This document shows positions 1-64,000 of a DNA stretch of 64,000 nt, one piece after another (positions within the stretch are counted from its first letter, which is position 1; every line of letters begins with the position of its first letter). The position numbers and the translations under genes are program-made. The notes beneath the pieces were generated by a model that did no database searches, was not told the origin of the DNA, and saw only the letters and a list, made by a program, of their open reading frames with translations. Source of the stretch: Candidatus Aenigmatarchaeota archaeon (GTDB lineage Archaea > Aenigmatarchaeota > Aenigmatarchaeia > QMZP01); the NCBI GenBank assembly GCA_016185435.1, contig JACPNN010000005.1:22588-86587 (forward strand). The letters are read 5' to 3'.

Positions 1-77
1 GGGAAAAGACGCCTGTAATAACCATGCTGCAGAAGGCGAAGGAGAAGCTTGAGAAACAGAAAGAATGAGCCGTTTCC

Positions 78-1124
78 TCATAAGCCATCCACTGACAATT
101 TGCTGTACATCGGCCTATAATTCCCCTCCCTTCCGAACAATTCCATATCAATTCTGTTGTGCCTTGGGTTCAGCAGCCAGCCGTCCTCATACAGCATGCG
201 ATGCTGCCTCGAGGGAAAAACAAGCCTGACTGTTTTCCTGTTCGGCAGTTTTGGTTTTGAGAGAGTCGATTTCAAACCTGTTTTTTTTGCCATTGCCTCA
301 ACCTGCTCCATGAGCTGGCTGCGCTTGTCGGCCAGAGAAATGGAACGATTGCTTCTGTTTATACTTCCGCCTGCGGAAAGGCAGCCCATTATAAATCCAG
401 AGCCTTGCACCCCTGAGAAATCTATGCCAATCATATCCGGAAAACCAAGTTCACTATGCCAGTTTACAAGCCCTTGAGAAGAGACGACGTAATGCTTCGG
501 ATTTCTCTTGTCAGGCTCAAGCTTCAGGCCATATATCCTCCTGAATTCATTCTCCACATAATTCCTGTAAAACTCTTCATCGCCCCTTTTTCTCGAAAAT
601 ATCAGATTATATATTTTTTCCCTCATAATCACACAGGCACCAAAATATGTTATTCCCAGCATTATGGTTTCAGGAACGCCAAGAGCCTCAGGAATCCTTA
701 ATTCTTTCCTCAGGTCACTGTTGCTCCATTCTACATCCATCATGTCGAGGTTGCCTTTATATCCGCCGAACTTCTTCCGCAAATAATGGATTGGAGGGAA
801 GTCACTTTCTTCCTCATAGGCGACAAATTCCCTTACAATCCTGTCTCCGCGGAATTTTGCCTGCATGAGGCTGGATTGCCTGTCAACAAGCATTGCTATC
901 GCCGTGTTCGTTATATGGTCCTTTTTACCCTTGTATACATACATCTCCGCAGCCTTTATTATCCTTTCCTCTTCGGAAGCAGGAGAGAATATCGACTTCA
1001 CCTCTTTCCGGGTGAATCCGTCGGAAAGATAATACATTCTCCCTATATCTTGGCATCTGCGGTAAGCCTCTTCAGTCACGCTTATTCTGCCGTCCCTTCC
1101 TATCGGAGGCCTGTATTTTGTCAT
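78..1124 (-). CDS. hypothetical protein (348 aa), no family recognised
   Basis: Long uninterrupted ORF on the minus strand; no motif I can assign with confidence. Confidence 0.5.
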   Translation of the reverse strand: MTKYRPPIGRDGRISVTEEAYRRCQDIGRMYYLSDGFTRKEVKSIFSPASEEERIIKAAEMYVYKGKKDHITNTAIAMLVDRQSSLMQAKFRGDRIVREFVAYEEESDFPPIHYLRKKFGGYKGNLDMMDVEWSNSDLRKELRIPEALGVPETIMLGITYFGACVIMREKIYNLIFSRKRGDEEFYRNYVENEFRRIYGLKLEPDKRNPKHYVVSSQGLVNWHSELGFPDMIGIDFSGVQGSGFIMGCLSAGGSINRSNRSISLADKRSQLMEQVEAMAKKTGLKSTLSKPKLPNRKTVRLVFPSRQHRMLYEDGWLLNPRHNRIDMELFGREGNYRPMYSKLSVDGL

Positions 1125-1591
1125 ATTTCAGCTTCCTTTTGACTTATTAATTCGATAGCTATCTATTTATTTCCGATATGATTACTTGGTTGAACTGCTG
1201 ATTCAGCTTATTCACCTCTCAAAGGCAGTAAACACCCATTTACGATATTTTTCTCTCAGCCCTTGCCATTACCATTTAAATCTGCCCTCCCACATAATCG
1301 GCATATGCCAGATGTTATCCAGGATCTCAGGGGAAGGCTTGTCACAGTCTATAGTACATTTGGCGTGGACAAGCGAGATAGATACAAGCTGGAGTTTTTG
1401 GGGACTGTCGGCAGAATGGAGACAGAAGGCCTTAAGATCAAGAGGCTACAGTTCACCGGCCCTGACAGGAAGAGGTATTTCAACGATTCCTAGCTTGATC
1501 ACCAAGAAACTGTAAACGATGTTATGATTGATGAACCTACAAGCATTTATGATATGACAGGAAAACATCTTATTTACCAGAAAGGTGGATT

Positions 1592-3001
1592 ATGGCACTC
1601 AGACTCTTCAACACCCTGACAAGAAAAAAGGAGGCTTTCAGGCCCCTGGAAGACAGGATAGTCAAGCTCTATACCTGCGGCCCTACTGTATATGATTTTG
1701 CGCATATCGGCAATTTCAGGGCTTATGTGGCCCAGGACTTGCTGAAAAGGTATCTACTGTATAAGGGCTACAAAGTGAGACATGTCATGAACCTGACTGA
1801 TGTCGATGACAAGACGATAAAAGGCTCGAGGGAGAAGAAGATGAGCCTCAGGGAATATACGGAATTCTACACAAAGGCCTTTTTTGAAGACCTTCAGCGG
1901 CTCAACATTTTAAAGGCTGAAATCATCTGCAAGGCGACAGACCATATTCAGGAGATGGTCCAGCTTACAAAAAAATTGCTCGAAAAGGGAATAGCCTATA
2001 CAGGCCAGGACGGGAGCATATACTTTTCAATTTCCAAGTTCCCCTCATACGGACAGTTTGCAAACCTTGATCTTTCGGGCCTGAAGCCAGGCGCAAGGGT
2101 AAGCCATGACACTTACACAAAGGACAGCGTATCCGACTTCGCCTTATGGAAGGCATACGGCAAGGATGACGGGAAGGTCTTCTGGGAGACGGAGATAGGG
2201 AAAGGGAGGCCCGGCTGGCATATAGAATGCTCGGCCATGAGCATGAAATATCTGGGCGAAACCTTTGATATCCATGCAGGAGGAGTCGACCTTGTCTTTC
2301 CCCACCACCAGAATGAAATAGCCCAGTCAGAGGCTGCGACAGGCAGACAATTCGTCAAATACTGGGCACATAACGAGCACCTGATAGTGAATGGCCAGAA
2401 AATGAGCAAAAGCCTGGGGAACTTCTATACTTTGCGCGACCTTGCAAAGCATGATTCCATGGCAATCCGTTTTGCCCTTCTTGCCACCCATTACAAGCAG
2501 CAGCTCGATTTTTCCTTTTCCAGCCTGGAGCAGGCCAAGGCCAATATCGAGAAGCTGCGCGAGCTGATGAGAAGTCTTAAGGCAACTGAAGGAACAGTGA
2601 AAGGAGATATGGAAAAACTGATCGAAGAAACAAAAAAGAGCTTTGAAAGGGCAATGGATGACGATCTGAATATAGCAAAGGCTATAGCATCAGTGCATCA
2701 GTTTGCAAAGGAAGTGAACATCCTGATTTCCGAAAAACAGATTTCAAGGGAGCAGGCTGCCAAGGGATATGAATTCATGCTCAGGCTTGATTCAATACTG
2801 GGGCTGAGGCTGGAAGACGTAACTGAGGAGTGGAAGCTGATTGATTCAGCTCCTCAATGGCTCAGGGAAGCGGTGGCTCAAAGAGAAGACATGAGGAAAG
2901 GAAAGAAATTCAGGGAATCAGACGAATTGAGAGAGGCAATCAGGAAGAAGGGCATACTTATTGAGGACACCGACGAAGGCGTGAGATGGAGGAAAGCGTG
3001 A
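1592..3001 (+). CDS. cysS: cysteinyl-tRNA synthetase
   Basis: Class I aaRS motifs: HIGN (HIGH-like, in CGPTVYDFAHIGNFRAY), KMSKS, and the Zn-binding Cys/His pattern (WHIECSAM...) typical of CysRS. Confidence 0.9.
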   Translation: MALRLFNTLTRKKEAFRPLEDRIVKLYTCGPTVYDFAHIGNFRAYVAQDLLKRYLLYKGYKVRHVMNLTDVDDKTIKGSREKKMSLREYTEFYTKAFFEDLQRLNILKAEIICKATDHIQEMVQLTKKLLEKGIAYTGQDGSIYFSISKFPSYGQFANLDLSGLKPGARVSHDTYTKDSVSDFALWKAYGKDDGKVFWETEIGKGRPGWHIECSAMSMKYLGETFDIHAGGVDLVFPHHQNEIAQSEAATGRQFVKYWAHNEHLIVNGQKMSKSLGNFYTLRDLAKHDSMAIRFALLATHYKQQLDFSFSSLEQAKANIEKLRELMRSLKATEGTVKGDMEKLIEETKKSFERAMDDDLNIAKAIASVHQFAKEVNILISEKQISREQAAKGYEFMLRLDSILGLRLEDVTEEWKLIDSAPQWLREAVAQREDMRKGKKFRESDELREAIRKKGILIEDTDEGVRWRKA

Positions 3002-6000
3002 TCAAATCTTCCCGAAGAACTGCAGGGCCCCGCCAATGACAATTATTATAAGGACGGCAACAGCCAGCAGCAGCGCGCCAGAATCTGCTGTCAGGGCAGT
3101 GCAGGGGGCGCAGCTGCCGCCGCAGTCGACTCCTTCCTCATTCCCGTCCTTTATGCCATTGCCGCAAGCCTGCTTCTCCGGGCAGCCCTCGTTTATCTGG
3201 CCGTCGCAGTTGTCATCAACATCATTCTCGCACGTCTCCTGCTGCGGCCCGACAGCCTTGCTGACCTCAACCCATTTGCCTTTCTGGCATATCTGTTTGC
3301 TAGGCTTGCATATCCCAACGTTCTTCCCGCCAGTTTCCATGACATCGTCTTCTTTGCAGCAGTTGCCGGCTTCGTCAATCTGCCCATTGCAGTCATTGTC
3401 AATGCCATCGCAGACCTCTGATGAAGGCAGGCCTCCATTGAAGCACTGGCATCCTGCTTCTTCCCTGCTTCTTGCCCCGCCAATATCATCCACCATGCCG
3501 TTGCAGTCATCATCCTTCCCATTGCAAACTTCCGGCTTCTTCTCATATGCTGTCTTTTCAATCCACTCCCCGCCAACACAGACTTTTTTTCTCGCTCCGC
3601 ACCCGCCTGCTGCAGGAGAAAGAAGAGCCTCATCCCCGTCATTGCATCCAAAACAGCCAAGCAGCGGCCTTTGAGGATCAGCCTGTTCATACTCATAGGT
3701 TTCGTCTGTTTTTCCGTCGCAGTCGTCATCAAGCCCATTGGCGCAGATCTCCTTCTTTTGCCCCACAGAGACATTGCCCCTGCAGATGACGCCGCTTCCA
3801 TCCAGGCTGCATGCCCATACGCCTTTGCAGATGCTGCCTTTCCAGTCATTGCACGAATTGCCCAAAATCTTCCCCGGCATGTCAAAGCCTTCATCAATCC
3901 GGCCATCGCAGTCATTGTCCCTTCCATCGCAGATTTCCAGAGCAAAAGGGCGGCTCCTGGGATCCGAATCATCGCAGTCTTCATAGTCGCAGTAGCCGTC
4001 CCTGTCATTGTCAGCGCAAGCTGCTACAGTAGCCTTTGCCGTGGAGACAGTCAGGTCAGATATGCCGACGACAGCCTCTGCCACAAAAACCTTTGTCTTA
4101 TTTGTCAGATTGTATCTGTGCTGAATGCTCCGGTTGATTCTGTTTTGCTGGCAGGACTCCCCTGAGTCACAAATGACAATTCCTGTGTCATCGCCGAAAT
4201 CAATCGACAGGCTGCTTATATTGAAATTCGCAGTGCCCTTCGGGAATGCTATGCTGAAATTAGCGTCTATTCTTGACTCAGTCACTGTCTTGCCGGTTAT
4301 GTTCAGCTCCACTTTCGGCATGACAGATATTGCCGCTGATGTCCAGTTTTTTGACTCCAGCATATCTGTCGCAGCCAGTGTCACATTGTATCTGCCCGGA
4401 TATTTGTAGGCATGCGTTATCGCTGATCCAGTGCCTGTCGAGCCGTCGCCAAAGTCCCATTTGAATTCAGTTATAGGGAATTCGTCTGCCGAATATGATT
4501 TGTCCGCGCTGAGGAATGTCGACTCGTCCGCAACCGGCAGTCCCGGGAAATATGTGAATATGGGCACCGGCACTGTCTTCTTCTTTTTGCACTCCCCGTT
4601 GCTGCATATCATCTTAAGTCTGTAGCAGTCGAAAATTTCTGAGGCGTTCTTGCTGTCCGGGGTGCAGTAATACTCATTCAGATACCGCTTGTCCACACAG
4701 CTATCATCATATGATTGCTTGAGGGCTGTGCCTGTCAGGCTTCCCTGAACCTCATAGTTCTGCCCGCCATCATCATCAACGCATCTCGCGTCAAATACGC
4801 GCACTGTTTTTGGGGAAGAGCGGGCCGAGGCCCCAAACTCGTCCGTGACTTTCAGGACAACATCATATGATTTTACCATCCTGTAGCTGTGGTATGTGTT
4901 CGGCCATGACGTCTTTTCAGTTTCCCCGTCCCCAAAATCCCACTCATAATATGCTATTTCGTCGCCATCCGGATCTTCGCTGTCCCCTGCATCAAAACTG
5001 ACATAGCCATTTACTTTCGTTCCCAGAGGGCTAATGGAGAAAATGGGCACAGGGGGGGAATTGGCAACAGGCAGGGAAGAGCTTGCATCAACCGTGACAA
5101 GCTTGCTAATGCTGCCGATTCCATCATTGTAGTAATCATACTCATTGTCAATCACAAAAAGCGTCACATTATAGACATTTGGCCGCCTGAATGCTATGTT
5201 GATTATGGGATCCCGTGAGACTGAATAATAGGACCCATTAATTCTCCAATAATATCCCCGTATCTCTCCGTCAGAATCGTAGCTTTCAGAGGCATCGAAT
5301 GTCGCGTTTTCCCTCGCCTTCGGCCTCTCCGGATAATAATTGAATTTGGCCACAGGATTGGTGTTCAGCTTTGACACAATTCTGACAGTGCCAGCCTTTG
5401 AGTTCTGGTCGCCGGTCGAATCGAATACTGTCAGTATTACAGAGTACTCTCCTGTGGATCTGTACTGGTGGGTTACTACAGATTTGGAAGTGCTGATTAT
5501 AGCGCCGTCTCCAAAGTCCCATTCATACCTTGTGATCCTGCCTTTCGTGGAATAGCTTCCGGTGGCATCAAATGTCACCTGCCTGTCTGGCAGAGCCTTT
5601 CTCGGGCTGATGGAAAAGTAGACGTGCACCGACGGCCACGAGGAGGTGACCCGTATATTCCTGCTCCTGGAGGACGAATTGCCTCCGCCATTCCTCACAG
5701 TGAGCCTGACAATATATGTCCTTTCAGACTGGAATATATGGTATGCCTGAGGCTCAATTGTAATGTCAGAATCCCCGTCGCTGTAATTCCATTCATACTG
5801 GCTTATCCCTCCCCTGGAATTCGAGGCATCAAAAAACACTTCCCGCCAGGGAGGAGGCCTGAAAGGGGAGTAGGAGAAAGCAGCTGTCAGAGGCTCGTTT
5901 TGGACAGCAATAGCCCTTGAAAAGGCTGATGTCTGGTTCCTGTTATCCTTGACTGTCAATACAGCGACATATGTGCCGGAAGTGTAGTAGGCGTGGGAGG

Positions 6001-6718
6001 TTATAATGCTTTCGTCCGACTCAATCACTGTCGTCCCGTCGCCGACATCCAAAGAATATTCTGTTATATTGCCATCAGGATCATAGCTGCCGGAAGTGTC
6101 GAACAGCACAGCTTCGGATTCGGCAGGATTCTGGGGGCTGATAGTGAAGAATGCAACAGGCAGAGCATTAGGCCTCTCGGCAGGCTGCCACGTGCCGGCC
6201 AAGCAGGTGAAGTTGCCTGTAGAGTTTGCAGCTGTCTCTCCCGGAGCCACGCATGCATTATCTCTCAGACACTCATCGGCATTGCAGCATCTCTTAGAAG
6301 TCGATAGATTAAAATTATTTCTGCAGACAACGCCGGAGCAACACTGATCTGAATCGCAGGTATCGCCTCTTGAAGAGCAAACCGGCTGCGAGACTCTAAC
6401 CACTTTGCCGGTCGAATTCCATCTGCTTGTGTTGTCAGTCAGGTTAAGGACAACGGTATAATTTCCGGCGGCTGAATAGCTGTGGCTCCTCGGGGCGGAA
6501 CTGCCGCTGACATTTGACCCGTCTCCAAAGTTCCATTTGAAGCTGGTTATTATACAGCCGCTGCATCTCGATGCAGCCGGGTCAAAGGTGACATTTGAGC
6601 CTGCCGAAGGATTCAGGGGCGTATAGCTGAATTGCGGCAAAGGGATGGCAAAAGCCAGAGGCGAAGCCAATACAGCAATAGAAAGGGCGAAAATGATGCC
6701 GTATGAAGGTGAGGCCAT
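3002..6718 (-). CDS. giant secreted surface protein: signal peptide, multiple PKD-like domains, Cys-rich CDGxDNDCDG repeats, C-terminal TM anchor
   Basis: N-terminal hydrophobic signal (MASPSYGIIFALSIAVLASPLAFA). Repeated FxYxP...VxFDASxSxDxDGxIxxYxWxFGDG blocks are PKD-like. Many DNDCDG / CxDxDDxCxG repeats. C-terminal hydrophobic stretch ALLLAVAVLIIIVIGGAL. Many N-x-S/T sequons. Confidence 0.8.
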   Translation of the reverse strand: MASPSYGIIFALSIAVLASPLAFAIPLPQFSYTPLNPSAGSNVTFDPAASRCSGCIITSFKWNFGDGSNVSGSSAPRSHSYSAAGNYTVVLNLTDNTSRWNSTGKVVRVSQPVCSSRGDTCDSDQCCSGVVCRNNFNLSTSKRCCNADECLRDNACVAPGETAANSTGNFTCLAGTWQPAERPNALPVAFFTISPQNPAESEAVLFDTSGSYDPDGNITEYSLDVGDGTTVIESDESIITSHAYYTSGTYVAVLTVKDNRNQTSAFSRAIAVQNEPLTAAFSYSPFRPPPWREVFFDASNSRGGISQYEWNYSDGDSDITIEPQAYHIFQSERTYIVRLTVRNGGGNSSSRSRNIRVTSSWPSVHVYFSISPRKALPDRQVTFDATGSYSTKGRITRYEWDFGDGAIISTSKSVVTHQYRSTGEYSVILTVFDSTGDQNSKAGTVRIVSKLNTNPVAKFNYYPERPKARENATFDASESYDSDGEIRGYYWRINGSYYSVSRDPIINIAFRRPNVYNVTLFVIDNEYDYYNDGIGSISKLVTVDASSSLPVANSPPVPIFSISPLGTKVNGYVSFDAGDSEDPDGDEIAYYEWDFGDGETEKTSWPNTYHSYRMVKSYDVVLKVTDEFGASARSSPKTVRVFDARCVDDDGGQNYEVQGSLTGTALKQSYDDSCVDKRYLNEYYCTPDSKNASEIFDCYRLKMICSNGECKKKKTVPVPIFTYFPGLPVADESTFLSADKSYSADEFPITEFKWDFGDGSTGTGSAITHAYKYPGRYNVTLAATDMLESKNWTSAAISVMPKVELNITGKTVTESRIDANFSIAFPKGTANFNISSLSIDFGDDTGIVICDSGESCQQNRINRSIQHRYNLTNKTKVFVAEAVVGISDLTVSTAKATVAACADNDRDGYCDYEDCDDSDPRSRPFALEICDGRDNDCDGRIDEGFDMPGKILGNSCNDWKGSICKGVWACSLDGSGVICRGNVSVGQKKEICANGLDDDCDGKTDETYEYEQADPQRPLLGCFGCNDGDEALLSPAAGGCGARKKVCVGGEWIEKTAYEKKPEVCNGKDDDCNGMVDDIGGARSREEAGCQCFNGGLPSSEVCDGIDNDCNGQIDEAGNCCKEDDVMETGGKNVGICKPSKQICQKGKWVEVSKAVGPQQETCENDVDDNCDGQINEGCPEKQACGNGIKDGNEEGVDCGGSCAPCTALTADSGALLLAVAVLIIIVIGGALQFFGKI

Positions 6719-6761
6719 ATAATTTAAGTTGGTCTAGCTTGCTTTTATTGGTAATATAATA

Positions 6762-9740
6762 TTGCCGCCCAATATACTTCCACATGCATGCCGGAGGATT
6801 ATGCAAAACGCATTCTATATGCTCCATCAGGATGTCCAGGCCCTGGCAGCCGAAAGGTTCGGCAGGCCGACCCCTGTCCAGCAGGCAGTGATACCAGCGC
6901 TGCTCAATAATAACGGACTCTCCGGCAAAGGGCTTTTGGTTATAGCGGAAACAGGATCCGGCAAGACAGAGGCCTGTATGCTTCCGTTATTCAGCAGGCT
7001 TGCTGAGAAGGAGCACAGGCCCATCTCCCTGCTGTACATTACCCCTCTCAGGAGCCTCAACAGGGACCTGATGAAAAGGCTCGTCTGGTGGTGCGAAAGG
7101 CTTGACATCAGCATATCCGTGAGGCATGGCGACACCTCCCAATATGAAAGGAGCATGCAGGCAGCCAACCCCGCTGAAATAATGATCCTTACCCCTGAAA
7201 CCCTTCAGGCCATCCTGGTGGGCAGGAGGATGAGGGAGCACCTGAAGAACGTCAGACATATCGTCATAGATGAAATACACGAGCTTGTCGGCAGCAAAAG
7301 GGGAAGCCAGCTTGCCGTAGGCCTGGAAAGGCTCAGGGCTGTAATAAATGAAAAAGGAGCACCTGATGCCGGAGATAAAGGAAAAGAAGAGCCTGACACA
7401 AGGCACAAAAATGCAGATGAAGAAGAAATAAATAAGGCGGATATTGAAAAAAATGAGACTGCAAAAGGGGAAAACAAGAATTCAGAGCCTTTCCAGATTA
7501 TAGGCCTTTCAGCGACAGTAGGCAATCCTGAAGAGGTGATGGCCTATCTTCATGCCGGTTCAATCCTTAACGCATTCAGCGCCAAAAGCATGCAAATTAT
7601 GGTCGAATACCCAAGAGAAAATGCCATAGACTATATCGCAAAGAAGATCGGGGAAAGCAAAAGCATGCTTATCTTTTCCAACACGCGGGAGACAGCTGAA
7701 GTGCTTTCAAGCAAGCTCAAAAGGGAGAATCTGGAGGTTGAAACACATCACTCCAGCCTTTCAAAAGAGGTGAGAGTCAAGGCTGAGGACGAATTCAAGT
7801 CAGGCAAAGTGAAAGCGATTGTATGCACATCAAGCCTGGAGCTGGGAATAGACATAGGGTCTGTAGACATGGTGCTGCAGTATGGCTCCCCCAGGCAGGT
7901 TTCAAAGCTCCTCCAAAGGGCGGGGAGGAGCGGCCACTCCTCGGGCAGGACGTCAAAGGGCCTGATAATAGCCCTTGATGCCGATGATGCTCTGGAGGCT
8001 GCTGCAATAGCAAGCCATGCAATGAAAGGGCTGATAGAGAAGGCAAGCATCTATGAGAAGCCGCTTGATGTGCTTGCCCACCAGCTTGCAGGGATGGCCT
8101 TGGACAAGTATGGCATAAGGCTGTCTGAGGCATATTCAATAGCAAAAAGGGCCTACCCCTTCAGGAACATTGAAATGCAGGAGCTTTTTGATGTCGCAAA
8201 AGCCATGGAAAGGCTGGGATTTTTCTGGATACTGGAAAGCGAAGATGGGAAACCTGAGAATTTTTCCATCAGGAGGAGGAGCAAGGCCTTTGAATACTAC
8301 AATGAAAACCTGTCCACGATACCTGTCACAAAAACTTACAGCATGATAGATGTCACAAGCAGGCAGCATGTGGCGACCCTTGATGCGGATTTCGTCTCAA
8401 TGAGCCTATACCCTTCGGCAGCATTCATCTCAAAGGGGCAGGGTTGGAAGGTAATCAGCATAGACAATGGCAAAGTTTTCGCAGAGCCCCTCGATGACAC
8501 CCAGGCAGCAGTGCCTGCGTGGCAGGGAGAGATGATACCTGTGCCGAAGGAGATAGCGAATGAGGTGGGAAAAATCAGGAGGAAAGTCAGGGAGATGCTT
8601 GAAAGCGGGACAGGCAATTCAAAGGCTGCGGCAGCAGAATATCTGGTTTCGAATTATCCTGTCAGCAAAAGCGCGGCAGAGCTGATTGCCGAGTACATTT
8701 CAAAGCAGCCGCCAGATGCGCTTGCCACTGACAGAAAGATAGTAATAGAGCACGGCATTGTGGAAAAGGAAGCATTCATGATAATCCATTCATGCAACGG
8801 CAGCAAGGCCAATGAGACTTTTGGCCGGGCTTTGGCCAGCCTGGCTCTCGGCAGGACCAGCAGCCTTGGGCTGGAAACAGATCCCTGCAGGATAATTTTC
8901 AGGCTTAAAAGGCGGTCGGACAGGTTCCATATGATGGACATGCTTGAAGGCATGTCAAAGCCGATGGTGCTGAAAGCTATCCAGCTTGGCCTGGCGGATT
9001 CAGAACTCCTGGCATGGCGTTTCAGCCATGTAGCCAGAAGATTCGGCATAATAGCAAAAGATGCCGATTATGGCAAGGTCTACCTGAAGAAGGCCGTCAA
9101 AGCCTATGTGCATCATCCGGCATACCTCGAGGCGCTCAATGAGGTGATCCAGGAAAAGCTCGACATACAGGCCGCTGAAGAGCTTGCAGAAGGCCTGAGA
9201 GATGGAACCCTTCACACGTCCAAGCATGACAGCCTTACGCCGATCGGCCTTGCAGGCATAGCAAAACGGTATGAAATAATAGCCTCTGCCCTGCCCAGCG
9301 AGGAGATACTGAGGATATTCAGGGAAAGGCTTCACAAAACAATGCTCGCCCTCGTGTGCTGCAATTGCGCCAGAATAGCCGCTATAGGAAGCGTCAAAGA
9401 ACTCCTTTCAAGGGACTTGTCCTGCAATAATTGCAGGTCAAAAATGCTTGGCATAACAAGCGTCCAAAGATCCTCCCAAATCCGGTCGGCAGTCGAAAAA
9501 AATCTTTCAAACAGGAAGCTTTCAGCAGAGGAGCAGAAGGAGCTTGACAGGCTGATGGACTCAGCAGCGCTTCTGGTAGCCTCGGGCCATCAGGCGCTGA
9601 AAGTGCTTGCAGCGAAGGGCATTGGAACCAAAACAGCGGCAAGGATACTTGCTAAAAGGAACACAGAGGACAAGCTATATGAGGATATACTGAAGGCAGA
9701 AAGGCAGTACATAAGGACCAGGGGGTTCTGGAGGGAATGA
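6762..9740 (+). CDS. lhr: Lhr-family large ATP-dependent helicase (DEAD/DEAH superfamily 2)
   Basis: Walker A (AETGSGKTEA), DEIH box (VIDEIHELVGSKRG) and a helicase C-domain (QRAGRSGH-like). ~990 aa with a Cys-rich C-terminal region. Internal low-complexity K/E/D-rich insert. Confidence 0.8.
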   Translation: MPPNILPHACRRIMQNAFYMLHQDVQALAAERFGRPTPVQQAVIPALLNNNGLSGKGLLVIAETGSGKTEACMLPLFSRLAEKEHRPISLLYITPLRSLNRDLMKRLVWWCERLDISISVRHGDTSQYERSMQAANPAEIMILTPETLQAILVGRRMREHLKNVRHIVIDEIHELVGSKRGSQLAVGLERLRAVINEKGAPDAGDKGKEEPDTRHKNADEEEINKADIEKNETAKGENKNSEPFQIIGLSATVGNPEEVMAYLHAGSILNAFSAKSMQIMVEYPRENAIDYIAKKIGESKSMLIFSNTRETAEVLSSKLKRENLEVETHHSSLSKEVRVKAEDEFKSGKVKAIVCTSSLELGIDIGSVDMVLQYGSPRQVSKLLQRAGRSGHSSGRTSKGLIIALDADDALEAAAIASHAMKGLIEKASIYEKPLDVLAHQLAGMALDKYGIRLSEAYSIAKRAYPFRNIEMQELFDVAKAMERLGFFWILESEDGKPENFSIRRRSKAFEYYNENLSTIPVTKTYSMIDVTSRQHVATLDADFVSMSLYPSAAFISKGQGWKVISIDNGKVFAEPLDDTQAAVPAWQGEMIPVPKEIANEVGKIRRKVREMLESGTGNSKAAAAEYLVSNYPVSKSAAELIAEYISKQPPDALATDRKIVIEHGIVEKEAFMIIHSCNGSKANETFGRALASLALGRTSSLGLETDPCRIIFRLKRRSDRFHMMDMLEGMSKPMVLKAIQLGLADSELLAWRFSHVARRFGIIAKDADYGKVYLKKAVKAYVHHPAYLEALNEVIQEKLDIQAAEELAEGLRDGTLHTSKHDSLTPIGLAGIAKRYEIIASALPSEEILRIFRERLHKTMLALVCCNCARIAAIGSVKELLSRDLSCNNCRSKMLGITSVQRSSQIRSAVEKNLSNRKLSAEEQKELDRLMDSAALLVASGHQALKVLAAKGIGTKTAARILAKRNTEDKLYEDILKAERQYIRTRGFWRE
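9711..9740 (+). repeat. 30-bp direct repeat copy 1 (last 30 nt of helicase gene incl. stop)
   Basis: ataaggaccagggggttctggagggaatga, identical to 10549..10578. Confidence 0.85.
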
Positions 9741-9825
9741 AGGCCTGGCGATTGCCCGGCCACCAAAATTTTTCCCCGGTCCGAGCATTTCCCGCTATTT
9801 AAATTGGGCATGCCAATATAACAAT

Positions 9826-10191
9826 ATGCGTAAGCCGAAGAGCATTATCAGTATGCAGGACATAAAAAACAGCAGAATAAGAAAAGGCGTGCGCAGCATA
9901 GTAGAGAGGCTTGAGAAGTACTACAAGCCTGAAAAAATATACCTCTTCGGCTCTGCCGCAAGGAGCGATTTCTCAGAATACAGCGACATAGATCTTCTTG
10001 TAGTAAAGGAAACAAATGAGACGAGCATACAAAGGATGTGGGAAGTATACAGGATTTTAAAGGGCAAAAGCCTGCCGGCTGATATCATTGTTCTCACACC
10101 CAGCGAACTGACAGCCAGAATAAGGTCCCAAGACCCATTTATTCTGGAGATAGTGCACCATGGGATCAATATTTATGAAAGAGTGGCTTGA
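9826..10191 (+). CDS. minimal nucleotidyltransferase (MNT) antitoxin-like protein
   Basis: GS...DxD nucleotidyltransferase motif (LFGSAARSDFSEYSDIDLLVV). Confidence 0.8.
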   Translation: MRKPKSIISMQDIKNSRIRKGVRSIVERLEKYYKPEKIYLFGSAARSDFSEYSDIDLLVVKETNETSIQRMWEVYRILKGKSLPADIIVLTPSELTARIRSQDPFILEIVHHGINIYERVA

Positions 10192-10552
10192 GAAGGCTGA
10201 GAAGGACAGCAGGGCCGCAAAAAAACTGGCATCAGACGAGCAGTTATGGGAACTTGCATGCTTTCATTGCCATCAGGCGGCGGAGAAATCCTTGAAGGCG
10301 TTCTTGGTTTTCAATAAGGGCAAGCTTCCGAGAATTCATGACCTAGAGACCTTAGCAGCCATGTGCGCCGAAATAGATAAGGATTTTGGAAGATTCGCCG
10401 ATGATGCCATATTCCTCAACCCTTTTTATATAATATCCAGATACCCTTCAGCAGCCTCAGATGTCTCCATGGATATTGTGCACGCTGCGCTGGTCGCCGC
10501 TGACACCATTATCGCAGAGGTCAGAAGGAAGATAGAAAAACAGGCCCAATAA
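10160..10552 (+). CDS. HEPN domain protein (toxin partner of MNT)
   Basis: Overlaps the MNT gene end. HEPN-like helical protein with an Rx4-6H-like region (ISRYP...H). Classic MNT-HEPN pair arrangement. Confidence 0.7.
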   Translation: MGSIFMKEWLEKAEKDSRAAKKLASDEQLWELACFHCHQAAEKSLKAFLVFNKGKLPRIHDLETLAAMCAEIDKDFGRFADDAIFLNPFYIISRYPSAASDVSMDIVHAALVAADTIIAEVRRKIEKQAQ

Positions 10553-10578
10553 GGACCAGGGGGTTCTGGAGGGAATGA
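10549..10578 (+). repeat. 30-bp direct repeat copy 2
   Basis: Identical to 9711..9740; lies immediately after the HEPN stop. Confidence 0.85.
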
Positions 10579-10596
10579 CAAGCCGGTGCAAACAGC

Positions 10597-11007
10597 CTAA
10601 TGCGCTTCTCCAGGCAGCATCCTTTTGACTGTTTTTGCCCTGTCAAAATCAGAATCAAGCGAGACGACATATGTCGTCCCATTGGCCATGGCAGCCTGCA
10701 CAACCATGGCATCTTCAATGTCCAGCCTGAAGCTCTCAGAGTGCTCCAAGGCCTTTATCCTGTCCCAGAGGGAGAGCGAATAGATGACCAGCCCCTTGTA
10801 AAGCGAAAGGGATGAGAGGAACTTTTTCATGTCATGGATCTTCTTCCCCTCCCTCTCCATGACTATCAGGATGGAATCTATTTCAATGTCAGAAATTACA
10901 GCCCTGATGCTGCCTTCCATCACCCTTTCCAGAAACTCCTCACATTCCCTGTGCCTGTCCTGCTGGAGTTCGACTTCAAGAAAGACGCTTGCGTCTATAA
11001 GATACAT
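10597..11007 (-). CDS. vapC: PIN-domain ribonuclease (VapC-like toxin)
   Basis: N-terminal MYLIDASVFLE with acidic residues spaced as in the PIN fold; ~135 aa. Confidence 0.75.
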   Translation of the reverse strand: MYLIDASVFLEVELQQDRHRECEEFLERVMEGSIRAVISDIEIDSILIVMEREGKKIHDMKKFLSSLSLYKGLVIYSLSLWDRIKALEHSESFRLDIEDAMVVQAAMANGTTYVVSLDSDFDRAKTVKRMLPGEAH

Positions 11008-11293
11008 GTCTCCACCTGTCTGCCCTTATTGTATGTGCTTCATGCCTCAGGTCCTTTGCAGATTTTTTAACATGCCTCAGCATGCCCTTTATGGCTTCAA
11101 TGGGATTGGAAATGCCCATTCCTGCAGCCATTTTCCTTGCCTCTTCCATGCTGCCGCTCGAGTCTGCCCAGCTTTTCAAGGCTATTTCCGCAGCATGGCT
11201 TATCGAGCCTTTCTGGTAGCCAAACCTTTCCATTGAGGCCTTCCTGAAGCCCCTTTCGGCTTCGTCCGATATTATGACCTTCAATTGTCCCAT
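10976..11293 (-). CDS. vapB: ribbon-helix-helix type antitoxin (VapB-like)
   Basis: Small protein immediately upstream of and overlapping the PIN gene. GQLKVIISDEAERGFRKASMERFGYQKGSISHAAEIALKSW resembles RHH/CopG. Confidence 0.6.
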   Translation of the reverse strand: MGQLKVIISDEAERGFRKASMERFGYQKGSISHAAEIALKSWADSSGSMEEARKMAAGMGISNPIEAIKGMLRHVKKSAKDLRHEAHTIRADRWRHVSYRRKRLS

Positions 11294-11368
11294 AAGTACT
11301 TATAGACTTATAGACTTAAATACCTCTAAATGAAGATGAGCGTGTCCAATTATTTCCGCAACATCCAG

Positions 11369-11941
11369 CTATCCCCTGCTGATCCCCACCTTCAGCCTGC
11401 CGTTTTCTGTCCCGAGGTTCTCTATCTTAAGCCTATGGATTCCCTTCTGAAGGACCATGTCCCCTGCAATATCAATGGCCGGATAATGGAGTATCATTTT
11501 GAGGGCATAGCCTGCCCCAAGGCCGAATGCAAAGCTTGGCTCGATGTTGGCCAAAAACACTCCTCTCTCCATGTCGCGCATCCTGTTCTCAATGCTCCTC
11601 CAGTCGCCGCGCGAGAACACGAGCAAAGCGCTGCTGTTGGCGCGCTGCTTCAGCTTGATAGTATGCGACCCTGCAGCCTTGTCAATCCCTATGGATACAG
11701 GAGAGCCATAAAGGGAGACGAGACTCTTTAACAGGCTGCCGTCCTGGGATGAGATGTAAAAATGGGGCGGAGTAAGATAATTGTTCGATGAGACTTCATA
11801 GGCAGGCTTCTCGCCTATTCCCGGAATGTAAAGAGAGCTATTGCCATCATTGATTTTAAGCTGCACTTCAAATGCGCCGGCCAAAGCAAGAGGGATGGCC
11901 AAGGAAAAGAGCATCATGGGCATAAGATGCAGAGCCTTCAT
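11369..11941 (-). CDS. secreted hypothetical protein
   Basis: N-terminal signal peptide MKALHLMPMMLFSLAIPLALAGA. Confidence 0.5.
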   Translation of the reverse strand: MKALHLMPMMLFSLAIPLALAGAFEVQLKINDGNSSLYIPGIGEKPAYEVSSNNYLTPPHFYISSQDGSLLKSLVSLYGSPVSIGIDKAAGSHTIKLKQRANSSALLVFSRGDWRSIENRMRDMERGVFLANIEPSFAFGLGAGYALKMILHYPAIDIAGDMVLQKGIHRLKIENLGTENGRLKVGISRG

Positions 11942-12025
11942 AACTATTATTTAAGCCCCTCCCCTAAATAACATTCTGCCCTGCCGAATTGGCAAAGAAA
12001 AGGAGCAGAAGGGGCAAGAGAAAAT

Positions 12026-12742
12026 ATGGCAGAAACAGACGGAAGAGCAATAAAGGAAGGCGATTTTGCAGAGATAGATTTCATAGGAAGAGTGAAGGGC
12101 ACAGGGGAAATATTTGACCTGACAGTGGAGGATGCTGCCAAAAAGGAAAGCATATACAGAAGCGATGCCATTTACAAGCCCGCCTTTGTGATAATAGGCA
12201 CAGGCATGATGCTCGAATCACTGGAAAGGATACTAACCGGCATGAAGGAAGGAGAGGAGAAGACAATAGATATTGAGGCAAAGGATGCCTTTGGGCCCAG
12301 GGATGCCTCAAAAATCAGGATACTTCCTTACTCGGCCTTTGCAAAAAACGAGGTCATGCCTGCAGCAGGGATGTTCCTCGAGGTTGACGGAAAGAGATGC
12401 AAAGTGCAGTCAGCGGGTTCAGGCAGGGTAAGGGCTGATTTTAACCATCCCCTGGCAGGAAAGGATGTGAGCTACTGGGTGAAGGTGAGGAGAATAATCG
12501 ACAGGCCCGAGGACAAGGCTTCAGCTTATCTGCAATATCTGGGAATCGACTCCACTCCAGCCTTTTCCGATGGAAAGCTCTCGATTGCCACAAAAATCAG
12601 GCTGGATGATAAGCTCAAGGAGTTCTTTGACGGGCAGCTGAGGAAGCATATGCAGGAGGTCAAGGAAATTGCTTTTTCTGAGGAAAAACAGGAAGGAGAA
12701 CAGAAGTTTAAGGATGGGAAAACAGAAGGCAATCAACAGTAA
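12026..12742 (+). CDS. FKBP-type peptidyl-prolyl cis-trans isomerase (long archaeal type)
   Basis: GDFAEIDFIGRVKGTGEIFD...TIDIEAKDAFG has the FKBP fold signature with an insert-in-flap region. C-terminal acidic tail. Confidence 0.85.
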   Translation: MAETDGRAIKEGDFAEIDFIGRVKGTGEIFDLTVEDAAKKESIYRSDAIYKPAFVIIGTGMMLESLERILTGMKEGEEKTIDIEAKDAFGPRDASKIRILPYSAFAKNEVMPAAGMFLEVDGKRCKVQSAGSGRVRADFNHPLAGKDVSYWVKVRRIIDRPEDKASAYLQYLGIDSTPAFSDGKLSIATKIRLDDKLKEFFDGQLRKHMQEVKEIAFSEEKQEGEQKFKDGKTEGNQQ

Positions 12743-12747
12743 AGATT

Positions 12748-12763
12748 ATAAACATCTGTTTAT
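12748..12763. promoter_or_regulatory. palindromic operator site 1 (ATAAACA-TC-TGTTTAT), overlapping a TATA-like box and the start of the wHTH gene
   Basis: Perfect inverted repeat. Same motif family as the three sites upstream of ftsZ. Confidence 0.6.
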
Positions 12764-12776
12764 GATTATACAGTAT

Positions 12777-13037
12777 ATGAAAAAAGGGCCAGTCAAGAAG
12801 GAAATCATCAAAAAGATCCTGAAGCTTTTGAATGACAATCCCAAGGGAGTGTGGCTAAGGAAATTGGCCAGAGAAATAAAGGAACCTTTGCCTACAGTCA
12901 ACAAGTATGTCAAGAGGCCCGACTATGCAGGCCAATACATAATTGTCGAGAAATTCCCAAAGGAGCTTGGAGGCCATCTTATGCTCAAGCTCAATTACAG
13001 AAAGAGCGCTGAAGTGTACAGGATGCTGAGGGAATAG
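12777..13037 (+). CDS. small winged-helix-like DNA-binding protein (putative regulator)
   Basis: ORF-track ORF 12669..13037 trimmed to the internal ATG after the FKBP stop. Basic, ~86 aa, wHTH-like (LRKLAREIKEPLPTVNKYVKR). The start choice is uncertain; ATG at 12762 is also possible. Confidence 0.4.
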   Translation: MKKGPVKKEIIKKILKLLNDNPKGVWLRKLAREIKEPLPTVNKYVKRPDYAGQYIIVEKFPKELGGHLMLKLNYRKSAEVYRMLRE

Positions 13038-13153
13038 CCATTCCCTTTGAAATTTGCTTTGCCTAAATGTTCAGGAGAATATTTTTGAAGTCAAAATATA
13101 TTTTTTTAGTTAAAATCAGATTTGATAACAGAACCAAAATTGGCCAAATAACT

Positions 13154-13169
13154 ATAAACACATGTTTAC
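13154..13169. promoter_or_regulatory. palindromic operator site 2 (ATAAACA-CA-TGTTTAC)
   Basis: Inverted repeat of the TAAACA / TGTTTA half-sites. Confidence 0.6.
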
Positions 13170-13216
13170 TATAGATAAAAATTGTTATTGGAAAAGACCA
13201 GGATTTTTGAATTACT

Positions 13217-13232
13217 ATAAACATCTGTTTAC
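13217..13232. promoter_or_regulatory. palindromic operator site 3 (ATAAACA-TC-TGTTTAC)
   Basis: Inverted repeat, same family. Confidence 0.6.
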
Positions 13233-13270
13233 TGTTCAGGCCTTCAGAAACCGCTACCCATCCCAATATA

Positions 13271-13286
13271 GTAAACACCTGTTTAC
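13271..13286. promoter_or_regulatory. palindromic operator site 4 (GTAAACA-CC-TGTTTAC), ~25 bp upstream of the ftsZ TATA box
   Basis: Perfect 7-2-7 inverted repeat. Confidence 0.6.
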
Positions 13287-13310
13287 AGTCTATGATAGCT
13301 TTAAAAACCC

Positions 13311-13320
13311 TTTATTATAA
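13311..13320 (+). promoter_or_regulatory. TATA-like box of ftsZ promoter (tttattataa)
   Basis: A/T box ~20-27 bp upstream of the ftsZ ATG, consistent with an archaeal leaderless promoter. Confidence 0.45.
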
Positions 13321-13337
13321 GTATTATTTGATCTTCA

Positions 13338-14429
13338 ATGGCAGAGATGCTACTTCAGGGAAGGAAAGTCGACAAGGAAACAGAAGAGGATGAGGAACTG
13401 AGAAAAATTCTTGAGGCAAGGAAGGCCGAAATCAAGGTTGTAGGGGTCGGAGGGGCAGGAAACAACACTGTTTCCAGGCTTATGGCAGTCGGCATTGTAG
13501 GGGCTGAAACAGTTGCGGTCAATACTGACGCCCAAGATTTGCTTTATACGGATTCAGACCATAAGGTTCTTCTTGGGAAGGAGATTACCCAGGGTTTAGG
13601 GGCAGGAGCGAACCCAAAGGTTGGGATGGAAGCTGCAAAGGAGAGCAAGAAGGATATCAAGAAATACCTTGAAGGAGCAGACCTTGTATTTGTTACTTGC
13701 GGCTTGGGAGGCGGAACAGGGACAGGCGCAAGCCCGATAATTGCCGATGTGGCCAAGAAACTTGGCGCATTAACTGTAGGCGTGGTCACGCTTCCCTTTG
13801 CAATGGAAGGCAAGCAGAGGCAGAGGAATGCGTTCGAGGGCCTTGAAAATCTCGAGAGCGTAGTTGACACCTTAATTGTTATCCCCAACGACAAACTGCT
13901 GGAAATCGTCCCTGATGCAAGCATCACGACTGCCTTCAAAGTGGCAGACGAGGTGCTGGTCAATGCTGTCAAAGGCATAGCGGAACTGATAACAAAGCCC
14001 GGTCTTGTCAACCTCGACTTTGCCGACATAAGGGCTGTCATGGGCTCAGGCGGCCTGGCCATGATAGGCATGGGAGAAAGCGACACTGAAAACCGCGCTT
14101 TGGAATCAGTCGAGAAGAGCCTGCATAACCCCCTTCTTGACGTCGATATAGAAGGCGCCACAGGGGCGCTGATAAATGTGTCCGGCGGAGAGGACATTTC
14201 AATAAGGGAGTGCCAGGAGATTGTCGAAACAGTTGCAAACAAGATAAATTCCGATGCAAAGATAATCTGGGGGGCACAGATAATCAAGGAGCTTGGCGAC
14301 ACAGTAAGAAGCCTTCTGATAATAACAGGCGTCAAGAGCAACCAGATCTACGGCCCGGCCAAGACCTTCACGGGAGAGAGGAAGAAGGAAGTGGAGAATG
14401 TGCTTGGCGTGGAATTTATTGAGTCGTAG
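13338..14429 (+). CDS. ftsZ: cell division GTPase FtsZ
   Basis: Tubulin/FtsZ signature GGGTGTG, N-terminal GVGGAGNN, T7 loop NxDFAD. Confidence 0.95.
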   Translation: MAEMLLQGRKVDKETEEDEELRKILEARKAEIKVVGVGGAGNNTVSRLMAVGIVGAETVAVNTDAQDLLYTDSDHKVLLGKEITQGLGAGANPKVGMEAAKESKKDIKKYLEGADLVFVTCGLGGGTGTGASPIIADVAKKLGALTVGVVTLPFAMEGKQRQRNAFEGLENLESVVDTLIVIPNDKLLEIVPDASITTAFKVADEVLVNAVKGIAELITKPGLVNLDFADIRAVMGSGGLAMIGMGESDTENRALESVEKSLHNPLLDVDIEGATGALINVSGGEDISIRECQEIVETVANKINSDAKIIWGAQIIKELGDTVRSLLIITGVKSNQIYGPAKTFTGERKKEVENVLGVEFIES

Positions 14430-14492
14430 ATAATGATTATTCCCTTTCCCTGCCTGTTTCATTTTGAAAACAGGATCCATATTCTCAAAGTA

Positions 14493-15551
14493 TTATATAG
14501 GGAAATCATTCTGATAATCAGTTGTACCCTGAATCATCTCAGCCCGCCTATCTATAGTGTTTTCAATCTCAGGGCCAGTGGAAATCAGCTCGATGCCGCT
14601 GAAAATTTCTTTCATTCTCATTCTGTCCACATATTGTTCGATATTCTCCAGAAACAGTTTCGCTTCATCTGTCAGCTTTTCATATTCTGTCACGCCTTCA
14701 TTGCCAGCAAACAGCCTGTCAACGCATGTCATTGCCGTCTGAGTGGCCGAGTTCGCCTGGACAGCTTCAGCCGCAAGCCTTTTATCGAAAGGGCCCAGCC
14801 TTCTCGGCCTGCCGCTCACAGTCCCTCTCTCGCTGAGCCCCATCTTCTTTAGCCTCTCTTCCTTCCATTCCTTCCCCATGGGCCCGGGCCCGACCCTCGA
14901 TGTGTACGCCTTGAAGACGACAGTCACTTCACCAACATCCAGAGGCCCTATACCCACATCAGCGGCGAACTGGCTGGCTGTAGTGTCCTGCGAAGTCACA
15001 TGTGGATATCTTTTGTTGAAAAGAGAAAGGCCATAGCCATGCACGCCCTCCACAAGCACGCTCTTTCCGCCCCTGATGGCGCCAAGGACAGTTTTCTGCA
15101 CGTCTGCAAGGAAAGGCCTCAGCTCATGCACATCCTGCGCAAGCTTCGCCCTCCTCAGCACCCTGTCAGCCCTTGCATAGCCTGTTCCTGCTCCCACAGA
15201 CCCTATCCTTTCCACAAGCTCCTTTTCCGCCTCAATATGGCGCTGCTCGATAACAGTGCATCTGTAATCGATTTGCAGCCTCCTGCCAACATCATATTCC
15301 TCCATTTCCTTCAGGAGAATTTTAGGATTGATGAGAGTCCCCCTTGAAACCAGCAGCCTTGATCTTCTGTTAACAACTCCGCATGGCACCTGCCTCACGC
15401 TTTTGCCTGGGAAGATTGTATGGCCCGCCTGTGGCCCTCCGCCGGCCCTCACAACATAATCGAAATCATCTGCCATGGAAAGATAGGCGCATATCTTTCC
15501 TTTCCCCTCATCCCCATAGAAGCCGCCGACAACTATGTGCAGCATACGCAT
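14493..15551 (-). CDS. purA: adenylosuccinate synthetase (short archaeal type)
   Basis: P-loop GDEGKGK (in FYGDEGKGKICAY) and the GGPQAGHT-like motif. Start trimmed to the internal Met (MRMLHIVVGG) to avoid overlapping the upstream HD gene; the ORF track extends to 15659. Confidence 0.8.
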   Translation of the reverse strand: MRMLHIVVGGFYGDEGKGKICAYLSMADDFDYVVRAGGGPQAGHTIFPGKSVRQVPCGVVNRRSRLLVSRGTLINPKILLKEMEEYDVGRRLQIDYRCTVIEQRHIEAEKELVERIGSVGAGTGYARADRVLRRAKLAQDVHELRPFLADVQKTVLGAIRGGKSVLVEGVHGYGLSLFNKRYPHVTSQDTTASQFAADVGIGPLDVGEVTVVFKAYTSRVGPGPMGKEWKEERLKKMGLSERGTVSGRPRRLGPFDKRLAAEAVQANSATQTAMTCVDRLFAGNEGVTEYEKLTDEAKLFLENIEQYVDRMRMKEIFSGIELISTGPEIENTIDRRAEMIQGTTDYQNDFPI

Positions 15552-15570
15552 GTTTTTGGAGCGAAGATTT

Positions 15571-16239
15571 TTATTGCTGCTGCAAGTACCTTCGGCCTTC
15601 CCATTCTTCAAAAAATTCCTCCAGAAAATTCTCCATGAACCTGTGCCTCTCTTCTGCAATCTCCTTTCCTGTTTCCGTGTTCATCAGATCTTTCAGCAGC
15701 AACAGCTTCTCATAGAAATGGTTTATTGTTGTTGATTCTGCATTTTTATATTCCTCAAAGGTTTTGTGTTTTCCAGGCAATATATTAGGATTGTATATCT
15801 CTTTTCCCTTAAATCCACCATATGCAAAAGCCCTTGCTATCCCTATCGCACCAATCGCATCCAGCCTGTCAGCGTCCTGGACAATCATCCCTTCCTTTGT
15901 CCTCATTCTTGCCTTTACTCCAGCCCCCCTGAATGAGACGTTCCCTATGATTTCGCATACATGGGAAGTGACATGCTCTTCGACACATAATTTTTCCAAT
16001 AATTTTCTTACATCTTTTTCTACTATGGAAACATCACCATCATTAAATTTCCAGTCGGCAATATCATGCAAAAGAGCAGCAAGCTGCACGACAAAGAGAT
16101 CCGCTCCCTCCTTTTTGGCGATACGGACAGCGGTTTTCCACACTCTCCAGGCATGCCACCAGTCGTGGCCTGATGCCTCGTCTTCCATTCTTTTTCTCGC
16201 GTATTCGGCTGTCCGTCTCACGATAAGTTCCTGGTTCAT
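15571..16239 (-). CDS. HD-domain phosphohydrolase
   Basis: H...HD motif (ALLHDIADWKF) and metal-binding His residues (WWHAWRVW). Confidence 0.75.
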   Translation of the reverse strand: MNQELIVRRTAEYARKRMEDEASGHDWWHAWRVWKTAVRIAKKEGADLFVVQLAALLHDIADWKFNDGDVSIVEKDVRKLLEKLCVEEHVTSHVCEIIGNVSFRGAGVKARMRTKEGMIVQDADRLDAIGAIGIARAFAYGGFKGKEIYNPNILPGKHKTFEEYKNAESTTINHFYEKLLLLKDLMNTETGKEIAEERHRFMENFLEEFFEEWEGRRYLQQQ

Positions 16240-17495
16240 ATTTCCGATATTTCCCCCCTCTCTTTAAACTTATGTAACACAAAAATCGGCAGGGGGTACA
16301 CAGAGGCCTTAGGATTATAATCCTTCTTGCTCAATATTATGGTGTCCTTTCTTGGACTTACCCTTTCTGACCATTTGACTTCCATCTTTTTCCCGTCAGC
16401 CCAGAAGTCCGTCTCCCCGTCAGAAGCTATTATGAACACATCTCTGCTCACTGCTTTTAAGGAATTGAAAGCGATCATTTCGGCCATTTTGGTTTCCCCC
16501 GCAACAGTTTTGCCCAGAATTTTTTTCTCGAACGTCCTGGCAATGAATGGATCAGTAAAATATATCTTCTTTTCTTTCCTGAACACAGGAAGCTTTTTCT
16601 GTAGGTCCAACTGGTAGCAAAAGTCGGCATACATCAGATTTTTCATCTCCTCCACATACTCTCTAACTATTCTGTGCGAAACACCTATATAATTTCCTAT
16701 CGAATGAAATGCAACCCTTGTCGTCAGAGTTTCCAGAATCCTTGAAATCAGTGCCTTTGATATCTCTTCGCTCCTCCCCAGTTTAAGCATATCGCCCCTG
16801 AACCATGAATAGATTTCATCATAATTTTCCTGCTTAATTGAACCGTCTTCCATCAGCTGCAAAGCAGGCTTGGGAAAGCCCCCGCATTCCATGTATTTCA
16901 GAAAGAGGTTAAATATTTCAGGGAAATGAGGCATAAGGTCTTCCATGTCTTTGAACCTTTCTAGCGTTTCCTTGAGACTGATGCTGCCGAAAATTCCTGA
17001 AAATCTCAGGAAATCCAGAGGCATGAACGGCAAAAAAGTTATCTTCCTGCCGGGAAAGGTCTCTTTTCTCAAGAAGGCAGTTGAAGAGCCTGTAATATAA
17101 AGCACTCTGTTTTTCAAAATGCCCTGGTCAATGGCGAACTTTACGGCCCTCTCCCATCCTTCGACAAAGGTTATCTCGTCCAAAAAGACATATTTCGAGT
17201 TGATAAGCCTCAGCAGCTCTATTATATCAGAATGTTCATTGAGAATTTCGCATGATACATATAGCACCTCATCAGGATTAATTTTTTTGTTAATAAGGAG
17301 ATCGTATATAAGCAGCTTGAAATAAGTCGTTTTCCCAACCCTTCTCGGGCCTATCAAAATCAGGTTCCTCTTTTCATGGAACGAATACAGGATTTTGTGT
17401 TTTCTGGAAAAAACCTCCCTCACATGATCATCATTTTTTATCTCTTCCCTGTTTCGCCTCCACGGGTTCTTCTCCAGTATTATCGATATGTCCAT
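16236..17495 (-). CDS. AAA-family ATPase (ATPase + DUF4143-like C-terminal domain)
   Basis: Walker A GPRRVGKTT and Walker B-like ILFLDEITF... region. Start placed at MDISIIL so the operator/TATA region lies upstream; the ORF track extends to 17582. Confidence 0.65.
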   Translation of the reverse strand: MDISIILEKNPWRRNREEIKNDDHVREVFSRKHKILYSFHEKRNLILIGPRRVGKTTYFKLLIYDLLINKKINPDEVLYVSCEILNEHSDIIELLRLINSKYVFLDEITFVEGWERAVKFAIDQGILKNRVLYITGSSTAFLRKETFPGRKITFLPFMPLDFLRFSGIFGSISLKETLERFKDMEDLMPHFPEIFNLFLKYMECGGFPKPALQLMEDGSIKQENYDEIYSWFRGDMLKLGRSEEISKALISRILETLTTRVAFHSIGNYIGVSHRIVREYVEEMKNLMYADFCYQLDLQKKLPVFRKEKKIYFTDPFIARTFEKKILGKTVAGETKMAEMIAFNSLKAVSRDVFIIASDGETDFWADGKKMEVKWSERVSPRKDTIILSKKDYNPKASVYPLPIFVLHKFKERGEISEI

Positions 17496-17496
17496 A

Positions 17497-17515
17497 TTGA
17501 TACTAACAGTATCAA
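17497..17515. promoter_or_regulatory. 19-bp palindrome TTGATACTAACAGTATCAA (operator copy 1), abutting the ATPase start codon
   Basis: Perfect 8-3-8 inverted repeat. Part of a 23-bp direct repeat catattgatactaacagtatcaa (17493..17515 and 17527..17549). Confidence 0.6.
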
Positions 17516-17530
17516 GTGTATTTAAGCATA

Positions 17531-17549
17531 TTGATACTAACAGTATCAA
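17531..17549. promoter_or_regulatory. 19-bp palindrome TTGATACTAACAGTATCAA (operator copy 2); a TATA-like box (rc cttaaatac) lies between the two copies
   Basis: Identical to copy 1; flanks the putative TATA box at ~17517..17526. Confidence 0.6.
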
Positions 17550-17590
17550 TGGGTCGAATGAGAAAGCAGCTCCTCTATTCATCCCCTTTA

Positions 17591-18730
17591 CTAATCAATA
17601 TATTCAGCCCTCACGCCTTCAAAATCAATATCAGTCTCAACCACATATATCCCGCTCCTTTCCCAATTTTCTATTATATCGATTTCAGCATCCTCATCAA
17701 AACAGAAGGCTATCCCGCAATCGCCTCCTCCTGCCCCCGAGAGCTTGCCTGCCTGGCCATGGGCTTCTGCCATTTCAGCCAGTTGTTTCAGGCCTTCTGT
17801 CTCTATGTTCAGCCTGCTTTTTTCCCCTAGCTCCTTCAATAGCTGCCTGTTCTTTTTTATCAGCTCCAGAATCTTTTTCTTGTCCTTATTTTTCCAGGAA
17901 GAAACAATCTCCCTTACAGTATCCGCTATATTGCCATATATTCTATCATATTCCTCTCTGTCAGAATTCCTGAAGGAATCCATCTGCCTTATCATCTCGG
18001 CAGTGTCGGCAGATTCCTTTGTCCAGCCTATCAGCAGATGCATGCCTTCTATTCTTGCAAGCGGCTCAATTGAAAAGGAAGGCCATATGCTATTGACAAT
18101 CGGCCTCATTCCTTCATTCAGCCTGATCCTTTCCAGCAACCAGTCAGGATCAAACCTCTGGTAAACAAATATCCCGCCATATGTGCTGGCTGCCACATCA
18201 AAGCCTGAGCCGACTTTTCCTTGCGCAAGATAATGCGCTATCGCTGACAATTTGCATATAACATCTTTGGCCTCTTTTGATCTTATTTCCATTCCATTGA
18301 ACCTTAATACAGCGGCCATACAGGCTACAACAGCGGCCGCACTCGACCCGAAACCTATCTTTTTCCTCACCCCGTCAATCTCAGCTTCCATGTCCTTTCC
18401 ATAGCTTTTTATTCTAAACGGCCTCCATGGGCCAAGGTATTGCAAAGCGGCCTCTATGGCGGCCTTTATGAAGGCCAGCTTCTTTTTCTGCTCATCCGGA
18501 ACCTCTGATTTGTATATGATGCTTTTCCCGTCAAATGCGGCCTCTATCCCTTCTATTCCGAAGTCAGGCAGATCAATAAGTATATTCCCCTGCCTCTCCT
18601 CAACCTCAGCAAACACTCTCCTGTCAACAGCGGCCACTATCCCCGGATTTCCCGTTTCAAGGACTGCCCATTCCCCTGCAAGGAAAAGCTTTCCGGGGGC
18701 TGAAATCTTAATCATTTGCACCTCATTCAT
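17591..18730 (-). CDS. GHMP kinase, likely phosphomevalonate kinase (ERG8/bacterial PMK type)
   Basis: N-terminus ISAPGKLFLAGEWAVLETGNPG matches the PMK pattern (GKLyxAGEYAVxEPG). GHMP ATP-binding motif GFGSSAA. Clustered with MVK and MDD. Confidence 0.65.
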   Translation of the reverse strand: MNEVQMIKISAPGKLFLAGEWAVLETGNPGIVAAVDRRVFAEVEERQGNILIDLPDFGIEGIEAAFDGKSIIYKSEVPDEQKKKLAFIKAAIEAALQYLGPWRPFRIKSYGKDMEAEIDGVRKKIGFGSSAAAVVACMAAVLRFNGMEIRSKEAKDVICKLSAIAHYLAQGKVGSGFDVAASTYGGIFVYQRFDPDWLLERIRLNEGMRPIVNSIWPSFSIEPLARIEGMHLLIGWTKESADTAEMIRQMDSFRNSDREEYDRIYGNIADTVREIVSSWKNKDKKKILELIKKNRQLLKELGEKSRLNIETEGLKQLAEMAEAHGQAGKLSGAGGGDCGIAFCFDEDAEIDIIENWERSGIYVVETDIDFEGVRAEYID

Positions 18731-18808
18731 CTTGAATCGGATTCATATAAAAGCAACCGGCTGCCCTTCGGAACCTCCAGAAATGCCACGCATAAGTTCA
18801 GCATAAAA

Positions 18809-19309
18809 TCATTCATCCTCTCCAATATAAACTCTGAAGGCCTTCCTGAATCCTGCCGAAAACATTTCAGGCTCGGCCGCCATTTTCTCCTTTATGTAAC
18901 CCATACTAAAGAACCTTGCCTCATCGATTTCCTCCTTATTTATTGAAAATGGGCCGTCATGCTTCCCTTTGAACAAGACATCTATTTCACTTTCCTTTTC
19001 CAGGAAACATCTGTATTTGGTTACAGGCTTCAATTCAGCCTTGATCCCCAGCTCCTCAAAAAGTTCCCTTTCTGCCGCCTCTTCATATGCTTCTCCGGAA
19101 TCCAGATGGCCGCTTGAAGAGCTCGCCCAGAGGCCTGGGTATAAGTCCTTCTTCATGCTCCTTTTCTGGAGCAGGAGCTGGCCTTTCGAATTGAAGATGA
19201 AGATGTCAACACCTCTGTGAATAAGATTCTTGTTTGTGTGGCACTCCTGGCGTGTGGCTTGGCCTATCACACTGTCGTTTGAGTCGACTATGTCGAAAAG
19301 TTCTGGCAT
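18809..19309 (-). CDS. Nudix-fold isopentenyl-diphosphate isomerase (type 1 IDI-like) or Nudix hydrolase
   Basis: Nudix box GHLDSGEAYEEAAERELFEELGI. Sits between PMK and MDD in the mevalonate cluster. Confidence 0.55.
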   Translation of the reverse strand: MPELFDIVDSNDSVIGQATRQECHTNKNLIHRGVDIFIFNSKGQLLLQKRSMKKDLYPGLWASSSSGHLDSGEAYEEAAERELFEELGIKAELKPVTKYRCFLEKESEIDVLFKGKHDGPFSINKEEIDEARFFSMGYIKEKMAAEPEMFSAGFRKAFRVYIGEDE

Positions 19310-19406
19310 AAATCAATATGTAAGCACGCGATATAAGATTCAGTCTGCCTACAGTCGATATATTTACAATATAAAGTATTTAAATATATGATAATATAAA
19401 TACACT

Positions 19407-19646
19407 ATGGGAACTATAACAGTCTCAATCAGCGATTCAGCTGAAAAGAAGCTGAGGAATGTGGCTGAAGCGCTTTATGGCAGGAGGAAAGGCTATCTTG
19501 GCCATGCCATAACAGATGCCATTGAAGAATGGGTGAGCAAGAAGGATAAGGCAGAGACAATATTTAAGGCTCTGCAGCTGATTGAGGAAGGAAGGAATAT
19601 GGGAAAGATGACATTCAAGAAGAGGGAAGACCTTTATGAGCGATAG
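19407..19646 (+). CDS. vapB: ribbon-helix-helix/CopG-type antitoxin
   Basis: MGTITVSISDSAEKKLRNVAEAL is a typical RHH N-terminal strand. Overlaps the downstream PIN gene by 11 nt. Confidence 0.6.
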   Translation: MGTITVSISDSAEKKLRNVAEALYGRRKGYLGHAITDAIEEWVSKKDKAETIFKALQLIEEGRNMGKMTFKKREDLYER

Positions 19647-20070
19647 TTGTTTTATCGACAGCAACATACTTATTTATACTGTTGACTCTTCAGAAAGGAA
19701 GAAGCATAACATTTCCAAGCAACTAGTAAAGGCCATATTCAATGGGGAAAAGAAAGCAGTTGTTTCAAACCAGATCCTTGCAGAATTCTTCTTCATCGCC
19801 ACCCATAAAATAGAAAGGCCCATTTCTCCGGAAGAGGCAGAAACTGTTGTCAATGCCATCATATTCTCTGAAAGCTGGATCAAGGTGAATTATGGATTAG
19901 GCACAATAAGGAGGGCCATGGGCCTTGTCAAAGAGCATAAGGCGAGCTTCTGGGACGCCTTGATAGGCGCCACAATGCACGAAGCCGGGGTGTTCAAAAT
20001 CTACACTGAGAATGTGAAGGATTTCCAGATGCCGGGGATAGAGGCGGAAAGCCCATTCGTACGTGTTTAG
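19636..20070 (+). CDS. vapC: PIN-domain toxin VapC
   Basis: CFIDSNILIY N-terminal PIN motif; ~144 aa. Confidence 0.75.
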   Translation: MSDSCFIDSNILIYTVDSSERKKHNISKQLVKAIFNGEKKAVVSNQILAEFFFIATHKIERPISPEEAETVVNAIIFSESWIKVNYGLGTIRRAMGLVKEHKASFWDALIGATMHEAGVFKIYTENVKDFQMPGIEAESPFVRV

Positions 20071-20258
20071 CTCATAGAAATAAGTAACTAGCGAGTACAT
20101 CAAGATAAAGTCAATTCACTATGCAAAAAGCGACAAAATTAAAAAACGATAGCATTAGGCTCTGAGGTTATTCTAGGTATTTTTATCCAAGACGCACAGA
20201 CATGAAGAAAATCAATAGACTGAGGACTTATAGAAGGTAGCTAAACACATACGGCTGC

Positions 20259-21254
20259 TTAAAACAGATCCCTTTTGACAAATTCCGCCCCCCTTCCCGG
20301 CCCAGAAACAATAACATCCTCCACTCCCTCTATCCTGGCGGCCATCTCAGCAATCTCCTTCGAGTCCTTTTCCAAGCATATTATTTTTACCTGCGGGCCG
20401 GCATCGCATGTGAAGTAGCATTTCATGCCATTGTCTCTCAATTCAAGAACTGAATGTATAACGGACATGCTGGCCGGATTCCAGTAAATTATGGGAGGCT
20501 TTGTAGAAATCATTGTTGCATACATCTTCAGGCAGTTGTGTTCGGCTGTTGAGCCAACCGCTTCCAAATCCTTTTTCAATATGCCTTTTTTCAATGCATC
20601 AATATCACTTTCCACAGACTCGATCCATGATTTATAGAACGGGCTTGTGGCCACTGACTGGGCCATCCCGGCACGGCTTTTGATCTTCTTCTCCTTTTTG
20701 CTTGCAATGCAGACGACCATCCTGAAATCCTTCCAGTAATTTTCATCAGCTATCTGGACAGCATGGCTGTCAGAGCCATCGCTTTTGACGCCTTTCTGCC
20801 ATTCGACAAAGCCGCCATATACGCTTCTGCTGGCTGATCCTGAACCCCTTCTGGCGAGGATTGACAATTCCTTTTTGCCCAATTCCAAACCTGCGGCCTT
20901 TGAGCCGGCAAGGGCGAGAGCTGCCAAACCAGAGGCCGAGCTTGCAAGGCCTGCAGCAGTTGGAAAAGTATTGTTGCTGACAACTTTCGCAAATTCCTTT
21001 ATTTTGGCCATTTCTTTTATTACATCAAGCTGTATAGTGACTTCCTGCTTTGCGTCACCCTCAGGCAGTTCTGCGCCATCCAGAATTACAATATGGCTTC
21101 TGTATTTGCCATCAAACTCGCATGTGGTATGGCTGAACAAACCGTCAAGAGTCATGCTTATGCTGCTGTTGTGCGGCAGCATTAGTTTAGCGTCTCTTTT
21201 GCCCCAGTACTTGGCCAGGGCTATATTGGAGTTTGCCACTGCGGAGGCTTTCAT
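20259..21254 (-). CDS. mvaD: diphosphomevalonate decarboxylase
   Basis: N-terminal ASAVANSNIALAKYWGKRD and GHMP motif GLASSASG(LAALA). Confidence 0.85.
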   Translation of the reverse strand: MKASAVANSNIALAKYWGKRDAKLMLPHNSSISMTLDGLFSHTTCEFDGKYRSHIVILDGAELPEGDAKQEVTIQLDVIKEMAKIKEFAKVVSNNTFPTAAGLASSASGLAALALAGSKAAGLELGKKELSILARRGSGSASRSVYGGFVEWQKGVKSDGSDSHAVQIADENYWKDFRMVVCIASKKEKKIKSRAGMAQSVATSPFYKSWIESVESDIDALKKGILKKDLEAVGSTAEHNCLKMYATMISTKPPIIYWNPASMSVIHSVLELRDNGMKCYFTCDAGPQVKIICLEKDSKEIAEMAARIEGVEDVIVSGPGRGAEFVKRDLF

Positions 21255-21290
21255 ATCCGTTGAATTTGGAAAAGGAATTTAAAAATACGA

Positions 21291-21935
21291 TTATCTTGCA
21301 GTCAAGTGCCTTGTGTCATTAATCTTCACAACCCTCAGCTTTTTTTCGTCATACTCCAGCACAGTGATGGAGCAGTTGTCGATGTCAAACTCATTCAGAT
21401 AGCTTGCCGGCTTCCTCTTGACGGCAAGAACAAGGTTCTTTATGAAGCCGCCATGGCTGACTACAAGCACAGTCTTTCCCATATTCTCTTTTGCTATTTT
21501 CATGTGAGCCTTATAGGACCTTATTTTCACTTCCCTGACCGTCTCCACATCTTTGACGCCCGGCAGCTCCCTTATCCTTTTCCATGTCTCAAAAAGCTTT
21601 TTGCGCTTCCTTATGTTTTCATCGAACGTCTTTCCCTCCAGACTTGCGGGAAAGTGCCTCTCCCTGAGAGAATCCATGATCCTGATTTCCATTCCATCCG
21701 GTTTCAGCATATTTGCGGTCTCAATTGCCCTTTCCAGCGGGCTTGAATAGACAGCATCTATCCTGATCTTCTCCCTTATCAATCTCTCTTTCACCAGCCT
21801 TGTCTGCCTTCTGCCCTCTTCCGTGAGCCTGCTGAAGTCGCTGTCGCCCTGAATCAGGTTCTTGGTATTCCAGTCCGTCTGGCCGTGCCTGACGAGCAGG
21901 ATTTTTGTTTTCATGAAATATATTGGTGCTGGCAC
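21291..21935 (-). CDS. histidine phosphatase family protein (phosphoglycerate mutase-like)
   Basis: RHG catalytic motif (ILLVRHGQTDWN) and SH..G late motif (VVSHGGFI). Confidence 0.7.
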   Translation of the reverse strand: MPAPIYFMKTKILLVRHGQTDWNTKNLIQGDSDFSRLTEEGRRQTRLVKERLIREKIRIDAVYSSPLERAIETANMLKPDGMEIRIMDSLRERHFPASLEGKTFDENIRKRKKLFETWKRIRELPGVKDVETVREVKIRSYKAHMKIAKENMGKTVLVVSHGGFIKNLVLAVKRKPASYLNEFDIDNCSITVLEYDEKKLRVVKINDTRHLTAR

Positions 21936-22001
21936 CTATACAAATGCGTGCAAACATATGCACGGCAAAAGGCCATTCCTGCAGAAATAAATTCGCCAAG
22001 G

Positions 22002-23051
22002 CTATTTCTCAACCCTCACGCCCTCAACGCCAAGCTCAGTTTCTATCGGGCTGTATCCTGATTCCTTTATCAGGTGAGCCAGCTTTTCCCTGTCTTCATG
22101 GTAGCAGAGCACAGTCCCTCCCCCTCCGGCCCCGCACAGCTTCGCTGCGCCGCCTATTGATACCACCTTCTCTGCCAGCCCATCAATCTGCTTTGTGCTC
22201 ACGCCAAGCTCTGCAAGATTTCTCTGGGCCAGATTCATCAAGTGTTTCGCCTTGCTGAAATCCTTTCTCTTAAGAGCTGCAAGCATCTCATAGGTCGCTT
22301 TTCCCAAAATCTCTATCCTCGCATTCCTGTAACTCTCCTCAAGCCTCATCACATGCTGGACAAGCTCACCTGTAGTTTTTTCAGGCTTTCCGGTATGGAC
22401 AAGCAGGAAGCCGTCCAAAGCATATGGTATTTCATTCTCAAGAGGCTGGATTATATTTGGCCCATTCGCATTTTTCTGGAACCATATCAGCCTGCCATAG
22501 CAGCATGTGGAATTGTCCCCGCCAGAAGGCATTCCATGGTTCAATTTCTCTATTTCATAAGCGATTTCATTGACCCTCTGCTTCACCAGCTTTTTCCCGT
22601 AAGCTTCTGATATCGCCTTTACCATCGCGACAGCCATTGCCGACGAGCTCCCCAGGCCAGAGCCGAGCGGTATTTCGGAATTTATTCCGACTTTTATACC
22701 TTTCCTTATCCTGAGGGCTGACAGGGCCTCCATGCAGGCGCAGATTATTGGTTTATAATAATCCTGCTTCATGAGGGCAAACAGCCTCGAGAAGTCCTTC
22801 TTTTCCTTCCCTTCGATCCATTCTTTTTTGGCCCTCAGGTAAAGGAGCTTTGAATCTTCTATTGTGAATTTTTTGTTCAGATTGAGGGAAGAAGAAATAA
22901 TTTCTATATTTTCGCTTTTTTCCGCCGTGACAAAGCATCTCTTCCCTATGGATGCTATGATAGCAGGTTTTCCATAGACAACGGCATGTTCCCCTATAAG
23001 ATGCACCTTTCCAGGAGCTGAGGCTGAAGGCATTGTATTTTTTGTTTCCAT
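22002..23051 (-). CDS. mvk: mevalonate kinase
   Basis: N-terminal APGKVHLIGEHAVVYG and GHMP motif PLGSGLGSSSAMAVA. Confidence 0.8.
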   Translation of the reverse strand: METKNTMPSASAPGKVHLIGEHAVVYGKPAIIASIGKRCFVTAEKSENIEIISSSLNLNKKFTIEDSKLLYLRAKKEWIEGKEKKDFSRLFALMKQDYYKPIICACMEALSALRIRKGIKVGINSEIPLGSGLGSSSAMAVAMVKAISEAYGKKLVKQRVNEIAYEIEKLNHGMPSGGDNSTCCYGRLIWFQKNANGPNIIQPLENEIPYALDGFLLVHTGKPEKTTGELVQHVMRLEESYRNARIEILGKATYEMLAALKRKDFSKAKHLMNLAQRNLAELGVSTKQIDGLAEKVVSIGGAAKLCGAGGGGTVLCYHEDREKLAHLIKESGYSPIETELGVEGVRVEK

Positions 23052-23067
23052 AATTTAAAAGCAGCTA

Positions 23068-23817
23068 TCAGTTGCTTTTCATCAGCCTTTCAACCTGCCT
23101 TTTCACATTGCCTCTCCTTATGATAGGAATACCCAGTTTTACGGCCTTTTCAATCTGTTCTTTCCCCCCGTACCCCCATTCGACAAGGGCGGCCTTCACA
23201 CCTATTTCCTTGGCCATGATGGCATTCTCCACCAGATCCTCTATGAAGAGGATTTCCGATGCCCTGATTTTCATCCTTTCCGCTATCCTCCTCAGATGGT
23301 CGGCCTTGCCGCCATCTTCCTCCCTCCCCAAAATCCGCTCCTTTTCCATCCCGATGCCGAAATGCCGGAGAAGCTTCAAGGCCGAATCAGAATCCCTTGC
23401 GGTAACTATCAGCACAGGGCACCTCCTTTCCAGCTCCGTGATCGTTTCCTTTACTCCTTCATACAATGCATGCATCTCCAGCCACTTAGCGAAATCACTC
23501 CCCATCCTTTCCTTTCTGATCAAATAGAACTCCAGGACAAATTCCCTGCTGTTTTTGTATTTTCTTTTCAGCCCTGCAAACCCGGCCGGTGCCATCTTGC
23601 TGAAATCAATGTTCTCTTCCTGCACGGCCTTCAAAACAGGCCAATAGTCCTCAGCAACCAGGATGAACTTCCTCGCCTCCCTGAAGGCAGCCCATGATTT
23701 TTCGTTCCGCTCTATTTTCCCGCCCATCCCCCTGAAGGCATCCAGGGCCGTGACATAATGCTCACGCTCGCTGTCCACAATCACTCCGTCAAGGTCAAAA
23801 ACCACGGCCTTTATCAT
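23068..23817 (-). CDS. HAD-superfamily hydrolase
   Basis: Motif I DLDGVIVDS at the N-terminus; motif IV-like EDLVENA. Confidence 0.75.
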   Translation of the reverse strand: MIKAVVFDLDGVIVDSEREHYVTALDAFRGMGGKIERNEKSWAAFREARKFILVAEDYWPVLKAVQEENIDFSKMAPAGFAGLKRKYKNSREFVLEFYLIRKERMGSDFAKWLEMHALYEGVKETITELERRCPVLIVTARDSDSALKLLRHFGIGMEKERILGREEDGGKADHLRRIAERMKIRASEILFIEDLVENAIMAKEIGVKAALVEWGYGGKEQIEKAVKLGIPIIRRGNVKRQVERLMKSN

Positions 23818-24215
23818 ATAATCCCTTTTTCTATCATATGGTTCAGTATCTTCTTTGTGTAGTGCGTCACGTCAAGCTTCTCCATCCCTTTGAGGGAAAA
23901 CCAGCCCAATTCAGCGGCATCAGACCCTGCCCTGACATTCCCTTCCGGCTTCCCGTGGAAGGCATGGCACCTATGCCGATGCAGAATTCCGGCATCATGG
24001 ACAAAAACAAAAAAAGGCCTCTTCTCTATTTTGAAGTCCCCCACCTCTTCTTTAGCTTCCCTCCGCATGCACCTGTAAGGCGTCTCGCCCTTGTCAACAT
24101 GACCCCCGGGAAAGGCCCAGAAGCCTTTTTCAGGGCTGTGGCCCCTCTTTATAAGGAGGAATTTTCCACCTTTCATGGCGACAAGAGCTGTCGTATCATG
24201 CCGGACTATTTCCAT
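23814..24215 (-). CDS. Nudix hydrolase
   Basis: Nudix box GGHVDKGETPYRCMRREAKEEVG. Confidence 0.75.
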   Translation of the reverse strand: MEIVRHDTTALVAMKGGKFLLIKRGHSPEKGFWAFPGGHVDKGETPYRCMRREAKEEVGDFKIEKRPFFVFVHDAGILHRHRCHAFHGKPEGNVRAGSDAAELGWFSLKGMEKLDVTHYTKKILNHMIEKGII

Positions 24216-24274
24216 ATAGAGAGAAGTTATTGCATATCAGCTTAATAAATTACAGAACAAATACCTACACTATT

Positions 24275-24562
24275 GCCCCAGTAGCTCAGCCGGTGGAGCG
24301 TCACCTTGGTATAAACCCTTTTCTTTTTAAGAAAAAGAAAAGCGAATGGGAGACAGAAGCATATCAGCGGATATGCTTCATAACCAAACGTGGAAAAGAA
24401 AAATAAATGCAAAGGAAGAAGAAAATGATGTAAAACAAAAAGGTGAAGGCCGCGAGTTCAAATCTCCACCCTTTCTTTTGTAAAAGAAAGGGTAGGTTAT
24501 CCAAAGAAAACAGTTACAGAGAGTGAATATAAAATATCCGAGTGAACGTCTCGCCTGGGGCT
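24275..24562 (+). tRNA. tRNA-Thr(GGU) with two introns (24312..24440 at 37/38; 24464..24549 in/after the T-loop)
   Basis: Exons reconstruct a cloverleaf: acceptor gccccag/ctggggc, D-stem gctc/gagc, anticodon stem tcacc/ggtga with loop ttGGTa|a, T-arm gcgag-ttcaaat-ctcgc. All four stems pair perfectly only after removing the two inserts. CCA is not encoded. Confidence 0.6.
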
Positions 24563-24642
24563 TTGTTTTTCTCACTAGCAGCCTGAGAATCCATGCGCCA
24601 ATTTAAGCGGGCAAAAGAAATCTTATTGACCGAAGGGCATAT

Positions 24643-25146
24643 ATGATATCCCTCCCCGCAGGCATCCCAGGCAGGACAGGCCATGCCATAATCATCCTTT
24701 CCCTCATACTTCTCGCTGTCCTCTATTCCCTCACATCAGAGATTGTCAACATGGGCAAAGAGCTCCACAAGAACTGCCCGCTTCCTCCGGGCATGTGCAT
24801 TTTCACAAGGAGCATACCGGTAGAATCAGCACTCGGCCTGATTGCCGTCCTATCCCTTCTTTTTCTCGGCCTGAATATCATAATCCAGGCAAGAAGGACA
24901 AAGTCTGTCAGCTTGCAGAGCAGCCGGAAGCTGACCAAGGCGGCAGAGAGCCTTGCAGGCGACGAGAAGCTGGTTTTCGAGGCAATAGCTGCAGATGATG
25001 GCTTTGCCTTCCAGAATGAGCTTGCCACTAAACTCGGGATGTCTAAAGTAAGGATCACAAGAGCCCTTGACAAGCTGGAGGGCAGAGGGCTGATTGAAAG
25101 GAAGAGGAGAGGCATTACGAACGCTGTTATTCTCAAGCACGAATAG
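24643..25146 (+). CDS. membrane-anchored winged-helix transcriptional regulator (MarR/TrmB-like HTH)
   Basis: Two N-terminal hydrophobic helices followed by an HTH-like region (LATKLGMSKVRITRALDKLEGRGLIERKRRG). Confidence 0.55.
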   Translation: MISLPAGIPGRTGHAIIILSLILLAVLYSLTSEIVNMGKELHKNCPLPPGMCIFTRSIPVESALGLIAVLSLLFLGLNIIIQARRTKSVSLQSSRKLTKAAESLAGDEKLVFEAIAADDGFAFQNELATKLGMSKVRITRALDKLEGRGLIERKRRGITNAVILKHE

Positions 25147-25152
25147 GATGGC

Positions 25153-25728
25153 ATGGAAACTTTTTTAAATAAGGGAGGAGAGAAGGCAGGAATCGAAATA
25201 GCAGACAAAAGGCTATTCCTCAGGTATGCAATACCCTGCACGTCCACACTTGTGAAGAGAGGAACCGTTAAGAAGGAGCTTGTCAATGAGCTTCTTGATT
25301 ATGCTTTGAGAAAGAGGGAAATGCAGACAGATATAAGAGAGACCTTTCCTGTGGCTTACCTCGCCTGCAGGAAAATAGCTCAAAACAGAGGAAAAGGGGA
25401 GATAGGGCCAGAGGAGATAAGGGAGTATTTCTGGAACCTGCATGACGATGTCATCGAAAGGAGATTTGAGGAGAAGAGGGACTTCGACAAGGATGACTGC
25501 AGGATATGGGCCGGAAAGGTGCTGAGGCTGTTGGAAGACAACAGAGCAGAGGTGCTGACCCAGAGGAGAGAGAGAATTTTCAGAAATGCATTCGAGCCTC
25601 ACCTAAAGAAGGATGATTATGTTGTCACCCATTACGATTTCATCACAGAGAAGGTTTCAAGGGAAAATGCAAAAGCGATCTGGGAAGACAAAAACAGGCG
25701 GCTTGGGATAGGGACAACATTCCCATAA
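25153..25728 (+). CDS. hypothetical protein
   Basis: ORF of 191 aa, no recognisable motif. Confidence 0.4.
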   Translation: METFLNKGGEKAGIEIADKRLFLRYAIPCTSTLVKRGTVKKELVNELLDYALRKREMQTDIRETFPVAYLACRKIAQNRGKGEIGPEEIREYFWNLHDDVIERRFEEKRDFDKDDCRIWAGKVLRLLEDNRAEVLTQRRERIFRNAFEPHLKKDDYVVTHYDFITEKVSRENAKAIWEDKNRRLGIGTTFP

Positions 25729-25765
25729 ATTTATATCCCTGAACCAATAAGTATGCGGTGGAAGC

Positions 25766-26680
25766 TTGGAAAAAGAGCAGAAAGGCACAATTCTCGCATT
25801 TATTGCCGCCATAATCAGCGGTTTCGCCATATTCGCCAACAAGATATTCATAGTCGACCTAGAGCCGGTTGTTTTTACAGCAGTAAGGGCAATGCTGATA
25901 GGCCTTCTCTTTTTTCTCCTGTCCTTATGGTCCTTCAATTTTGATCTTTCCGGATTCAGGAAAGCCAGATGGAATTATCTGCTTGCAATAGGCATAATCG
26001 GGGGAGGCCTGGCATTCTATTTATTCTTCAGCGGCCTCAAGCTTACGACTGCGGGAAGAGCAGCCTTTTTGCACAAGACCCTGCCGCTCTTCACAACCAT
26101 TATTGCTTATGTCTTCCTGAAGGAAGCGATAACCAAAAAGCAGCTTATTGCCCTGATTCTCATGCTTGCAGGGGCGCTTGCCATATCGTCCACAGCCATC
26201 TCCCCTGACGCATTCTGGACAAATCCGGCTTTTGGCGATCTGCTTGTGATTGCAGCCACAATACTGTGGGGCGTGGAGAATGTGATTGCCAAGAAAGCTC
26301 TTCTTCAGAAAGAATCCCATTTTGTGGTGATGTTCGGAAGGATGTTCTTCGGCGCTGTCTTCCTTTTCGGAGCAATGCTCCTTTTAGGCAAATTTGAGCT
26401 TCTGCTTATGCTAAAGCAGTCACAAATACTAAACCTCATTGCATCAGCAGCAATACTTGCTGGCTATGTCCTGACCTACTACTGGAGCCTGAAACTCATC
26501 AATGTCTCAAAGGCTTCCACAATCCTCCTGTTTGCGCCGCTCATCACGCTTCTCCTGAGCATGGCCTTCATGGGCGAGCAGCCGCCATTGCTCCAGCTCG
26601 CAGGCTCTGCCCTGATCCTTGCAGGCGCTTTCGCGATTGCCAAAGTGAAGAGCGGGATTGAGCAGCCAAAGGCTGTCTGA
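25766..26680 (+). CDS. EamA/DMT-family transporter
   Basis: ~10 predicted TM helices in two internally repeated halves, typical of EamA. Confidence 0.8.
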   Translation: MEKEQKGTILAFIAAIISGFAIFANKIFIVDLEPVVFTAVRAMLIGLLFFLLSLWSFNFDLSGFRKARWNYLLAIGIIGGGLAFYLFFSGLKLTTAGRAAFLHKTLPLFTTIIAYVFLKEAITKKQLIALILMLAGALAISSTAISPDAFWTNPAFGDLLVIAATILWGVENVIAKKALLQKESHFVVMFGRMFFGAVFLFGAMLLLGKFELLLMLKQSQILNLIASAAILAGYVLTYYWSLKLINVSKASTILLFAPLITLLLSMAFMGEQPPLLQLAGSALILAGAFAIAKVKSGIEQPKAV

Positions 26681-26723
26681 CACGGATTCACACTGAATCG
26701 TCTAAAAATAAGGAGGTGACAAA

Positions 26724-27128
26724 ATGGATCTGAAGAAAGGAGTGATCACAGGCGTTGTTGCAGGAATAGTCATGATAGCGCTGGGCTTCGTCTTCATGGC
26801 AGCCACAGGGACAAGCGACTGGTACCAGAAGACATTCCCGATGATGGTTTCCCAGCAGGCGATGCCATTCTTCATACTGTCCATCTTCCTGGCGGGCCTG
26901 TTCATGGGTCTGGTGTATTCGGTAGTAAACCCCTCGATATCAGGTGCCGGCTGGAAGAAGGGAGCGTATTACGGCCTTTTTGTGTGGCTTCTTGCAGGGA
27001 CGATGTGGCCAGTCATGATGATCGGCTTCGCAGGGATCAACATCTGGCTGGTTGAACTGATAGCAGGCCTGATAGAGTACGCGATAACAGGAGCAGTGAT
27101 TGCCATTGTCTACAGCAAGCTGAAGTAG
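26724..27128 (+). CDS. small integral membrane protein
   Basis: Four hydrophobic segments; good RBS-like ggaggtga upstream. Confidence 0.5.
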   Translation: MDLKKGVITGVVAGIVMIALGFVFMAATGTSDWYQKTFPMMVSQQAMPFFILSIFLAGLFMGLVYSVVNPSISGAGWKKGAYYGLFVWLLAGTMWPVMMIGFAGINIWLVELIAGLIEYAITGAVIAIVYSKLK

Positions 27129-27522
27129 CCGACAGAGAATCTTTACTGGAAGATCAAATGCAAAAAGATACTTGCAGTTTTGTATTCACTGCGCCATAAA
27201 GAGACTGCTTCCTACTGAAAATGATGGTCCAAACAATTACAAAACTTCCGGCAGCAGTCGTCAGTCCTTGGCCTTCCTGTGTATCCAATAGCTCTCGATG
27301 CTGTCAGCGTTTACCCAGTGGGTCTCAGTCCCTCCATCTATCCTGATTGTCTTTGCCCTGTCAATGAATTCGATGTTGTGCCTGTGCAGCTCATATACCT
27401 GGTTCGCCGCAGTCCTCACCATAACTTCCCCGAATTCCTCCACGGCCTTCTTCAGGCTCTCGTAATCTATCATAATCAGGGATAATAAGCAGGGTTAATA
27501 AAGACAGCGGCCAGAATCAGAT

Positions 27523-27912
27523 ATGAGACATGTCATCTATGTCTTCGGCAACCCCCTGCTGAAAGAGGACAGCCTGCCACTTAAATTGCTGCCTCGCCTG
27601 AGAAAAGAGTTTCCTGATATTGATTTTGTTGAACTGGACCCTTCTGACAATATACATGAGCTCGGAAAAGAGCTGATCATACTTGATACTGTGCAGGGAA
27701 TAAGGAAAGTGGAAATTATAGAGAATACCGATTCCATAGAGACTGGTAAAGCTTATTCCCTGCATGACTTTGATCTCGGCCAGAACCTGAAATTAATGAA
27801 AAAATTAGAGCTGATAGAGAGGATAAGGATAATCGGGATACCTATGGGGATGAATAAAAATGAAGCCATAGAGCAAGTAAGAATCATACTGCAAAATCTT
27901 TTTTCAAAATAA
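27523..27912 (+). CDS. putative hydrogenase maturation protease (HycI/HybD-like)
   Basis: N-terminal IYVFGNPLLKEDSLP resembles the GNxLxxDDG motif of [NiFe]-hydrogenase C-terminal peptidases. A hydrogenase large subunit with a C-terminal extension after DPCMSCASH is 3 kb away. Confidence 0.5.
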   Translation: MRHVIYVFGNPLLKEDSLPLKLLPRLRKEFPDIDFVELDPSDNIHELGKELIILDTVQGIRKVEIIENTDSIETGKAYSLHDFDLGQNLKLMKKLELIERIRIIGIPMGMNKNEAIEQVRIILQNLFSK

Positions 27913-27917
27913 TCCTA

Positions 27918-28358
27918 TCAAAATTCCAGCTTATTCACCCACTCGGGTATTTTCCCATCCTCAACCCTGTCATACTGCGGCCAGTATGGCTTGATATCGA
28001 TCACCGGCGTACCGTCCAGAATGTCAAGGCCTTTCACCTTTATCCTGTTGCCCTTATGCCCCATCAATCTGACTGTTGTGATTCCTATCGGGTTCGGCCT
28101 CTGGGGGCACCTGCACGCAAAGATCCCTACAACCGGCACATGGGGGTTGCCCTGCGGCTGATGCTTTATCACATGGCCCTTTACTTTATCCATCCAGTAT
28201 ATTATTATCACATGGGAATAGTCATCAATCCCGTCCAGGGCCCCAGTGAATTTCTCGTCCACAACAATTTCCGAAACCTCATCTGCGAAGCCGCCAAATC
28301 TCGGTTCTTTGATGTTGTTTTTGACGAAGCCTATTGGCCTTAAAGTTATGTCTGCCAT
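27918..28358 (-). CDS. TsaA/TrmO-family tRNA methyltransferase (UPF0066/YaeB)
   Basis: RPIGFVKN...PRFGGFADE...IKPY, characteristic of TrmO/TsaA beta-barrel SAM-dependent methyltransferases. Confidence 0.7.
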   Translation of the reverse strand: MADITLRPIGFVKNNIKEPRFGGFADEVSEIVVDEKFTGALDGIDDYSHVIIIYWMDKVKGHVIKHQPQGNPHVPVVGIFACRCPQRPNPIGITTVRLMGHKGNRIKVKGLDILDGTPVIDIKPYWPQYDRVEDGKIPEWVNKLEF

Positions 28359-28674
28359 GATAATTAGAAGTAAATAAAATCAGACAATTTAAAGGCAGTT
28401 GCAGGAGTTCTCAGCCTATTTGTCCTTCATTGCCTTTGCCATCAGGGTGCATGGATTGTAACTTTATAGTCGGCTATCTGCACGGCATAAAAGTATTGGC
28501 AGAATCGGAAAACTCCATAATGCACACCTTCGTTGACTGAATATTTATCATGGTTTTCCTTCTGCGTGTCTCCTACCTCAAGAATTCCAATGATCCAGCT
28601 TTTTGTGCTGAAATTTTCCGTGTGTTTCAACTCCTATGCAAGCACCCGATGTTTTGTATAAAAAATTCTTGGTC

Positions 28675-30027
28675 CTAAAACAGCCCCCAACTGAAATATG
28701 CCATCCCAGCCATAATAAGTGCTCCAGCAATCGAAATCAATATCCCGGCCTTTATCATTTCCTTCACATGGATATATCCTGTGGAATAGGCCAAAGCAGA
28801 AGGCGGCGTGCCCATGGGGAAGATGAAGTCAAGGCTTACCCCTATGGCCGCTGCAACCACGAGGTTTGTCATGTCAACGCCGAGCATGCCTGACAGGGCT
28901 GTTACTATGGGTATCAGGACTGCTGATGCTGCAGTATTGCTGATGAAGCTTGTCAGGGCTATGCCGACAACTCCCATGGCCAGCAGCACAAAGAAATAAT
29001 GCTGGCCTGCCAGCGAGGAGCCGAGGGAAGAGGAGACAATGTCGTCCAGCCCTGATTTGTCTATGGCCATTCCCAGGGCAATCCCCCCTCCAATAAGTAT
29101 CAGGGAGTCCCACCCCACCTTGTGGAAATCATGTGTATCGATGAGCCTGAACAGGTAAAGCAGGATTATGGGAACCAATGCTATAATGCTGTTATGTATC
29201 CCATGAACACTTTCTGTAACCCAGAGAAAGACTGTCAGGACAAATATTGCGGCTACCTTCTTCTGCTCCAGAGTGAACGGGTGGGGATGCTTTTTTGTGG
29301 CCAGCTTCCTGATTTCAGGCCTGAAAACATGATGGAGTACGAGCCAGCATGCAATGACCATCAGGACCATGAACGGAAAGCCTCTCACGCCCCATTCGAC
29401 AAAGCCGAATGTTATCCCTTTTTCGGCCAGGAATTTCTGGGTGATGACATTCGGCGTGCTGCCTATCAGCGTGCCTATCCCGCCTATGGTCGCCCCATAG
29501 CCGACAGCAAGCACCATTGATTTGGCAAAGTTGGAATGCATCTTCTTTATCCTGTTTTTCCTCAGAAGAATTACGGCTATGGGCATCATGATTGCCGCAG
29601 CAGCGGAATTGCTCATCCACATTGAAAGGAAGGCAGTGACAGCCACTGTTCCCAGCAGAACGGACTTGGCCGAGCTTCCAAACCTGCCCAGCACCTTGTA
29701 ACCCAGATACTCATCAAGCTTATGCCTGCTCATTGCCACTGCTATGGCGAACCCTCCCAGGACAAGGACAACCACCCTGTCAAAGAACTGGGAAAAAACA
29801 GCATCTGCCTGGAATCCCCCGGCAATCACAAGAAGAAAGGCCACAAGCAGAGCAGTAGCCTCAAGGGGCATGGCCTCTGATATCCACAAAGTCATGGCAA
29901 GAAGCGTTATCGCAAGAGTAGCTCTAGCCTGCGGCTGGAGATCAATCGGGAGCACATAAACAAGCGAGAACAGCATAAGTGCAAGAAATATTTTTCCGTA
30001 GAACCATTTTCTGTTCACTTCTATCAC
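28675..30027 (-). CDS. DASS/SLC13-family anion (sulfate/carboxylate) symporter
   Basis: ~450 aa polytopic membrane protein with duplicated halves and the SNxAA-like hairpin motif (SNSAAAAIMMP / SNTAASAVLIP). Confidence 0.7.
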   Translation of the reverse strand: MIEVNRKWFYGKIFLALMLFSLVYVLPIDLQPQARATLAITLLAMTLWISEAMPLEATALLVAFLLVIAGGFQADAVFSQFFDRVVVLVLGGFAIAVAMSRHKLDEYLGYKVLGRFGSSAKSVLLGTVAVTAFLSMWMSNSAAAAIMMPIAVILLRKNRIKKMHSNFAKSMVLAVGYGATIGGIGTLIGSTPNVITQKFLAEKGITFGFVEWGVRGFPFMVLMVIACWLVLHHVFRPEIRKLATKKHPHPFTLEQKKVAAIFVLTVFLWVTESVHGIHNSIIALVPIILLYLFRLIDTHDFHKVGWDSLILIGGGIALGMAIDKSGLDDIVSSSLGSSLAGQHYFFVLLAMGVVGIALTSFISNTAASAVLIPIVTALSGMLGVDMTNLVVAAAIGVSLDFIFPMGTPPSALAYSTGYIHVKEMIKAGILISIAGALIMAGMAYFSWGLF

Positions 30028-30950
30028 TCTTCTTTATAATCTATATATACGCTCCTTCCCTTTACAAACTTCACAGCGGCCAGAGCTGCATTGCATCCCT
30101 CCCCTGCAGATTTCAGGGCCTGGGGATTTCCTCCCGTGCAATCACCGGCTGCAAAGATACCATCAACATTCGTCTTGCCGTCCCTGTCCACAACCACATT
30201 GCCTGCTGTGTCCATCCCTATACCGAGCCTGTTTGAAAAAGCAGAGGCTGAGGCCACACCTACAGCGATGAAAACGCCGTCAAGCTGGGCTTTTGAACCG
30301 TCTGCCATCAGAAGATTCCTGAAGAACCTGTCGCCTTCGAAAGCTGAAATTTTTCCTTCAGTGAAACCGATATTGTTTTCCTTCAGTTTTTTCAAAAGAT
30401 TTTCTGATATCTCAACTGTTTCATCATTCGAAAATATCGTAATATTTTTTGTATAGGACAGAAGCTCCAGAGCTTCTTCAGCCGCATAGTTCCCGTTACC
30501 AATGACAGCAACTTTTTTGCTTTTATAGAAATAGCCGTCGCAGATGACGCAGTAATGGACACCCTTCCCTACGAATGTCTCCTCATTCTGCAGGCCTATC
30601 CTCTTGTACGATTTCCCGCAGGCTATGACGATGGCCTTTGCTTCATACTCGTTTTCGTCAGAGGTTTTGACCCTGAAGCCTTTCTCCTGCCTATCTACGC
30701 TTACCACCTCCTTTTCAAGAACCGCGGCCTTATATCGCTCCGCCTGTCTTCTGGAAGCCTGCTGGAACTCTTCCCCCCCTATGCCCTCAGGGAAGCCGAG
30801 GTAGTTGAACACTCTCTTGGCCTTGGCCATATTGCTTTTGCTCGGGAATCCTAGAACAAGGGTTTTCATATTTGCCCTGGCAGCATACATGCCTGCCGCC
30901 AAGCCCGCAGGTCCGGCGCCTATGATGAGCACATCAAATCCCTCAGCCAT
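30024..30950 (-). CDS. thioredoxin reductase-like FAD/NAD(P)-binding disulfide oxidoreductase
   Basis: FAD-binding motif GAGPAGLAAG, second Rossmann motif IGNGNYAAEEA, redox CxxC (CVIC), C-terminal GDCTGG. Confidence 0.75.
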   Translation of the reverse strand: MAEGFDVLIIGAGPAGLAAGMYAARANMKTLVLGFPSKSNMAKAKRVFNYLGFPEGIGGEEFQQASRRQAERYKAAVLEKEVVSVDRQEKGFRVKTSDENEYEAKAIVIACGKSYKRIGLQNEETFVGKGVHYCVICDGYFYKSKKVAVIGNGNYAAEEALELLSYTKNITIFSNDETVEISENLLKKLKENNIGFTEGKISAFEGDRFFRNLLMADGSKAQLDGVFIAVGVASASAFSNRLGIGMDTAGNVVVDRDGKTNVDGIFAAGDCTGGNPQALKSAGEGCNAALAAVKFVKGRSVYIDYKEE

Positions 30951-32235
30951 CTTCCCACCTCACCTTCAGGAAATGGCTGGCGCAGGACATGCACGGGTCA
31001 TAGGCCCTTATCAGCTTCTCTATCTCGTGCTCTATATCATGCCTTTCCATATCCCTGGACAGAAGCTCCGGAACAAAAGCTTTTATGTCCTTCTCCATCT
31101 GTATCTGGTTCTGGGCTGTCGGTATCACAAGGTTTCCATACCTTATCCTTCCATCTTCCATGAAGGAAAGGAGATAGTAAAGAGTGCCCCTTGGGGCCTC
31201 TATCACTCCAACGCCTTCGCTTGCCTTCGGCTTTATGACAGGCCTCGGCTCCTGTTTAAAGTCCCACGTCTCCATGATCTCAATCGCATTGTCTATCGAA
31301 TGGAGCATTTCCACCGCCTGTGCGAGATTGTTGGAGTATATGTTGTCGGAAGGGAATTTGGCAACGGCTTCAGGCACATCATGCAATGTGTCAGGATGCA
31401 TGTTATGCCTGTTGAGGTTCATCCTGGCCAGAGCCCCTACAGTGTATTCTTTACCCTCGAACCTGAATCCTGTTGCCTGCGAATAGGGTATCACAACCCT
31501 GTTCAGGTGGTCCCAGTAATGCCTTTCAGGTATGCAGGTTCCCTCTGAACTCATTATCTCCCCCCTCATGAAATTGTAATTCTCATTGGCTATCCCTACA
31601 TAGTTGCTTTTTCTTGTGAAATTGAAGTCGGATTCAAGCAGAATATCTATTAATTCAGTGGCAAATGCCCTTACAGAATAAAGCTCTTCAATGGATTTTT
31701 TTATGCCATTTTTCTCAGGCAATTTCAGAAACCCCCCAACCCCGGAAAAAATGGGGTGTATGGCCCTTCCTCCAACAAGCTTACAGAGCCTATTTCCAGC
31801 CCCCTTCACGATGAATGCCTGCCTCACAAGATCCTCATCCTTGTCCGCAAGCTCCATGACAGACTGCACGCCAAAGATGTCCGGAAGGACAAAGATATAC
31901 AGATGCAAGGCATGGTCCCTTATCATCAGCCCATACATGTTCAGATGCCTCAGGGCCCTGGTCTGGTCGCTGGGCTTGAAATCCAGGGCATTCTCAACAG
32001 CCTCTGTGCAGCATGACAGGTGAGCCACGCTGCATGTCCCGCATATCCTCGAGACAAGCTGGGGGACAGAATTGAACATCTTGCCCCTTATGGCCTGCGT
32101 ATAGAACCTCTTGTTCTCCACTATCTTCAGCTTGGCATCCAATACTTCCCCTTTCCTGACCTTGATATACAGATCTGCATGGCCCTCTATCTTGCTCAGG
32201 TTTTCGATGTTGATATCAAAGCTGTGCTGGTGCAT
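30943..32235 (-). CDS. [NiFe]-hydrogenase large subunit (group 3-like, minimal)
   Basis: N-terminal RICGTCSVAH and C-terminal DPCMSCASH Ni-binding motifs, with a short C-terminal extension (cleavage substrate). Confidence 0.85.
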   Translation of the reverse strand: MHQHSFDINIENLSKIEGHADLYIKVRKGEVLDAKLKIVENKRFYTQAIRGKMFNSVPQLVSRICGTCSVAHLSCCTEAVENALDFKPSDQTRALRHLNMYGLMIRDHALHLYIFVLPDIFGVQSVMELADKDEDLVRQAFIVKGAGNRLCKLVGGRAIHPIFSGVGGFLKLPEKNGIKKSIEELYSVRAFATELIDILLESDFNFTRKSNYVGIANENYNFMRGEIMSSEGTCIPERHYWDHLNRVVIPYSQATGFRFEGKEYTVGALARMNLNRHNMHPDTLHDVPEAVAKFPSDNIYSNNLAQAVEMLHSIDNAIEIMETWDFKQEPRPVIKPKASEGVGVIEAPRGTLYYLLSFMEDGRIRYGNLVIPTAQNQIQMEKDIKAFVPELLSRDMERHDIEHEIEKLIRAYDPCMSCASHFLKVRWEDG

Positions 32236-32303
32236 TCTATCCTCTTCTCCGAATATATTATTGCTTATCTTTTCAAAGTTTATGCAAAATCTTATTAATC
32301 ATT

Positions 32304-32681
32304 TCAACCGCCCAGTGAACAGCCGCTCATCTGGCTCAGCTTTTCAAAGGTAAGAAGGCCCTCAGCCCTCTTTCCGTCCCTGAACTCCCATGTCGGGTAG
32401 CCTGTTATTCTTGCCTGTTTGCAGACTTCTGTTTGGGTCCTGTCGGCATTTGAGCATTCAATATAGTTCACTTTGCTCCAGCTCGTGCTGAACATCTTCT
32501 TCTGCTCTTCGCAATGCGGGCACCAGAAGGCCCCATACATCTTTGCCCCGCTGTCTGTCAGGCATTTTGCGAAGGAATCGTATTTGCCTTCTATATTTTT
32601 GTTCATGCTCAAAAATACAATGGCTGCAATTATTACCACCCCCGCTGTCAATCCAATCTGAATCTTTTTCTCAGTTTTCAT
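32304..32681 (-). CDS. membrane-anchored thioredoxin-fold protein (CPHC active site)
   Basis: N-terminal TM helix then WCPHCEEQK thioredoxin/DsbA-like motif. Confidence 0.6.
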   Translation of the reverse strand: MKTEKKIQIGLTAGVVIIAAIVFLSMNKNIEGKYDSFAKCLTDSGAKMYGAFWCPHCEEQKKMFSTSWSKVNYIECSNADRTQTEVCKQARITGYPTWEFRDGKRAEGLLTFEKLSQMSGCSLGG

Positions 32682-33214
32682 TGCTTACCCCCTTTTTCAT
32701 TGCTATCCCGGCCCACAATGCCAAACTCAATCAGATATTTATTCAGTATATTAAGAAAGCTTTCCTCAACTATGGGGCATCCGGGCACAGTCTCATCCAC
32801 CCTGATTATCTCGTGCAAAGGAGATACCTTCTTTCTGTAGGGGAATTTCCTGAGAATGGGCATAATCTCCCTCGTGGTCTGCTCATCGAAGAAATTCCTG
32901 TGGTTTGAGGGGGAGCCGTCAATAGCGCAGCTGCCTATGGCCACAACCCTTTTGCTGTTCCTCCTGATCTTCCTCAGCATCTTTTCCTCCTTGAAGCCTG
33001 ATATGGCCCCCTCCACAAAGGCCACATCAATATCCTTCACAACATTCTTCTGCTGTATAACCCTTGCATACTTGAACTCCACAAGGTCCCTCCACCTGAA
33101 AAAATATTCATTGAGAAGCTCTGTAAAAACAATGACGCAGCCCTCATCACCGGTAAATGAGAATACACCGACCTTCAGTTTCTTTTTCCCGTCGCCTTTG
33201 GCTTCCAGGACCAT
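32678..33214 (-). CDS. [NiFe]-hydrogenase small subunit (MvhG/delta-like)
   Basis: Fe-S ligating motifs GDEGC, GSCAIDGS and VPGCP. Confidence 0.7.
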   Translation of the reverse strand: MVLEAKGDGKKKLKVGVFSFTGDEGCVIVFTELLNEYFFRWRDLVEFKYARVIQQKNVVKDIDVAFVEGAISGFKEEKMLRKIRRNSKRVVAIGSCAIDGSPSNHRNFFDEQTTREIMPILRKFPYRKKVSPLHEIIRVDETVPGCPIVEESFLNILNKYLIEFGIVGRDSNEKGGKQ

Positions 33215-33331
33215 ATTTATTATTGCCCATTCTCCTTATATCCGCCCTCCCCAAGTGAGATGGACGCCTCCTGCAAATTCCAATCCTCTGCAGGAAGCAT
33301 CCATCACGGGTTAACATACAACGCAATATTA

Positions 33332-33656
33332 TCAAGCCGCCCTTCTTGTCTCTTCCCTTGTTCTCCCGTCTCTTCTGTAGGTTTCGAATTCTCTTGCAGC
33401 CCTTTCATCTGTTGCCCTCAGCAGCCTTGCGGCTTTTTCCCTTATTGTCGCTGTGTTTGTCGTCCTTAGGTCCTCCTCTATGTCCCTCGCTACATCCCTC
33501 GCTGTTTCAGCGCTTGCGCCGGCCCTTCTCAGAGCTTTCTCGATCTTGCTCCTGTCGAAGTCCTCTGCTCTCCTGTCCCTTTTCCTGACCCTTATCGTGG
33601 TCAAAATTCTCACCTCCTTCCGTACTCTTGCCTGAAACGGATTATATACGCGCATT
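33332..33656 (-). CDS. ATP-cone domain protein
   Basis: IRVRKRDRRAEDFDRSKIEKALRRAG matches the ATP-cone N-terminus. Start trimmed to MRVYNPF; a palindrome TTGAAAC-GT-GTTTCAA (33656..33671) overlaps the start, and a TATA-like tttttatag lies upstream. Confidence 0.45.
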
Positions 33657-34107
33657 GAAACGTGTTTCAAGGGTGCTATAAAAACTGTTTCACCCAAAAT
33701 CGGCCATAGGAGGCATTATGGTGCTGTGCATCGTATCTCTAATAATATTTGCAGTGCTGGGGATTTTCTCAGCCAGATACAGGCCTCTGGCCAAAGAAGC
33801 GTTCAACTGCACATTCAGGCTGGTGACCCTGAGGCCCTGCGAGAGCGGCCTGGACAGGAGGATAAAGATGGCCTTAGTCGTAAGAACCTCAAAAAAAGCC
33901 CCTTTTTTATCAGGCTTTGTCTATAAACATTTCAGCATTCTTTCCATGGTTTTCACGATAATATTTTTCGCAAGCCTTCTGATAGCCGCAAACGGCCTCT
34001 ACAACTACTTCATACACGGGTCGTGCGACCCGAATGGAGGAGTGTGCGTGCTGAACGGGGGGAAGTAGATTTTCTATTACTGATTTTGGCCTATTGTTTG
34101 TGGCCTA

Positions 34108-34920
34108 TCACTCTTTATCTCTGTACAACTTTTGGAGGTTTACCATTGCCGATGGCACAGAAAAAAGAACCACACCAACGAGCGCTATGAAATAAGCAAG
34201 CATCTTATTACTGATTTCAGCACTTTCATCTTGAGTTGGAAATACCATATTTCTACTCACATGCAAGCTTAATCTTTCTCCTTTGCTGTCAATGCCATCT
34301 ATCTCGAAATAAATTCTTTTTGTGTTTTCTAATGCGATGAACCATATTTCATTTTGCCTGTGAAAAGTAGTTGGAATATCATCTTTATCCGTCAGTGTTA
34401 TTGCTGCATCAAATTGCTGTAATTCAGGTTTTGTTACTTTACATATCACCCTATTACCTACTATATATTGCCCCCCAAACGAAATTTCGTTTTGTTGTGA
34501 CTCGTCAAGGCAGTCAATTACTCCTACAATTTGGTTGTTATTTCTATCTCTCAAAACCGAGTCCAAATTAGGTGGACTTACAGTATAATTAATTGCGATT
34601 GTTCCCACATAAAGAAGTACAAAACTAATCACGATAGTTAACGTAAACCATTTGTTGAATTTTTCGCCCAATTCATGAGCGAACTTCCTGAATTCATAGT
34701 AAATATATCCAACAATAATGGCTGCCAGAAAATGCAAAGCTATTAAAGAAACAAAAGAGCTTCCAAACATCGCTAAAAGCGAATTATGCCACATGTTGAA
34801 TGTGATGTTGAATCCATAAACAAAAACAATGGCAAGAGCAATAATAATAGCAAGCAACATCCATTTTCTCTGGATAAACCCAAGAATCTTATTTTTTTCC
34901 TTTTGAAACTTTTTAGACAT
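34108..34920 (-). CDS. integral membrane protein, hypothetical
   Basis: Four N-terminal TM segments then a soluble domain. Confidence 0.5.
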   Translation of the reverse strand: MSKKFQKEKNKILGFIQRKWMLLAIIIALAIVFVYGFNITFNMWHNSLLAMFGSSFVSLIALHFLAAIIVGYIYYEFRKFAHELGEKFNKWFTLTIVISFVLLYVGTIAINYTVSPPNLDSVLRDRNNNQIVGVIDCLDESQQNEISFGGQYIVGNRVICKVTKPELQQFDAAITLTDKDDIPTTFHRQNEIWFIALENTKRIYFEIDGIDSKGERLSLHVSRNMVFPTQDESAEISNKMLAYFIALVGVVLFSVPSAMVNLQKLYRDKE

Positions 34921-35308
34921 ATATAAAGTAAGGAAAGTTCAGAATATATATCTCCTATGTTGTGATTTTTTCTCCATTGTGTTCAAGGCAACAATATCCA
35001 TGACATTTTTTCACACATTTCTTGATGCCTTTTATATCCGCTTATGAAATTATTATATATTATGGGCAAAATTAGGACAATCCTTGGCCTCATCCTTATC
35101 GCCGCAGGCCTTGTCTTCTTCTTCATCCCGGCACAGACTCTGAAGGCCTATAAAATGAACCTTGTTCCGGATGCCATGCAGTGGATGCTTGCCGGAGGCT
35201 TTATTGTCATAGGCCTGCTTGTGATGCTGGCGAGATGGAAAAAATGAGAATCTCCCCTGATATCAGAGTGGCTTAATGCTTTTTAATTGAAGAACTTCCA
35301 ATCACTTT

Positions 35309-35920
35309 ATGACCCCTTCAAAAGGCATACACGAAATCCCGGGAAATGATGAATCCGGATTCATAGATTATGGGAAGAGAAAACTGCATTACAGAGGCTT
35401 TGAATTTTCTATTGATGATGCTTCTTCCCTGGATTTTTCCGGAACAATCTTTGAAAGCCTCAACAGGCTTCATGCAGCTTCCAAAGCCTTCTTTTCAAGC
35501 CTGACAAACGTGCAGATATGCCACTCCCTGTATGTGAAAAAGAGGCTCGTCGACAGATTCTATTTGATTTTATCCCCTTTCAGGGAAGCAGACGACTTCA
35601 GGCAGCTAGTTGATGAGGGTATTGTATTAGCAAAAGGAGAAGAAGGACTTGACAGAATAGAGCTTTTCATGGAAAATGCAAAAAGACATGTACCCTTACA
35701 GGAAGGCAGCATAGTGACCGGCACAATAGCAGCATACAGCCAGTATGATATTCCTTTTTTGAATCTGCCAACTACTTATGGCAGATACAAAATATATGTC
35801 CATGGAACTCCCACTGAATTATGGAAAGGGGAGAGGATAGAGGCTGCAATCACAGACGCTGAGGACAGAAATGGTCATGCTGTTTTCAGAAAAAGACTAA
35901 ATACTGACACATGGCCTTAA
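35309..35920 (+). CDS. hypothetical protein with C-terminal TRAM-like beta-barrel
   Basis: C-terminal GSIVTGTI...YKIYVHG...GERIEAAITDAEDRNGHAVFRK resembles TRAM domains. Confidence 0.4.
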   Translation: MTPSKGIHEIPGNDESGFIDYGKRKLHYRGFEFSIDDASSLDFSGTIFESLNRLHAASKAFFSSLTNVQICHSLYVKKRLVDRFYLILSPFREADDFRQLVDEGIVLAKGEEGLDRIELFMENAKRHVPLQEGSIVTGTIAAYSQYDIPFLNLPTTYGRYKIYVHGTPTELWKGERIEAAITDAEDRNGHAVFRKRLNTDTWP

Positions 35921-35999
35921 GATGCTGCCCATGTGAAAAAATCTTTCCGCGGCTTCCCAAGACAGCCAAGCTTTTAAGTTACCAAAAGGATAGCATCAT

Positions 36000-36677
36000 A
36001 TGACGGCTTTCCGCAAGAAGCTTGTTTCTGAAATAGGCAGGAAGCATATCAGCCAGCACCCTTTCTATCGGCTCTGGAAGGAAGGAAAGCTTTCCATAGA
36101 GCATCTCCAAACCTATGCCAAGCAGTATCACAAATTTGTCCGGAGCTTCCCGAGATTTGTCGCTTCTGTCTACTCAAGCTGCCACGATGCGGACACCAGA
36201 AGGAGGATCCTTGGCAATCTTATTGAAGAGGAGACCGGCAACTTTGAGAAGCCGCATGATGAACTGTGGCTGCAGTTTGCAGAAGCCCTTGCGGTTAAAA
36301 AGAAACATGTAATTTTATCAGAGGAATTCAAAGAGACAAACGAGGCAGTAAAAGCATTCGAGTCCCTTTCAAAAAAATCCCTCATAGAGGGGGCTGCATG
36401 CCTCCTTTCATACGAGTTCCAGATACCTGAGATTGCAAGGCTCAAGAAAGAGGGCCTGAAGAAATTCTATGGGATAAAGGGCAAGAAATCTCTCGAATTT
36501 TTTGACAAGCATCAGGAAGTGGATATAGAGCACTCAAAAGTGTGGCTCGATCTGCTGGAAAAATTTGCAAGGACAAAGGGCGACAGAAGAGCAGCAATAA
36601 AGTCCCTCAGGCAGGGCCTGGAAGCCCAGTGGCTCCTGCTTGACGGTGTGATGAAGAATATTGATGTTGCATGCTGA
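36000..36677 (+). CDS. TenA/PqqC-like (haem-oxygenase-fold) protein
   Basis: HPFYRLWKEGKLSIEHLQTYAKQYHKFV pattern of the TenA/PqqC family. Confidence 0.5.
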   Translation: MTAFRKKLVSEIGRKHISQHPFYRLWKEGKLSIEHLQTYAKQYHKFVRSFPRFVASVYSSCHDADTRRRILGNLIEEETGNFEKPHDELWLQFAEALAVKKKHVILSEEFKETNEAVKAFESLSKKSLIEGAACLLSYEFQIPEIARLKKEGLKKFYGIKGKKSLEFFDKHQEVDIEHSKVWLDLLEKFARTKGDRRAAIKSLRQGLEAQWLLLDGVMKNIDVAC

Positions 36678-38018
36678 CTACAGCCTGAAATCGTAAGGAA
36701 CTGTTCCAGAAACCAGCACTTCTGTCAACCTCTTTCTGCCCCCATAGCTTTCTGAAATATTGAGCTGCGAGCATGCTGACAGCTCCCCTATATAGCTCCT
36801 GCATTCCTGCTTTGTTATCCCGGCCTCTTCAACCCACTTCGGGTACACGAAAAGACTGTACCCCCTGCTGTTTTCCGGATACCTGCCCCTCACCTCTTCA
36901 GCCATTTCAGCTCCCCCCATCTTCCGCAGCAGCCACCCCACCTCCGTCCTGAAACGGTTTTCAAGGCCGCCCCTCCTCGCTCCATACCCTCTGGATGCCA
37001 TCTTTTCAAGAGATGCCGCAATCCCATTGGCCTTCCTTGGACTGGAGCTGTATGATGCCGATTTTCCAAGGAAAAGCATGCTTTTTGCGGCCTTATGGGC
37101 ATCAGGCACTTTGCCCGAATCCCTCTGTCTGCCCATCCAGCTGCCGAGATATAAGGGAAAAAGGCTGAACATTACTGATATTTTTCTGCCATTGTATTCG
37201 CTGGTTTCCAGTTCCGACAAGGGAAAATGTTCCTTGATGCGCCTCCTCTGCAGCATGTCCAATCGGCTGCCTTTAGCGCTCTTATATTCCACTTTCGTGA
37301 CAGCAGCCGGAAATCTGCCGAGGGAAAACATTTCCAGGAATCCCTCCCATCCGTTTCCAGCACTGAAGTGGAGATGCGGAGTGCCATGTTGTAGACCGGC
37401 AAATCCGTGCCTGTCAAAGAGCCCCTGGAAATACGCCGGCTCTTTGCCATTTTCAGGAACGAAAGCTATCCTATAACTCCCGCTCCCCTGCCTTTCAGCC
37501 AGCCCTTTCTTATCCAGCGCCTTGAGGAATGCCTGCTTTATCCCGCCCACAGGCGTGGCAAGCAGGCTGTTGGTACCAGGTGTAAGCTGCGTCCTGCACA
37601 TTCTTTCGTGCCGGGGCAGGATGCCTGCCAGCTGCACAAGCTGGGGATATATGTATGCTGTGAAGATATCATCGCCGTTTTTCATCCACCTGTGCCCCCT
37701 GACACAATAGAAGCTCCTGCTGGCGCTTTCTCCTAGGAGATACATTCTCCCTGGAGTTATTTCAATATCCTCAGGCCTGTACAGATCTGGCTCCCTCTCG
37801 CCACTGGCCCACCTTGATATTGTCGAATAATCAATTCCAGTGAGTTTCCTGACTTTATCATGGCTCTCTTTCAGCAATGCCCGGAAGAACGGCTCGAAAA
37901 ATGCAAACCTTCTGTTCTCCCTCAAGAACAGTTCCATGCCCAGGGATTTCTGGGCGTTCTCTCTTTCCTTCGGATTCAGCCAGTCTATATCCTCATACAG
38001 ATGCCTTTCAGATGCCAT
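36678..38018 (-). CDS. hypothetical protein (446 aa) with an HTH-like segment
   Basis: LTGIDYSTISRWASGE resembles the HTH of some transposase/regulator families. No catalytic motif recognised. Confidence 0.45.
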   Translation of the reverse strand: MASERHLYEDIDWLNPKERENAQKSLGMELFLRENRRFAFFEPFFRALLKESHDKVRKLTGIDYSTISRWASGEREPDLYRPEDIEITPGRMYLLGESASRSFYCVRGHRWMKNGDDIFTAYIYPQLVQLAGILPRHERMCRTQLTPGTNSLLATPVGGIKQAFLKALDKKGLAERQGSGSYRIAFVPENGKEPAYFQGLFDRHGFAGLQHGTPHLHFSAGNGWEGFLEMFSLGRFPAAVTKVEYKSAKGSRLDMLQRRRIKEHFPLSELETSEYNGRKISVMFSLFPLYLGSWMGRQRDSGKVPDAHKAAKSMLFLGKSASYSSSPRKANGIAASLEKMASRGYGARRGGLENRFRTEVGWLLRKMGGAEMAEEVRGRYPENSRGYSLFVYPKWVEEAGITKQECRSYIGELSACSQLNISESYGGRKRLTEVLVSGTVPYDFRL

Positions 38019-38096
38019 AGAGAGATATTTGGAAAAAAACTATAAATTCGCATCAGTGCAGTTGTTCTTGATTTTGCTCCAAAAAAGAGGAGGCTT

Positions 38097-39038
38097 TCAT
38101 ACGCCCAGCCTTCCTGTAAGGGCAAAAATTATCCCATACCCAATCAGGGATCCTGCAGTTATAAACGGCATCGCAGGATAGAACTTCCCTTTCCTTGCAA
38201 GCAGAAGGAGCAGCAGGAGGCTTGCCGCTGAAGTTGCGGTTATGACGAGGGAAAAGTTGAGGGAAGTCAATTTGTCAAAGCCATTCCTGAACAAATCCTG
38301 CATCACCACTGAGGAGAACAGCATGGGAAATGTTATGTCCCCTCCGCCAAGTATGGCAGCCTGATACTGCTTTTCTTCAGCCTCTCCTGTTTTATTTGCT
38401 TTCATGATTTTTTGGCCTGATATAGCGGCCTCCTTTTTGCTGCCCTGTATGGGCAGTGATATTCCCGGGAACAGCTTTGTCCTCATGCTGAACTTGGCCA
38501 TGCTCACCATATGCCCGGTCTTGAAGACCGCCAGGAAATCGTACACAGATATGACAAGCAGGAGCGCTACGACCCAAATGACATCGAACATGGGGAAAAG
38601 CAGGAGCACTATGCCTGAATATACCAGCACCTCTGCTATATTATGGACAATCGGATTGGGCCTGAACACCTTTACAGAGGCTATAACCAGGGCCACAATG
38701 AAGGCTTCGATTTGCCCCATGACAATGGAAAAGCTTATCCACATGGTCAGCAGGACTGCAAAGAAGAACCACAGCTTCCACAGCCTGTAAAGCCTGAACC
38801 TGACTATCAGGAGGAAAAGGCCTGTGGCGAACGCGATGCCAATCAGGATGAACAGAAGCGACTCAAAGCCTGTTGTCTCAGGCCTCTCGACAGGTATAGT
38901 TGAATAGGTGATGATCTTCTCCCCAGTCTCAAGGATCTTCAGTTCCTTTATGCTGGCATTTGCGAGGCCCAGCCCCACAACCTGCGAGAAAATGAATATC
39001 AATATCAGAACAAGGGTAATCTGCAGATTGTATTTCAT
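38097..39038 (-). CDS. presenilin/signal-peptide-peptidase-like intramembrane aspartyl protease
   Basis: Polytopic membrane protein with a YD motif (SVYDFLAVF), GxGD motif (ILGGGDITFP) and a PAL-like region (PFITAG). Confidence 0.55.
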   Translation of the reverse strand: MKYNLQITLVLILIFIFSQVVGLGLANASIKELKILETGEKIITYSTIPVERPETTGFESLLFILIGIAFATGLFLLIVRFRLYRLWKLWFFFAVLLTMWISFSIVMGQIEAFIVALVIASVKVFRPNPIVHNIAEVLVYSGIVLLLFPMFDVIWVVALLLVISVYDFLAVFKTGHMVSMAKFSMRTKLFPGISLPIQGSKKEAAISGQKIMKANKTGEAEEKQYQAAILGGGDITFPMLFSSVVMQDLFRNGFDKLTSLNFSLVITATSAASLLLLLLLARKGKFYPAMPFITAGSLIGYGIIFALTGRLGV

Positions 39039-39091
39039 AAATACATATCATGTTCAGTGTATTAAAAGCCAAACAAATATTGTCTGCTTCC

Positions 39092-39384
39092 TTTCCCCTG
39101 GAACCTCTCAAAAACAGTCGACAAAACCTTTTATTGGTTTTATAAGCCCAAAAGGTTTTATCCAAAAGATGTTTTTTGGGTCGAGCCTTTTGACGCTTAC
39201 GGTTCAAAAAGGGTCGCAAAAAGTTTTATCCAAAAACTGAACCCTTCTACCGTCCTAATCCCTTCTGAAATCTCTGGAATACAGTCGACAAGTCAATCCT
39301 GTACTTGCCTTCGGCAAGCCTTATGACAAGCGGTTTCTGGGCGAACAGCTTGGTGACATCTATATTGTACTTGCCCGGTTTAAG
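39092..39384. repeat. long direct repeat copy 1 (~231 bp shared with 40858..41088, plus a 68-bp internal insert 39168..39235). Includes an orphan 3' gene fragment (C-terminal 46 codons of the Zn-ribbon gene, minus strand 39247..39384)
   Basis: Near-identical alignment with 40858..41088. Copy 1 lacks the rest of the gene. Confidence 0.85.
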
Positions 39385-39484
39385 AGGCATTTGAATAAAT
39401 TGATTCTTCAAGAACATGCTTATGGCATCCGATAGCTTTATAAATATAACCTCAAATTATATTTTGTTAAAGAGGTGATATAAT

Positions 39485-39688
39485 ATGAAGGCTTTCTCAA
39501 AGGTGAAAACCGTTGGAGGCAGTCTCATGGTAAGGATACCCATGGAGCTTGCAAGAGAGGAAGGAATAACTTCTGGCCAGACTGTCGAGATAGATGTGAA
39601 GAAAATGAGGAAAAGCTACTTCGGCATTCTCAGGGGCATAGGAAGTTTCACAGAAGAAGATGAAAAAACAATGGATACGCATGACTAG
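39485..39688 (+). CDS. vapB: AbrB/SpoVT-type antitoxin (VapB)
   Basis: VKTVGGSLMVRIPMELAREEGITSGQTVEIDV is a swapped-hairpin AbrB/MazE fold. Confidence 0.65.
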   Translation: MKAFSKVKTVGGSLMVRIPMELAREEGITSGQTVEIDVKKMRKSYFGILRGIGSFTEEDEKTMDTHD

Positions 39689-40061
39689 ATATATAATTGA
39701 TGCATACGCTTGGATAGCTTACTTGGAGGGGGGCAACCCAAAAGCCAAGGACATAATAGAGACTAGGGAAAACGAACTTGTAACTCCGATTCTAGTCTAT
39801 GCTGAAGTTATAAGCAAAGTGCAGAGAAAGGGAATGGACTACAGAATTGCTTCTGAAGCCATACTCAGCAATTCAACAATCGCATATATTAATGTCGAAC
39901 TTGCTTCCAAGGCTGCCCTTTTCCATGCAGAAACAAGGCAGAAAGTCAGGGATTTTTCCTTGCCTGATGCATTCGTTCTTGCAACGGCCAGAGAACTCAA
40001 TGGCAGAATATTAACAGGCGATATGCATTTCAAGGACTTTAAAGAGGCTGTGATGATATAG
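39660..40061 (+). CDS. vapC: PIN-domain toxin VapC
   Basis: YIIDAYAWIAYLEG N-terminal PIN motif; overlaps the antitoxin. Confidence 0.75.
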   Translation: MKKQWIRMTRYIIDAYAWIAYLEGGNPKAKDIIETRENELVTPILVYAEVISKVQRKGMDYRIASEAILSNSTIAYINVELASKAALFHAETRQKVRDFSLPDAFVLATARELNGRILTGDMHFKDFKEAVMI

Positions 40062-40079
40062 GCTGATTTATGTGTTCTT

Positions 40080-40499
40080 TCATTTGGCTCTCTGGCTGAG
40101 ACTTCCAATGATATCATTAAATATTTTCTGTCCGACAGTGCCAATGAAGATCCAAATAGCAGATGTAATTGATCCCTCAATGAGCATAGCTATATAGCCT
40201 GAAGCATCGGCGACTAATGCAAAAAGACGTGCAACAAAGAAGACCAAGAGCTCCCAACTGATGGTATTTGCCACGGTTAGAGGATACAACACAGAAAGCA
40301 TGGCATCAATTATCGGATTGCAAGGAACAACATCTGGACAGCTTGCACCATAACCAAGGCTGTAAAAGAACATTCCATATGAAATAGTGCTGTAAAGAAA
40401 GCCAGCTATAGCATCAAATTTATTTTCTTTTAAGAAGCCGATAACAGTTTTCGTAAGCAATGGCATTTTATCCGTAGTAGGTGCAAGTAATTTTCCCAT
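40080..40499 (-). CDS. small membrane protein
   Basis: Three hydrophobic helices. Confidence 0.4.
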   Translation of the reverse strand: MGKLLAPTTDKMPLLTKTVIGFLKENKFDAIAGFLYSTISYGMFFYSLGYGASCPDVVPCNPIIDAMLSVLYPLTVANTISWELLVFFVARLFALVADASGYIAMLIEGSITSAIWIFIGTVGQKIFNDIIGSLSQRAK

Positions 40500-40773
40500 C
40501 TGGCAACGTAGCTTTCTTTATGATTTTGGTTACATTTTCAAGATTAACCCCGAATTTATCTGCAACGCTAACAACATCATTATCAAAGCGCCTTCGTTCA
40601 AGATAAGCCCTGCAATCATCAAAGCTGGTTAAATCATCTGTGCATGAGTCGCAATCAAGAGAGATAAACCTCTGAACCCTAAGGGGAAATTTAGAGCCGC
40701 TAAAGACAACAATAATGGCTACAGATAATAGGGCAGCAATTACCAGGAGCAGAAACATATAGTTTTTTTTCAT
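40468..40773 (-). CDS. small secreted Cys-containing protein
   Basis: Signal peptide MKKNYMFLLLVIAALLSVAIIVVF. Confidence 0.4.
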   Translation of the reverse strand: MKKNYMFLLLVIAALLSVAIIVVFSGSKFPLRVQRFISLDCDSCTDDLTSFDDCRAYLERRRFDNDVVSVADKFGVNLENVTKIIKKATLPDGKITCTYYG

Positions 40774-40857
40774 GATTTATTGTTGTTTGGCCAAGCATAA
40801 AAGTATATAAGAACCAAAAGAATCAGCTTTATTTAGCATAACAGTCTCTGAACCTTA

Positions 40858-41088
40858 TTTCCCCTTCCTCCGGAACCTCTCAAACACAGTCGACAAAACC
40901 TTTTATTGGTTTTATAAGCCCAAAAGGTTTTATCCAAAAACTGAGCCCTTCTACCGTCCTAATCCCTTCTGAAATCTCTGGAATACAGTCGACAGATCAA
41001 TCCTGTACTTGCCTTCGGCAAGCCTTATGACAAGCGGTTTCTGGGCGAACAGCTTGGTGACATCTATATTGTACTTGCCCGGTTTAAG
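40858..41088. repeat. long direct repeat copy 2 (overlaps the 3' end of the Zn-ribbon gene)
   Basis: See 39092..39384. Confidence 0.85.
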
Positions 41089-41355
41089 GACCCTGATGGC
41101 CTCGAGGTCCAGTATCACTGTTTCCTGGCCGGCCTCACTTTCCTCAGGCTCCTCCTCCTCCACTATCTCCCTTATGTCCTTCTCGATCGTTTCAATCTCC
41201 TGCTTGTTCAGCTTGAGCCTCTCCTGTTCCACAATCTCGATAAGGTCCTGCCTGACAAAGAAGAAGAACTTGCTGCCACATGAATCGCAGCCGTTAAGCA
41301 GATAAGGCGCATCATCAGGGTGTATCTTGCCGCACTTCGCGCATGTGTTGGGCAT
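40951..41355 (-). CDS. Zn-ribbon protein
   Basis: CAKCGK...CDSCGSK double CxxC. Confidence 0.5.
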   Translation of the reverse strand: MPNTCAKCGKIHPDDAPYLLNGCDSCGSKFFFFVRQDLIEIVEQERLKLNKQEIETIEKDIREIVEEEEPEESEAGQETVILDLEAIRVLKPGKYNIDVTKLFAQKPLVIRLAEGKYRIDLSTVFQRFQKGLGR

Positions 41356-41409
41356 ATTAAATATTGGGCAAAGGGAATATAAAGGGAAAACTGTTTCAGA
41401 ACTAAAACA

Positions 41410-41745
41410 CTAAACCTTCCTTTTTATCCCGATTTCCCCTTCACCCAAGAGCTCTATTTCCACTTTCTGACCTTCTTTGAAACCGATGCCTGCAGCTTCC
41501 TGCGGCAGTGTGACACCTATTGAATTGCCTATTCTCAATATCTTCCTGGTTGTTTTGATTTTCCTGGCCTCTTCCCTCAGCCTGAGCAGTTCTTTCGCTG
41601 TATCTAAAGGAAGCCCTGTATCTCCGCATTTTTCGCACACATTGGCGTTGATAAGGAAGCCCTCGATGAAAGCCTTCTGCACGTTGATTGTCCCTCCGCA
41701 CCTGCAGATGAGGCCTTTCCTCCTCAGATTTTTCATGTTTTCCAT
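41410..41745 (-). CDS. Zn-ribbon + AbrB/SpoVT-like domain protein (putative antitoxin/regulator)
   Basis: CRCGG...CEKCGD then ILRIGNSIGVTLPQEAAGIGFKEGQKVEIEL (swapped-hairpin). Confidence 0.5.
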   Translation of the reverse strand: MENMKNLRRKGLICRCGGTINVQKAFIEGFLINANVCEKCGDTGLPLDTAKELLRLREEARKIKTTRKILRIGNSIGVTLPQEAAGIGFKEGQKVEIELLGEGEIGIKRKV

Positions 41746-41746
41746 A

Positions 41747-42034
41747 TTATATCCTCCCTTCTTCCTTGATGATTGTAACTATTCTGATGAAATTTGGATG
41801 GAGACCGGCTATGACAGTGTATGTGGCGTTCTCCTTGCCGTAATAGAGCCTGAAGCATACATTCTGCCTTTTCTCATCGGATTTTTCAGGCACAGGCCTG
41901 CCCCTTCTTATGGTTTCCTCAGCCATGTCAATGTCAGCCGGTGTCAGGTTTTTATGCTTCAAGGCATGCAGACTGATGTCGATATACACTGTCTGCCTGT
42001 CATACCTCTGCAAGGCCTCCGGTATCCAATCCAT
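41747..42034 (-). CDS. small hypothetical protein, possible toxin partner
   Basis: Immediately upstream of and co-directional with the AbrB-like gene (1-nt gap). Confidence 0.35.
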   Translation of the reverse strand: MDWIPEALQRYDRQTVYIDISLHALKHKNLTPADIDMAEETIRRGRPVPEKSDEKRQNVCFRLYYGKENATYTVIAGLHPNFIRIVTIIKEEGRI

Positions 42035-42106
42035 TCCAATAATAATTGTGTTATAACAATATAAAGCTTTTGTTATAACAAAATCAGCACAAAAGAAGGA
42101 TAAAAA

Positions 42107-43603
42107 TCAGCTTTCAGGCACAGGGTCCACTATCCACCAGAGCTCGTTGCCCAGCCTTGCGCCATAGGCTATTTTTCTGTCGTCTGAACTGAAGACAGGA
42201 TCTCCAATCCAATCATATGGTCTGCCCTCATTGTGGCCGACGACAACTAGCCATTTATCTTCTTTTTTGGCTTTATATGCAACAATTCTGTCATCATGAC
42301 TGAAAATAGGATAACTCACTTCATCATATGGTTTGCTTTCTTTGTTTCCAATCACTACGAATTGCTTTCTCCCCTGTTTTACACTGTAAGCTATTGTATC
42401 TCCATCATGACTGTACACAGGAAAAGATACCTCATCATATATTCCTTCATACTGTTTACCCTCTATACCATCAAAGACTATAAACATTTTTCCTGCTCTC
42501 CCTGCTTTATAAGCAAGTTTCTGACCTTTTGGGCCAAACTCAAAATCCCATATAAGATCATATGGTTCACTTTCTTTGCTCTCAACTACTATTATCGAAC
42601 TGCCGTTCTTGCTAGCTGCATAAGCCACTTTTTTGCTGTCAGCACTGAAGACAGGATCTGATACCCAATCATATCGTTTCTCTTCTTTTTCTCCTATGAC
42701 TACAAATCCTGCTTCTTCTTCCCTAAAATTGTTTTGCCTTTGACGAACCATATAGGCAACATGACGGCTGTCCGGGCTGAAGACAGGCCATGATACAGAA
42801 TCATAGGGTTTGCCTTCTTTTCCTTCAACGACAATGAACCCCTTCTCCCCTTCTGCAGCCTGATAAGCAATTTTTTTGCCGTCTGGGCTGAATACTGGGT
42901 TTACAACCCAACGATAATTCTTGCCTTCCTTCCCCCCAACGACTACAAACTGATTGCCTCCTTTGCTTGCCACAAAGGCCAGTTTGTTGTCCTTGCTGGA
43001 AACAACTTGTGACACATAATCATATAAGTTTCCCTCATTTTCCTCTGTTACAACACGCCACTTACCTCCCTCCTCTGCGATATAAGCCATTTTTTGTCCA
43101 TCTGAGATGAATAGGCGATAGAAGGGGGCCACTATGAAATCATATGGCTTCCCTTCTTTGGATCCCGTAATCACAAATGACTTATTGCCTCTAAAAGCTC
43201 TATATACTATTTGCCCGGCCGGGCTGAATACCAAACTGTCTACCATATTGTAAATGTTGCCTTCCCTATTCCCTACAACAACAAACCATTCCCCGCTCTT
43301 ATTCACACTATAAGCTACCTCCCTACCATCAGGGCTAAAAACAAGTTTGGTTAAGTTATATCCATAGGGAATAGTAGCCAGCTTCGTTGTCTTCAGATTA
43401 AGATCCAATATCAGCTGTTGTCGGTTTTCTGGATTTGCAGCACTCTCCGGAGATGCAGCTTGGTCGTCTGAGCCTTGGTCTCCAGAAGACCTGAATTCAG
43501 AGGGAATTATATAGCTTCCTGCAACCAAAACCGCTATCAATAAAATAACTGCTAGTACACTTTTGCTTTCCATTTTGACTATTTGTCCGCTTCTGCTAAT
43601 CAA
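42107..43603 (-). CDS. secreted PD40/TolB-like beta-propeller repeat protein
   Basis: Signal-anchor, then >8 repeats of FSPDG(K/R)xIAY (PD40 motif). Confidence 0.8.
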   Translation of the reverse strand: MISRSGQIVKMESKSVLAVILLIAVLVAGSYIIPSEFRSSGDQGSDDQAASPESAANPENRQQLILDLNLKTTKLATIPYGYNLTKLVFSPDGREVAYSVNKSGEWFVVVGNREGNIYNMVDSLVFSPAGQIVYRAFRGNKSFVITGSKEGKPYDFIVAPFYRLFISDGQKMAYIAEEGGKWRVVTEENEGNLYDYVSQVVSSKDNKLAFVASKGGNQFVVVGGKEGKNYRWVVNPVFSPDGKKIAYQAAEGEKGFIVVEGKEGKPYDSVSWPVFSPDSRHVAYMVRQRQNNFREEEAGFVVIGEKEEKRYDWVSDPVFSADSKKVAYAASKNGSSIIVVESKESEPYDLIWDFEFGPKGQKLAYKAGRAGKMFIVFDGIEGKQYEGIYDEVSFPVYSHDGDTIAYSVKQGRKQFVVIGNKESKPYDEVSYPIFSHDDRIVAYKAKKEDKWLVVVGHNEGRPYDWIGDPVFSSDDRKIAYGARLGNELWWIVDPVPES

Positions 43604-43962
43604 GCGCTCATCTCCAAAAACAACGCCTTCGGCTGCCTCTTTATCCTCTTGATGAGCTTGGCCGGGCCAATCACTGTCATGCCCCTTTTCCTGCCCACCA
43701 CGGTCTCGACAACCCTGTTCCTTATCCTGGCCAGTATGCCAGCCTCCTCTGCCGGAGTGAACTCCATGCTGCCCAGCTCTATGCCCTTGAACTTGTCTGA
43801 AATCTTTTTCATGGTTTCCTCTATCAGCTCTGTCTCCTGCTCTGCAGAAAGCTTGGCGTCTATCATGATTATCGTGTCCTTCTCTATCTCATCCAATATA
43901 TGCTCCACCTTCTTCTCTTCCACCTTCTCGTAAGGGATGAATTTTATCCTGAGCTTTGTCAT
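43600..43962 (-). CDS. small conserved archaeal protein (GTPase-associated; DUF2073-like guess)
   Basis: Translationally coupled (overlap) with the upstream GTPase gene. Confidence 0.4.
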   Translation of the reverse strand: MTKLRIKFIPYEKVEEKKVEHILDEIEKDTIIMIDAKLSAEQETELIEETMKKISDKFKGIELGSMEFTPAEEAGILARIRNRVVETVVGRKRGMTVIGPAKLIKRIKRQPKALFLEMSA

Positions 43963-43984
43963 ATTCTGCCTCCATCAGATCCTT

Positions 43985-44629
43985 TCATTTTTTGACCTCC
44001 AGCATGGTCTTGTACAGTTCCTTCATATTGTAGCCTGTCTTGGCCGAGACCCCTATTACAGGATACTGGGGGAAGGCCGATCTGATCCTGTAGGCCTTGG
44101 AGCTCTTGACATCCAGCTTGTTGGCCACTATGATGACGGGCTTGCCCCTCGCCTCGAGATTGCCCAGTATGGTGACATTCACCTGGTCCACGGGCTCCTT
44201 TGTCGAGTCCATGATGACAAGAACAAGGTCCATCTTGTCCAGCCACTTTATGGCCTCTATCACGCCCTTTGTCGCTTCTTTCGCCCTTTTCCTTGCGGCC
44301 TGCTTGCTCATGCCGAACTTCAGGAAATCCTCAAAATCAATCTTGGTGGCTATGCCTGGGGTGTCGATCAGGTTGAAAACGAGCTTCTTCCCGTCCTGCT
44401 TCATCTCCACATGCTCCTTCATCTGTATTTCTCTGGTCTCATGGGGTATGGCAGAAACCTTCCCCAGCTCCTCCCCAAGCCAGTCCAGGCAGATGGTATT
44501 GGCAAGCGTTGTCTTGCCCGCATTGACAGGGCCGTACACACCTATCTTCATCAGTTTCCTCTTGCCGAAGAATGAGCCAATGATATCCGCCAGCCTGCCA
44601 TGGAGCCTCTGAAGATGCCTTAGAACCAT
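43985..44629 (-). CDS. small GTP-binding protein
   Basis: G1 GPVNAGKTT, G3 DTPG, G4 NKLD. Confidence 0.75.
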   Translation of the reverse strand: MVLRHLQRLHGRLADIIGSFFGKRKLMKIGVYGPVNAGKTTLANTICLDWLGEELGKVSAIPHETREIQMKEHVEMKQDGKKLVFNLIDTPGIATKIDFEDFLKFGMSKQAARKRAKEATKGVIEAIKWLDKMDLVLVIMDSTKEPVDQVNVTILGNLEARGKPVIIVANKLDVKSSKAYRIRSAFPQYPVIGVSAKTGYNMKELYKTMLEVKK

Positions 44630-44685
44630 TAGTTTATTTAGGCCGAATCCATTTATTAAGCTGAGTCAAGGAAAATATATATTGA

Positions 44686-44900
44686 GGGGTCATGAGGTTA
44701 ATGGCAACCTGGCGGGCTCCAGGCCAGCCTTTCTTTCTCGAAAGAAAGGCTAGGTTACCCAAAGAAAGGAAATACAGATGTTATGCTCGGGAGCATTGAG
44801 CCGACGAGGGAGCTGCCATATGCGGCGAGCATGATGACAGATACCCAAGGCTGTGAAAGGAAGACACCCGTACATGGGAGTTCGAATCTCCCTGACCCCA
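44686..44900 (+). tRNA. tRNA-Trp(CCA) with a 143-nt intron at 37/38 (44723..44865)
   Basis: Acceptor ggggtca/tgacccc, D-stem aggt/acct, anticodon stem gcggg/cccgt with loop ctCCAg|a, T-arm gggag-ttcgaat-ctccc. The intron contains the palindrome cctttctttctcgaaagaaagg and an ATGATGA (box C-like) motif. Confidence 0.65.
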
Positions 44901-45048
44901 TTGCGCACCCCTTTCTTTTAGAAAAAGAAAGGGTACCGCCCTATCCAAAGAAAACCAATTACCTCCACTGAACTTGACATTTCCTGCTCGATATCGGTAA
45001 TTCCTTTTTCTGGATAACCTACCCTCTTTTTTGGAAAAAGAGGGTGGT

Positions 45049-45082
45049 GTACATGGGAGTTCGAATCTCCCTGACCCCATTC
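45049..45082 (+). pseudogene. orphan duplicate of the tRNA-Trp 3' half (34 nt identical to 44870..44903), preceded by an intron-type palindrome
   Basis: gtacatgggagttcgaatctccctgaccccatt repeated. A third partial copy (tctccccattgcgca) lies at 45146..45158. Confidence 0.7.
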
Positions 45083-45573
45083 CCAGAAGGGAGGTATCCC
45101 TTCTATGGTTTACTTCCCTCTGAATACTAATATCAATCTTGATCTCCCCATTGCGCATTCCCTACGCAGAGGGAAGGTATTCCCTCTACCGTCCTACTCC
45201 CTTCAGATTACAAGTATCGCCACCTGTAATCCCTTTCTTTGCCGAACGGGCTTTCTTTTGGAAAGAAAGCCTGTAAAGGTCTACCGCTCTACCCCCAAAA
45301 GAAAAGGCAATACTAATCAGAGAGGTGTAGTATAGGCTTTTCTTCCAGAGAAAAGCCAATTGGAGACAGAAGCATATCAGTGGATATGCTTCATAACCAA
45401 ACGGGCAAAAGAAGGATATACCAATGATAAGCATATCCTTCAGTTGCTGGGGGCTGATAACACTTGGCCAGCCTGTGACAGTGAAGTAAAGACTTCAAAA
45501 AAGTTGGCTGACCAAGTGAAGGGCCCGCAGAGGCCCTTATTGGGATACCTCCCCTCTAGGGAAAGAAAGGCAG

Positions 45574-46032
45574 TTATACTTTCTTCCGCTTCTTGAAATC
45601 TTGCCACAGGAGGCTGAGTTTTGCCTCAATTCTGCCCAGCTCTATCAGAACAGCCCCTGTAAGCAATGTATCCAGGCTGATGTCGGCAGGAGAATGTATC
45701 ACGCCCAAAGCCTTGAGCAATACGACTGCAACAACTGTGCCTATAATGCCCCATGCCAGTATCCTGAGCGCAAAGTCAACCTTATCAGATACCATTCAGC
45801 CCCTTTCCATCCTGTCAAAGGCAAACGCAGCAGAAAGGCCTGCTGCAAAGCCTGCTGCAATGCTCGGCAGCAACTCAAATCCCGCGATGACCATAGCAAC
45901 TGCCACAAGCACGAATACGGCCGCACCCGCAAGAAAATTCTTGTCATCCTTGGACACCATAAATAATAATATTCGATCAAGCCATAAAAATCTTTTTCGG
46001 AAAAGACTTAACAAAAGCAGTACAGACTGCAA
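45574..46032 (-). CDS. two small hydrophobic proteins (73 aa and 78 aa) adjacent to the pilus locus
   Basis: ORFs 45574..45795 and 45796..46032, each with predicted TM helices. Confidence 0.35.
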
Positions 46033-46043
46033 GAATCCTGTCT

Positions 46044-46448
46044 TTAGCTGTAGCTTATCTGCACCACATTGTCAAAGGCCTCCACAGACACCTTATAAGT
46101 GCCTTCCCTCGTCGGCAGGCTGCCGTTAAGGGGGGAAATTGATGTTTCAGAGAAGTTAGAGATGCTTTGGCCTGTCCTTAGGGCCACAATAATATTTCTG
46201 CCATTGATACTGATGTTTTCCACCCCCTTCGGTATATATACATCCATCCTTATTTTGGCAGGCTTCCCCTGCGAGAAAACAGAATCAGCGGCTTTTGCCA
46301 GCCTTGAGACAGCTGATTCGGCATACGACTGGGTAAGCTCAGCGGCAGTGCTGGCCTGCAAGGTGCTGACATAGTACCAGACAGGTATAAGGAAAGCCAG
46401 AACCAATGCCACAATGGCCAGCATCTCAGTGGCTGCCTGCCCTTTCAT
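46044..46448 (-). CDS. class III signal peptide (type IV pilin-like) protein
   Basis: N-terminal MKGQAATEMLAIVALVLAFLIP matches the archaeal prepilin pattern. Confidence 0.55.
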   Translation of the reverse strand: MKGQAATEMLAIVALVLAFLIPVWYYVSTLQASTAAELTQSYAESAVSRLAKAADSVFSQGKPAKIRMDVYIPKGVENISINGRNIIVALRTGQSISNFSETSISPLNGSLPTREGTYKVSVEAFDNVVQISYS

Positions 46449-46542
46449 ATTAAATATTGCAGTCTGCCAAATAAATGGATGAAAAACAAAAGAAAAAGAT
46501 GAAGGTAAAAATAAAAAGAAAGTCTGGCCCAGTCCAATACTT

Positions 46543-47010
46543 TTAACTTACCGTGCCAGTCAGTGTACCTGATGATACGAAGCCACTCAAGCCTGTGTCA
46601 AGATTGTTGTATGTCACTGTCACATTGGCCGAATAGCCTGCTCCTGAAGTCCTTGTGCCGCAGCCAGTGAATGTCGCTGTGTAAAGGCCATTTGTTGGCA
46701 GATTGCCGCTTGCTCCGCTGGTCATGGTGCATGTTGTCGTTCCTACAGTCGCTCCAACAGTGGTTACATTGATGGGTGCTCCAGCGCTATTTCTTAGCTG
46801 GATAGTCAATGCGCCTGCAGCAGTCAGTTGCCACCCTCCCGCCGGAATCTCAAATGCCGACAGTCCTGCCTTTGTCGTTGGTGCCACATTTGTCGGGTTG
46901 AAGACACCGAGGGCCCACAGCGCTGCAGCCACTATTATCACTATCAGGATGGCCCATCCGTAGGTCATCAGGTATTCCATCGCTGCTTGTCCTTTAAGCT
47001 GTTTTCCCAT
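46543..47010 (-). CDS. archaeal type IV pilin
   Basis: MGKQLKGQAAMEYLMTYGWAILIVIIVAAALWALG is a canonical class III signal peptide, with a Thr/Gly-rich body. Confidence 0.75.
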   Translation of the reverse strand: MGKQLKGQAAMEYLMTYGWAILIVIIVAAALWALGVFNPTNVAPTTKAGLSAFEIPAGGWQLTAAGALTIQLRNSAGAPINVTTVGATVGTTTCTMTSGASGNLPTNGLYTATFTGCGTRTSGAGYSANVTVTYNNLDTGLSGFVSSGTLTGTVS

Positions 47011-47159
47011 ATACCTCTTATTATTATATGTCGGGCCTCCCTTATAAACTTTGGCCGCCGCTTTCCATCATGCATATGACTCCAGCATATCGGTTAACTT
47101 TTTTATTTTGTGAAATTCTCATATTTTCTTACTTCACGATAAGGAATAGAATAAATATC

Positions 47160-48110
47160 TCAGCCGGTGCCAAGGAAGGTGTTGAATATGGACTGTATCA
47201 TGGAGCCTGTGATGAAATAGACTGCAAGGGAGGCTATCACAAGGAAAGGTATATACTTTATTCCCCCACTCTCCTTTCCTGTCGAAATCAGGCCTATTAT
47301 GAGGCTGCCGAAGATCGCTGTGACAAGCATGGCGGCTATCGAGAACTGGAACATGAACTCCTGGCTGATGGCCGTCTTCCCGAAGCCTGCAAACTTGATT
47401 TTAGATACGGAAACATCAGGCAGGTCCACAGAACCGAAGCTTGACAGGGTATTGACAAGGAAGGCAGACATTGAATAGAGCATGGGCGCTCCAATAGCTC
47501 CTGCAAAGAAGATGAAGAAGATGTACATCGCAATATTGGCCCCCATCTCCTTCTTTATAACCTGCATCCTCCTCAAGTCAGCTGCATTCTCCTCAAGGAG
47601 GTTGGCAAACTTGCCCCCGGAGGAAATCCCCTCTATTATCAGCTTTATGGTCCTTTCAAAGGCCCCTGACCTCACATATCTTGTCATCCCCTTCAAAGCC
47701 TCTTCGAGCGGCATGCCTGTCATGACGTCCTTCCCTGCATGCTGTATGGCCTCTGAAAGGGGGCCGAATTCGGGCCTGGCTGACATTATGAATGCCCTGG
47801 ACGGGATGTATCCGGCCCTGCTGTTGCTCGCCATCAGCTGGAGGGCATCAGGCAATATGTTCTCCAGAAAGCCTGTCCTCCTTTCAACGGCAAGGACAAC
47901 AAACCCGTGGAAGAGCAGGAGGCTGCCGATGAAGACAGCGGCCCATACAAGCGAAAAATACTGCCCTGTCAGCAGGGCTGCCACAAAGCCCAGGGCAAAG
48001 GAGAGCGCAAAGGAATAGTTTGTAAACATTTCAGGGGAGCGCCTGATACCTGCCAGTGTAAACCACTCCCCCACCTTCCTTTTGTACGCATCAGGCATCA
48101 GTCTGTACAT
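47160..48110 (-). CDS. type IV pilus/archaellum assembly membrane protein (TadC/FlaJ-like half)
   Basis: T2SSF-like domain between TM helices. Confidence 0.7.
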   Translation of the reverse strand: MYRLMPDAYKRKVGEWFTLAGIRRSPEMFTNYSFALSFALGFVAALLTGQYFSLVWAAVFIGSLLLFHGFVVLAVERRTGFLENILPDALQLMASNSRAGYIPSRAFIMSARPEFGPLSEAIQHAGKDVMTGMPLEEALKGMTRYVRSGAFERTIKLIIEGISSGGKFANLLEENAADLRRMQVIKKEMGANIAMYIFFIFFAGAIGAPMLYSMSAFLVNTLSSFGSVDLPDVSVSKIKFAGFGKTAISQEFMFQFSIAAMLVTAIFGSLIIGLISTGKESGGIKYIPFLVIASLAVYFITGSMIQSIFNTFLGTG

Positions 48111-48117
48111 GCCTCCC

Positions 48118-49002
48118 CTATAGCCCCACAGGCCTCTTGCTCTTTATTATCCCGATGAAAATGAACTGGAAGAGGATAAGGAAGCCAATGACCATCATCA
48201 GCACGAACTGGATGTTTATGACATTGCCAACAAAGCCCGTCATTATGAGAAGAAAGACTATGCCAAGGGTGGGGAAAATGACCACAAGCAGCATGTACAT
48301 CAGGGCCAGCGGGTTGAGCTGGCTGCCGTACTTCTTTATCTCAGCCTTCTGGTCAACTATGATGCTGTCGACTATTTCATTCAAGGTCACGCCGATGTCA
48401 GACCCTGTCTTCAGCGCATTAAGCAGCTGCCACATCACGCGCCTGAAGTAGAGGGAGGGATTGGATCTGGTAAGCCTTTCCAGGGCCTCAATCTCTGACA
48501 TGCCTGTGTTTATCTGCTTTACAGCCTTCCTGAACTCGGCCGACAGCACGCCATAGTCGGCCATGGATATGGAGACCATGGAGTTGTAGAGAGGCATGCC
48601 GCCCCTTACCTGTATCAGCAGATGCCTCATCGCATAAGGCAGGTTATCCTCCAGGGCCTTCACCTTCCTTGCAACAAGCAGCTTCGGATAGAATAGTATG
48701 TATAAGGAGGCAAGAAGACCAGCAAATATACCTGTGCCAAGGGCGACAAGTATGGCCCTTATGACCTCAACCTTTGCTATCAGGGAGACCAGAAATACGC
48801 CTCCTGCGGCCATAGTAAAGAGGTTGGTGAACGCCAATATGGCAAAAGCCACCCATTCCTTTGCCGAAGAAGCGAATTCTGCCTGCTGCAGCTTCATCTC
48901 AAGCTCAGGGAAGAACCTGCTGACTGTCTCCGCTGCCGGCAGGTAATGCCTTGAGACTTTTTTCATCCTCTCCGACATCGCAAAAGGTTTCGCAGGCATC
49001 AC
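48118..49002 (-). CDS. type IV pilus assembly membrane protein (TadB/FlaJ-like half)
   Basis: T2SSF-like domain; adjacent to the TadC-like gene (split FlaJ arrangement). Confidence 0.7.
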   Translation of the reverse strand: MMPAKPFAMSERMKKVSRHYLPAAETVSRFFPELEMKLQQAEFASSAKEWVAFAILAFTNLFTMAAGGVFLVSLIAKVEVIRAILVALGTGIFAGLLASLYILFYPKLLVARKVKALEDNLPYAMRHLLIQVRGGMPLYNSMVSISMADYGVLSAEFRKAVKQINTGMSEIEALERLTRSNPSLYFRRVMWQLLNALKTGSDIGVTLNEIVDSIIVDQKAEIKKYGSQLNPLALMYMLLVVIFPTLGIVFLLIMTGFVGNVINIQFVLMMVIGFLILFQFIFIGIIKSKRPVGL

Positions 49003-49153
49003 TTGATAATGGTTTTTCTGGGTTAAAAATGGAAAATGAGCTCGCTTCCTTGGTAATGATCCATTTTAGTGATCACAGCAGCAGCCGACTATGGAGAAAA
49101 TCGGGCTTTGCTTGGACACAAAATGGAACCTTCGGTTTTATGAGGAATAAATA

Positions 49154-49567
49154 TCAGCCATCTATGACATTTATCCCCTCTGTCTTCCTGAAAGCAGTGT
49201 CAAAGGTTGCTATGGTTTTAATTCCGAACTTCTCAACAAAGATCCTGCTTGTGCAGTCGGTGAATGACATCCTCTCCTTGTTGCCCTTCCGGAAGAGCTC
49301 CCATGCCGCATAGAGAACGGCATTATTTACAACGGCTATTTGCACTGAATCCATTATATATTGACCCATCCTGACAGCATGGTCAAGGCTCTTTGTTCTG
49401 ACGAGCATGACTGTCACGGCCTCGTCAAAAATATAGTCTGAAGTCATTGGCTTTCCATAGTTTCCAGATGCAATATCAGAAATAATCTTTTTCGCCTTCC
49501 CATGGTTCTGGTCTGCCTCGTTGTAAAAGGAGACAAATACGCTGGTATCGATAAAGATTGTCATCAT
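49154..49567 (-). CDS. vapC: PIN-domain toxin VapC
   Basis: IFIDTSVFVSFYNEAD PIN N-terminus. Confidence 0.75.
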   Translation of the reverse strand: MMTIFIDTSVFVSFYNEADQNHGKAKKIISDIASGNYGKPMTSDYIFDEAVTVMLVRTKSLDHAVRMGQYIMDSVQIAVVNNAVLYAAWELFRKGNKERMSFTDCTSRIFVEKFGIKTIATFDTAFRKTEGINVIDG

Positions 49568-49794
49568 CTCATCCCGTAAAGCGTTTTATCAATCTCCTCG
49601 CTCAGTTTTTCGCTTCCCTTGCCCAGATTGACAGACCTGAAATCCAGCATGTTTCTGATGGGTTTCGCGTGCTCTTGGAGCCAGAAGCCCATGGCAAGGG
49701 TAATAGCCTTGCCGACAGGCAGGCCTTCCCTGGTGGCCTCTGCCTTGAATTCCCTAAATGTCTTTTCGTCCACATCCCTGATGCTGAGCTGCAT
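49564..49794 (-). CDS. vapB: RHH-type antitoxin VapB
   Basis: MQLSIRDVDEKTFREFKAEA (RHH strand-helix). Overlaps the vapC start. Palindrome ATGTAATAC-TT-GTATTACAT immediately upstream (49796..49818). Confidence 0.6.
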   Translation of the reverse strand: MQLSIRDVDEKTFREFKAEATREGLPVGKAITLAMGFWLQEHAKPIRNMLDFRSVNLGKGSEKLSEEIDKTLYGMR

Positions 49795-50545
49795 ATGTAA
49801 TACTTGTATTACATGTATATAAAGGTTATTTCTGTCATATATCGAGCTAAGAGAATTGGCTGCTTCGCTTCAAGCTTTTCAAGCTTCTCTGTATCCCTGG
49901 CCAGCTGCTCGAACAACCACCTGTTGCTCTCGACAAGCTGCAGCCATCTTTGCCTTGTGCCCATATTTGATATGCGCAATCGCTGGCGAGAACGTTAAGT
50001 TTAAATTTCTTACTGTTGTAATTCACTTATGACGAAAAAACTTTCCATAGAATTAGATATACAGGGACACATAGAAGTAGACAAAAGAGCGGATCCCCTT
50101 GAACGTGGTCCAAATTATTTTAGACCAACCATTTTAAGGGAAGATCTGCCTCCTGAAGCAGTTAGAGCTTGGGTTAATTCTTATATGGGTGGTCTAATAA
50201 ACGAGGTAGTACAGAAGAGCGGATATACAGGACCCGCTAACCTAATCATTACTATAAAATATCAATCAGAATAGTTCGCCAGCGACTTTCTCCTCGCTTG
50301 TGCCCGTCGAATCCTTCTGTGATATAAATGAAGGGCACATAACAGCCGCTAAACGGCTCATTTCGATTCGCCCAAAGTTTCGCAAAGCGAAACCTTCGCT
50401 TAGCGGCATACGATAGATGGTATCCTCATTTCTTTTTTTCAGGGATGCTGCGCCTTTATAGTCATCACATGATATTGGTTTTTTGTGCTAAAAAAGAAGA
50501 GGAATCAGGAAACAATTGAACAGGATTGATGAAAAGAGCATGAAC

Positions 50546-51268
50546 CTATATCTCAATCACCTTCAGCCCTTCTGGGGTGACGTCAAACGGATGTATCATT
50601 GTCGAATGCTTCGTCCTCCTCATCTTCCTTACTGTCAAAGTCCTTTTGTATTCCTCGGCAACAGGCACGAAATCAAGCTTGATGACAGTGTCGACAATGA
50701 ATTCGATAATCCCCCCGCCTGAAAGGCTCTCGCTGGCCTCAGGAATGGTCCCCGTAAGCAGGGATGTGACACCCAGATGCCTCAGCTTTTCCGTAAGGGC
50801 TGTCAGGGCAACCCTGCTGACATACTCGTCCTTTATGAACATCTCTATTATCGATACCGAATCGACCACAACCCTTTCGGCCTTCACTTCCTCAATGGCC
50901 TTCTCTATTTTCGACATCAGATCGTATATGTAGAGCCTCACGAGCCTGTTCAGGTCTTCCACATCCTTGGACGGGAAAAGGGGCTTTATCGAGAAAATCT
51001 TGACTATGCCCGACTTCTCAAGGCCCTCAAAATCCCAGTCAAACATGGCCACTATATCCTTCTTTATTTCCTCCGCGCCCTCCTCAGTCGTGATATACAC
51101 TCCAGGCTGGTTCTCCCTTGTCCCCTGATAGAGGAATGTTGAGCAAAAACTGGTCTTGCCAGTCCCTGTCTTGCCCGTGACGAGGTTGATGCTTCCTTTG
51201 ACAAATCCGCCCTCCATCTTCTCGTCCAATCCTATCACTCCTGTCGATATCCTCTCAACATGCCCCAT
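50546..51268 (-). CDS. KaiC/RadA-like RecA-superfamily ATPase
   Basis: GLDEKMEGGFVKGSINLVTGKTGTGKTSF (Walker A in a KaiC-like context). Confidence 0.75.
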   Translation of the reverse strand: MGHVERISTGVIGLDEKMEGGFVKGSINLVTGKTGTGKTSFCSTFLYQGTRENQPGVYITTEEGAEEIKKDIVAMFDWDFEGLEKSGIVKIFSIKPLFPSKDVEDLNRLVRLYIYDLMSKIEKAIEEVKAERVVVDSVSIIEMFIKDEYVSRVALTALTEKLRHLGVTSLLTGTIPEASESLSGGGIIEFIVDTVIKLDFVPVAEEYKRTLTVRKMRRTKHSTMIHPFDVTPEGLKVIEI

Positions 51269-51542
51269 TATTAAAATGTTGCCTCAAGCCTGCTTAAATT
51301 CATGACATATCGCCAGGAAACTGAGATCATGAGAAGGAAAATGGAGGATGCCAGCAAATTTTTGCCTCCAAAACAAAGCTTATAAATCCCCCTTTCCTAA
51401 AAGAAAACATGAACCAAACGGCATGGCTTCCCAAGCGCAGGATTGATTCTACATACACAGCCTTGCCGGGCTTCTCAATGGCCTGTTATTGATCCTTCAT
51501 CTGTTTCCGGTCAACATATAACCGCTTCAAAACCTGTCGATT

Positions 51543-51932
51543 ATGGCGAAACCTTATCAAAACCCGGTGAGAGGAGAAAAAGAAGACAATACCAATACGA
51601 ATGGAAACGCAGATGATGAGATGGTAGAGATATTCAAGCAGATGGCCTCCCGCTTCCTAAGCGAGGAAGAGCTTGCAATCATGAAGTTCCTTGCAGACAT
51701 AAAGCAGGATGGAACGACGCAAGCAGAGGCGAGAAACGGCATGGAGGGGACAAGGGACTGGGTCCAGGCATCCCTGCTGAACGGTTTAGGCCTCACCTTC
51801 TGCGAGGCAAGGAAGCCGCTGACAATAGAGCAGGCAATAGAGCACATATTCAATGTGGAGCTTTCAGGGCCTGCCAAGGAGCAGGAGGCTGAAGAGGGCA
51901 TGGAAGAGGAATATCTGGAAGGGGAACAATAG
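51543..51932 (+). CDS. acidic hypothetical protein
   Basis: ORF of 129 aa, E/D-rich C-terminus. Confidence 0.4.
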   Translation: MAKPYQNPVRGEKEDNTNTNGNADDEMVEIFKQMASRFLSEEELAIMKFLADIKQDGTTQAEARNGMEGTRDWVQASLLNGLGLTFCEARKPLTIEQAIEHIFNVELSGPAKEQEAEEGMEEEYLEGEQ

Positions 51933-51935
51933 CAA

Positions 51936-52628
51936 CTAGCCGTTTGACTGCAGCCTTTTCAGCACCTCATAGGCCTTCAGGACATGCTCTTCCTTTACAT
52001 ACACAAGCAGTTCCCTGCTGGCCGTCAGCATTTCTGTCATGACAATATCATTGATATGCAGCTCCCTTGCGACCACCGATAATACGCCTTTCGATTCTAT
52101 GGCCTCTTCAGGGAACATCATGCTTATTTCTGATATGTCATCATACCTGTTTTTCATCCTGAAGAGATCGAAAACTGTTTTGAAATCCTTCTCCTTCTTC
52201 CTGTCTATGAAAATCGTGATTGAAGAAGAGCCGACAACGATCTTAAGAGTATCCCCTTTGTCATAGTCTGTCTGGGCTATTATTTTTTCCAGCCTCTTCA
52301 GAAGGTCCTTGTCCTTCTCGAAATCAAGAATGAGAATCCCGTCCTTCAGGGAGATCCTGATATCCCTGAACAGATCAATGGCCTCTTCTTCCACCTTGCC
52401 GAACTCGAACCTCCTGAGCATGGCTATCAGGGCCTCCATCTGGCCTTTCTGGGCCACCTTCTGCCGGATAAGGTATCTGGCCAAGGCCCTCCTGTTTATC
52501 AGGCCCTGCTGGTAGCACTTCTCTATCTCTGGTTTTTTGCTCAGCAATTGCCTGAAGTTCTGCTCTATTTGGGACATAATTTTAATATTTATGCTATTAA
52601 TTAATAAATCTTTCATTTTATGACACAA
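51936..52628 (-). CDS. hypothetical protein, possibly ACT-domain containing
   Basis: Weak resemblance to tandem ACT domains; uncertain. Confidence 0.35.
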   Translation of the reverse strand: MCHKMKDLLINSINIKIMSQIEQNFRQLLSKKPEIEKCYQQGLINRRALARYLIRQKVAQKGQMEALIAMLRRFEFGKVEEEAIDLFRDIRISLKDGILILDFEKDKDLLKRLEKIIAQTDYDKGDTLKIVVGSSSITIFIDRKKEKDFKTVFDLFRMKNRYDDISEISMMFPEEAIESKGVLSVVARELHINDIVMTEMLTASRELLVYVKEEHVLKAYEVLKRLQSNG

Positions 52629-52660
52629 GACTTAAATACACTTGCCAGCCAAATCAGAAA

Positions 52661-53056
52661 GTGATGGATATGGAAACGGCCCAGGCATATTCTCGGGACG
52701 CAGGGTATGGGATAAAGCAGCCGACTGTAGGCCAGATACATGATGTGAGGTTTCACACCAATGAGATTGTGAGGAAGTTTGAGAGGAAAAGCTCAGGGGG
52801 ATGGGAGGAGAGGCAGCACGAACTTCTGGAGACCCTCCCCTTCGATGTCATGGCAGACATAGGCGGAGAGAAAGTTGTTGTCAGAGGTTCAGTGAAATAT
52901 TCTTCGGCGTCCAGAGAAGAGATGATAAATCATGGAAGGAGCTATAGAGGAAAGCATGTCGAATTTGGAAGCCGCTTTGATATTCCGGACATAATTTACG
53001 GCGGCTTCAGCAGCAAGAGCACCCGCTTATATGAGATCAGAACTATTACAGACTAA
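52661..53056 (+). CDS. hypothetical protein
   Basis: ORF of 131 aa. Confidence 0.35.
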   Translation: MMDMETAQAYSRDAGYGIKQPTVGQIHDVRFHTNEIVRKFERKSSGGWEERQHELLETLPFDVMADIGGEKVVVRGSVKYSSASREEMINHGRSYRGKHVEFGSRFDIPDIIYGGFSSKSTRLYEIRTITD

Positions 53057-53155
53057 AGCGGCAGCTGGACTCCGGGGGTGATTTTTATAGAACACGGCCA
53101 TATACAGAAGAATGGAAGCATACAGACAGAGATAGTCGAGGGGCTGACGTTCTGA

Positions 53156-53632
53156 ATGCTGGAAATCAGCTTCATATTTAAGCAAAGAAACAAACAACTA
53201 TCCATGGAAACTCTAAATGTCAGGATGAAGCTGCTGAAGAAGTTCCTAAGAACGCAGGATTTTGTCAGGGCTGTCTATCTTTTCGGTTCCATGGCAACGG
53301 GAAAATCGTCAAGGCACAGCGACATAGATATAGCTGTTCTCTTTGACAGGAAACTGACAAGGCAGGAAAGGAATGCGAAAGAGCTATTTCTTATAAGCTC
53401 GCTCACCTCAATGCTCGGCAGGGAAGATCTCGATGTAGTCGTGATGAACGATGCTCCGCTCCTCCTGAATTTCAACATAATAAGGGATGGGAGGATTCTT
53501 TATTGTAAAAGCAGCCGCGAGAAAATACAGAACGAGGTAAGAATCATGTCATCTTACCTTGATAGGGATTATTACGATTCCCTGTTCATAAAAAGGGATT
53601 TTGGCAGGATAAGAAAAGAGGGGATACTGTGA
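53156..53632 (+). CDS. nucleotidyltransferase (MntA-like antitoxin)
   Basis: LFGSMATGKSSRHSDIDIAVLFD. Confidence 0.8.
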   Translation: MLEISFIFKQRNKQLSMETLNVRMKLLKKFLRTQDFVRAVYLFGSMATGKSSRHSDIDIAVLFDRKLTRQERNAKELFLISSLTSMLGREDLDVVVMNDAPLLLNFNIIRDGRILYCKSSREKIQNEVRIMSSYLDRDYYDSLFIKRDFGRIRKEGIL

Positions 53633-54051
53633 TAAAAGAGATACACGCCAAGCTGAGAGAGCTAGAAAGGCACACAAAGTTTCTCCAAGAATGCACAAAG
53701 TATTCTGCCAAACAGCTTGAGGAAGATATGCTGGCAAGAGGCGCTGTAGAGCGGTATCTTCAGCTTGCAATAGAAATGGTTATCGAAATCTCCGAGATTC
53801 TTATTGCAGGGAAGGGCTTCAGGAAGCCGGAGAAATACAGGGATGCAATCCTTATCCTCGGTGAGGAAGGTATCCTGCCGAAGAGCTTTGCTGAAAAATT
53901 TGCGCCTTCGGCAGGCTTCAGAAACATCCTCGTTCACCATTATTCCGATGTTGACGTGCACAAACTGCACAGCTTTCTGAAAAATGACATCAAAGATTTT
54001 GACTCCTTTGCGAGATACATAGTAAAATATCTTGAGAAGCAACTCAAATAA
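53629..54051 (+). CDS. HepT/DUF86 HEPN-family toxin
   Basis: Rx4HxY motif (RNILVHHY). Overlaps the MntA stop. Confidence 0.75.
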   Translation: MIKEIHAKLRELERHTKFLQECTKYSAKQLEEDMLARGAVERYLQLAIEMVIEISEILIAGKGFRKPEKYRDAILILGEEGILPKSFAEKFAPSAGFRNILVHHYSDVDVHKLHSFLKNDIKDFDSFARYIVKYLEKQLK

Positions 54052-54093
54052 GGCTGCAGGATCCCGGCAGAACTCCAATATTAATGATCTGGC

Positions 54094-55188
54094 ATGAAGC
54101 CCTCAATCGACCCCTGGGGAAAAGGAGAGGTGAAGGATTACGGCAGGCTCATGGAGGAATTCGGTTTGAGGCCATTCGATGATTTCATAAAAAAACTCCC
54201 GGATCCTCCTTTGCTCATAAGAAGAGGCGCTGTGTATGCGCATAGAGACTTTGAAAGGATACATTCTGCAATAAAATCAAAAAAGCCCTTTGCCATGATG
54301 ACAGGCCTCATGCCTTCAGGCAAGTTCCATCTGGGCCACATGATGGTCGCCCAGCAGATTGTCTATTATCAGAGTCTTGGGGCCCATGTTTTCGTTTGTG
54401 TTGCCGATGTGGAGGCCTATAATGTCAGGAGGATGCCTTTTGATGAATTGAGAAGAACAGCAATTGAAGAATACCTGATCAATTACATAGCATTGGGATT
54501 AAGGCCGAAGAGCTGCACATTCTATTTCCAGTCGGCTCATACCGTTCCTTATTACAGACTAATTTCCATGCTTCCAAGAAGGACAACGCAGAATGAATTC
54601 GAGGCCATATACGGCACTTTCGATCCCCAGAAGCTGATTTCTGTTTTCTACCAGATAGCGGACATCCTCCATCCCCAGCTTCCCGATTATCTCGGGCCTC
54701 TCCCCCTTGTCGTGCCTGTAGGGGTGGACCAGGACCCTCACATAAGATACACAAGGGACATCGCCTCGAGGATAAACGAATTCAGATTCATTCCGCCTTC
54801 ATCAACCTACCACAAATTCGCCAAAGGCCTTCAGGGAGGCAAGATGAGCTCCTCAGATCCCACAAGCTATATCGCTCTGACAGACACGCCTGAAGAGGCC
54901 AGAAAGAAAATCATGAAGCACGCATTTTCAGGAGGCAGGGACACAGTGGAAGAGCACAGGAAGCTTGGGGCCAATCTGTCTGTCGATGTGAGTTATGAAT
55001 ATTTGTATTATTTGTTCGAAGAGGATGACAGGAAAATGAAAAAAATAACAGAGGATTACGGCTCCGGGAAGATGCTTACCGGAGAGGTGAAGAAGTTTCT
55101 TTCAGAAAAGCTGGAGAAGTTCCTGATCAGGCATAGAGAAAAGAGAGAGAAAGCTATTGATTTGGTACCTAAGTTCTTGGAGAAATAA
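54094..55188 (+). CDS. trpS: tryptophanyl-tRNA synthetase (archaeal type)
   Basis: Class I motifs HLGH (FHLGHMMVAQQ) and KMSSS. Size and N-terminus are consistent with archaeal/eukaryal-type TrpRS; TyrRS is not fully excluded. Confidence 0.75.
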   Translation: MKPSIDPWGKGEVKDYGRLMEEFGLRPFDDFIKKLPDPPLLIRRGAVYAHRDFERIHSAIKSKKPFAMMTGLMPSGKFHLGHMMVAQQIVYYQSLGAHVFVCVADVEAYNVRRMPFDELRRTAIEEYLINYIALGLRPKSCTFYFQSAHTVPYYRLISMLPRRTTQNEFEAIYGTFDPQKLISVFYQIADILHPQLPDYLGPLPLVVPVGVDQDPHIRYTRDIASRINEFRFIPPSSTYHKFAKGLQGGKMSSSDPTSYIALTDTPEEARKKIMKHAFSGGRDTVEEHRKLGANLSVDVSYEYLYYLFEEDDRKMKKITEDYGSGKMLTGEVKKFLSEKLEKFLIRHREKREKAIDLVPKFLEK

Positions 55189-55263
55189 TTCAATTTCTGC
55201 AATCCCTTTATTCGAATAGACTCGCCTTTTTTTCTGAAAAAATCGATGCACCTTGCACGGTAG

Positions 55264-55421
55264 CAGGCCCGACGGGATTTTCGTCTTGGGTATTTTCCAG
55301 ATAGATGTTTGTATTTCCTTTTTCTGGATACCCTACCCTCTTTTTTGGAAAAAGAGGGTGGTGTCGAACCCGTATCCCCTGCTCCGGAGGCAGGTGTTCT
55401 ATCCGACTGAACTACGGGCCT
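55264..55421 (-). tRNA. tRNA-Arg(CCG) with an 86-nt T-loop intron (55279..55364)
   Basis: On the minus strand: acceptor aggcccg/cgggcct, D gttc/gaac, anticodon stem cctgc/gcagg with loop ctCCGga, T-stem acggg/cccgt, and T-loop ttcga|at restored only after excising the insert. The insert begins caccaccctctttttccaaaaaagagggtagggtatccagaaaaagg. Confidence 0.5.
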
Positions 55422-55473
55422 AATATACCTTTCTCTGCTTCTTATATCCCTTTGCGGCCTAAATTATACTATT

Positions 55474-55762
55474 GCGGGGGTTCCCGAGAGGCCAAAGGGG
55501 CGGGACTTAAGAAAACCTTTTCTTTTCCAAAAAGAAAAGGTTTTATCCAAAAGAAAACAAATGAAAAACAAGCGCTTGCGGAAAAGAAAACAACATACAG
55601 AAATCTTAAGTATTGAGCGAAAGCTGTGAAATAAGAGATCCCGTGACTTAGTGTCTTCGCAGGTTCGATAGGCTTTCTTTTCAGAAAAGAAAGCCCATAC
55701 GGCAAAGAAAACATAATACAAAAACTGAAACAATAACCAGAACGAAAATCCTGCCTCCCGCA
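55474..55762 (+). tRNA. tRNA-Leu(UAA) with two introns (55512..55637 at 37/38; 55669..55747 in the T-loop)
   Basis: Acceptor gcggggg/ctcccgc (one G-U), D ccc/ggg with long D-loop, anticodon stem cggga/tcccg with loop ctTAAg|a, long variable arm (tgacttagtgtcttc), T-arm gcagg-ttcga|at-cctgc. Confidence 0.6.
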
Positions 55763-55784
55763 CTGACCCAATATGCAACAGGCT

Positions 55785-57983
55785 TTAGGCGGCACCCTTC
55801 TTTCCGAATTTCCCCTGGAGAAACTCCACAAGGGTGGTGTGGCCCCTCAGGCCGAAGTGGTAGAAAGTGATGTCGTTCTTCCTGCAGTGTCTTTTGAGCT
55901 GGTAGTAGATGGGATGATACACTGATGCGACCACACATACAACGGCATCCTCCTGGCCGATGCCGGAGATATCCTTTCTTCTATTGAACTCGTCAAACAC
56001 CTCCACTGGCGTGTCAACGGCATGCTTTATCTTCTCCGACACATCATGTCCGTACTGGCCTCCCCAGACGATTATCCTTTTGTAGGAGGGCCTTTCTTCT
56101 CCGGCAGACAGTCCGGCTTCACGGATTACTTCTCCAGCAGGGGCAGGAGGATAAATATCTACATGCAGAAGGCTGCCGATTTCCCTATATATATTTCTGC
56201 TTTGTGATCTGGCAATTTCATGCAGTTTGCCGCGAAAAGCATCATCATTGAGCCTGGATTTGTAGGCCAAGAACAGAGAATAGTCGCTGAGGATGAGCTC
56301 ATAAGCCTTTGTGCCGCCAAGCCCAACCGCGTCCCTGCAGAAATCTTCCAAGGATTCCCTCCGGTTTACCCATATGTCCCTCAGCCTTCTGGAACTGGAG
56401 GGGCCGAGGGAATTGTAGGTTTCCCTTACAAGACCGACAACTTCAGGCCCTGCGCCTGACTTCTCCAGCTCCTGCATCATGGCTTCATGCCAGCCTGCAC
56501 GCTTTTTCTTAGACTTCATTTGCGTCTGTTCAGCCTTGGCCGGAGATCTTTCAGCCCTGAGCAGATTCTCTACCAGCTGGTCCGCAGAAAGAGAATCAGA
56601 CACCCAGGAGAGCCCTCCGTCGTCCAGCTGCCTCAGCTTCTGCCTCAGTTTTTTGAGCTCTTCAGCGGATGGCATATATTCCCCTATCATCAGCAGGGCC
56701 AAGGTCTTGTTGCTTTCAGAGGCAGCCGCTGAAGCCAGATAGTCGCTGATAATAAGATCCGCCAGATGGTAATGCTTCGCGATGTCCAGAAGCCTCCCGG
56801 CATTCGGGTCGACAAGGATGTCAGGCCCGTTCCTTAGAATACAGGCGGCTGCCTCCGCCTGTCCGGAGACTGATGCGATTTCCTGCACCAGATCAAGAAG
56901 ACTCCCATCCCTCAGGCCCCATCCGATATCGGCTGTTGTCAGCAGGAACTCATTGTATTCCTTCGCCGAAACCTGGACCCTGCGGAGCCCTTTGTAAACG
57001 CTGGCGGCAGCCGGCCTGCGTGCGAGATAGTCAAGGATCTCCATCTTCTGATCTGCACCGGCTCCGGAAATCAGATGCCATATGGTGTGCGCGTCCGCGT
57101 TATGAGCCTTCAGCCTGCCTGTTCTGTCCGCGACAAAGGAAACGATCTCAGGTCCTTTCATCTCAGCTTTCCTGAAGCAGTCGAGGATTGCCAGTTCCTC
57201 ACTCCCCCCGAGAGCGATATATGCATCCTTTGCCTTCCCCACCCTTTCATGGGCAATTTTCGCGTCCTCGATGTTGCTGACAAAAGCAGACAGCGGAATC
57301 ATGTGAGCTACGCGTTTCCGTTGACCGGCAGTTAACAGACCCTTGATGTCACTGACAATGGCATTCTCCGGAGTCATGTACCCAGTACCGGCTATAGGAT
57401 CGCTTGTCTCTTTCCTGAATTCCCATATGAAATCGGCGACATACCTCTGAGCCGCCCCCTCCCCTCCCTTCTCAAAAACCTCCCTGAAATGTCCTGCTGC
57501 ATCATGCAGGTAGCCAAGGCTTTCTGTTTCATACAAATCCATTGTGTGGTTCACCAGCATTGTGTAGTTCATGAGCCAGCTAAAACCAGGAGTGTCGATG
57601 AAAGATGTGTCGGCAGCCTCAGGCCCAAGCGCAGACCTCAATGCCTTTTTCAGACTCTGAAAATCCGCAGAGGTTTCCGCCACTTTCTGCGCCACAGGAT
57701 TTGCCCTCATCCTGTCCAGCCAGCCCTCGTATTCTGTCACAGCCCTGTCCAGGTCATCAAGCGCTTCACCATACTTCCTGCTGACTTTGAAAGCTTCTTC
57801 CAATGCTCCAAGAAGTTTGAACATCGGCTCAGCACGCACCAGGTCACCGTATGATTTGGCCTCCCATTCGGCTATGCCGTATAGGTGCTGGAGCGCCTTG
57901 ATCGCAACGCTCTTGTTTCTCTTCTTTTTTTCCTCAAATTCCTTCAGCCAGCTTCTTCCTTTCCAGAAGGACTTGCCTGCCAT
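55785..57983 (-). CDS. large hypothetical protein (732 aa)
   Basis: Long ORF, comparatively GC-rich. No family recognised. Confidence 0.5.
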   Translation of the reverse strand: MAGKSFWKGRSWLKEFEEKKKRNKSVAIKALQHLYGIAEWEAKSYGDLVRAEPMFKLLGALEEAFKVSRKYGEALDDLDRAVTEYEGWLDRMRANPVAQKVAETSADFQSLKKALRSALGPEAADTSFIDTPGFSWLMNYTMLVNHTMDLYETESLGYLHDAAGHFREVFEKGGEGAAQRYVADFIWEFRKETSDPIAGTGYMTPENAIVSDIKGLLTAGQRKRVAHMIPLSAFVSNIEDAKIAHERVGKAKDAYIALGGSEELAILDCFRKAEMKGPEIVSFVADRTGRLKAHNADAHTIWHLISGAGADQKMEILDYLARRPAAASVYKGLRRVQVSAKEYNEFLLTTADIGWGLRDGSLLDLVQEIASVSGQAEAAACILRNGPDILVDPNAGRLLDIAKHYHLADLIISDYLASAAASESNKTLALLMIGEYMPSAEELKKLRQKLRQLDDGGLSWVSDSLSADQLVENLLRAERSPAKAEQTQMKSKKKRAGWHEAMMQELEKSGAGPEVVGLVRETYNSLGPSSSRRLRDIWVNRRESLEDFCRDAVGLGGTKAYELILSDYSLFLAYKSRLNDDAFRGKLHEIARSQSRNIYREIGSLLHVDIYPPAPAGEVIREAGLSAGEERPSYKRIIVWGGQYGHDVSEKIKHAVDTPVEVFDEFNRRKDISGIGQEDAVVCVVASVYHPIYYQLKRHCRKNDITFYHFGLRGHTTLVEFLQGKFGKKGAA

Positions 57984-58100
57984 GCTTAGAATTGTGTGCT
58001 AATTTTTTTAAGGCTTCACCAATGCGCTTATCCCAAAACTGCATGCAGAAAGCACAAAAAACAAGCCTTTCCGTTTATTTCCCGCCGTGTCTAAAACAGC

Positions 58101-59456
58101 TCACCTGTACCCTTTTTTCTTCCCCACATACTCCTTCCTCGAGCCCGCATACCCCACATCGCCTGTCCCGTAGAGGCTGAGGCCTTCTCCCATGCTGCTG
58201 CCTTTGGACGCATATCTGTCCTCCTTTTCTGATGCGGCCTCCTGCTGCCATGTGACCTTGAATGTATCCTTCACCTCATAGGGATTATCTATATGGAAAG
58301 GGGCTGGAGTGGAAATGCTCGTATGGAATTTCCAGAGGACATTCCCGTCCATCGAGAGGGCATACAGGTTGCCGTCCCAGCCGCCGAAGATTATCTTTTC
58401 TCCCGCGACAGTCGGCGTGCCCACAACCAGCGATCTGGTGTTGAACTTCCATTCCAGATGGCCTGTCTTTGCCTTCACAGCATACAGATTGTTGTCAGCA
58501 GAACCGAAAAATAAAAGTCCGCTGCCAATATCGGACCCTATCCCAACCCACTCGTTTGTCGTGAAGGTCCAAAGGCGGCTGCCTTCCAGGGAAACAGCAT
58601 GCATCACCCCGTCCCTTCCGCCAAGGTATACGGCATCTTTTGTGACAAGCTGGCCATTGTCCTGCGGAGAATTAGTCGGATACTTCCATATCAGCTGCCC
58701 ATTTCCGGCATCCACCGCATAGAGGTTCTTGTCGAAGGAGGAGAAGTAGACAACACCGTCCTGATACGAGACCCACATGATTATTTCCCCCTTTGTAGGG
58801 AAGGTCCATAAGAGCCCTCCATTCTCATCCACAGCATATAAGTTGTAGTCGTAGCTGCCGAAATATATCACTCCGTTGCCGTATGCGGGCCCTGAAGACA
58901 CAGGCCCCTTTGTCCTGAAGGCCCACTGCTTTTCACCATCAGAATTGACAGCGTAAAGGTTCTTGTCCTGCGAGCCGAAACAGATCATATCATCCACAAC
59001 CAGAGGCTTGCTGAATATCTTTCCTGTGGTCCCGAATTTCCAGAGCAGATTCCCCTCAAGGTCAAGGGCATAGAGGATGTTGTCATAGGAGCCAAAATAC
59101 ACCGCTCCTCCCGCAACTGTTGCATTCCCGCATATTGGCCCCTTTGTAGCAAACCTCCACAGTTCCTGCCCTTTCTCTGTCAGGCAGTAGAAGTTCTTGT
59201 CGCATGCGCCAAAGTATATCCTCCCATTGCTCCACTGCGGCTTGGATTCAATGCTCCCACCTTCTCCTATCTCCCAGTTCAAGGTCTTGCCTGAAGTGAC
59301 TGCCTGCAGCACCATATCGACAAGCTGGAAGCTGCCGAAGCCGCTGACATCGGCCGACAGCGAGGGCCCTGATGTGCCGGTCCCATATGTCTGGTAGCGC
59401 ATATATATGATTGTTTTTGCTTCTTTAAAATATCGCATCTGTCTGCTACTATCCAC
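58101..59456 (-). CDS. PQQ-like beta-propeller repeat protein (BamB/YVTN-like)
   Basis: Repeated NLYA(V/L)...G...LW(K/T)F motifs (PQQ-enzyme-repeat-like). Confidence 0.75.
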   Translation of the reverse strand: MDSSRQMRYFKEAKTIIYMRYQTYGTGTSGPSLSADVSGFGSFQLVDMVLQAVTSGKTLNWEIGEGGSIESKPQWSNGRIYFGACDKNFYCLTEKGQELWRFATKGPICGNATVAGGAVYFGSYDNILYALDLEGNLLWKFGTTGKIFSKPLVVDDMICFGSQDKNLYAVNSDGEKQWAFRTKGPVSSGPAYGNGVIYFGSYDYNLYAVDENGGLLWTFPTKGEIIMWVSYQDGVVYFSSFDKNLYAVDAGNGQLIWKYPTNSPQDNGQLVTKDAVYLGGRDGVMHAVSLEGSRLWTFTTNEWVGIGSDIGSGLLFFGSADNNLYAVKAKTGHLEWKFNTRSLVVGTPTVAGEKIIFGGWDGNLYALSMDGNVLWKFHTSISTPAPFHIDNPYEVKDTFKVTWQQEAASEKEDRYASKGSSMGEGLSLYGTGDVGYAGSRKEYVGKKKGYR

Positions 59457-59495
59457 TTAAGCCTTTAAAAGCCAGCACATATTAATCTTATCCAT

Positions 59496-59512
59496 GGCCT
59501 CGTTGGTGTAAT
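59496..59512 (+). pseudogene. orphan duplicate of the first 17 nt of tRNA-His, fused to an intron-type palindrome module
   Basis: ggcctcgttggtgtaat is identical to 59617..59633, followed directly by ccgccctctttttccaaaaaagagggcaggttgcccagaaaaagg. Confidence 0.6.
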
Positions 59513-59616
59513 CCGCCCTCTTTTTCCAAAAAAGAGGGCAGGTTGCCCAGAAAAAGGAATTACATGTACTAAACATGCAATTTCAACTAATACGAGACCT
59601 GAACAATAAGGCATAT

Positions 59617-60072
59617 GGCCTCGTTGGTGTAATGGAAGCACAGAAGCCTGTGGGCCACCCTCTTTTTCCAAAAAAGAGGGTAGGATATCCAGAAAAAGGC
59701 AATGCAGATGTCGTAAGTAATAACAAATTACGGCATGGCTGCTGGGGGTTAATAAGGGCTGCTCATCATGAGTGATGGCATGCCTTCGCAAGAGCGAAGC
59801 GCACCGCTGGAGGCCCCTTTCGTATAAGCTCAGCAGGAAGCAAGGGGTACTATGGGGATGCGCAGCCTTTGGCTGGCATGCCTTCGCTTCAGCGAAGTGC
59901 ACAGCATGTCCCCATGCAGAAAGCTTCTAGCCTGGGTTCAAATATAGGCTTTTCTTTTGAAAAGAAAAGCCCATTCGGCAAAAGAAACATAATACATCTG
60001 TTGAATGGGTCGATAGCCCATTCGGCAAAGAAAACAGATACCGGATGTATATTGAAAATCCCAGACGAGGCC
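59617..60072 (+). tRNA. tRNA-His(GUG) with two introns (59654..59921 at 37/38, ~268 nt; 59944..60059 in/after the T-loop)
   Basis: G-1 paired to C73 (His identity element). Acceptor gcctcgt/acgaggc, D gtgt/gcac, anticodon stem gaagc/gcttc with loop ctGTGg|a, T-arm ctggg-ttcaa|at-cccag. All stems are perfect only after removing both inserts. Confidence 0.55.
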
Positions 60073-60180
60073 CATTCTTTTTTTAGCTGCATTACGAAAA
60101 TTTCTCTATCCTATGGTTGTAAAATTCTTTTGCTATCCTGATGCATTACATTTATTATACATAAATACTACATATGTAAT

Positions 60181-61140
60181 ATGAATGTAATGCGAAAGAA
60201 AATCTTTGCGCTATCCGTCATTTTTGCCGCACTTATAGTGTCGCATGCATCTTCTTTACCATCCTTTGTCAATCCGGGCATAGACCCGGGCATGACAATC
60301 TTCACCATCGAGGAGAACCTCCTCAACAAGACAGCTTTTGGAGGCCTGAGGGAGGCAAGATACATTTTCAAAGGGGAAGGGGCGGAATATTTCATCCTCG
60401 CAAGGCATGCTCTGGGCAGCGGGAACATAGGCAATTCTTATGCGATAGTGGGGAATAAGGGAGCATTGTGTAACCCCAAAAATGATCTGACATTCAGGAA
60501 CGGGGCCAATCAGTCATACATCCTGAACAGGACAGGGACAACGTTCATAAACACAACTGACAAGTTGTTCCACTGCCTGTTCACCGTGCGTTCCGAATCA
60601 GGGAATCAGACACTCACCCTGGCCGTGAATTCTCTGCTGTCAGGCCATGGGGAGTCCAATTTCTCCTGGCTTTTCAACCCCTCCACATATCCATTGAATG
60701 TTAGTATCATATCCCTGGGCTATTTCAACAACGCCACAGGCCTCTTTCCGCCCCAGATAACAATCCTCAACAACAATTCCATAAGAGTCATGCTCTTCAT
60801 GAGCGGGACAGACCTTTATGGCAAAGGCCTGTGTCTGGGCGCAAAGAACTTCAACATAAGCAAAATAACATACAGGGCGACAAATGGAACGCTTGACAGC
60901 GGTTATGTGCCTATCAGGAAATTCAACCAGAACTTCGGCTGCACCCCTTCAGCATGCAAAACACTGGTATCAACCCCTAATGGCATTCCCCTCCACTCAG
61001 GCATAGATCCCTCGCATCCTCTGGGGCAGATTATAAATCCTGGAGCGACTGTTACCATCAGCCTGAACACCAGCCAGCCAGTATTATGCGCACAAGGATA
61101 CAACAGGGGATTGCTGAGATTCCATACCCTGCCGCTATAG
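60181..61140 (+). CDS. secreted N-glycosylation-rich hypothetical protein
   Basis: Signal peptide MNVMRKKIFALSVIFAALIVSHA; many N-x-S/T sequons. Confidence 0.5.
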   Translation: MNVMRKKIFALSVIFAALIVSHASSLPSFVNPGIDPGMTIFTIEENLLNKTAFGGLREARYIFKGEGAEYFILARHALGSGNIGNSYAIVGNKGALCNPKNDLTFRNGANQSYILNRTGTTFINTTDKLFHCLFTVRSESGNQTLTLAVNSLLSGHGESNFSWLFNPSTYPLNVSIISLGYFNNATGLFPPQITILNNNSIRVMLFMSGTDLYGKGLCLGAKNFNISKITYRATNGTLDSGYVPIRKFNQNFGCTPSACKTLVSTPNGIPLHSGIDPSHPLGQIINPGATVTISLNTSQPVLCAQGYNRGLLRFHTLPL

Positions 61141-61324
61141 GGCTGGGACATGGATTGAGCGACTTATGCGCTGTGATTTTATTCCGCTTTGTCATCCTAC
61201 AAAATAAATTCACACACACCCAGTAGTAAAATAAGTTCGATGTAGTGCGTTTTGCGATACCATTATAAGGCCTGGAAACAATCAGTTGGCATAAGAAGTA
61301 TTTCTACAAAAGGAGGGTCAAATT

Positions 61325-61861
61325 ATGAAAAAATCTAAACTTGCTCTGCCATTGGCAATTCTTGCCCTGTTTGCTGTCCTAGTTTCGGCAGCGGGCATGA
61401 TAGACACGACAATTTCAGCCTCTGCTTCAGGCGGCAGCCTGAACACCTACAAAGGCCTTGATCTCTCACTGGTTACGATGAAGAAGATCAGCTTTGATAC
61501 AGACGCTTTCCAGAGGCAGATGATCCCGAGCATGGCCATAAGCCAGCAGGCGAACAGCAAGCTTGAAGTCATGGGATGGGCGGGCATAGTTCCTTTCCAT
61601 TCAGTCACGAGCTCACATGGCCACGAGCTGCAGTTCACATGCAGCCAGTTCGCAGCCCAGCATCTGGAATGTACGGGCCCAGGAAAGCTTGATGTCAGGT
61701 CTTGGGATTACAGCATCAAGAGATGGGTTGTCGACATCTGGTTCCATGTCAACAAGGCGACAGGAAAGGCTGACTATGTGGCAAAGAACCATGATACAGG
61801 CGAAGTCCTTATAAATGTCACAGGCATGGATGTGGGCAAGTTCTGGTACAGGTCAGGATAA
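61325..61861 (+). CDS. secreted hypothetical protein
   Basis: Signal peptide MKKSKLALPLAILALFAVLVSAAG; RBS-like aggagggtca upstream. Confidence 0.5.
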   Translation: MKKSKLALPLAILALFAVLVSAAGMIDTTISASASGGSLNTYKGLDLSLVTMKKISFDTDAFQRQMIPSMAISQQANSKLEVMGWAGIVPFHSVTSSHGHELQFTCSQFAAQHLECTGPGKLDVRSWDYSIKRWVVDIWFHVNKATGKADYVAKNHDTGEVLINVTGMDVGKFWYRSG

Positions 61862-61884
61862 GTCCAATTCATTTTTTGTTTTTC

Positions 61885-62469
61885 TTATCTTGTTTTTGTT
61901 TTCCTAGTTTTTTCCTTCTCCCTCAGCTGCCTGTTTATCTTCCTGAGGGAGGGGCAGACGATCTTGATTTTATTGAATTTTTCCAGTTTCCTGTCATACT
62001 CAAAGGCCATGATCTTCATGTGGTACCTGTTCCCGATGTCCCCGACTATGCCTTTGTCCTTGGCCTTCCAGCCGTGGGCCTTTCTTTTGATCCTGTTCAG
62101 GACAACTAGGATGGTCAATGCCAGCCCGCCTTTCTTGACGTCCTTCTTGTCTGTGGGGCTAAGCCTGGATGGGAAATCCGGATGCGAATGGAAATCCCCG
62201 ACAACCCTCAGGTCAGTGAGGCGAGAGAGCACATAGTTGACCCTGTTGATCCTTATAGACGGGACATTGACATACTCATAGCCTCTTATCGCGCTCTGGA
62301 AATTAATCGCATCCCGCACCATGTAGTGCTTTTTGTGCTTCACCCCGATCAGGAGGCCAATTGCCTCTTTCTTGTAGACCTCAGTGCAGGCAGTGGCTAT
62401 GTCAATCAAGGCCCTTTCCGACAGCGTGAGGTTCCTTCTGAATGCAGGCATTAATATAAATGTGCACAT
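61885..62469 (-). CDS. JAMM/MPN+ metalloprotease
   Basis: E...HSHPx7SxxD motif: EAIGLLIG ... GDFHSHPDFPSRLSPTD. Confidence 0.65.
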   Translation of the reverse strand: MCTFILMPAFRRNLTLSERALIDIATACTEVYKKEAIGLLIGVKHKKHYMVRDAINFQSAIRGYEYVNVPSIRINRVNYVLSRLTDLRVVGDFHSHPDFPSRLSPTDKKDVKKGGLALTILVVLNRIKRKAHGWKAKDKGIVGDIGNRYHMKIMAFEYDRKLEKFNKIKIVCPSLRKINRQLREKEKTRKTKTR

Positions 62470-62570
62470 CCGTATAAAAAATGCCGATTATCTGCCAATG
62501 ATTTATTTCTGCAAGAGAAATAGAAAAGATCGAGATATGGAAACATATGAGAAGTTGTTAATCGAAACAA

Positions 62571-63869
62571 TCATTCCTGCTTTTCCTTGCCCTTCCTCTT
62601 CCTGCTGTTGTCCCAGGCAACATAGGCTATTGCCGCAGTGATGAGTATCACAAGCACCGCAACAAGCACAAATCCTGCACTTAGCTGCTGCTCCCCCTTA
62701 CCAGTCTCCTTTGTCTGAGGCTGCTCCCCAGGCAGGATTCCAGAGGGCTCTTGAGGGACAGAGCTTTCCGTCTCTTTCGGCGCTTCTGCGGGCGCGGTTG
62801 CAGATACGGGAACAGTTCCGGCAAACGGCGTAATGGTCACCTCTGCCTTGCTGTTGGCTATAGTCTTCAGAAATACGGCAAGGTCAAAGCTGCCGTCCCC
62901 GTCGAAGTCCTTCCTCTTCTCCTGGCCAATTCTCAGGCTGAAGACTTCCCATGATGAGGAAAGATTGAATGTGGCAGTGGTATTCGTAAGGTTTGCAAGC
63001 TTCAGCTGGTGCGCCTGGCCCTTGAGATTAAATTTGACAACATCTCCTTTGGCAAGCGATTGCGTCACAGATCTCAAAATCTCTCCCTTGTCATATGTGT
63101 TTGCTCCTCCTCCTCCGCCTCCGCCGCCTCCTGTGGTGCCTGTTCCAGGCGTTTCAGACGATGCTGCCGTCACGGTTACTGAAACTGTTTTTGTTATCGA
63201 GTCAGCGTTTGAGGGCGCTATGATGACTGTCAGCGTCTGCGCGCCAGTGGATGCGGAAGGCGAGACAGCGATGCTGCAGCTTATGCCGGCGCTCTGGCCA
63301 CCTGAGATTTCGGATGGGGAACATCCTGAAGAGACAGAGAAAATGCTGGGGGATACTGTTATTGTCCCGAACCTTGCGGAGGTCTCTCCGCTGTTCACGA
63401 TATTGAGGCTGAGAGCCAGGTTGGATCCCTGGGCCGCGCTCGCCGAACCTGGCGAAACAGTCGCTGATATGGAAGGGGCAGTTATGACATTGAAGGTGCT
63501 TGAGGTAGCGGTTTCAGGACTCCCCTGGCCGCTGATGGAAACAGAAATGGTTTGGCCGCTCAGCTTCTGAGAAATTACAGTAGTCGTCCATGAAACGGAT
63601 CCACTGCTGCTTGCGGTTTTTGTGAAGCTTTCCCCTGTCAGGCTGAAACCTGCGGGATATGATGTTATTATGGCCTGCGCATTGGCAGTAGCTCCTGCAA
63701 CAGAAACGGTGAAGACCCTGCCCTGCATGACTGAATTGGAATCAGCCCCCGACTGGGAAATGCTCACGCTCGCCGCCGCGAAAGCCAGCCCTGGCAAAAT
63801 CAAAGCTGCAGCCAGAATATATATCAGTATTTTCATGTTCACCATCCGCACACTCCTACGCAGAACCAC
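62571..63869 (-). CDS. Ser/Thr-rich cell-surface protein with C-terminal TM anchor
   Basis: Signal peptide, low-complexity S/T/G-rich body (poly-Gly run), C-terminal hydrophobic helix plus basic tail (RKRKGKEKQE). Confidence 0.6.
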   Translation of the reverse strand: MVLRRSVRMVNMKILIYILAAALILPGLAFAAASVSISQSGADSNSVMQGRVFTVSVAGATANAQAIITSYPAGFSLTGESFTKTASSSGSVSWTTTVISQKLSGQTISVSISGQGSPETATSSTFNVITAPSISATVSPGSASAAQGSNLALSLNIVNSGETSARFGTITVSPSIFSVSSGCSPSEISGGQSAGISCSIAVSPSASTGAQTLTVIIAPSNADSITKTVSVTVTAASSETPGTGTTGGGGGGGGGANTYDKGEILRSVTQSLAKGDVVKFNLKGQAHQLKLANLTNTTATFNLSSSWEVFSLRIGQEKRKDFDGDGSFDLAVFLKTIANSKAEVTITPFAGTVPVSATAPAEAPKETESSVPQEPSGILPGEQPQTKETGKGEQQLSAGFVLVAVLVILITAAIAYVAWDNSRKRKGKEKQE

Positions 63870-64000
63870 CTCTCATACGTCTCATTTCCTGCTGAAGCCT
63901 GGATGTTCAGCATGATCTGATAATTTCCGTCAGGCCATGTGCCTGCAGGGGCAGAAGCTATCTGCACAGGGGATACCCTGACCAGGCTGTAGCCGTATGA

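What the first reader, a model, noticed from the sequence alone, without database searches (positions are those of the whole stretch)
9711..10578. MNT-HEPN toxin-antitoxin cassette inserted at the helicase 3' end, flanked by a perfect 30-bp direct repeat
The final 30 nt of the Lhr-like helicase gene, including its stop (9711-9740), are repeated exactly at 10549-10578, directly after the HEPN gene. The 808-bp segment between them carries only the MNT and HEPN genes. This is the pattern of a site-specifically integrated mini-cassette that rebuilds the 3' end of its target gene. It is a rarely documented mobility mode for MNT/HEPN modules.
Basis: seen in the sequence. Interest (0 to 1): 0.6.

Follow-up and report, generated by a model that had tools for sequence, protein, structure and literature searches.

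The report
Gene cassette docked at helicase stop codon
A two-gene toxin-antitoxin-type module sits as a small inserted cassette exactly behind the stop codon of a helicase gene in a DPANN-type archaeon, and related archaea carry other cassettes, even four in a row, at the same spot, each closed by a copy of the helicase gene's last codons.

Summary
The last 30 nt of the Lhr-type helicase gene (9711-9740, stop included) recur exactly at 10549-10578, and the 808 bp between them hold only an MNT and a HEPN gene. The HEPN stop codon lies inside the second copy.

The comparative evidence supports insertion at a recurrent site:
- A syntenic Aenigmatarchaeota contig (L099) has the helicase abutting the ortholog of the window's 190-aa gene with nothing in between.
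- In three other contigs of the same helicase clade the helicase 3' end is also repeated downstream, around different cargo. L019 and L022 carry an AAA_14/DUF4143 ATPase. L030 carries four tandem cassettes, including HicAB.
- Similarity always ends at the stop codon, while its 5' reach varies from 15 to about 90 nt.
- The orphan copies in L030 differ from the resident end mostly by synonymous changes, so they derive from functional helicase ends.
- All four occupied sites share TTCTGGARGGA. None of 19 empty sites does.

No integrase or transposase was found in the cassettes or in the 64-kb window. The enzyme is therefore unknown: either a recombinase acting in trans or host homologous recombination.

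This is a new variant of gene-3'-end integration with tandem accretion, integron-like in layout but not an integron.

The parts
6801..9740 (+). Lhr-type helicase gene (979 aa from the ATG; the ORF opens at TTG 6762). It is the target gene.
   Evidence: Pfam hits DEAD, Helicase_C, WH_Lhr and DEAD_assoc. The C-terminal motif AERQYxxTRGFW is conserved in distant homologs.
9711..9740 (+). Left repeat copy (attL-like): the last 9 helicase codons (IRTRGFWRE) plus TGA. It contains the core TTCTGGAGGGA at 9726-9736.
   Evidence: The core is shared with L019, L022 and L030.
9741..9825 (+). Non-coding leader of the cassette. It holds the hairpin GGCCTGGCGATTGCCCGGCC (9742-9761), a T5 run (9769-9773), and the TATA-like ATTTAAAT (9797-9804) 22 nt before the MNT ATG.
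   Evidence: Sequence read and fold. The promoter and terminator roles are inferred from archaeal consensus, not tested.
9826..10191 (+). MNT (minimal nucleotidyltransferase), 121 aa, with motif GSAARSDFSEYSDIDL.
   Evidence: PF01909 1.2e-12 and PF18765 2.9e-12. NCBIfam MntA scores 32 bits, below the cutoff of 60. PADLOC PDC-S09 8e-12.
10175..10552 (+). HEPN-domain protein, 125 aa (130 aa from the alternative ATG at 10160). It overlaps the MNT gene, and its stop TAA lies inside the right repeat.
   Evidence: PF05168 6.5e-27. Gene calls of 125 and 130 aa appear in Logan contigs.
10549..10578 (+). Right repeat copy (attR-like orphan helicase end). It is non-coding except for the HEPN stop.
10597..11293 (-). 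Neighbouring PIN (10597-11007) plus a 105-aa partner (10976-11293). This is a second toxin-antitoxin-like pair, also absent from the syntenic relative. It is not bounded by a helicase-end copy.
   Evidence: PF01850 4e-11. Absent in L099. No orphan copy follows it.
11369..11941 (-). 190-aa secreted-type protein. It marks the far edge of the site, because its ortholog directly abuts the helicase stop in L099.
   Evidence: BLASTP 39% identity over 183 aa, E 1.8e-40, to the L099 198-aa protein.

Best explanation
The MNT-HEPN pair is a small, integrase-less gene cassette of 838 bp (counting one repeat copy). It is integrated directly behind the stop codon of the Lhr-type helicase gene of a DPANN (Aenigmatarchaeota-like) archaeon. 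The cassette carries a copy of the helicase's last codons at its far end. Recombination between that copy and the resident helicase end (Campbell-type integration of a circular or looped-out DNA) places the cassette after the gene and leaves the helicase reading frame intact. It also leaves one repeat copy on each side. The same site is used repeatedly in this helicase clade. New cassettes can stack there, giving an array in which each cassette is closed by an orphan helicase end. Cargo is of toxin-antitoxin or defence-candidate type, which would stabilise the insert. Shown here: the repeat, the recurrence at the same site, empty sites, the tandem array, the coding-type divergence of the orphans, and a shared 11-nt core. 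Inferred: the circular intermediate and the enzyme. My preferred reading (about 0.5) is a sequence-specific recombinase supplied in trans that acts on the core TTCTGGARGGA. The alternative is host homologous recombination on the short repeat.
For: - The repeat is exact and not due to chance. It ends exactly at the helicase stop, and there is no similarity beyond it.
- The repeated peptide is the conserved helicase C-terminus.
- Empty syntenic site: in L099 the helicase stop overlaps the convergent ortholog of the window's 190-aa gene, followed by FKBP26 and FtsZ as in the window.
- The helicase end is repeated downstream in L022 (26 nt exact, ending at the stop, 1475 bp apart), L019 (78 nt at 91%) and L030.
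- L030 has four orphan copies, at 7470-7493, 8017-8070, 8793-8851 and 9400-9441.
- The cargo differs: an AAA_14+DUF4143 ATPase (PADLOC PDC-S01 1e-48), HicA/HicB, a 117+89-aa pair, a SLOG-like protein and an unknown 129-aa ORF.
- None of the roughly 60 more distant helicase loci has an orphan copy.
- The L030 orphans differ from the resident end by about 20 synonymous and 9 non-synonymous codon changes. The binomial p is 1.6e-8 against the 0.8 non-synonymous fraction expected for random changes.
- All 4 occupied sites end in TTCTGGARGGA-N-T-stop, against 0 of 19 empty clade sites. Fisher p is 5e-4 when counting three independent lineages.
- The occupied lineages are not each other's nearest relatives.
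Against: - No integrase, transposase or other recombinase was found in the cassettes, in about 60 ORFs of the window or in the L030 flanks.
- No second copy of this MNT-HEPN cassette exists in the databases. The next HEPN relative is 41% identical.
- No empty site or circular junction was seen in the same population.
- No exact or peptide-equivalent copy of the repeat was found in JGI metagenomes or viral contigs.
- The repeat has no convincing inverted-repeat architecture of a recombinase core site. It forms a 6-bp hairpin with z -1.7.
- MNT and HEPN composition is not atypical for the window.
- The shared core could be a consequence of integration, with the element-borne end now serving the gene, rather than a requirement for it.
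Confidence: 0.75

Rival explanations
1. Homology-facilitated illegitimate recombination, with no dedicated site. DNA from a related strain enters, pairs through the conserved helicase gene, and is joined at its other end by microhomology inside the recipient's last helicase codons. The donor's downstream genes are imported, and the recipient's own gene end is left behind as an orphan.
For: The junction between HEPN and the right repeat has a 4-nt overlap, ATAA, that supplies the HEPN stop. The 5' reach of the orphans varies from 15 to about 90 nt. Similarity ends at the stop codon simply because the donor and recipient downstream regions differ. No recombinase was found. A second cassette in the window, behind OapC, has a much longer repeat of about 230-295 nt that extends past the stop codon.
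Against: This model does not predict the shared core TTCTGGARGGA at all occupied sites and its absence from all 19 empty sites. It does not explain why all six orphans are shorter than 100 nt. It does not explain why in L022 the last 26 nt stay identical to the resident end while the orphan's 5' part decays. It also requires donors that already carry each cargo directly behind their helicase.
Confidence: 0.2
2. Transposition with a long target-site duplication. A transposon-like element cut the target with a 30-nt stagger, and gap repair duplicated the target.
For: Direct repeats flank the insert. A weak 6-bp inverted match, GGCCTG/CAGGCC, lies near the ends (read).
Against: There is no transposase and there are no real terminal inverted repeats. 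Repeat lengths differ widely between cases, from 15 to about 90 nt. The orphans in L030 and L019 are diverged alleles with mostly synonymous changes, which a target duplication cannot produce. HEPN would have had to lack its own stop codon.
Confidence: 0.02
3. An old local tandem duplication of the helicase end, followed by unrelated gene gain between the copies. No mobility is involved.
For: L019 has non-identical repeats at 91%. The L019 and L022 inserts are inherited vertically, at 81.5% identity along helicase plus cassette.
Against: The same structure arose in at least three separate lineages with different cargo. There is a four-cassette array with coding-constrained orphan alleles. The window repeat is 30/30 identical with sharp edges. 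Sister lineages have empty sites.
Confidence: 0.02
4. Assembly artefact. An empty chromosomal site plus a separate small circle or tandem element sharing the 30-mer was joined by the assembler.
For: The repeat length of 30 equals k-1 for k=31 assemblers. From memory, the Logan assemblies use k=31.
Against: Contigs from at least five runs, and the 64-kb window itself, pass through both copies in the same way with no breaks. Analogous structures exist in unrelated JGI assemblies.
Confidence: 0.01

Closest known systems
CIMEs (cis-mobilizable elements) and tandem accretion at the 3' end of a protein gene, as described for streptococcal ICE/IME families (review PMC5704250). The fda gene and 27-bp repeat example is from my memory.
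   Same: Short direct repeats (attL/attR) are present, one overlapping and completing the 3' end of a protein-coding gene. The element has no integrase of its own. Further elements are added at the same site, giving tandem structures separated by att copies.
   Different: CIMEs are decayed ICEs or IMEs of several kb in bacteria, with a known cognate tyrosine integrase. Here the units are 0.45-1.45 kb, carry one gene or one gene pair, and occur in DPANN archaea. There is no trace of a decayed larger element and no known recombinase.
[quoted passage not shown]
   Same: In that survey, 14 of 68 elements integrate into the 3'-distal part of protein genes. Their att repeats run from 8 to more than 25 bp (29-69 bp in Crenarchaeota). 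The gene end is replaced or restored, and arrays form by re-use of a site.
   Different: Those elements are proviruses, casposons, ICE-like elements or cryptic elements that usually carry an integrase. A helicase gene is not among the listed targets. Sub-kb cassettes without a recombinase are not described.
Integrons and integrase-less attC clusters (CALINs)
   Same: The layout matches: an array of small cassettes of one or two genes, each ending in a recombination-site copy and inserted next to a fixed docking site. The cargo is rich in toxin-antitoxin and defence genes (bioRxiv 10.1101/2024.07.02.601686 for integron defence cargo).
   Different: There is no IntI, no attC hairpin and no GTTRRRY core. 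The repeated site is a mimic of a host gene's coding end. Cassette orientation is mixed, and the cassettes have their own promoter-like leaders.
tRNA/tmRNA-gene integration by tyrosine integrases (from memory: Williams 2002)
   Same: The identity block between element and target runs from the crossover region to the 3' end of the gene, so the gene is restored. Displaced 3' fragments accumulate when several elements stack.
   Different: The target here is a protein-coding end, so the displaced copies keep a reading frame and show synonymous divergence. The elements are minimal.

Membership tests
MNT-HEPN (type II/VII) toxin-antitoxin module | Minimal nucleotidyltransferase with the G-S...D-x-D active-site motif | tested here: met
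   PF01909 1.2e-12 and PF18765 2.9e-12. The motif GSAARSDFSEYSDIDL is visible in the translation. NCBIfam MntA scores only 32 bits against a cutoff of 60.
MNT-HEPN (type II/VII) toxin-antitoxin module | HEPN-domain partner encoded directly downstream, overlapping the MNT gene | tested here: met
   PF05168 6.5e-27. The genes overlap by 17 or 32 nt.
MNT-HEPN (type II/VII) toxin-antitoxin module | Catalytic R-x(4-6)-H RNase motif in HEPN | tested here: inconclusive
   No R-x4-6-H is obvious by eye in the 125-aa sequence. Only RIH and SRYP were seen. No alignment to characterised toxins was made.
MNT-HEPN (type II/VII) toxin-antitoxin module | Toxicity of HEPN and its neutralisation by MNT | not testable with these tools
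   This needs expression experiments.
Integrated element of CIME type (att-flanked, integrase-less) | Direct repeats at both ends, one completing the 3' end of the target gene | tested here: met
Integrated element of CIME type (att-flanked, integrase-less) | Empty site in related genomes | tested here: met
   There is a syntenic empty site in L099 and 19 empty clade loci. No empty site was found in the same species.
Integrated element of CIME type (att-flanked, integrase-less) | Re-use of the same site by other elements (accretion) | tested here: met
   L019 and L022 carry one cassette and L030 carries four in tandem.
Integrated element of CIME type (att-flanked, integrase-less) | A cognate integrase elsewhere that recombines the att sites, and descent from a larger ICE/IME | tested here: not met
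   No integrase was found in the window or the flanks. No remnants of a larger element were seen. Whole genomes were not available.
Integron | IntI integrase next to the attI docking site | tested here: not met
   There is no Phage_integrase hit in the window ORFs or around the L030 array.
Integron | attC sites: imperfect palindromes with RYYYAAC / GTTRRRY cores | tested here: not met
   The repeat is a coding-end mimic. Its GTTCTGG does not fit GTTRRRY, and the hairpin is weak, with z -1.7.
Transposon / insertion sequence | Transposase, terminal inverted repeats and a fixed-length target duplication | tested here: not met
   There is no transposase. Only a 6-bp inverted match is present. Repeat length varies from 15 to about 90 nt, and the copies are diverged.

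The most novel reading that the evidence does not exclude
DPANN archaea of this clade possess an integron-like gene-capture platform. A recombinase encoded elsewhere in the genome, or on a helper element, recognises the 11-15-nt end of the Lhr-type helicase gene (TTCTGGARGGA-N-T-stop). It inserts and excises minimal cassettes of one or two defence or toxin-antitoxin genes, each carrying a mimic of that gene end as its only mobility determinant. This builds exchangeable arrays behind the helicase.
Probability: 0.35. Interest if true: 0.85.

Novelty: new variant of a known kind. Interest (0 to 1): 0.68.

Why it matters
How toxin-antitoxin and small defence genes move between genomes, when they are not riding on plasmids, phages, transposons or integrons, is poorly understood, especially in archaea. 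This locus gives a concrete and testable answer for one lineage. The units are minimal cassettes whose only mobility feature is a short copy of a host gene's last codons, and they dock behind that gene's stop codon and can stack into arrays. It defines a short candidate recombination site (TTCTGGARGGA), a set of occupied and empty sites, and a clear search target: the recombinase. It also offers a marker, orphan helicase ends, for finding such cassettes and new defence candidates in DPANN metagenomes.

Tried and rejected
- **Same-population variants.** Exact-protein look-ups of HEPN, MNT, PIN and the helicase returned only the same filled arrangement at 100% identity.
- **Close relatives of the helicase.** The genome-contig scan with the full helicase gave one 35% partial hit, to Hodarchaeum. 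The first protein search gave at most 42% identity.
- **Other copies of the repeat.** A codon-degenerate pattern in JGI metagenomes gave 0 hits. The 27-mer in viral contigs gave 0 hits. Helicase C-terminus relatives in viral contigs gave none.
- **Other copies of the cassette.** The HEPN search found only itself, and the next hit was at 41%.
- **Residual similarity beyond the repeat.** None was found.
- **Foreign composition.** MNT and HEPN GC and GC3 are within 1 SD of the window genes.
- **Known RNA or tRNA target at the site.** None was found.
- **Recombinase-site-like or attC-like structure in the repeat.** It was not significant.
- **Bacterial-type promoter and terminator scan.** It was uninformative.
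- **Integrase or transposase in the window.** There were none among about 60 ORFs.
- **A further orphan copy behind the neighbouring PIN pair.** None was found.
- **An inverted 'NRRFW' match in L100.** I judged it coincidental, because it lies inside another gene.
- **Literature.** Searches for a helicase-gene att site or repeat-flanked MNT-HEPN cassettes found nothing specific.
Full report
**Observation**

The 30-mer ATAAGGACCAGGGGGTTCTGGAGGGAATGA occurs exactly twice in the window, at 9711-9740 and 10549-10578. It has no further match with up to three mismatches, and none appeared in 100 shuffles.

The left copy is in frame and covers exactly ten codons: the last nine residues of the helicase (IRTRGFWRE) and its TGA. 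The 808 bp between the copies carry:
- an 85-nt leader, with a GC hairpin, a T5 run and a TATA-like ATTTAAAT 22 nt before the ATG;
- an MNT gene (9826-10191);
- an overlapping HEPN gene (10175 or 10160 to 10552).

One detail differs from the finding. The HEPN stop codon TAA is positions 2-4 of the right copy, so the repeat overlaps HEPN by four bases. Nothing beyond the 30 nt is similar on either side.

**Reality of the structure**

Contigs assembled separately from at least five sequencing runs span both copies and are 100% identical to the window. Further contigs cover the right copy. No contig of this population shows an empty site.

**Whose sequence is repeated**

The helicase has the Lhr architecture: DEAD, Helicase_C, WH_Lhr and DEAD_assoc. 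Its C-terminal motif AERQY-x-x-TRGFW is conserved in distant homologs, including Nitrososphaeria. The repeat is therefore the native, selected end of the helicase gene, and the copy behind HEPN is the extra one.

**Searches that gave nothing**

- HEPN has no close relative in the protein collection; the next hit is 41% identical.
- The helicase has none above 42%.
- The species is not in the genome collection.
- Neither the repeat nor any codon-equivalent of it occurs in JGI metagenomes or viral contigs.
- MNT and HEPN composition is ordinary for the window.
- No integrase or transposase domain was found in about 60 ORFs of the window.

**Comparative result**

An alignment-based scan of metagenome contigs returned 80 loci with the helicase C-terminus, at 28-41% identity. 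I located each stop codon and searched downstream for copies of the gene's last 60 nt. I also searched with an nhmmer profile and a peptide-motif scan.

Three loci, all in the clade closest to the window, have the helicase end repeated downstream.
- **L022.** A 26-nt exact repeat ends exactly at the stop codon and recurs 1475 bp further on. It encloses one gene on the opposite strand, an AAA_14+DUF4143 ATPase that matches the PADLOC candidate family PDC-S01 at 1e-48.
- **L019.** This locus has the same cargo, and helicase plus cassette align with L022 at 81.5%. Its repeat is 78 nt at 91%.
- **L030.** Four cassettes lie in tandem behind the stop codon at 7026, each closed by an orphan helicase end with the frame and a stop codon preserved:

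| Cassette | Cargo | Closing orphan | Orphan coordinates |
|---|---|---|---|
| 1 | 129-aa ORF | R1 | 7470-7493 |
| 2 | HicA+HicB | R1b (LKGEIEYAKHKRFWRD*) | 8017-8070 |
| 3 | 117+89-aa gene pair | R2 (DVLKNEIEYAKNKRFWRE*) | 8793-8851 |
| 4 | 169-aa SLOG/DprA-like protein (weak ShosA/PsyrA-like PADLOC hits) | R3 (QVEYAKNKRFWRY*) | 9400-9441 |

In all cases the similarity ends at the stop codon, while its 5' reach varies from 15-18 nt to about 90 nt. None of the roughly 60 more distant loci has an orphan copy.

**Nature of the orphan copies**

In L030 the orphans differ from the resident helicase end by about 20 synonymous and 9 non-synonymous codon changes. For random changes about 80% would be non-synonymous, which gives a binomial p of 1.6e-8.

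The orphans are therefore alleles that evolved as working helicase ends. They either arrived with cassettes from related genomes or were displaced by them. They are not decaying local duplicates.

In L022 the 5' part of the orphan shows the opposite pattern, with 5 non-synonymous changes and 1 synonymous change. Yet its last 26 nt are identical to the resident end. This suggests that the terminal segment is kept uniform by recombination.

**Empty sites**

A profile search named clade members as Candidatus Aenigmatarchaeota. One of them, L099 (GCA_043809885.1), is syntenic with the window. Its helicase stop overlaps the stop of a convergent 198-aa gene. That gene is the ortholog of the window's 190-aa gene at 11369-11941 (39% identity, E 1.8e-40). 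FKBP26 and FtsZ follow, as in the window. Relative to L099, both the MNT-HEPN cassette and the neighbouring PIN+105-aa pair are extra in the window.

Nineteen clade loci with at least 700 nt downstream have no orphan copy. L020, at 78% nucleotide identity in the helicase to L019 and L022, lacks their cassette.

**Site specificity**

The four occupied genes end in TTCTGGAGGGAATGA, TTCTGGAGGGAGTGA, TTCTGGAAGGATTGA and TTCTGGAGGGATTAG. They share TTCTGGARGGA, and none of the 19 empty sites has this core. Fisher p is 5e-4 when L019 and L022 are counted once.

The occupied lineages are only 38-50% identical to each other in the helicase C-terminus, and they are interleaved with empty ones. One caveat applies. 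After integration the working gene end may be element-derived, so the core may mark the cassettes rather than the naive target.

**Mechanism**

The data fit integration by recombination between a helicase-end copy on the incoming DNA and the resident gene end. This keeps the gene intact, duplicates the site and allows stacking.

I cannot decide the enzyme.
- *For a sequence-specific recombinase in trans:* the fixed site in three lineages, the shared core, an 18-nt orphan being sufficient, and the terminal homogenisation in L022.
- *Against it:* no recombinase was found, and there is no clear core-site symmetry.
- *Alternatives:* host homologous recombination on short homology, or homology-facilitated illegitimate recombination anchored on the helicase gene. 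The ATAA overlap at the HEPN junction would be the microhomology in that case. These models explain the variable repeat lengths but not the core or the short orphan sizes.
- *Effectively excluded:* transposition with target duplication, an old local duplication, and assembly error.

**Comparison with known systems**

Integration into the 3'-distal part of protein genes, with short repeats and site re-use, is documented for archaeal elements (PMC6563490). Integrase-less att-flanked remnants that take part in tandem accretion are known as CIMEs in streptococci (PMC5704250).

The layout also resembles an integron array, but the defining integron features were tested and not met. There is no IntI and no attC-type site, and cassette orientation is mixed.

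Four features differ from all of these: the unit size (0.45-1.45 kb, one gene or gene pair), the absence of any recombination gene or larger-element remnant, the host group (DPANN), and the recombination site being a mimic of a helicase's coding end. I found no paper describing this.

**Verdict**

- It is a new variant of gene-3'-end integration and accretion.
- There is a reasonable chance (about one in three) that it reflects a dedicated cassette-capture system.

Noticed in passing
window 39090-41088: A second repeat-flanked cassette. About 230-295 nt, comprising the last ~47 codons of an OapC-like gene (40951-41355, minus strand) plus ~90 nt downstream, are repeated at 39090-39384 at 95-98% identity. 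The repeats enclose a VapB/MazE-like gene (39485-39688), a PIN gene (39660-40061) and two small low-GC3 membrane ORFs (40080-40773). The logic is the same (gene end duplicated beyond an inserted toxin-antitoxin segment), but here the repeat extends past the stop codon.
   Followed up: partly
window 44686-45081, also 59494-59684, 24336-24520, 55294-55720, 59944-60036: Likely split tRNA genes. ARAGORN and Rfam find no tRNA in the 64 kb. However, a 5' piece at 44686 (GGGGTCATGAGGTTAATGGCAACC...) joined to a 3' piece (GTACATGGGAGTTCGAATCTCCCTGACCCCA, present twice at 44870-44902 and 45049-45081) gives a valid cloverleaf, for example tRNA-Trp(CCA). The pieces are flanked by hairpin repeats such as CCCTCTTTTTTGGAAAAAGAGGG, whose copies are reverse complements of each other at distant sites.
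   Followed up: partly
window 39154-39235: The left copy of the OapC repeat carries a 68-nt extra piece bounded by a 13-nt direct repeat, GTTTTATCCAAAA. The motif AAAAGGTTTTATCCAAAAGA also occurs at 55535-55554.
   Followed up: no
window 10597-11293, 19636-20070, 41410-42034, 49154-49567, 53156-54051: The window is rich in toxin-antitoxin-type genes besides the two repeat-flanked ones: PIN+105 aa, a solitary PIN, MazE-like+DUF4258, another PIN, and an MNT+HepT pair directly upstream of a class I tRNA synthetase. None of these has flanking direct repeats above chance.
   Followed up: partly
window 78-1124 and 36678-38018 (minus strand): There are two free-standing ORFs of LAGLIDADG type. The first matches PF14528 at 7e-6. 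The second (446 aa, no Pfam or NCBIfam hit) shows an HTH-like STISRWASGER and a GLFDRHG motif by eye. Their function is unknown, and no link to the cassettes was shown.
   Followed up: no
L019 3158-3607 and L022 2538-2882: L019 and L022 share the ATPase cassette, but the DNA after the orphan helicase end is unrelated between them: an HD-domain-like ORF in one and a 94-aa ORF in the other. This hints that different further cassettes follow. Both contigs end too soon to tell.
   Followed up: no
L001-L015 (Logan contigs of the window locus), L017: Logan contigs run through both copies of the 30-nt repeat without breaking, whereas the contig carrying OapC (L017) ends inside the longer repeat. From memory, these assemblies use k=31. 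If so, a 30-nt repeat is just below the length that breaks the graph. Unbroken traversal would then imply that no empty-site or circle junction was abundant in those samples.
   Followed up: no

Follow-up and report, generated by a model that had tools for sequence, protein, structure and literature searches.

To our knowledge, the control of ftsZ expression in archaea that divide by means of FtsZ is known for the haloarchaea only, where it involves CdrS, and we know of nothing comparable for the DPANN archaea, which have tiny genomes and few regulators. CdrS (with CdrL) is a ribbon-helix-helix protein of the Halobacteria; its ORF precedes ftsZ2 by 3 nt, the two genes are cotranscribed, and their synteny is broad across the Euryarchaeota (PMC8406309). 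In the account of the ChIP-seq work given there, CdrS has 18 sites, one of which lies upstream of ftsZ1 (PMC8406309, with reference to Darnell et al. 2020). A second small regulator that has been linked to archaeal cell division, the cell-cycle transcription factor aCcr1 of the Sulfolobales, is a ribbon-helix-helix protein of 58 amino acids that targets the ESCRT-type division machinery and not FtsZ, and is linked to cdvA (PMC9976878).

The locus described here was found in a 64-kb stretch of DNA (the window) from an uncultivated member of the Aenigmarchaeota, whose population is contained in the samples SRR12113419, SRR12113422, SRR12113390 and SRR12113425. Its predicted regulator is like CdrS in being a very small, basic and sensor-less transcription factor whose gene directly precedes an archaeal ftsZ, and for which an influence on the expression of division genes by way of a palindromic motif has been proposed or shown (PMC8406309). 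It differs from CdrS in that it is predicted to be a winged-helix (wHTH) protein of 86 amino acids, instead of a ribbon-helix-helix of 70 or fewer. Its gene does not abut ftsZ but is separated from it by a spacer of 300 bp, which contains a conserved T7 run and a separate, conserved ftsZ core promoter. In addition, the TATA box of ftsZ is preceded by three phased sites, and linkage to ftsZ is limited to a single small clade of the Aenigmarchaeota. The sequence suggests that the wHTH gene and ftsZ are transcribed separately; cotranscription is possible. With aCcr1 the regulator has in common its small size and the promoter of a key division gene that carries a short palindromic box; homologues of aCcr1 are also found on mobile elements (viruses) (PMC9976878). 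Of the sites in the window, only the regulator's own is in an aCcr1-like repressing position. A scan of IMG/VR with the alignment of the wHTH family gave no viral relative. The original prediction held that a dedicated ftsZ operator array had not been characterised in archaea. This has to be tempered, as two cases of an archaeal division gene with an associated small transcription factor have been described (PMC8406309, PMC9976878), but both are ribbon-helix-helix proteins with another layout, and to that extent the novelty stands. In short, the switch is of an ordinary kind and its probable target, ftsZ, is unusual.

We consider it probable (roughly 0.55), on the basis of sequence comparison, that the wHTH protein binds sites at its own promoter and at ftsZ, controls its own synthesis and modulates ftsZ, the module being a clade-specific insertion. 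If so, a defined protein would be at hand together with an equally defined operator of 14 bp, both of which could be tested in vitro without cultivation, and an essential division gene would have been rewired by an inserted small regulator module, probably derived from a mobile cassette. The features of the locus are collected in Table 1.

Table 1. Features of the wHTH-ftsZ locus, with positions in the 64-kb window.
Feature	Position	Strand	Details
FKBP-type peptidyl-prolyl isomerase gene	12026..12742	+	Pfam FKBP_C and FKBP26_IF
TATA-like element of the wHTH gene	12744..12751	+	ATTATAAA; centre ~-29.5 from ATG; read from sequence
Candidate operator O_A	12749..12762	.	TAAACATCTGTTTA; -28..-15 of wHTH gene; exact match
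wHTH gene	12777..13037	+	86 aa, MKKGPVKK...YRMLRE; predicted H1-beta-H2-H3-wing and C-terminal helix
T7 run	13102..13108	+	inside conserved block ATTTTTTTAGTTAAA
Candidate operator O1	13155..13168	.	TAAACACATGTTTA; -183..-170 from ftsZ ATG; exact match
Candidate operator O2	13218..13231	.	TAAACATCTGTTTA; -120..-107 from ftsZ ATG; exact match
Candidate operator O3	13272..13285	.	TAAACACCTGTTTA; -66..-53 from ftsZ ATG; exact match
ftsZ core promoter block	13294..13337	+	GATAGC-TTTAAAAA(13300-13307)-CCC-TTTATTAT(13311-13318)...ATG
ftsZ	13338..14429	+	363 aa; TIGR00065 E=1e-130; Pfam Tubulin and FtsZ_C

The pattern TAAACANNTGTTTA has four exact matches in the window (O_A and O1-O3), whereas none of 100 dinucleotide-preserving shuffles contained any match and the number expected in 64 kb was 0. 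The flanking parts of the contig, ~10 kb before the window (L100) and ~7 kb after it (L103), contain no site with 0 or 1 mismatch, and across the ~82 kb of window and flanks the four sites are the only copies of TAAACA-N2-TGTTTA at that level; the motif thus does not behave as a generic repeat within this range. The sites had been predicted as four 7-2-7 palindromes at 12748, 13154, 13217 and 13271, which are the same sites taken one base wider. Their number stands, but the strict core that the four have in common is 6-2-6, with R...Y at position seven: the sites at 12748 (A..T) and 13271 (G..C) are perfect 7-2-7 palindromes and the other two are imperfect (A..C). The start-to-start distances of 63 bp (O1-O2) and 54 bp (O2-O3) had been given correctly and amount, by arithmetic, to ~6 and ~5 helical turns, which would place O1-O3 roughly on one face of the DNA. 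Also in line with the prediction, one site overlaps the TATA-like element ATTATAAA in the start region of the small ORF, 6 nt past the FKBP stop codon, and 14 nt separate the end of the last of the other three from the TTTAAAAA element of ftsZ. O1-O3 are found 118-248 bp past the wHTH stop codon, beyond the conserved T-run and ~400 bp from the wHTH promoter.

Two related metagenomic loci (L001 and L002) carry the four sites with the same 63/54 bp spacing, while the intervening DNA has decayed. O2 and O3 are exact in both loci, O_A has one mismatch in both, and O1 is kept in L002 and has one mismatch in L001 at unchanged spacing. When the window is compared with L001, identity is 96% over the specified positions of the sites (46 of 48) and 55% over the rest of the intergenic DNA (129 of 235 positions; Fisher p = 4e-9). 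Given that the spacing was kept while the neighbouring DNA dropped to 55% identity, O1-O3 are best seen as selected and not as decaying relics, and the comparison supports purifying selection on the three ftsZ-proximal sites in the two available related loci. The wHTH-ftsZ linkage is known from three closely related sequences only (the window, L001 and L002, with FtsZ 95% identical where available), which may represent a single evolutionary event. The conservation of the sites also speaks, together with the shuffles and the lack of extra copies in ~82 kb, against the idea that they result from chance or represent a generic genome-wide repeat, which for the sequence covered can be taken as refuted. 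The A+T-richness of the motif fits that idea and nothing else does, so that we regard it as practically negligible.

The small ORF is, judged from its substitution pattern, a real gene (dN/dS = 0.08-0.10, about 0.09, with dS >1). An alternative upstream ATG at 12762 meets a stop in L001, and the start was therefore placed at 12777. The AlphaFold2 model of the 86-aa protein (pLDDT 86.6) has a winged-helix topology, with helices at residues 8-20, 27-34, 38-46 and 74-85 and strands at 55-60 and 67-72; the C-terminal helix (74-85) is specific to the clade. The top Foldseek matches in the PDB are MarR-family repressors (TM ~0.7, up to 0.73), some of them structures of DNA complexes, and nearly all of the top 50 are wHTH regulators, at a sequence identity of 12-25% to the solved structures. 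The best Pfam match was HTH_24 (E=0.0027, 17.7 bits, under the curated cutoff of 21.9) and a search of NCBIfam gave no match. By its predicted fold the protein is thus a wHTH, as originally proposed, and belongs to an uncurated family. Homodimers of the MarR/ArsR/PadR type, the closest predicted fold, typically recognise short palindromes that overlap the promoter of their own gene, and regulate their own synthesis. The window protein differs from MarR: it has neither the dimerisation helices that MarR carries at its N and C termini nor a ligand pocket.

The TATA-like ATTATAAA is kept in L001 and L002, and the position of this putative promoter element fits a leaderless or near-leaderless wHTH mRNA. 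TATA-like elements centred at -23 to -27 from the ATG are common across the window, so that leaderless mRNAs are likely and O_A would lie over the core promoter. At the other end of the gene, the block ATTTTTTTAGTTAAA is conserved across the window, L001 and L002. Archaeal transcription terminates at oligo-T tracts, and on this basis the T7 run is a probable terminator of the wHTH transcript. The ftsZ promoter block is identical between the window and L001 at 42 of 44 positions, and similar GATAG and TATA elements precede ftsZ in relatives without the insertion.

Every homologue of the wHTH gene that was found has a similar palindrome adjoining its own start codon, with a half-site that varies with the protein subfamily. 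The homologues of L003, L013 and L078, in unrelated neighbourhoods, carry TAAACA-N2-TGTTTA itself at 3-5 nt before the start, in L003 and L013 as two sites 64 bp apart. Co-varying forms occur in L004 (TATACAGGTGTACA), L079 (TGGACACGTGTTCA and TGTACACCTGTTCA) and L098 (AGAACAGGTGTTCA), and in a subfamily of 104 aa (twelve loci, L080-L091) the sequence TGAAC-N3-GTTCA is found once per locus between TATA and ATG. Including the window, L001 and L002, a candidate operator over the own core promoter or start is thus present in L003, L013, L078, L004/5, L079, L098 and L080-L091. In at least six genomic contexts that are independent of one another, the start codon of the homologue is accompanied by this palindrome or by a co-varying one, and the palindrome is therefore likely the cognate operator of the wHTH protein. 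The comparison also lends good support to autoregulation (autorepression) of the wHTH gene, which was part of the original prediction. Within the motif TV(Y/H/N)KY of the recognition helix, Y, H and N alternate, and by eye no clean rule relating them to the half-site was found.

It could be argued that the palindromes are operators of a different factor, and that the wHTH protein binds elsewhere or not site-specifically. Pairs of TAAACA-N2-TGTTTA are not unique to the family, since they occur in ~70 unrelated metagenome contigs, mostly as part of other repeats. A scan of metagenome contigs for double palindromes yielded 72 loci, nearly all of which were unrelated repeats (tandem or CRISPR-like arrays, low-GC contigs); a homologue was present in L013 only and ftsZ in none, and L029, with the most similar-looking sites, has no credible ORFs. 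However, the palindrome or its co-varying form accompanies the wHTH gene in at least six neighbourhoods, always at its own start. Such joint travel of gene and palindrome is not expected for an unlinked factor, which makes this explanation quite improbable.

The ftsZ link is narrower than first claimed and applies to one small, uncultivated clade of Aenigmarchaeota (DPANN). The predicted wHTH-ftsZ synteny is found in L001 and L002 but not in the next-closest Aenigmarchaeota (FtsZ 85% identical), in which FKBP is followed directly by ftsZ and both regulator and sites are absent. In L092-L097 ftsZ lies directly 3' of FKBP. On this synteny FKBP is taken to be the gene that originally preceded ftsZ. 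Because the two genes are adjacent in the next-closest lineages, the regulator with its sites is a recent, clade-specific insertion of ~0.56 kb. Dedicated control of ftsZ is not a trait of the family: ftsZ is absent near the homologues in 14 genome loci and in the other homologue loci with flanks of several kb (the count leaves out L003, L098 and L099, as these contigs of ~1 kb are too short). The regulator belongs to a small DPANN family, the other members of which frequently head a two-gene cassette of wHTH and LAGLIDADG. In L078, L079, L004 and L013 an endonuclease-like ORF of the LAGLIDADG_3 type follows the wHTH gene and overlaps its 3' end, and the homologue of L079 also adjoins a reverse-transcriptase fragment. 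No LAGLIDADG ORF is present downstream of the wHTH gene in the window. A LAGLIDADG_3 gene does occur at 78-1124, 11.6 kb away, with no detectable kinship to the cassette partners.

These observations, i.e. the insertion between FKBP and ftsZ, the LAGLIDADG_3-type partners, the reverse-transcriptase fragment and the absence of ftsZ from several-kb flanks elsewhere, would also suit an explanation in which the palindromes of an inserted, formerly mobile module serve the control of the regulator alone. O1-O3 could then act as accessory operators, take part in looping or form a sink that titrates the regulator; they would lie at ftsZ because the module happened to insert there, and ftsZ would be affected little or not at all. 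Moreover, promoters of the homologues frequently have two sites 64-69 bp apart, like O1-O2. Against this, O1-O3 are remote from the wHTH promoter and past the T-run, yet end 14 nt from the ftsZ TATA region; they were kept at fixed spacing in decaying DNA, which argues for selection, and a protein bound so close to TATA/BRE is likely to affect the ftsZ promoter. We therefore hold this explanation to be unlikely, albeit one to be taken seriously. If the sites did serve the regulator alone, the locus would be part of a clean, family-wide case of operator-regulator co-evolution in an uncurated winged-helix family.

In our main reading, in which ftsZ is modulated as well, the 86-aa protein would most likely bind RTAAACA-N2-TGTTTAY as a dimer, as is suggested by the two-fold symmetric sites and by the fact that gene and palindrome occur together throughout the family. 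Occupancy of O_A would cover the TATA-like element and the DNA beyond it as far as -15, and exclude TBP, TFB and RNA polymerase, and the resulting negative autoregulation would hold the protein at a set level. The wHTH transcript would end at the oligo-T terminator, upstream of O1-O3. Occupancy of O1-O3, near the ftsZ BRE/TATA, would modulate the formation of the pre-initiation complex at ftsZ. Sites upstream of the TATA box in archaea can lead to activation, to repression or to no effect, and since the ftsZ sites lie upstream of and not over the TATA box, the sequence itself gives neither repression nor activation. Since the TATA box and the start of ftsZ are both free of sites, we slightly prefer control of a positive or architectural type to repression by simple steric hindrance. 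Multiple sites just upstream of BRE/TATA are characteristic of archaeal activators such as Ptr2, TFB-RF1 and, in their activating mode, TrmBL1/SurR. O1-O3 resemble these sites in position only; homology is absent and recruitment of TBP/TFB is not implied.

A parallel for the cassettes is the homing endonuclease I-TevI, which represses its own promoter. Similarly, several homologues share with the overlapping LAGLIDADG_3 ORF a promoter that carries a putative operator, which would limit the expression of a potentially toxic nuclease. Unlike in I-TevI, the cassette regulator is a separate small protein and not a domain of the nuclease, and the window copy has no adjacent LAGLIDADG. A more far-reaching view, which on the present comparison is doubtful, is that the control gene of a selfish wHTH and LAGLIDADG cassette became domesticated within a single lineage of the Aenigmarchaeota, where it governs ftsZ transcription as a dedicated regulator set by its concentration. 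Such a regulator would be a wHTH counterpart of the ribbon-helix-helix proteins CdrS and aCcr1, and the first candidate for a cell-division transcription factor in DPANN.

Repeated palindromes bound by small DNA-binding proteins are also typical of partition systems, and the non-coding region of 300 bp, in which phased repeats and an A+T-rich stretch occur, could be viewed not as a transcriptional operator array but as a chromosome-level element: the boxes of a replication origin, or a site comparable to a centromere to which a small adaptor binds. Nonetheless, one copy lies exactly on the core promoter of the regulator, as in all homologues. There is no neighbouring gene of the Orc1/Cdc6, ParA, SegA or MinD type (no ParA/SegA-type partner ATPase within ~10 kb on either side) and no clear turn in GC skew at the array. 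The array differs from an archaeal origin in the lack of an orc1/cdc6 neighbour, of ORB-type repeats and of a skew turn, its sites being unlike the ORB consensus. A role of this kind is accordingly very improbable.

Several other interpretations of the array were discarded. A coding reading, as the 52-aa ORF at 13162-13320 (63 and 54 are multiples of three), meets two stops in L001, and minus-strand ORFs across the array are not conserved in L002. A structured RNA was not supported, as there is no Rfam match in 11500-14500 at E up to 1, and the palindrome should not form an RNA hairpin, which would have to close a stem of 6 bp over a loop of 2 nt. O1 and O2 with the TATA-like TATAGATAAAAAT between them were considered as a vestigial second promoter, but the element is replaced by G+C-rich DNA in L001. 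When up to two mismatches are allowed, the window contains one extra match to TAAACANNTGTTTA, at 1229 beside the LAGLIDADG_3 gene, which is at chance level (1.78 expected). For the 104-aa paralogues, the identification of the adjacent ATPase as Orc1/Cdc6 was not supported by a sequence search of the PDB. As these paralogues adjoin a spacer that is dense in repeats and resembles an origin, as well as an AAA+/wHTH gene, a wider version of the domestication view would be that the wHTH family as a whole may consist of cell-cycle regulators.

The window derives from the genome of an uncultivated Candidatus Aenigmarchaeota (DPANN). Between its FKBP and ftsZ genes lies a small ORF (the regulator), whose product is identical to a protein deposited as hypothetical (locus tag HYX24_02265) and which was initially taken for a small winged-helix gene. 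The ATG at 12777 is its true start, because extension from an in-frame ATG at 12762 is interrupted by a stop in L001, one of the two closest related loci, and because all homologues start with M(K/R)K(G/E)P. Pfam returned only a sub-threshold HTH_24 match and NCBIfam no match. An AlphaFold2 model from nine family sequences (pLDDT 86.6) displayed the topology H1-beta-H2-H3-wing plus a C-terminal helix, and its best structural matches in the PDB were MarR-family and other winged-helix regulators (TM ~0.7). This confident model confirms the predicted winged helix; by fold the regulator is a minimal MarR/ArsR-like winged helix whose family is absent from the curated libraries. The dN/dS values of 0.08-0.10 (dS >1) indicate that the gene is under strong purifying selection. 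The convergent adenylosuccinate-synthetase-like gene downstream of ftsZ, intact with 388 aa in the window, is called as fragments of 180 and 156 aa in L001 (7690-8717), which may reflect a pseudogene or a frameshift in the assembly.

Features of the regulator-ftsZ region and of related loci (window coordinates unless a locus is named; signed positions are relative to the start of the downstream gene)
Feature	Position	Sequence or match	Remark
FKBP-type isomerase	12026-12742	Pfam FKBP_C + FKBP26_IF	
Regulator TATA-like element	12744-12751	ATTATAAA	centred -29.5
Regulator's own operator	12749-12762	TAAACATCTGTTTA	exact match
Regulator ORF, 86 aa	12777-13037	MKKGP...	ATG at 12777
Spacer, 300 bp	13038-13337		sequence reading
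Block with T7 run	13100-13114	ATTTTTTTAGTTAAA	conserved intergenic block
O1	13155-13168	TAAACACATGTTTA	exact match
O2	13218-13231	TAAACATCTGTTTA	exact match
O3	13272-13285	TAAACACCTGTTTA	exact match
ftsZ core promoter		GATAGC-TTTAAAAA-CCC-TTTATTATAAG...ATG	42/44 positions identical
ftsZ	13338-14429	TIGR00065, E=1e-130	
Adenylosuccinate-synthetase-like gene	14493-15659		minus strand, convergent
L001		GCA_053536595.1	wHTH 80% identical, FtsZ 95%
L002		2-kb Logan contig	wHTH 76% identical
L003 homologue		TAAACA-N2-TGTTTA x2, 64 bp apart	57% to window protein; proximal copy ends 2 nt before start
L013 homologue		TAAACA-N2-TGTTTA x2, 64 bp apart	51%; proximal copy ends 4 nt before ATG
L078 homologue	-18..-5	TAAACA-N2-TGTTTA, one copy	60%
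L004/L005 homologues	-16..-3	TATACAGGTGTACA	53%
L079 homologue	-16..-3	TGGACACGTGTTCA, with TGTACACCTGTTCA 69 bp upstream	51%; flanking TATA box
L098 homologue	over start codon	AGAACAGGTGTTCA	44%
L080-L091, twelve loci, 104-aa subfamily	between TATA box and ATG	TGAAC-N3-GTTCA, once per locus	39-57%, residues 9-47 only
Adjacent FKBP + ftsZ	L092:3273-5092; L094:1599-3425; L096:3305-5089		
LAGLIDADG_3-type ORFs	L078:6221-7366; L079:925-2067; L004:1912-2910; L013:956-3 (minus strand)		

The pattern TAAACANNTGTTTA had exactly four matches in the 64-kb window, the number originally predicted, and none of 100 dinucleotide-preserving shuffles of the window contained any. The 63 and 54 bp spacings were correct as predicted; the sites are the same, counted one base wider in the original prediction, and its 7-2-7 design reduces to a common 6-2-6 core with R...Y at the seventh position. 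When up to two mismatches were allowed one extra match was found (1229-1242), against a chance expectation of 1.78 for the window. Contig flanks, obtained via the flanking genes, brought the DNA scanned to ~82 kb, and the ~10 kb before the window start and ~7 kb past its end held no further site with 0 or 1 mismatch, so within this range the palindrome is not a generic repeat. A metagenome scan recovered TAAACA-N2-TGTTTA pairs in ~70 unrelated contigs (e.g. L021, L032, L062, L011 and L023), where in most cases they form the core of repeats with regular spacing (periods of 61/71, 73 and 33 bp; tandem or CRISPR-like arrays), which makes the bare palindrome undiagnostic of the regulator family outside its context. 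For the four sites in the window, chance or a generic repeat is a practically negligible explanation.

The regulator has a small family: when 1.8 billion cluster representatives were scanned exhaustively with HMMER, nine matched at E <=0.001, and 14 loci were found in GTDB species genomes (7 Aenigmatarchaeota, 1 Nanoarchaeota, the rest unclassified archaeal MAGs). Every homologue with readable upstream DNA has a palindrome at its own start. Since the neighbours of these loci differ, the palindrome travels with the regulator gene and changes with the protein, as would be expected of a cognate operator and of autoregulation. The 86-aa protein probably binds these palindromes. The proposed autoregulated DNA-binding protein is well supported by this comparison, and in its predicted behaviour the regulator is a textbook autoregulator. 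Binding by a different, unlinked factor is contradicted by the family-wide co-occurrence of gene and palindrome and is improbable. Among the other proteins matched in the exhaustive search, P0007 (1511 aa) and P0008 (1426 aa) are very long, with 4-5 matched stretches of the winged-helix module, and P0011 (320 aa) has two copies of it and an unrelated C-terminal domain.

In many window genes the centre of a TATA-like element lies 23-27 nt ahead of the ATG, and leaderless mRNAs are therefore probably common in the window. The regulator's own operator, at -28 to -15, covers the TATA element, as had been predicted, together with the stretch bound by the polymerase, which in archaea is the classical position for repression. 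The aCcr1 boxes occupy the same kind of promoter position (PMC9976878). At ftsZ there are two candidate TATA elements (centred -34.5 and -23.5), and O3, O2 and O1 lie at -66 to -53, -120 to -107 and -183 to -170 relative to the ATG, none of them touching the TATA box or the start. In archaea, a site directly upstream of BRE/TATA typically belongs to an activator (Ptr2, TFB-RF1, TrmBL1/SurR), and phased site arrays can repress too, by wrapping or looping; positive or architectural control of ftsZ through O1-O3 is only slightly favoured.

Within the collections searched, only two close relatives were found, L001 and L002. In both, the wHTH gene comes after FKBP; ftsZ is next in L001, and the L002 contig ends in the ftsZ promoter. 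All four palindromes are kept in both at the same 63/54 bp spacing, with one-base changes limited to the regulator's own site (L001 and L002) and O1 (L001). Between the window and L001, 46 of the 48 specified site positions are identical (96%), versus 129 of the 235 other intergenic positions (55%; Fisher p = 4e-9); for the N2 spacers this is 5 of 8 (62%). The only other conserved intergenic blocks are the ftsZ core promoter and the block with the T7 run, a probable oligo-T terminator of the regulator gene. Given that a 52-aa ORF running through the sites has two stops in L001 and that Rfam gave no match in the site region, the palindromes are best read as putative protein-binding DNA. The regulator itself is only 76% identical between the window and L002, versus 93% for FKBP and 83% for intergenic DNA, and the regulators of L001 (6001-6261) and L002 (1468-1728) are closer to each other than to that of the window. 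This divergence, at odds with that of the flanks, suggests faster evolution or recombination of the regulator gene. The window protein has two recognition-helix changes (LATVYKY to LPTVNKY), with the operators unchanged.

In L092-L097, which represent three lineages and carry the next-closest ftsZ genes (85% identical), ftsZ directly follows FKBP with a spacer of 24-83 bp, and there is neither a regulator nor a palindrome within two mismatches near ftsZ. FKBP-ftsZ adjacency is thus ancestral, and regulator, operator, putative terminator and O1-O3 constitute an insertion specific to the window clade (~12743-13293, roughly 0.56 kb). The gene ftsZ was absent from the flanks of the other homologue loci having several kb of flank, a comparison outside which the ~1-kb contigs L003, L098 and L099 fall. 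The wHTH-ftsZ synteny is thus not general: it holds for L001, with L002 reaching the ftsZ promoter, and fails in L092-L097 and in the other homologue loci with several kb of flank. Control of ftsZ by the regulator, as originally predicted, is plausible, with an overall confidence of about 0.55, as a trait limited to this clade. Sites that serve only the regulator, with ftsZ as a bystander, would also fit the history of the insertion and the pairs of sites ~64 bp apart that homologue promoters carry; however, O1-O3 lie past the putative terminator, ~400 bp away from where the regulator's promoter is and a mere 14 nt from the TATA region of ftsZ, and selection maintains all three, which makes such a bystander role rather unlikely. 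An origin or centromere-like element is highly improbable, considering that no Orc1/Cdc6 or ParA-type gene was found among the neighbours and no skew signal was seen.

Returning to control of ftsZ by the regulator, functional analogues are CdrS-ftsZ2 of haloarchaea (PMC8406309) and aCcr1-cdvA of Sulfolobales (PMC9976878), where small, sensor-less proteins act on a division gene via short palindromes. CdrS and aCcr1 are both ribbon-helix-helix proteins (PMC8406309; PMC9976878) and cotranscription of CdrS with ftsZ2 spans a broad range of taxa (PMC8406309). The window regulator differs from the CdrS type in predicted fold, probably in cotranscription, and in breadth of synteny. Full-text literature searches yielded no winged-helix regulator at ftsZ in DPANN or Aenigmarchaeota. 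The regulator is an uncurated example of a very well-known kind of system, in an interesting spot.

In L078, L079, L004 and L013 the regulator homologue heads a two-gene unit, the second, overlapping ORF (320-380 aa) being of the LAGLIDADG_3 type. The L079 ORF has a C-terminal HTH_20 domain too, and a reverse-transcriptase fragment lies next door, upstream. The pair looks like an undescribed two-gene cassette with the operator on a shared promoter, and the two-gene units and the reverse-transcriptase fragment suggest a mobile or selfish cassette as the source of the regulator. In the window the regulator is solitary, as is that of L003; its domestication as a controller of a DPANN division gene is a tentative and unlikely scenario. 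The two-mismatch copy at 1229-1242 (GTAAACACCCATTTAC), although at chance level, was judged noteworthy for coinciding with a LAGLIDADG association: it sits in the spacer that separates a LAGLIDADG_3 gene (78-1124, minus strand) from a divergent small ORF (1305-1496, plus strand) upstream of cysS. The protein encoded at 78-1124 had no detectable relationship to the LAGLIDADG partners of the regulator homologues.

The layout of the 104-aa paralogue loci (L080-L091) is conserved: the gene is followed by a 700-850 bp non-coding gap and an AAA_22/ATPase_2 protein with a C-terminal MarR-like domain, which a PDB sequence search did not recognise as Orc1/Cdc6; a small P-loop (AAA_18/AAA_17) protein comes next in 6 of the 10 loci compared. 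The gap in L083 (6285-7126) is packed with CTTCACGTGAAC / TTCAC(A/G)T repeats and looks iteron-like or origin-like. The stretch immediately before the FKBP-wHTH-ftsZ block (10160-11293) contains a HEPN-domain gene (10160-10552) and, next to it on the minus strand, a PIN-domain gene (10597-11007), which overlaps with a small ORF upstream of it on that strand (10976-11293); the HEPN and PIN genes look like toxin-antitoxin-type modules. In L100, which holds the contig flank beyond the window start, the HEPN gene has a nucleotidyltransferase gene beside it.

What the first reader, a model, noticed from the sequence alone, without database searches (positions are those of the whole stretch)
24275..60072. 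Five tRNA genes with very large introns; four (Thr, Arg, Leu, His) carry a non-canonical T-loop intron
Cloverleaf stems for Thr(GGU) 24275-24562, Trp(CCA) 44686-44900, Arg(CCG) 55264-55421 (minus), Leu(UAA) 55474-55762 and His(GUG) 59617-60072 are perfect only if inserts of 79-268 nt are excised. The inserts sit at 37/38 and, in four genes, inside the T-loop (ttcga|...|at restores TTCGAAT). T-loop (58/59-60/61) introns are rare, and two introns per tRNA with a 456-nt tRNA-His locus is extreme. This implies a relaxed-specificity splicing endonuclease in this organism.
Basis: seen in the sequence. Interest (0 to 1): 0.8.

Follow-up and report, generated by a model that had tools for sequence, protein, structure and literature searches.

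The report
Intron-split tRNA genes carrying triplex-type repeats
Five real archaeal tRNA genes are each interrupted by one or two large but conventionally shaped splicing-endonuclease introns, and the introns are large because each carries a copy of a previously undescribed repeat whose three segments follow the sequence rule of an intramolecular triple helix.

Summary
Removing eight inserts (79-268 nt) gives five sequences that ARAGORN calls as tRNA-Thr, Trp, Arg, Leu and His; unspliced, ARAGORN and Rfam find none.

The introns sit at 37/38 (Thr, Trp, Leu, His) and at 59/60 in the T-loop (Thr, Arg, Leu, His). All eight have the exon helix, a 3-nt bulge and the 4-bp central helix of a bulge-helix-bulge motif. 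The central helix is perfect in 6 of 8 (P about 1e-8).

Multiple and T-loop introns are already known in Thermoproteales, ARMAN-2 and Asgard archaea, so the kind is not new. The nearest relatives here are DPANN-type MAGs.

The new part is a ~55-nt module at the start of every intron: a pyrimidine arm, a purine arm, then a second purine tract that exactly mirrors the purine arm (22 of 22 copies, 7 sequence states). That layout is a class II intrastrand triplex motif.

Its hairpin starts at intron nucleotide 2 in 6 of 8 introns, where the h' helix belongs. In this window or in related MAGs, copies also follow tRNA 3' ends and protein genes, occur as inverted pairs, and lie beside duplicated tRNA fragments.

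Splicing, triplex formation and mobility are inferred, not shown.

The parts
24275..24562 (+). tRNA-Thr(GGU). Exons 24275-24311, 24441-24462, 24549-24562. Intron 1 (37/38) 24312-24440; intron 2 (59/60) 24463-24548. TATA-like TTAATAAATT at 24242-24251.
   Evidence: Modules at about 24315-24405 (long-linker type) and 24464-24526.
44686..44900 (+). tRNA-Trp(CCA). Exons 44686-44722, 44866-44900. Intron (37/38) 44723-44865, starting with a module at 44723-44782.
44901..45079 (+). Composite repeat directly 3' of tRNA-Trp: module(+) 44907-44971 and module(-) 44988-45050 as an inverted pair. It is followed by an exact 31-nt copy of tRNA-Trp positions 42-72 (45049-45079).
   Evidence: The composite is 79% identical over 145 nt to the T-loop intron of a tRNA-Gln in locus L009.
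45217..45415 (.). Two further modules outside any tRNA: 45217-45276 (minus strand; the palindromic hairpin may also serve a plus-strand copy) and about 45333-45415 (plus strand, 92% identical to the Thr intron-1 module).
   Evidence: (family D7).
55264..55421 (-). tRNA-Arg(CCG). Exons 55363-55421, 55264-55277. Intron (59/60) 55278-55362, with a module at 55303-55363.
   Evidence: Rfam tRNA hit on exon 1 just below threshold (27.8 bits).
55190..55242 (-). Degenerate module in the 3' trailer of tRNA-Arg.
   Evidence: nhmmer E = 6.6e-4.
55441..55449 (.). CTTATATCC/GGATATAAG TATA-like box between the divergent tRNA-Arg and tRNA-Leu genes. It lies 24-29 nt from both 5' ends.
   Evidence: Read from the sequence; inference.
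55474..55762 (+). tRNA-Leu(UAA). Exons 55474-55511, 55638-55669, 55749-55762. Intron 1 (37/38) 55512-55637; intron 2 (59/60) 55670-55748. Modules at 55512-55558 and 55666-55728.
59494..59616 (+). Copy of the first 17 nt of tRNA-His plus 2 leader nt (59494-59512), then a module (59512-59572) and a spacer. The only good TATA box (CTTTAAAAG, 59463-59471) lies upstream of this copy, so it is probably part of the His primary transcript as a long 5' leader.
   Evidence: No BHB could be drawn for a D-loop intron (by hand).
59617..60072 (+). tRNA-His(GUG) with encoded G-1. Exons 59617-59653, 59922-59942, 60059-60072. Intron 1 (37/38) 59654-59921; intron 2 (59/60) 59943-60058. Modules at 59654-59714 and 59944-60004, and a half-module at 60012-60036.

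Best explanation
These are five functional tRNA genes of a DPANN-type archaeon. Each is transcribed as one precursor from a TATA box about 25-35 nt upstream. The archaeal splicing endonuclease and an RtcB-type ligase then remove introns at 37/38 and at 59/60.

At each 3' junction the exon stem (anticodon stem or T-stem), a 3-nt bulge and a 4-bp helix form the standard half of a bulge-helix-bulge motif. The 4-bp helix pairs exon positions 32-35 or 54-57 with the intron. The symmetric 5' bulge is followed, usually from intron nucleotide 2, by a strong local hairpin that takes the place of helix h'.

That hairpin belongs to a ~55-nt lineage-specific repeat: pyrimidine arm, short loop, purine arm, a fold-back linker clamped by 2-3 G-C pairs, a second purine tract that mirrors the purine arm, then (A/C)AWTAC. 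This is the architecture of a class II (purine-motif) intrastrand triplex element, the kind described as BoxC/PIT/TM repeats in bacteria.

The repeat has multiplied in this lineage. It explains the intron sizes and the breaks in short-read assemblies. It probably acts and spreads at the DNA level, where such elements are linked to local rearrangement, including the duplicated tRNA fragments beside it.

Shown: the exons, the junction geometry, the module and its mirror rule, and its distribution. Inferred: splicing itself, triplex formation, and mobility.
For: - Spliced sequences are called as tRNAs; unspliced ones are not.
- Junction geometry: exon helix 5/5 pairs in 8 of 8 introns; central helix 4/4 in 6 of 8 and 3/4 in 2 of 8, against a 2.6% background, P about 9e-9.
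- RNAfold minimum-energy structures of the Leu and His T-arm precursors reproduce stem, 4-bp helix, 3-nt bulge and hairpin.
- The hairpin starts at intron nucleotide 2 in 6 of 8 introns (read).
- Orthologous tRNA-Leu(UAA) genes next to TrpRS homologues (70-71% identical protein) keep 90-96% identical exons and a 59/60 intron, but with different intron contents. This argues for selection on the exons and turnover of the introns.
- Module copies: 11 strong nhmmer hits plus weaker copies lie in and next to the five tRNA loci, and none of the canonical form lies elsewhere in the 64 kb. A search pattern gives 6 matches against 0 expected.
- Mirror rule: the second purine tract equals the reversed purine arm at 100% over 7-10 nt in 22 of 22 informative copies, across 7 sequence states. 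A direct-repeat reading fits only 5.
- The Y-R-R' order is the published definition of a class II intrastrand triplex. Such repeats are tied to genomic instability (PMC4666352).
- Repeat behaviour: an inverted-pair composite is shared with L009 at a different site and in the opposite orientation. Copies follow protein-gene stop codons in L005 and lie between convergent genes in L016. All short-read contigs of the same population end inside modules or at the tRNA-Trp 3' end just before the flanking repeat.
Against: - There are no RNA data, so splicing and a single precursor are unproven.
- The module's pyrimidine arm contains T4-T5 runs similar to the T-rich trailers of these same genes. From general knowledge, archaeal RNA polymerase terminates at oligo-T, so the modules could terminate transcription inside the introns.
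- Helix h' is a local hairpin, so the 5' site lies in a multi-branch loop rather than a strict bulge. Thr intron 1 and the Trp intron have only 3 of 4 central pairs.
- Purine-motif triplexes are reported not to form in RNA (cited in PMC4666352). The mirror tract therefore has no explained role in the RNA.
- No transposase, integrase or reverse transcriptase lies in the window. The direct repeats beside modules vary in length (17-31 nt), unlike a classical target-site duplication.
- The module is rare: 5 loci in 3 MAGs among 185,579 species genomes, and 4 metagenome loci.
Confidence: 0.75

Rival explanations
1. The module is a functional RNA or processing signal, not a selfish DNA repeat. It would mark the 3' boundary of RNA segments (exon ends, tRNA ends, mRNA ends). 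It could serve as a binding platform for the endonuclease or another lineage-specific factor, or as a structure that protects excised introns and trailers from exonucleases.
For: - Sense orientation relative to the upstream tRNA or gene in about 17 of 20 copies (my count).
- Precise placement at intron nucleotide 2.
- 98% identity over 57 nt between Thr intron 2 here and a tRNA trailer in a different MAG (L008), while orthologous introns otherwise diverge completely.
Against: - The mirror tract has no known RNA pairing logic in the sense strand. Purine-motif RNA triplexes are reported not to form (PMC4666352).
- No Rfam family matches.
- Inverted copies and half-modules exist.
Confidence: 0.15
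2. The exons are transcribed separately, as in split tRNA genes. The T-rich module terminates each piece and the pieces are joined in trans.
For: The pyrimidine arms carry T4-T5 runs like the genuine trailers of the Thr and His genes. Modules also sit where terminators are expected, after tRNA and protein genes.
Against: - Exons lie in order on one strand within 158-456 nt.
- By eye, no TATA-like box lies 25-35 nt upstream of any internal exon, whereas every first exon has one.
- No long complementary leader and trailer, as in Nanoarchaeum split tRNAs, is present. Only the 4-bp helix plus the tRNA stems would hold the pieces together.
Confidence: 0.06
3. The loci are decaying pseudogenes disrupted by repeat insertions. 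The functional tRNAs lie elsewhere.
For: Repeats, duplicated tRNA fragments and nested modules around the loci look like damage.
Against: - All exons are intact and fold into standard cloverleaves.
- Every insertion sits exactly where a BHB can form, with a matching 4-bp helix.
- Promoter-like boxes are present.
- Relatives keep the same exons and the same 59/60 position for tRNA-Leu.
Confidence: 0.03
4. The inserts are self-splicing (group I or II) introns or remnants of large integrated elements.
For: tRNA genes are classical integration targets. Partial tRNA duplicates flank some modules. A similar tRNA fragment plus mobile element was described in Caldiarchaeum (PMC3293823).
Against: - No group I or II or any other Rfam match.
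- The inserts are 79-268 nt with no ORF.
- No integrase lies nearby.
- The elements beside L006 and L008 are only about 190 bp and are flanked by repeats specific to each host tRNA.
Confidence: 0.01

Closest known systems
Archaeal BHB introns at non-canonical positions: Thermoproteales; ARMAN-2 (Micrarchaeota) with epsilon2 EndA; Atabeya-/Freyarchaeia
   Same: Introns at 37/38 and 59/60, two per gene, a BHB or relaxed hBH/BHL junction, and similar intron sequences at different positions and in different tRNAs (PMC3239211, PMC4090602, PMC4033280, PMC11291895).
   Different: - The introns here are much longer (79-268 nt). ARMAN-2 examples are 13-25 nt, and Atabeyarchaeia tRNA genes total about 230 nt or less.
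- Every intron begins with the same structured module, which supplies h' as a local hairpin.
- The module also occurs outside introns.
Intrastrand triplex repeats of bacteria (BoxC / PIT / TM elements; Holder et al. 2015, PMC4666352)
   Same: Dispersed intergenic repeats made of three consecutive homopyrimidine or homopurine blocks in the class II order (Y, R, reverse-Hoogsteen R'). Sequence is conserved across genomes, and the repeats are associated with local rearrangement.
   Different: - A/T-rich rather than G/C-rich, and in an archaeon.
- The second loop is longer (8-10 nt, with a G-C clamp), and there is a conserved 3' extension (AWTAC).
- Sits inside tRNA introns, aligned with splice sites.
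- Triplex formation is untested here.
REP/BIME/REPIN and MITE-type miniature repeats
   Same: Short palindromic multi-copy elements downstream of genes. They occur singly or as inverted pairs, and assemblies break at them.
   Different: - There is no fixed-length target duplication.
- No partner transposase was identified.
- The mirror third segment is not a feature of REPs or MITEs.
tRNA gene disruption by mobile elements in Caldiarchaeum subterraneum (Sugahara et al. 2012, PMC3293823)
   Same: A displaced tRNA fragment lies next to an intron-containing tRNA gene, separated from it by repeated DNA. That paper proposes a link between insertion events and intron gain.
   Different: In that case the insert is a 1.8-kb element with a recombinase. 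Here the inserts are 100-150 bp with no gene.
ENE + A-rich tract triple helices (MALAT1, PAN RNA)
   Same: Read on the antisense strand, the module is U-rich tract, small stem, U-rich tract, loop, A-rich tract. That is the same topology as an RNA U.A-U triple helix, and in trailers it abuts a tRNA-shaped sequence. This comparison rests on my own knowledge, not on a tool result.
   Different: The resemblance holds only on the strand opposite the tRNA. There is no evidence that this strand is transcribed.

Membership tests
Archaeal EndA-dependent (BHB) tRNA intron | Removing the insert restores a canonical cloverleaf tRNA. | tested here: met
   ARAGORN calls all five spliced sequences and none unspliced.
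Archaeal EndA-dependent (BHB) tRNA intron | The 3' splice site lies in a 3-nt bulge between an exon helix and a 4-bp central helix. | tested here: met
   Exon helix 5/5 in 8 of 8 introns. Central helix 4/4 in 6 of 8 and 3/4 in 2 of 8. P about 9e-9. Seen in the MFE folds.
Archaeal EndA-dependent (BHB) tRNA intron | Strict hBHBh': the second outer helix h' is formed by pairing of the intron's 5' and 3' ends. | tested here: not met
   h' is a local hairpin of the module. Between 20 and 230 nt separate it from the central helix strand. The motif is therefore of the relaxed hBH/BHL kind.
Archaeal EndA-dependent (BHB) tRNA intron | Cleavage by the splicing endonuclease and ligation, with spliced tRNA and circular intron detectable. 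| not testable with these tools
   There are no RNA data. No EndA or RtcB gene lies in the window.
Class II intrastrand triplex motif (BoxC/PIT/TM type) | Three consecutive blocks on one strand in the order pyrimidine, purine, reverse-Hoogsteen purine. | tested here: met
   The definition is in PMC4666352.
Class II intrastrand triplex motif (BoxC/PIT/TM type) | The third block mirrors the purine block, giving A.A-T and G.G-C triads. | tested here: met
   22 of 22 informative copies are 100% mirror-identical over 7-10 nt, across 7 sequence states.
Class II intrastrand triplex motif (BoxC/PIT/TM type) | The triplex actually forms (CD, NMR, footprinting). | not testable with these tools
   No tool available here models base triples.
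MITE / REP-like mobile repeat | Dispersed multi-copy element, including inverted-pair forms. | tested here: met
   At least 13 copies in the window. Copies in 3 MAGs and 4 metagenome loci. A homologous composite lies at different sites in two genomes.
MITE / REP-like mobile repeat | Fixed-length target-site duplication and a cognate transposase. | tested here: not met
   The flanking direct repeats are about 16-17, 19 and 31 nt. No transposase lies in the window.
Split / trans-spliced tRNA genes | Separately transcribed pieces with their own promoters and long complementary leader and trailer. | tested here: not met
   Exons are contiguous on one strand. No internal TATA-like box at the right distance was seen by eye. 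No long complementarity.
Group I / group II self-splicing introns | Match to the ribozyme core. | tested here: not met
   No Rfam match at gathering score or at E <= 5.
Box C/D sRNA in the tRNA-Trp intron | C and D boxes, with a guide complementary to the anticodon region. | tested here: not met
   One ATGATGA, no CTGA, and no exon complement of 9 nt or more. Only an 18-bit snoRNA-like Rfam hit.

The most novel reading that the evidence does not exclude
The module is a selected triplex-forming cassette that defines RNA or gene boundaries in this DPANN lineage. It would be a structure-based signal placed exactly after exon ends, tRNA ends and mRNA ends. It could act as a DNA triplex on the non-template strand, affecting polymerase pausing, termination or recombination. 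Alternatively it could act as a U.A-U RNA triple helix on the opposite strand. Its spread would be a mechanism by which new BHB introns are created at hairpin loops of tRNA genes.
Probability: 0.25. Interest if true: 0.75.

Novelty: new variant of a known kind. Interest (0 to 1): 0.55.

Why it matters
- **Annotation.** Standard tools found none of the five tRNA genes. tRNA complements, and completeness estimates that rely on them, are probably underestimated for this and similar DPANN genomes. The literature already suspected this (PMC5829648).
- **Intron origin.** The loci tie intron size and perhaps intron gain to a specific, recognisable repeat. The same element appears in three states in related genomes: as an intron, as a 3' flank with a duplicated tRNA end, and as an inverted pair. 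The long-standing question of how archaeal tRNA introns move may therefore be testable here by comparative and population genomics.
- **Nucleic acid structure.** The three-way covariation (pyrimidine arm, purine arm, mirror tract) is unusually clean sequence evidence for a selected intramolecular triplex in an archaeon.

Tried and rejected
- **Box C/D sRNA in the Trp intron.** One C-box-like heptamer, no D box and no guide complementarity. Rejected.
- **Known RNA family for the module or introns.** None at permissive thresholds.
- **Watson-Crick pairing of the second purine tract with the pyrimidine arm, or a direct-repeat reading.** The register would have to shift between sequence types, and only 5 of 25 copies fit. 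The mirror reading fits all informative copies.
- **The upstream tRNA-His fragment as exon 1 of a D-loop intron.** No BHB can be drawn. It is more likely a long leader removed by RNase P.
- **The ~190-bp elements after the tRNAs in L006 and L008 as T-loop introns.** The 4 nt before the bulge do not pair with the T-loop (by hand).
- **Strain polymorphism for module presence or absence.** All contigs carrying identical neighbouring proteins stop inside the modules or at the tRNA-Trp 3' end just before the flanking repeat. Uninformative.
- **Shared proteins between the window and the Altiarchaeota-labelled loci.** No tblastn hits. The taxon rests on TrpRS neighbours (91% to MAG ERP125453_co1_278; 70% to a MAG labelled Aenigmarchaeota) and on sharing of the module.
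- **Module in viruses or in the literature.** No viral contig. No relevant paper contains the sequence; the single partial-string hit was an unrelated microRNA paper.
- **Internal promoters before exons 2 and 3.** None convincing by eye.

Full report

ARAGORN and Rfam (gathering thresholds) detect no tRNA in the 64-kb window. Reading the five regions shows complete acceptor, D, anticodon and T arms once the inserts are removed.

I spliced the exons in silico, and ARAGORN then called tRNA-Thr(GGU), Trp(CCA), Arg(CCG), Leu(UAA) and His(GUG). There are eight introns of 129, 86, 143, 85, 126, 79, 268 and 116 nt. That is 1,032 nt of intron for about 375 nt of exon.

A scan for intact or split T-arms found no other credible tRNA. 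Every tRNA gene in the window is therefore interrupted.

**2. What kind of introns are they?**

I applied the geometry of the archaeal bulge-helix-bulge motif. On each strand the order is outer helix, 4-bp central helix, then a 3-nt bulge cut after its second nucleotide. The tRNA stem fixes the position of the 3' bulge, which in turn fixes both splice sites.

- In all eight introns the exon stem is intact (5/5 pairs).
- In six, the 4 intron nucleotides before the bulge pair perfectly with exon positions 32-35 or 54-57. In the other two, 3 of 4 pair.
- Only 2.6% of 4-mers in these introns would pair by chance, so six or more hits in eight has P about 9e-9.
- RNAfold reproduces the stem, central helix, bulge and hairpin for the Leu and His T-arm precursors.

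The T-loop introns are all at 59/60. This position is documented, and was cleaved in vitro for ARMAN-2 pre-tRNA-Cys (PMC3239211).

The 5' bulge is followed by a helix. In 6 of 8 introns the helix starts at intron nucleotide 2, but it is a local hairpin rather than a pairing of the intron's two ends. The motif is therefore of the relaxed hBH/BHL kind.

**3. Whose genes are these?**

The window is ordinary archaeal chromosome. It encodes FtsZ, mevalonate-pathway kinases, CysRS, TrpRS, an Lhr helicase, pilus or archaellum membrane proteins, KaiC and a NiFe hydrogenase subunit. It contains no endonuclease, ligase, integrase, transposase or reverse transcriptase gene.

The TrpRS is 91% identical to one in MAG 'uncultured archaeon ERP125453_co1_278', with conserved gene order. 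It is about 70% identical to MAGs labelled Aenigmarchaeota and to other DPANN archaea. The module search also hit two MAGs labelled Altiarchaeales/Altiarchaeota.

I treat the organism as a DPANN-type archaeon and leave the phylum open. The literature reports marked tRNA gene disruption in DPANN lineages whose endonuclease carries an extra loop, and suspects undetected disrupted tRNAs there (PMC5829648).

Next to TrpRS homologues, orthologous tRNA-Leu(UAA) genes in L017 and in L018/L019 keep 90-96% identical exons and a 59/60 intron. They have three introns with quite different contents. This argues for live genes with fast intron turnover, not pseudogenes.

**4.

Every intron begins with the same ~55-nt module. 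Its parts, in order, are:

- a pyrimidine arm, for example CCACCCTCTTTTT;
- a 2-5-nt loop;
- the complementary purine arm;
- a short fold-back linker closed by 2-3 G-C pairs (GG-TTAT-CC in one subtype, GCC-CATTC-GGC in another);
- a second purine tract;
- (A/C)AWTAC.

A profile search finds 11 strong copies and several weaker ones. All lie in or beside the five tRNA loci. A degenerate pattern gives 6 matches where shuffles give none.

The second purine tract is the mirror image of the purine arm. It is 100% identical over 7-10 nt in all 22 informative copies from the window and related loci, across seven sequence states. The single G sits after 1, 3 or 4 A's, and tract lengths run from 7 to 10 nt. 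A direct-repeat reading fits only when the tract is itself symmetric.

Changing from one state to another requires coordinated changes in all three segments. Mirror symmetry of a purine tract beside its own Watson-Crick hairpin is the sequence rule of an intramolecular purine-motif triple helix.

The order pyrimidine, purine, reverse-Hoogsteen purine is the published definition of a class II intrastrand triplex motif. Bacterial repeats of that class (BoxC/PIT/TM) are conserved, dispersed and associated with genomic instability (PMC4666352).

The same paper notes that purine-motif triplexes are not formed by RNA, whereas pyrimidine-motif ones are. On the opposite strand the module reads as a class IV (U.A-U type) motif. 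The strand and the molecule (DNA or RNA) in which the constraint acts remain open.

**5. The module outside introns**

In the window:
- A module sits 6 nt after the 3' end of tRNA-Trp. It is paired with an inverted copy and followed by an exact 31-nt duplicate of tRNA-Trp positions 42-72.
- A module follows a 19-nt duplicate of the 5' end of tRNA-His. This duplicate lies just downstream of the only good TATA box, so it is probably a long leader.
- A degenerate copy lies in the tRNA-Arg trailer.

Elsewhere:
- Modules follow intact tRNA genes within 3-7 nt (L006, L008, L010-L013). In L006 and L008 they belong to ~190-bp inserts that end beside a second copy of the last ~16-17 nt of the host tRNA, starting in the T-loop.
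- They start T-loop introns in L007 and L009.
- They lie 20-80 nt after protein-gene stop codons in L005, and between convergent genes in L016.
- The inverted-pair composite beside tRNA-Trp is 79% identical over 145 nt to the T-loop intron of a tRNA-Gln in L009, in the opposite orientation.
- The Thr intron-2 module is 98% identical over 57 nt to the trailer module of L008.

All short-read contigs from the same population stop inside modules or at the tRNA-Trp 3' end just before the flanking repeat, as expected for a high-copy repeat.

The module is nevertheless rare globally. It occurs in 5 loci in 3 MAGs among 185,579 species genomes, in 4 metagenome loci and in no viral contig. It matches no Rfam family. 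Of four sequence strings searched, one partial string matched an unrelated microRNA paper, and no relevant paper holds the module sequence.

**6. Most likely mechanism**

Each locus is probably transcribed as one precursor and spliced by the endonuclease and ligase at the BHB-defined sites. The module's hairpin would serve as h'.

The module itself is best described as a lineage-specific intrastrand-triplex repeat that has multiplied in tRNA introns and in gene 3' flanks. It accounts for the intron lengths and probably for the neighbouring tRNA-fragment duplications. Caldiarchaeum offers a larger-scale precedent for tRNA fragments beside mobile DNA (PMC3293823).

The weak points are these:
- There are no RNA data.
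- The module's T4-T5 runs might terminate archaeal transcription inside the introns.
- The mirror tract has no explained role in RNA.
- No mobility enzyme has been identified.

Rival readings are scored separately: the module as an RNA signal, separately transcribed pieces, pseudogenes, and self-splicing or integrated elements.

**7. Novelty**

Multi-intron tRNA genes with 59/60 introns are a known kind. The intron sizes are unusual. The triplex-type module placed at the splice sites appears undescribed. I rate the whole as a new variant of a known kind, of moderate interest.

Noticed in passing
window 39085-39384 and 40857-41088: Two copies of a repeat, with a 168-nt stretch 98% identical. 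It contains a related hairpin variant (AAAACCTTTT...AAAAGGTTTTATCCAAAA). The same variant starts the T-loop intron of tRNA-Leu in L018, and part of it matches Leu intron 1 here.
   Followed up: partly
window 39243-39268, 40947-40972, 45182-45207; L017 about 6340-6365: A second short repeat, CCYTCTACCGTCCTAMTCCCTTCWGA, preceded by a complementary GGGAAGG. It also occurs inside the 59/60 intron of the orthologous tRNA-Leu in L017, so it may be a second intron-associated repeat family.
   Followed up: partly
window 9711-9740 and 10549-10578: A perfect 30-nt direct repeat. The first copy is the last 30 nt of the Lhr-type helicase ORF, and the copies lie 838 nt apart with two small ORFs between them. 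It looks like an insertion with att-like or target duplication.
   Followed up: no
window 78-1124 (minus strand): A free-standing 348-aa ORF with a weak LAGLIDADG-like domain (E = 7e-6), next to CysRS. Homing endonucleases of this type are typical of archaeal BHB introns in rRNA.
   Followed up: no
window 55441-55449: One palindromic TATA-like box (CTTATATCC) lies 24-29 nt from the 5' ends of both tRNA-Arg and tRNA-Leu, which are divergent and 53 bp apart. It may be a shared bidirectional promoter.
   Followed up: no
window 59776-59807 and 59874-59905 (inside His intron 1): Two copies of a GC-rich hairpin (GGCATGCCTTCGC....GCGAAG.GCAC, 84% identical) inside the 268-nt intron. They have no match elsewhere and no Rfam hit.
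   Followed up: partly
window 55568-55592 and 60012-60036: Half-modules (linker plus purine tract, without the hairpin) inside Leu intron 1 and His intron 2. A similar solo piece lies at L005 4933-4965. These suggest partial duplication or decay of modules.
   Followed up: no
L007 about 3119-3202: The related MAG encodes a tRNA-Leu with anticodon AAG (A34), as reported for ARMAN-4/5 (PMC3239211). It is followed by a module and a degenerate copy of its own 3' end.
   Followed up: no
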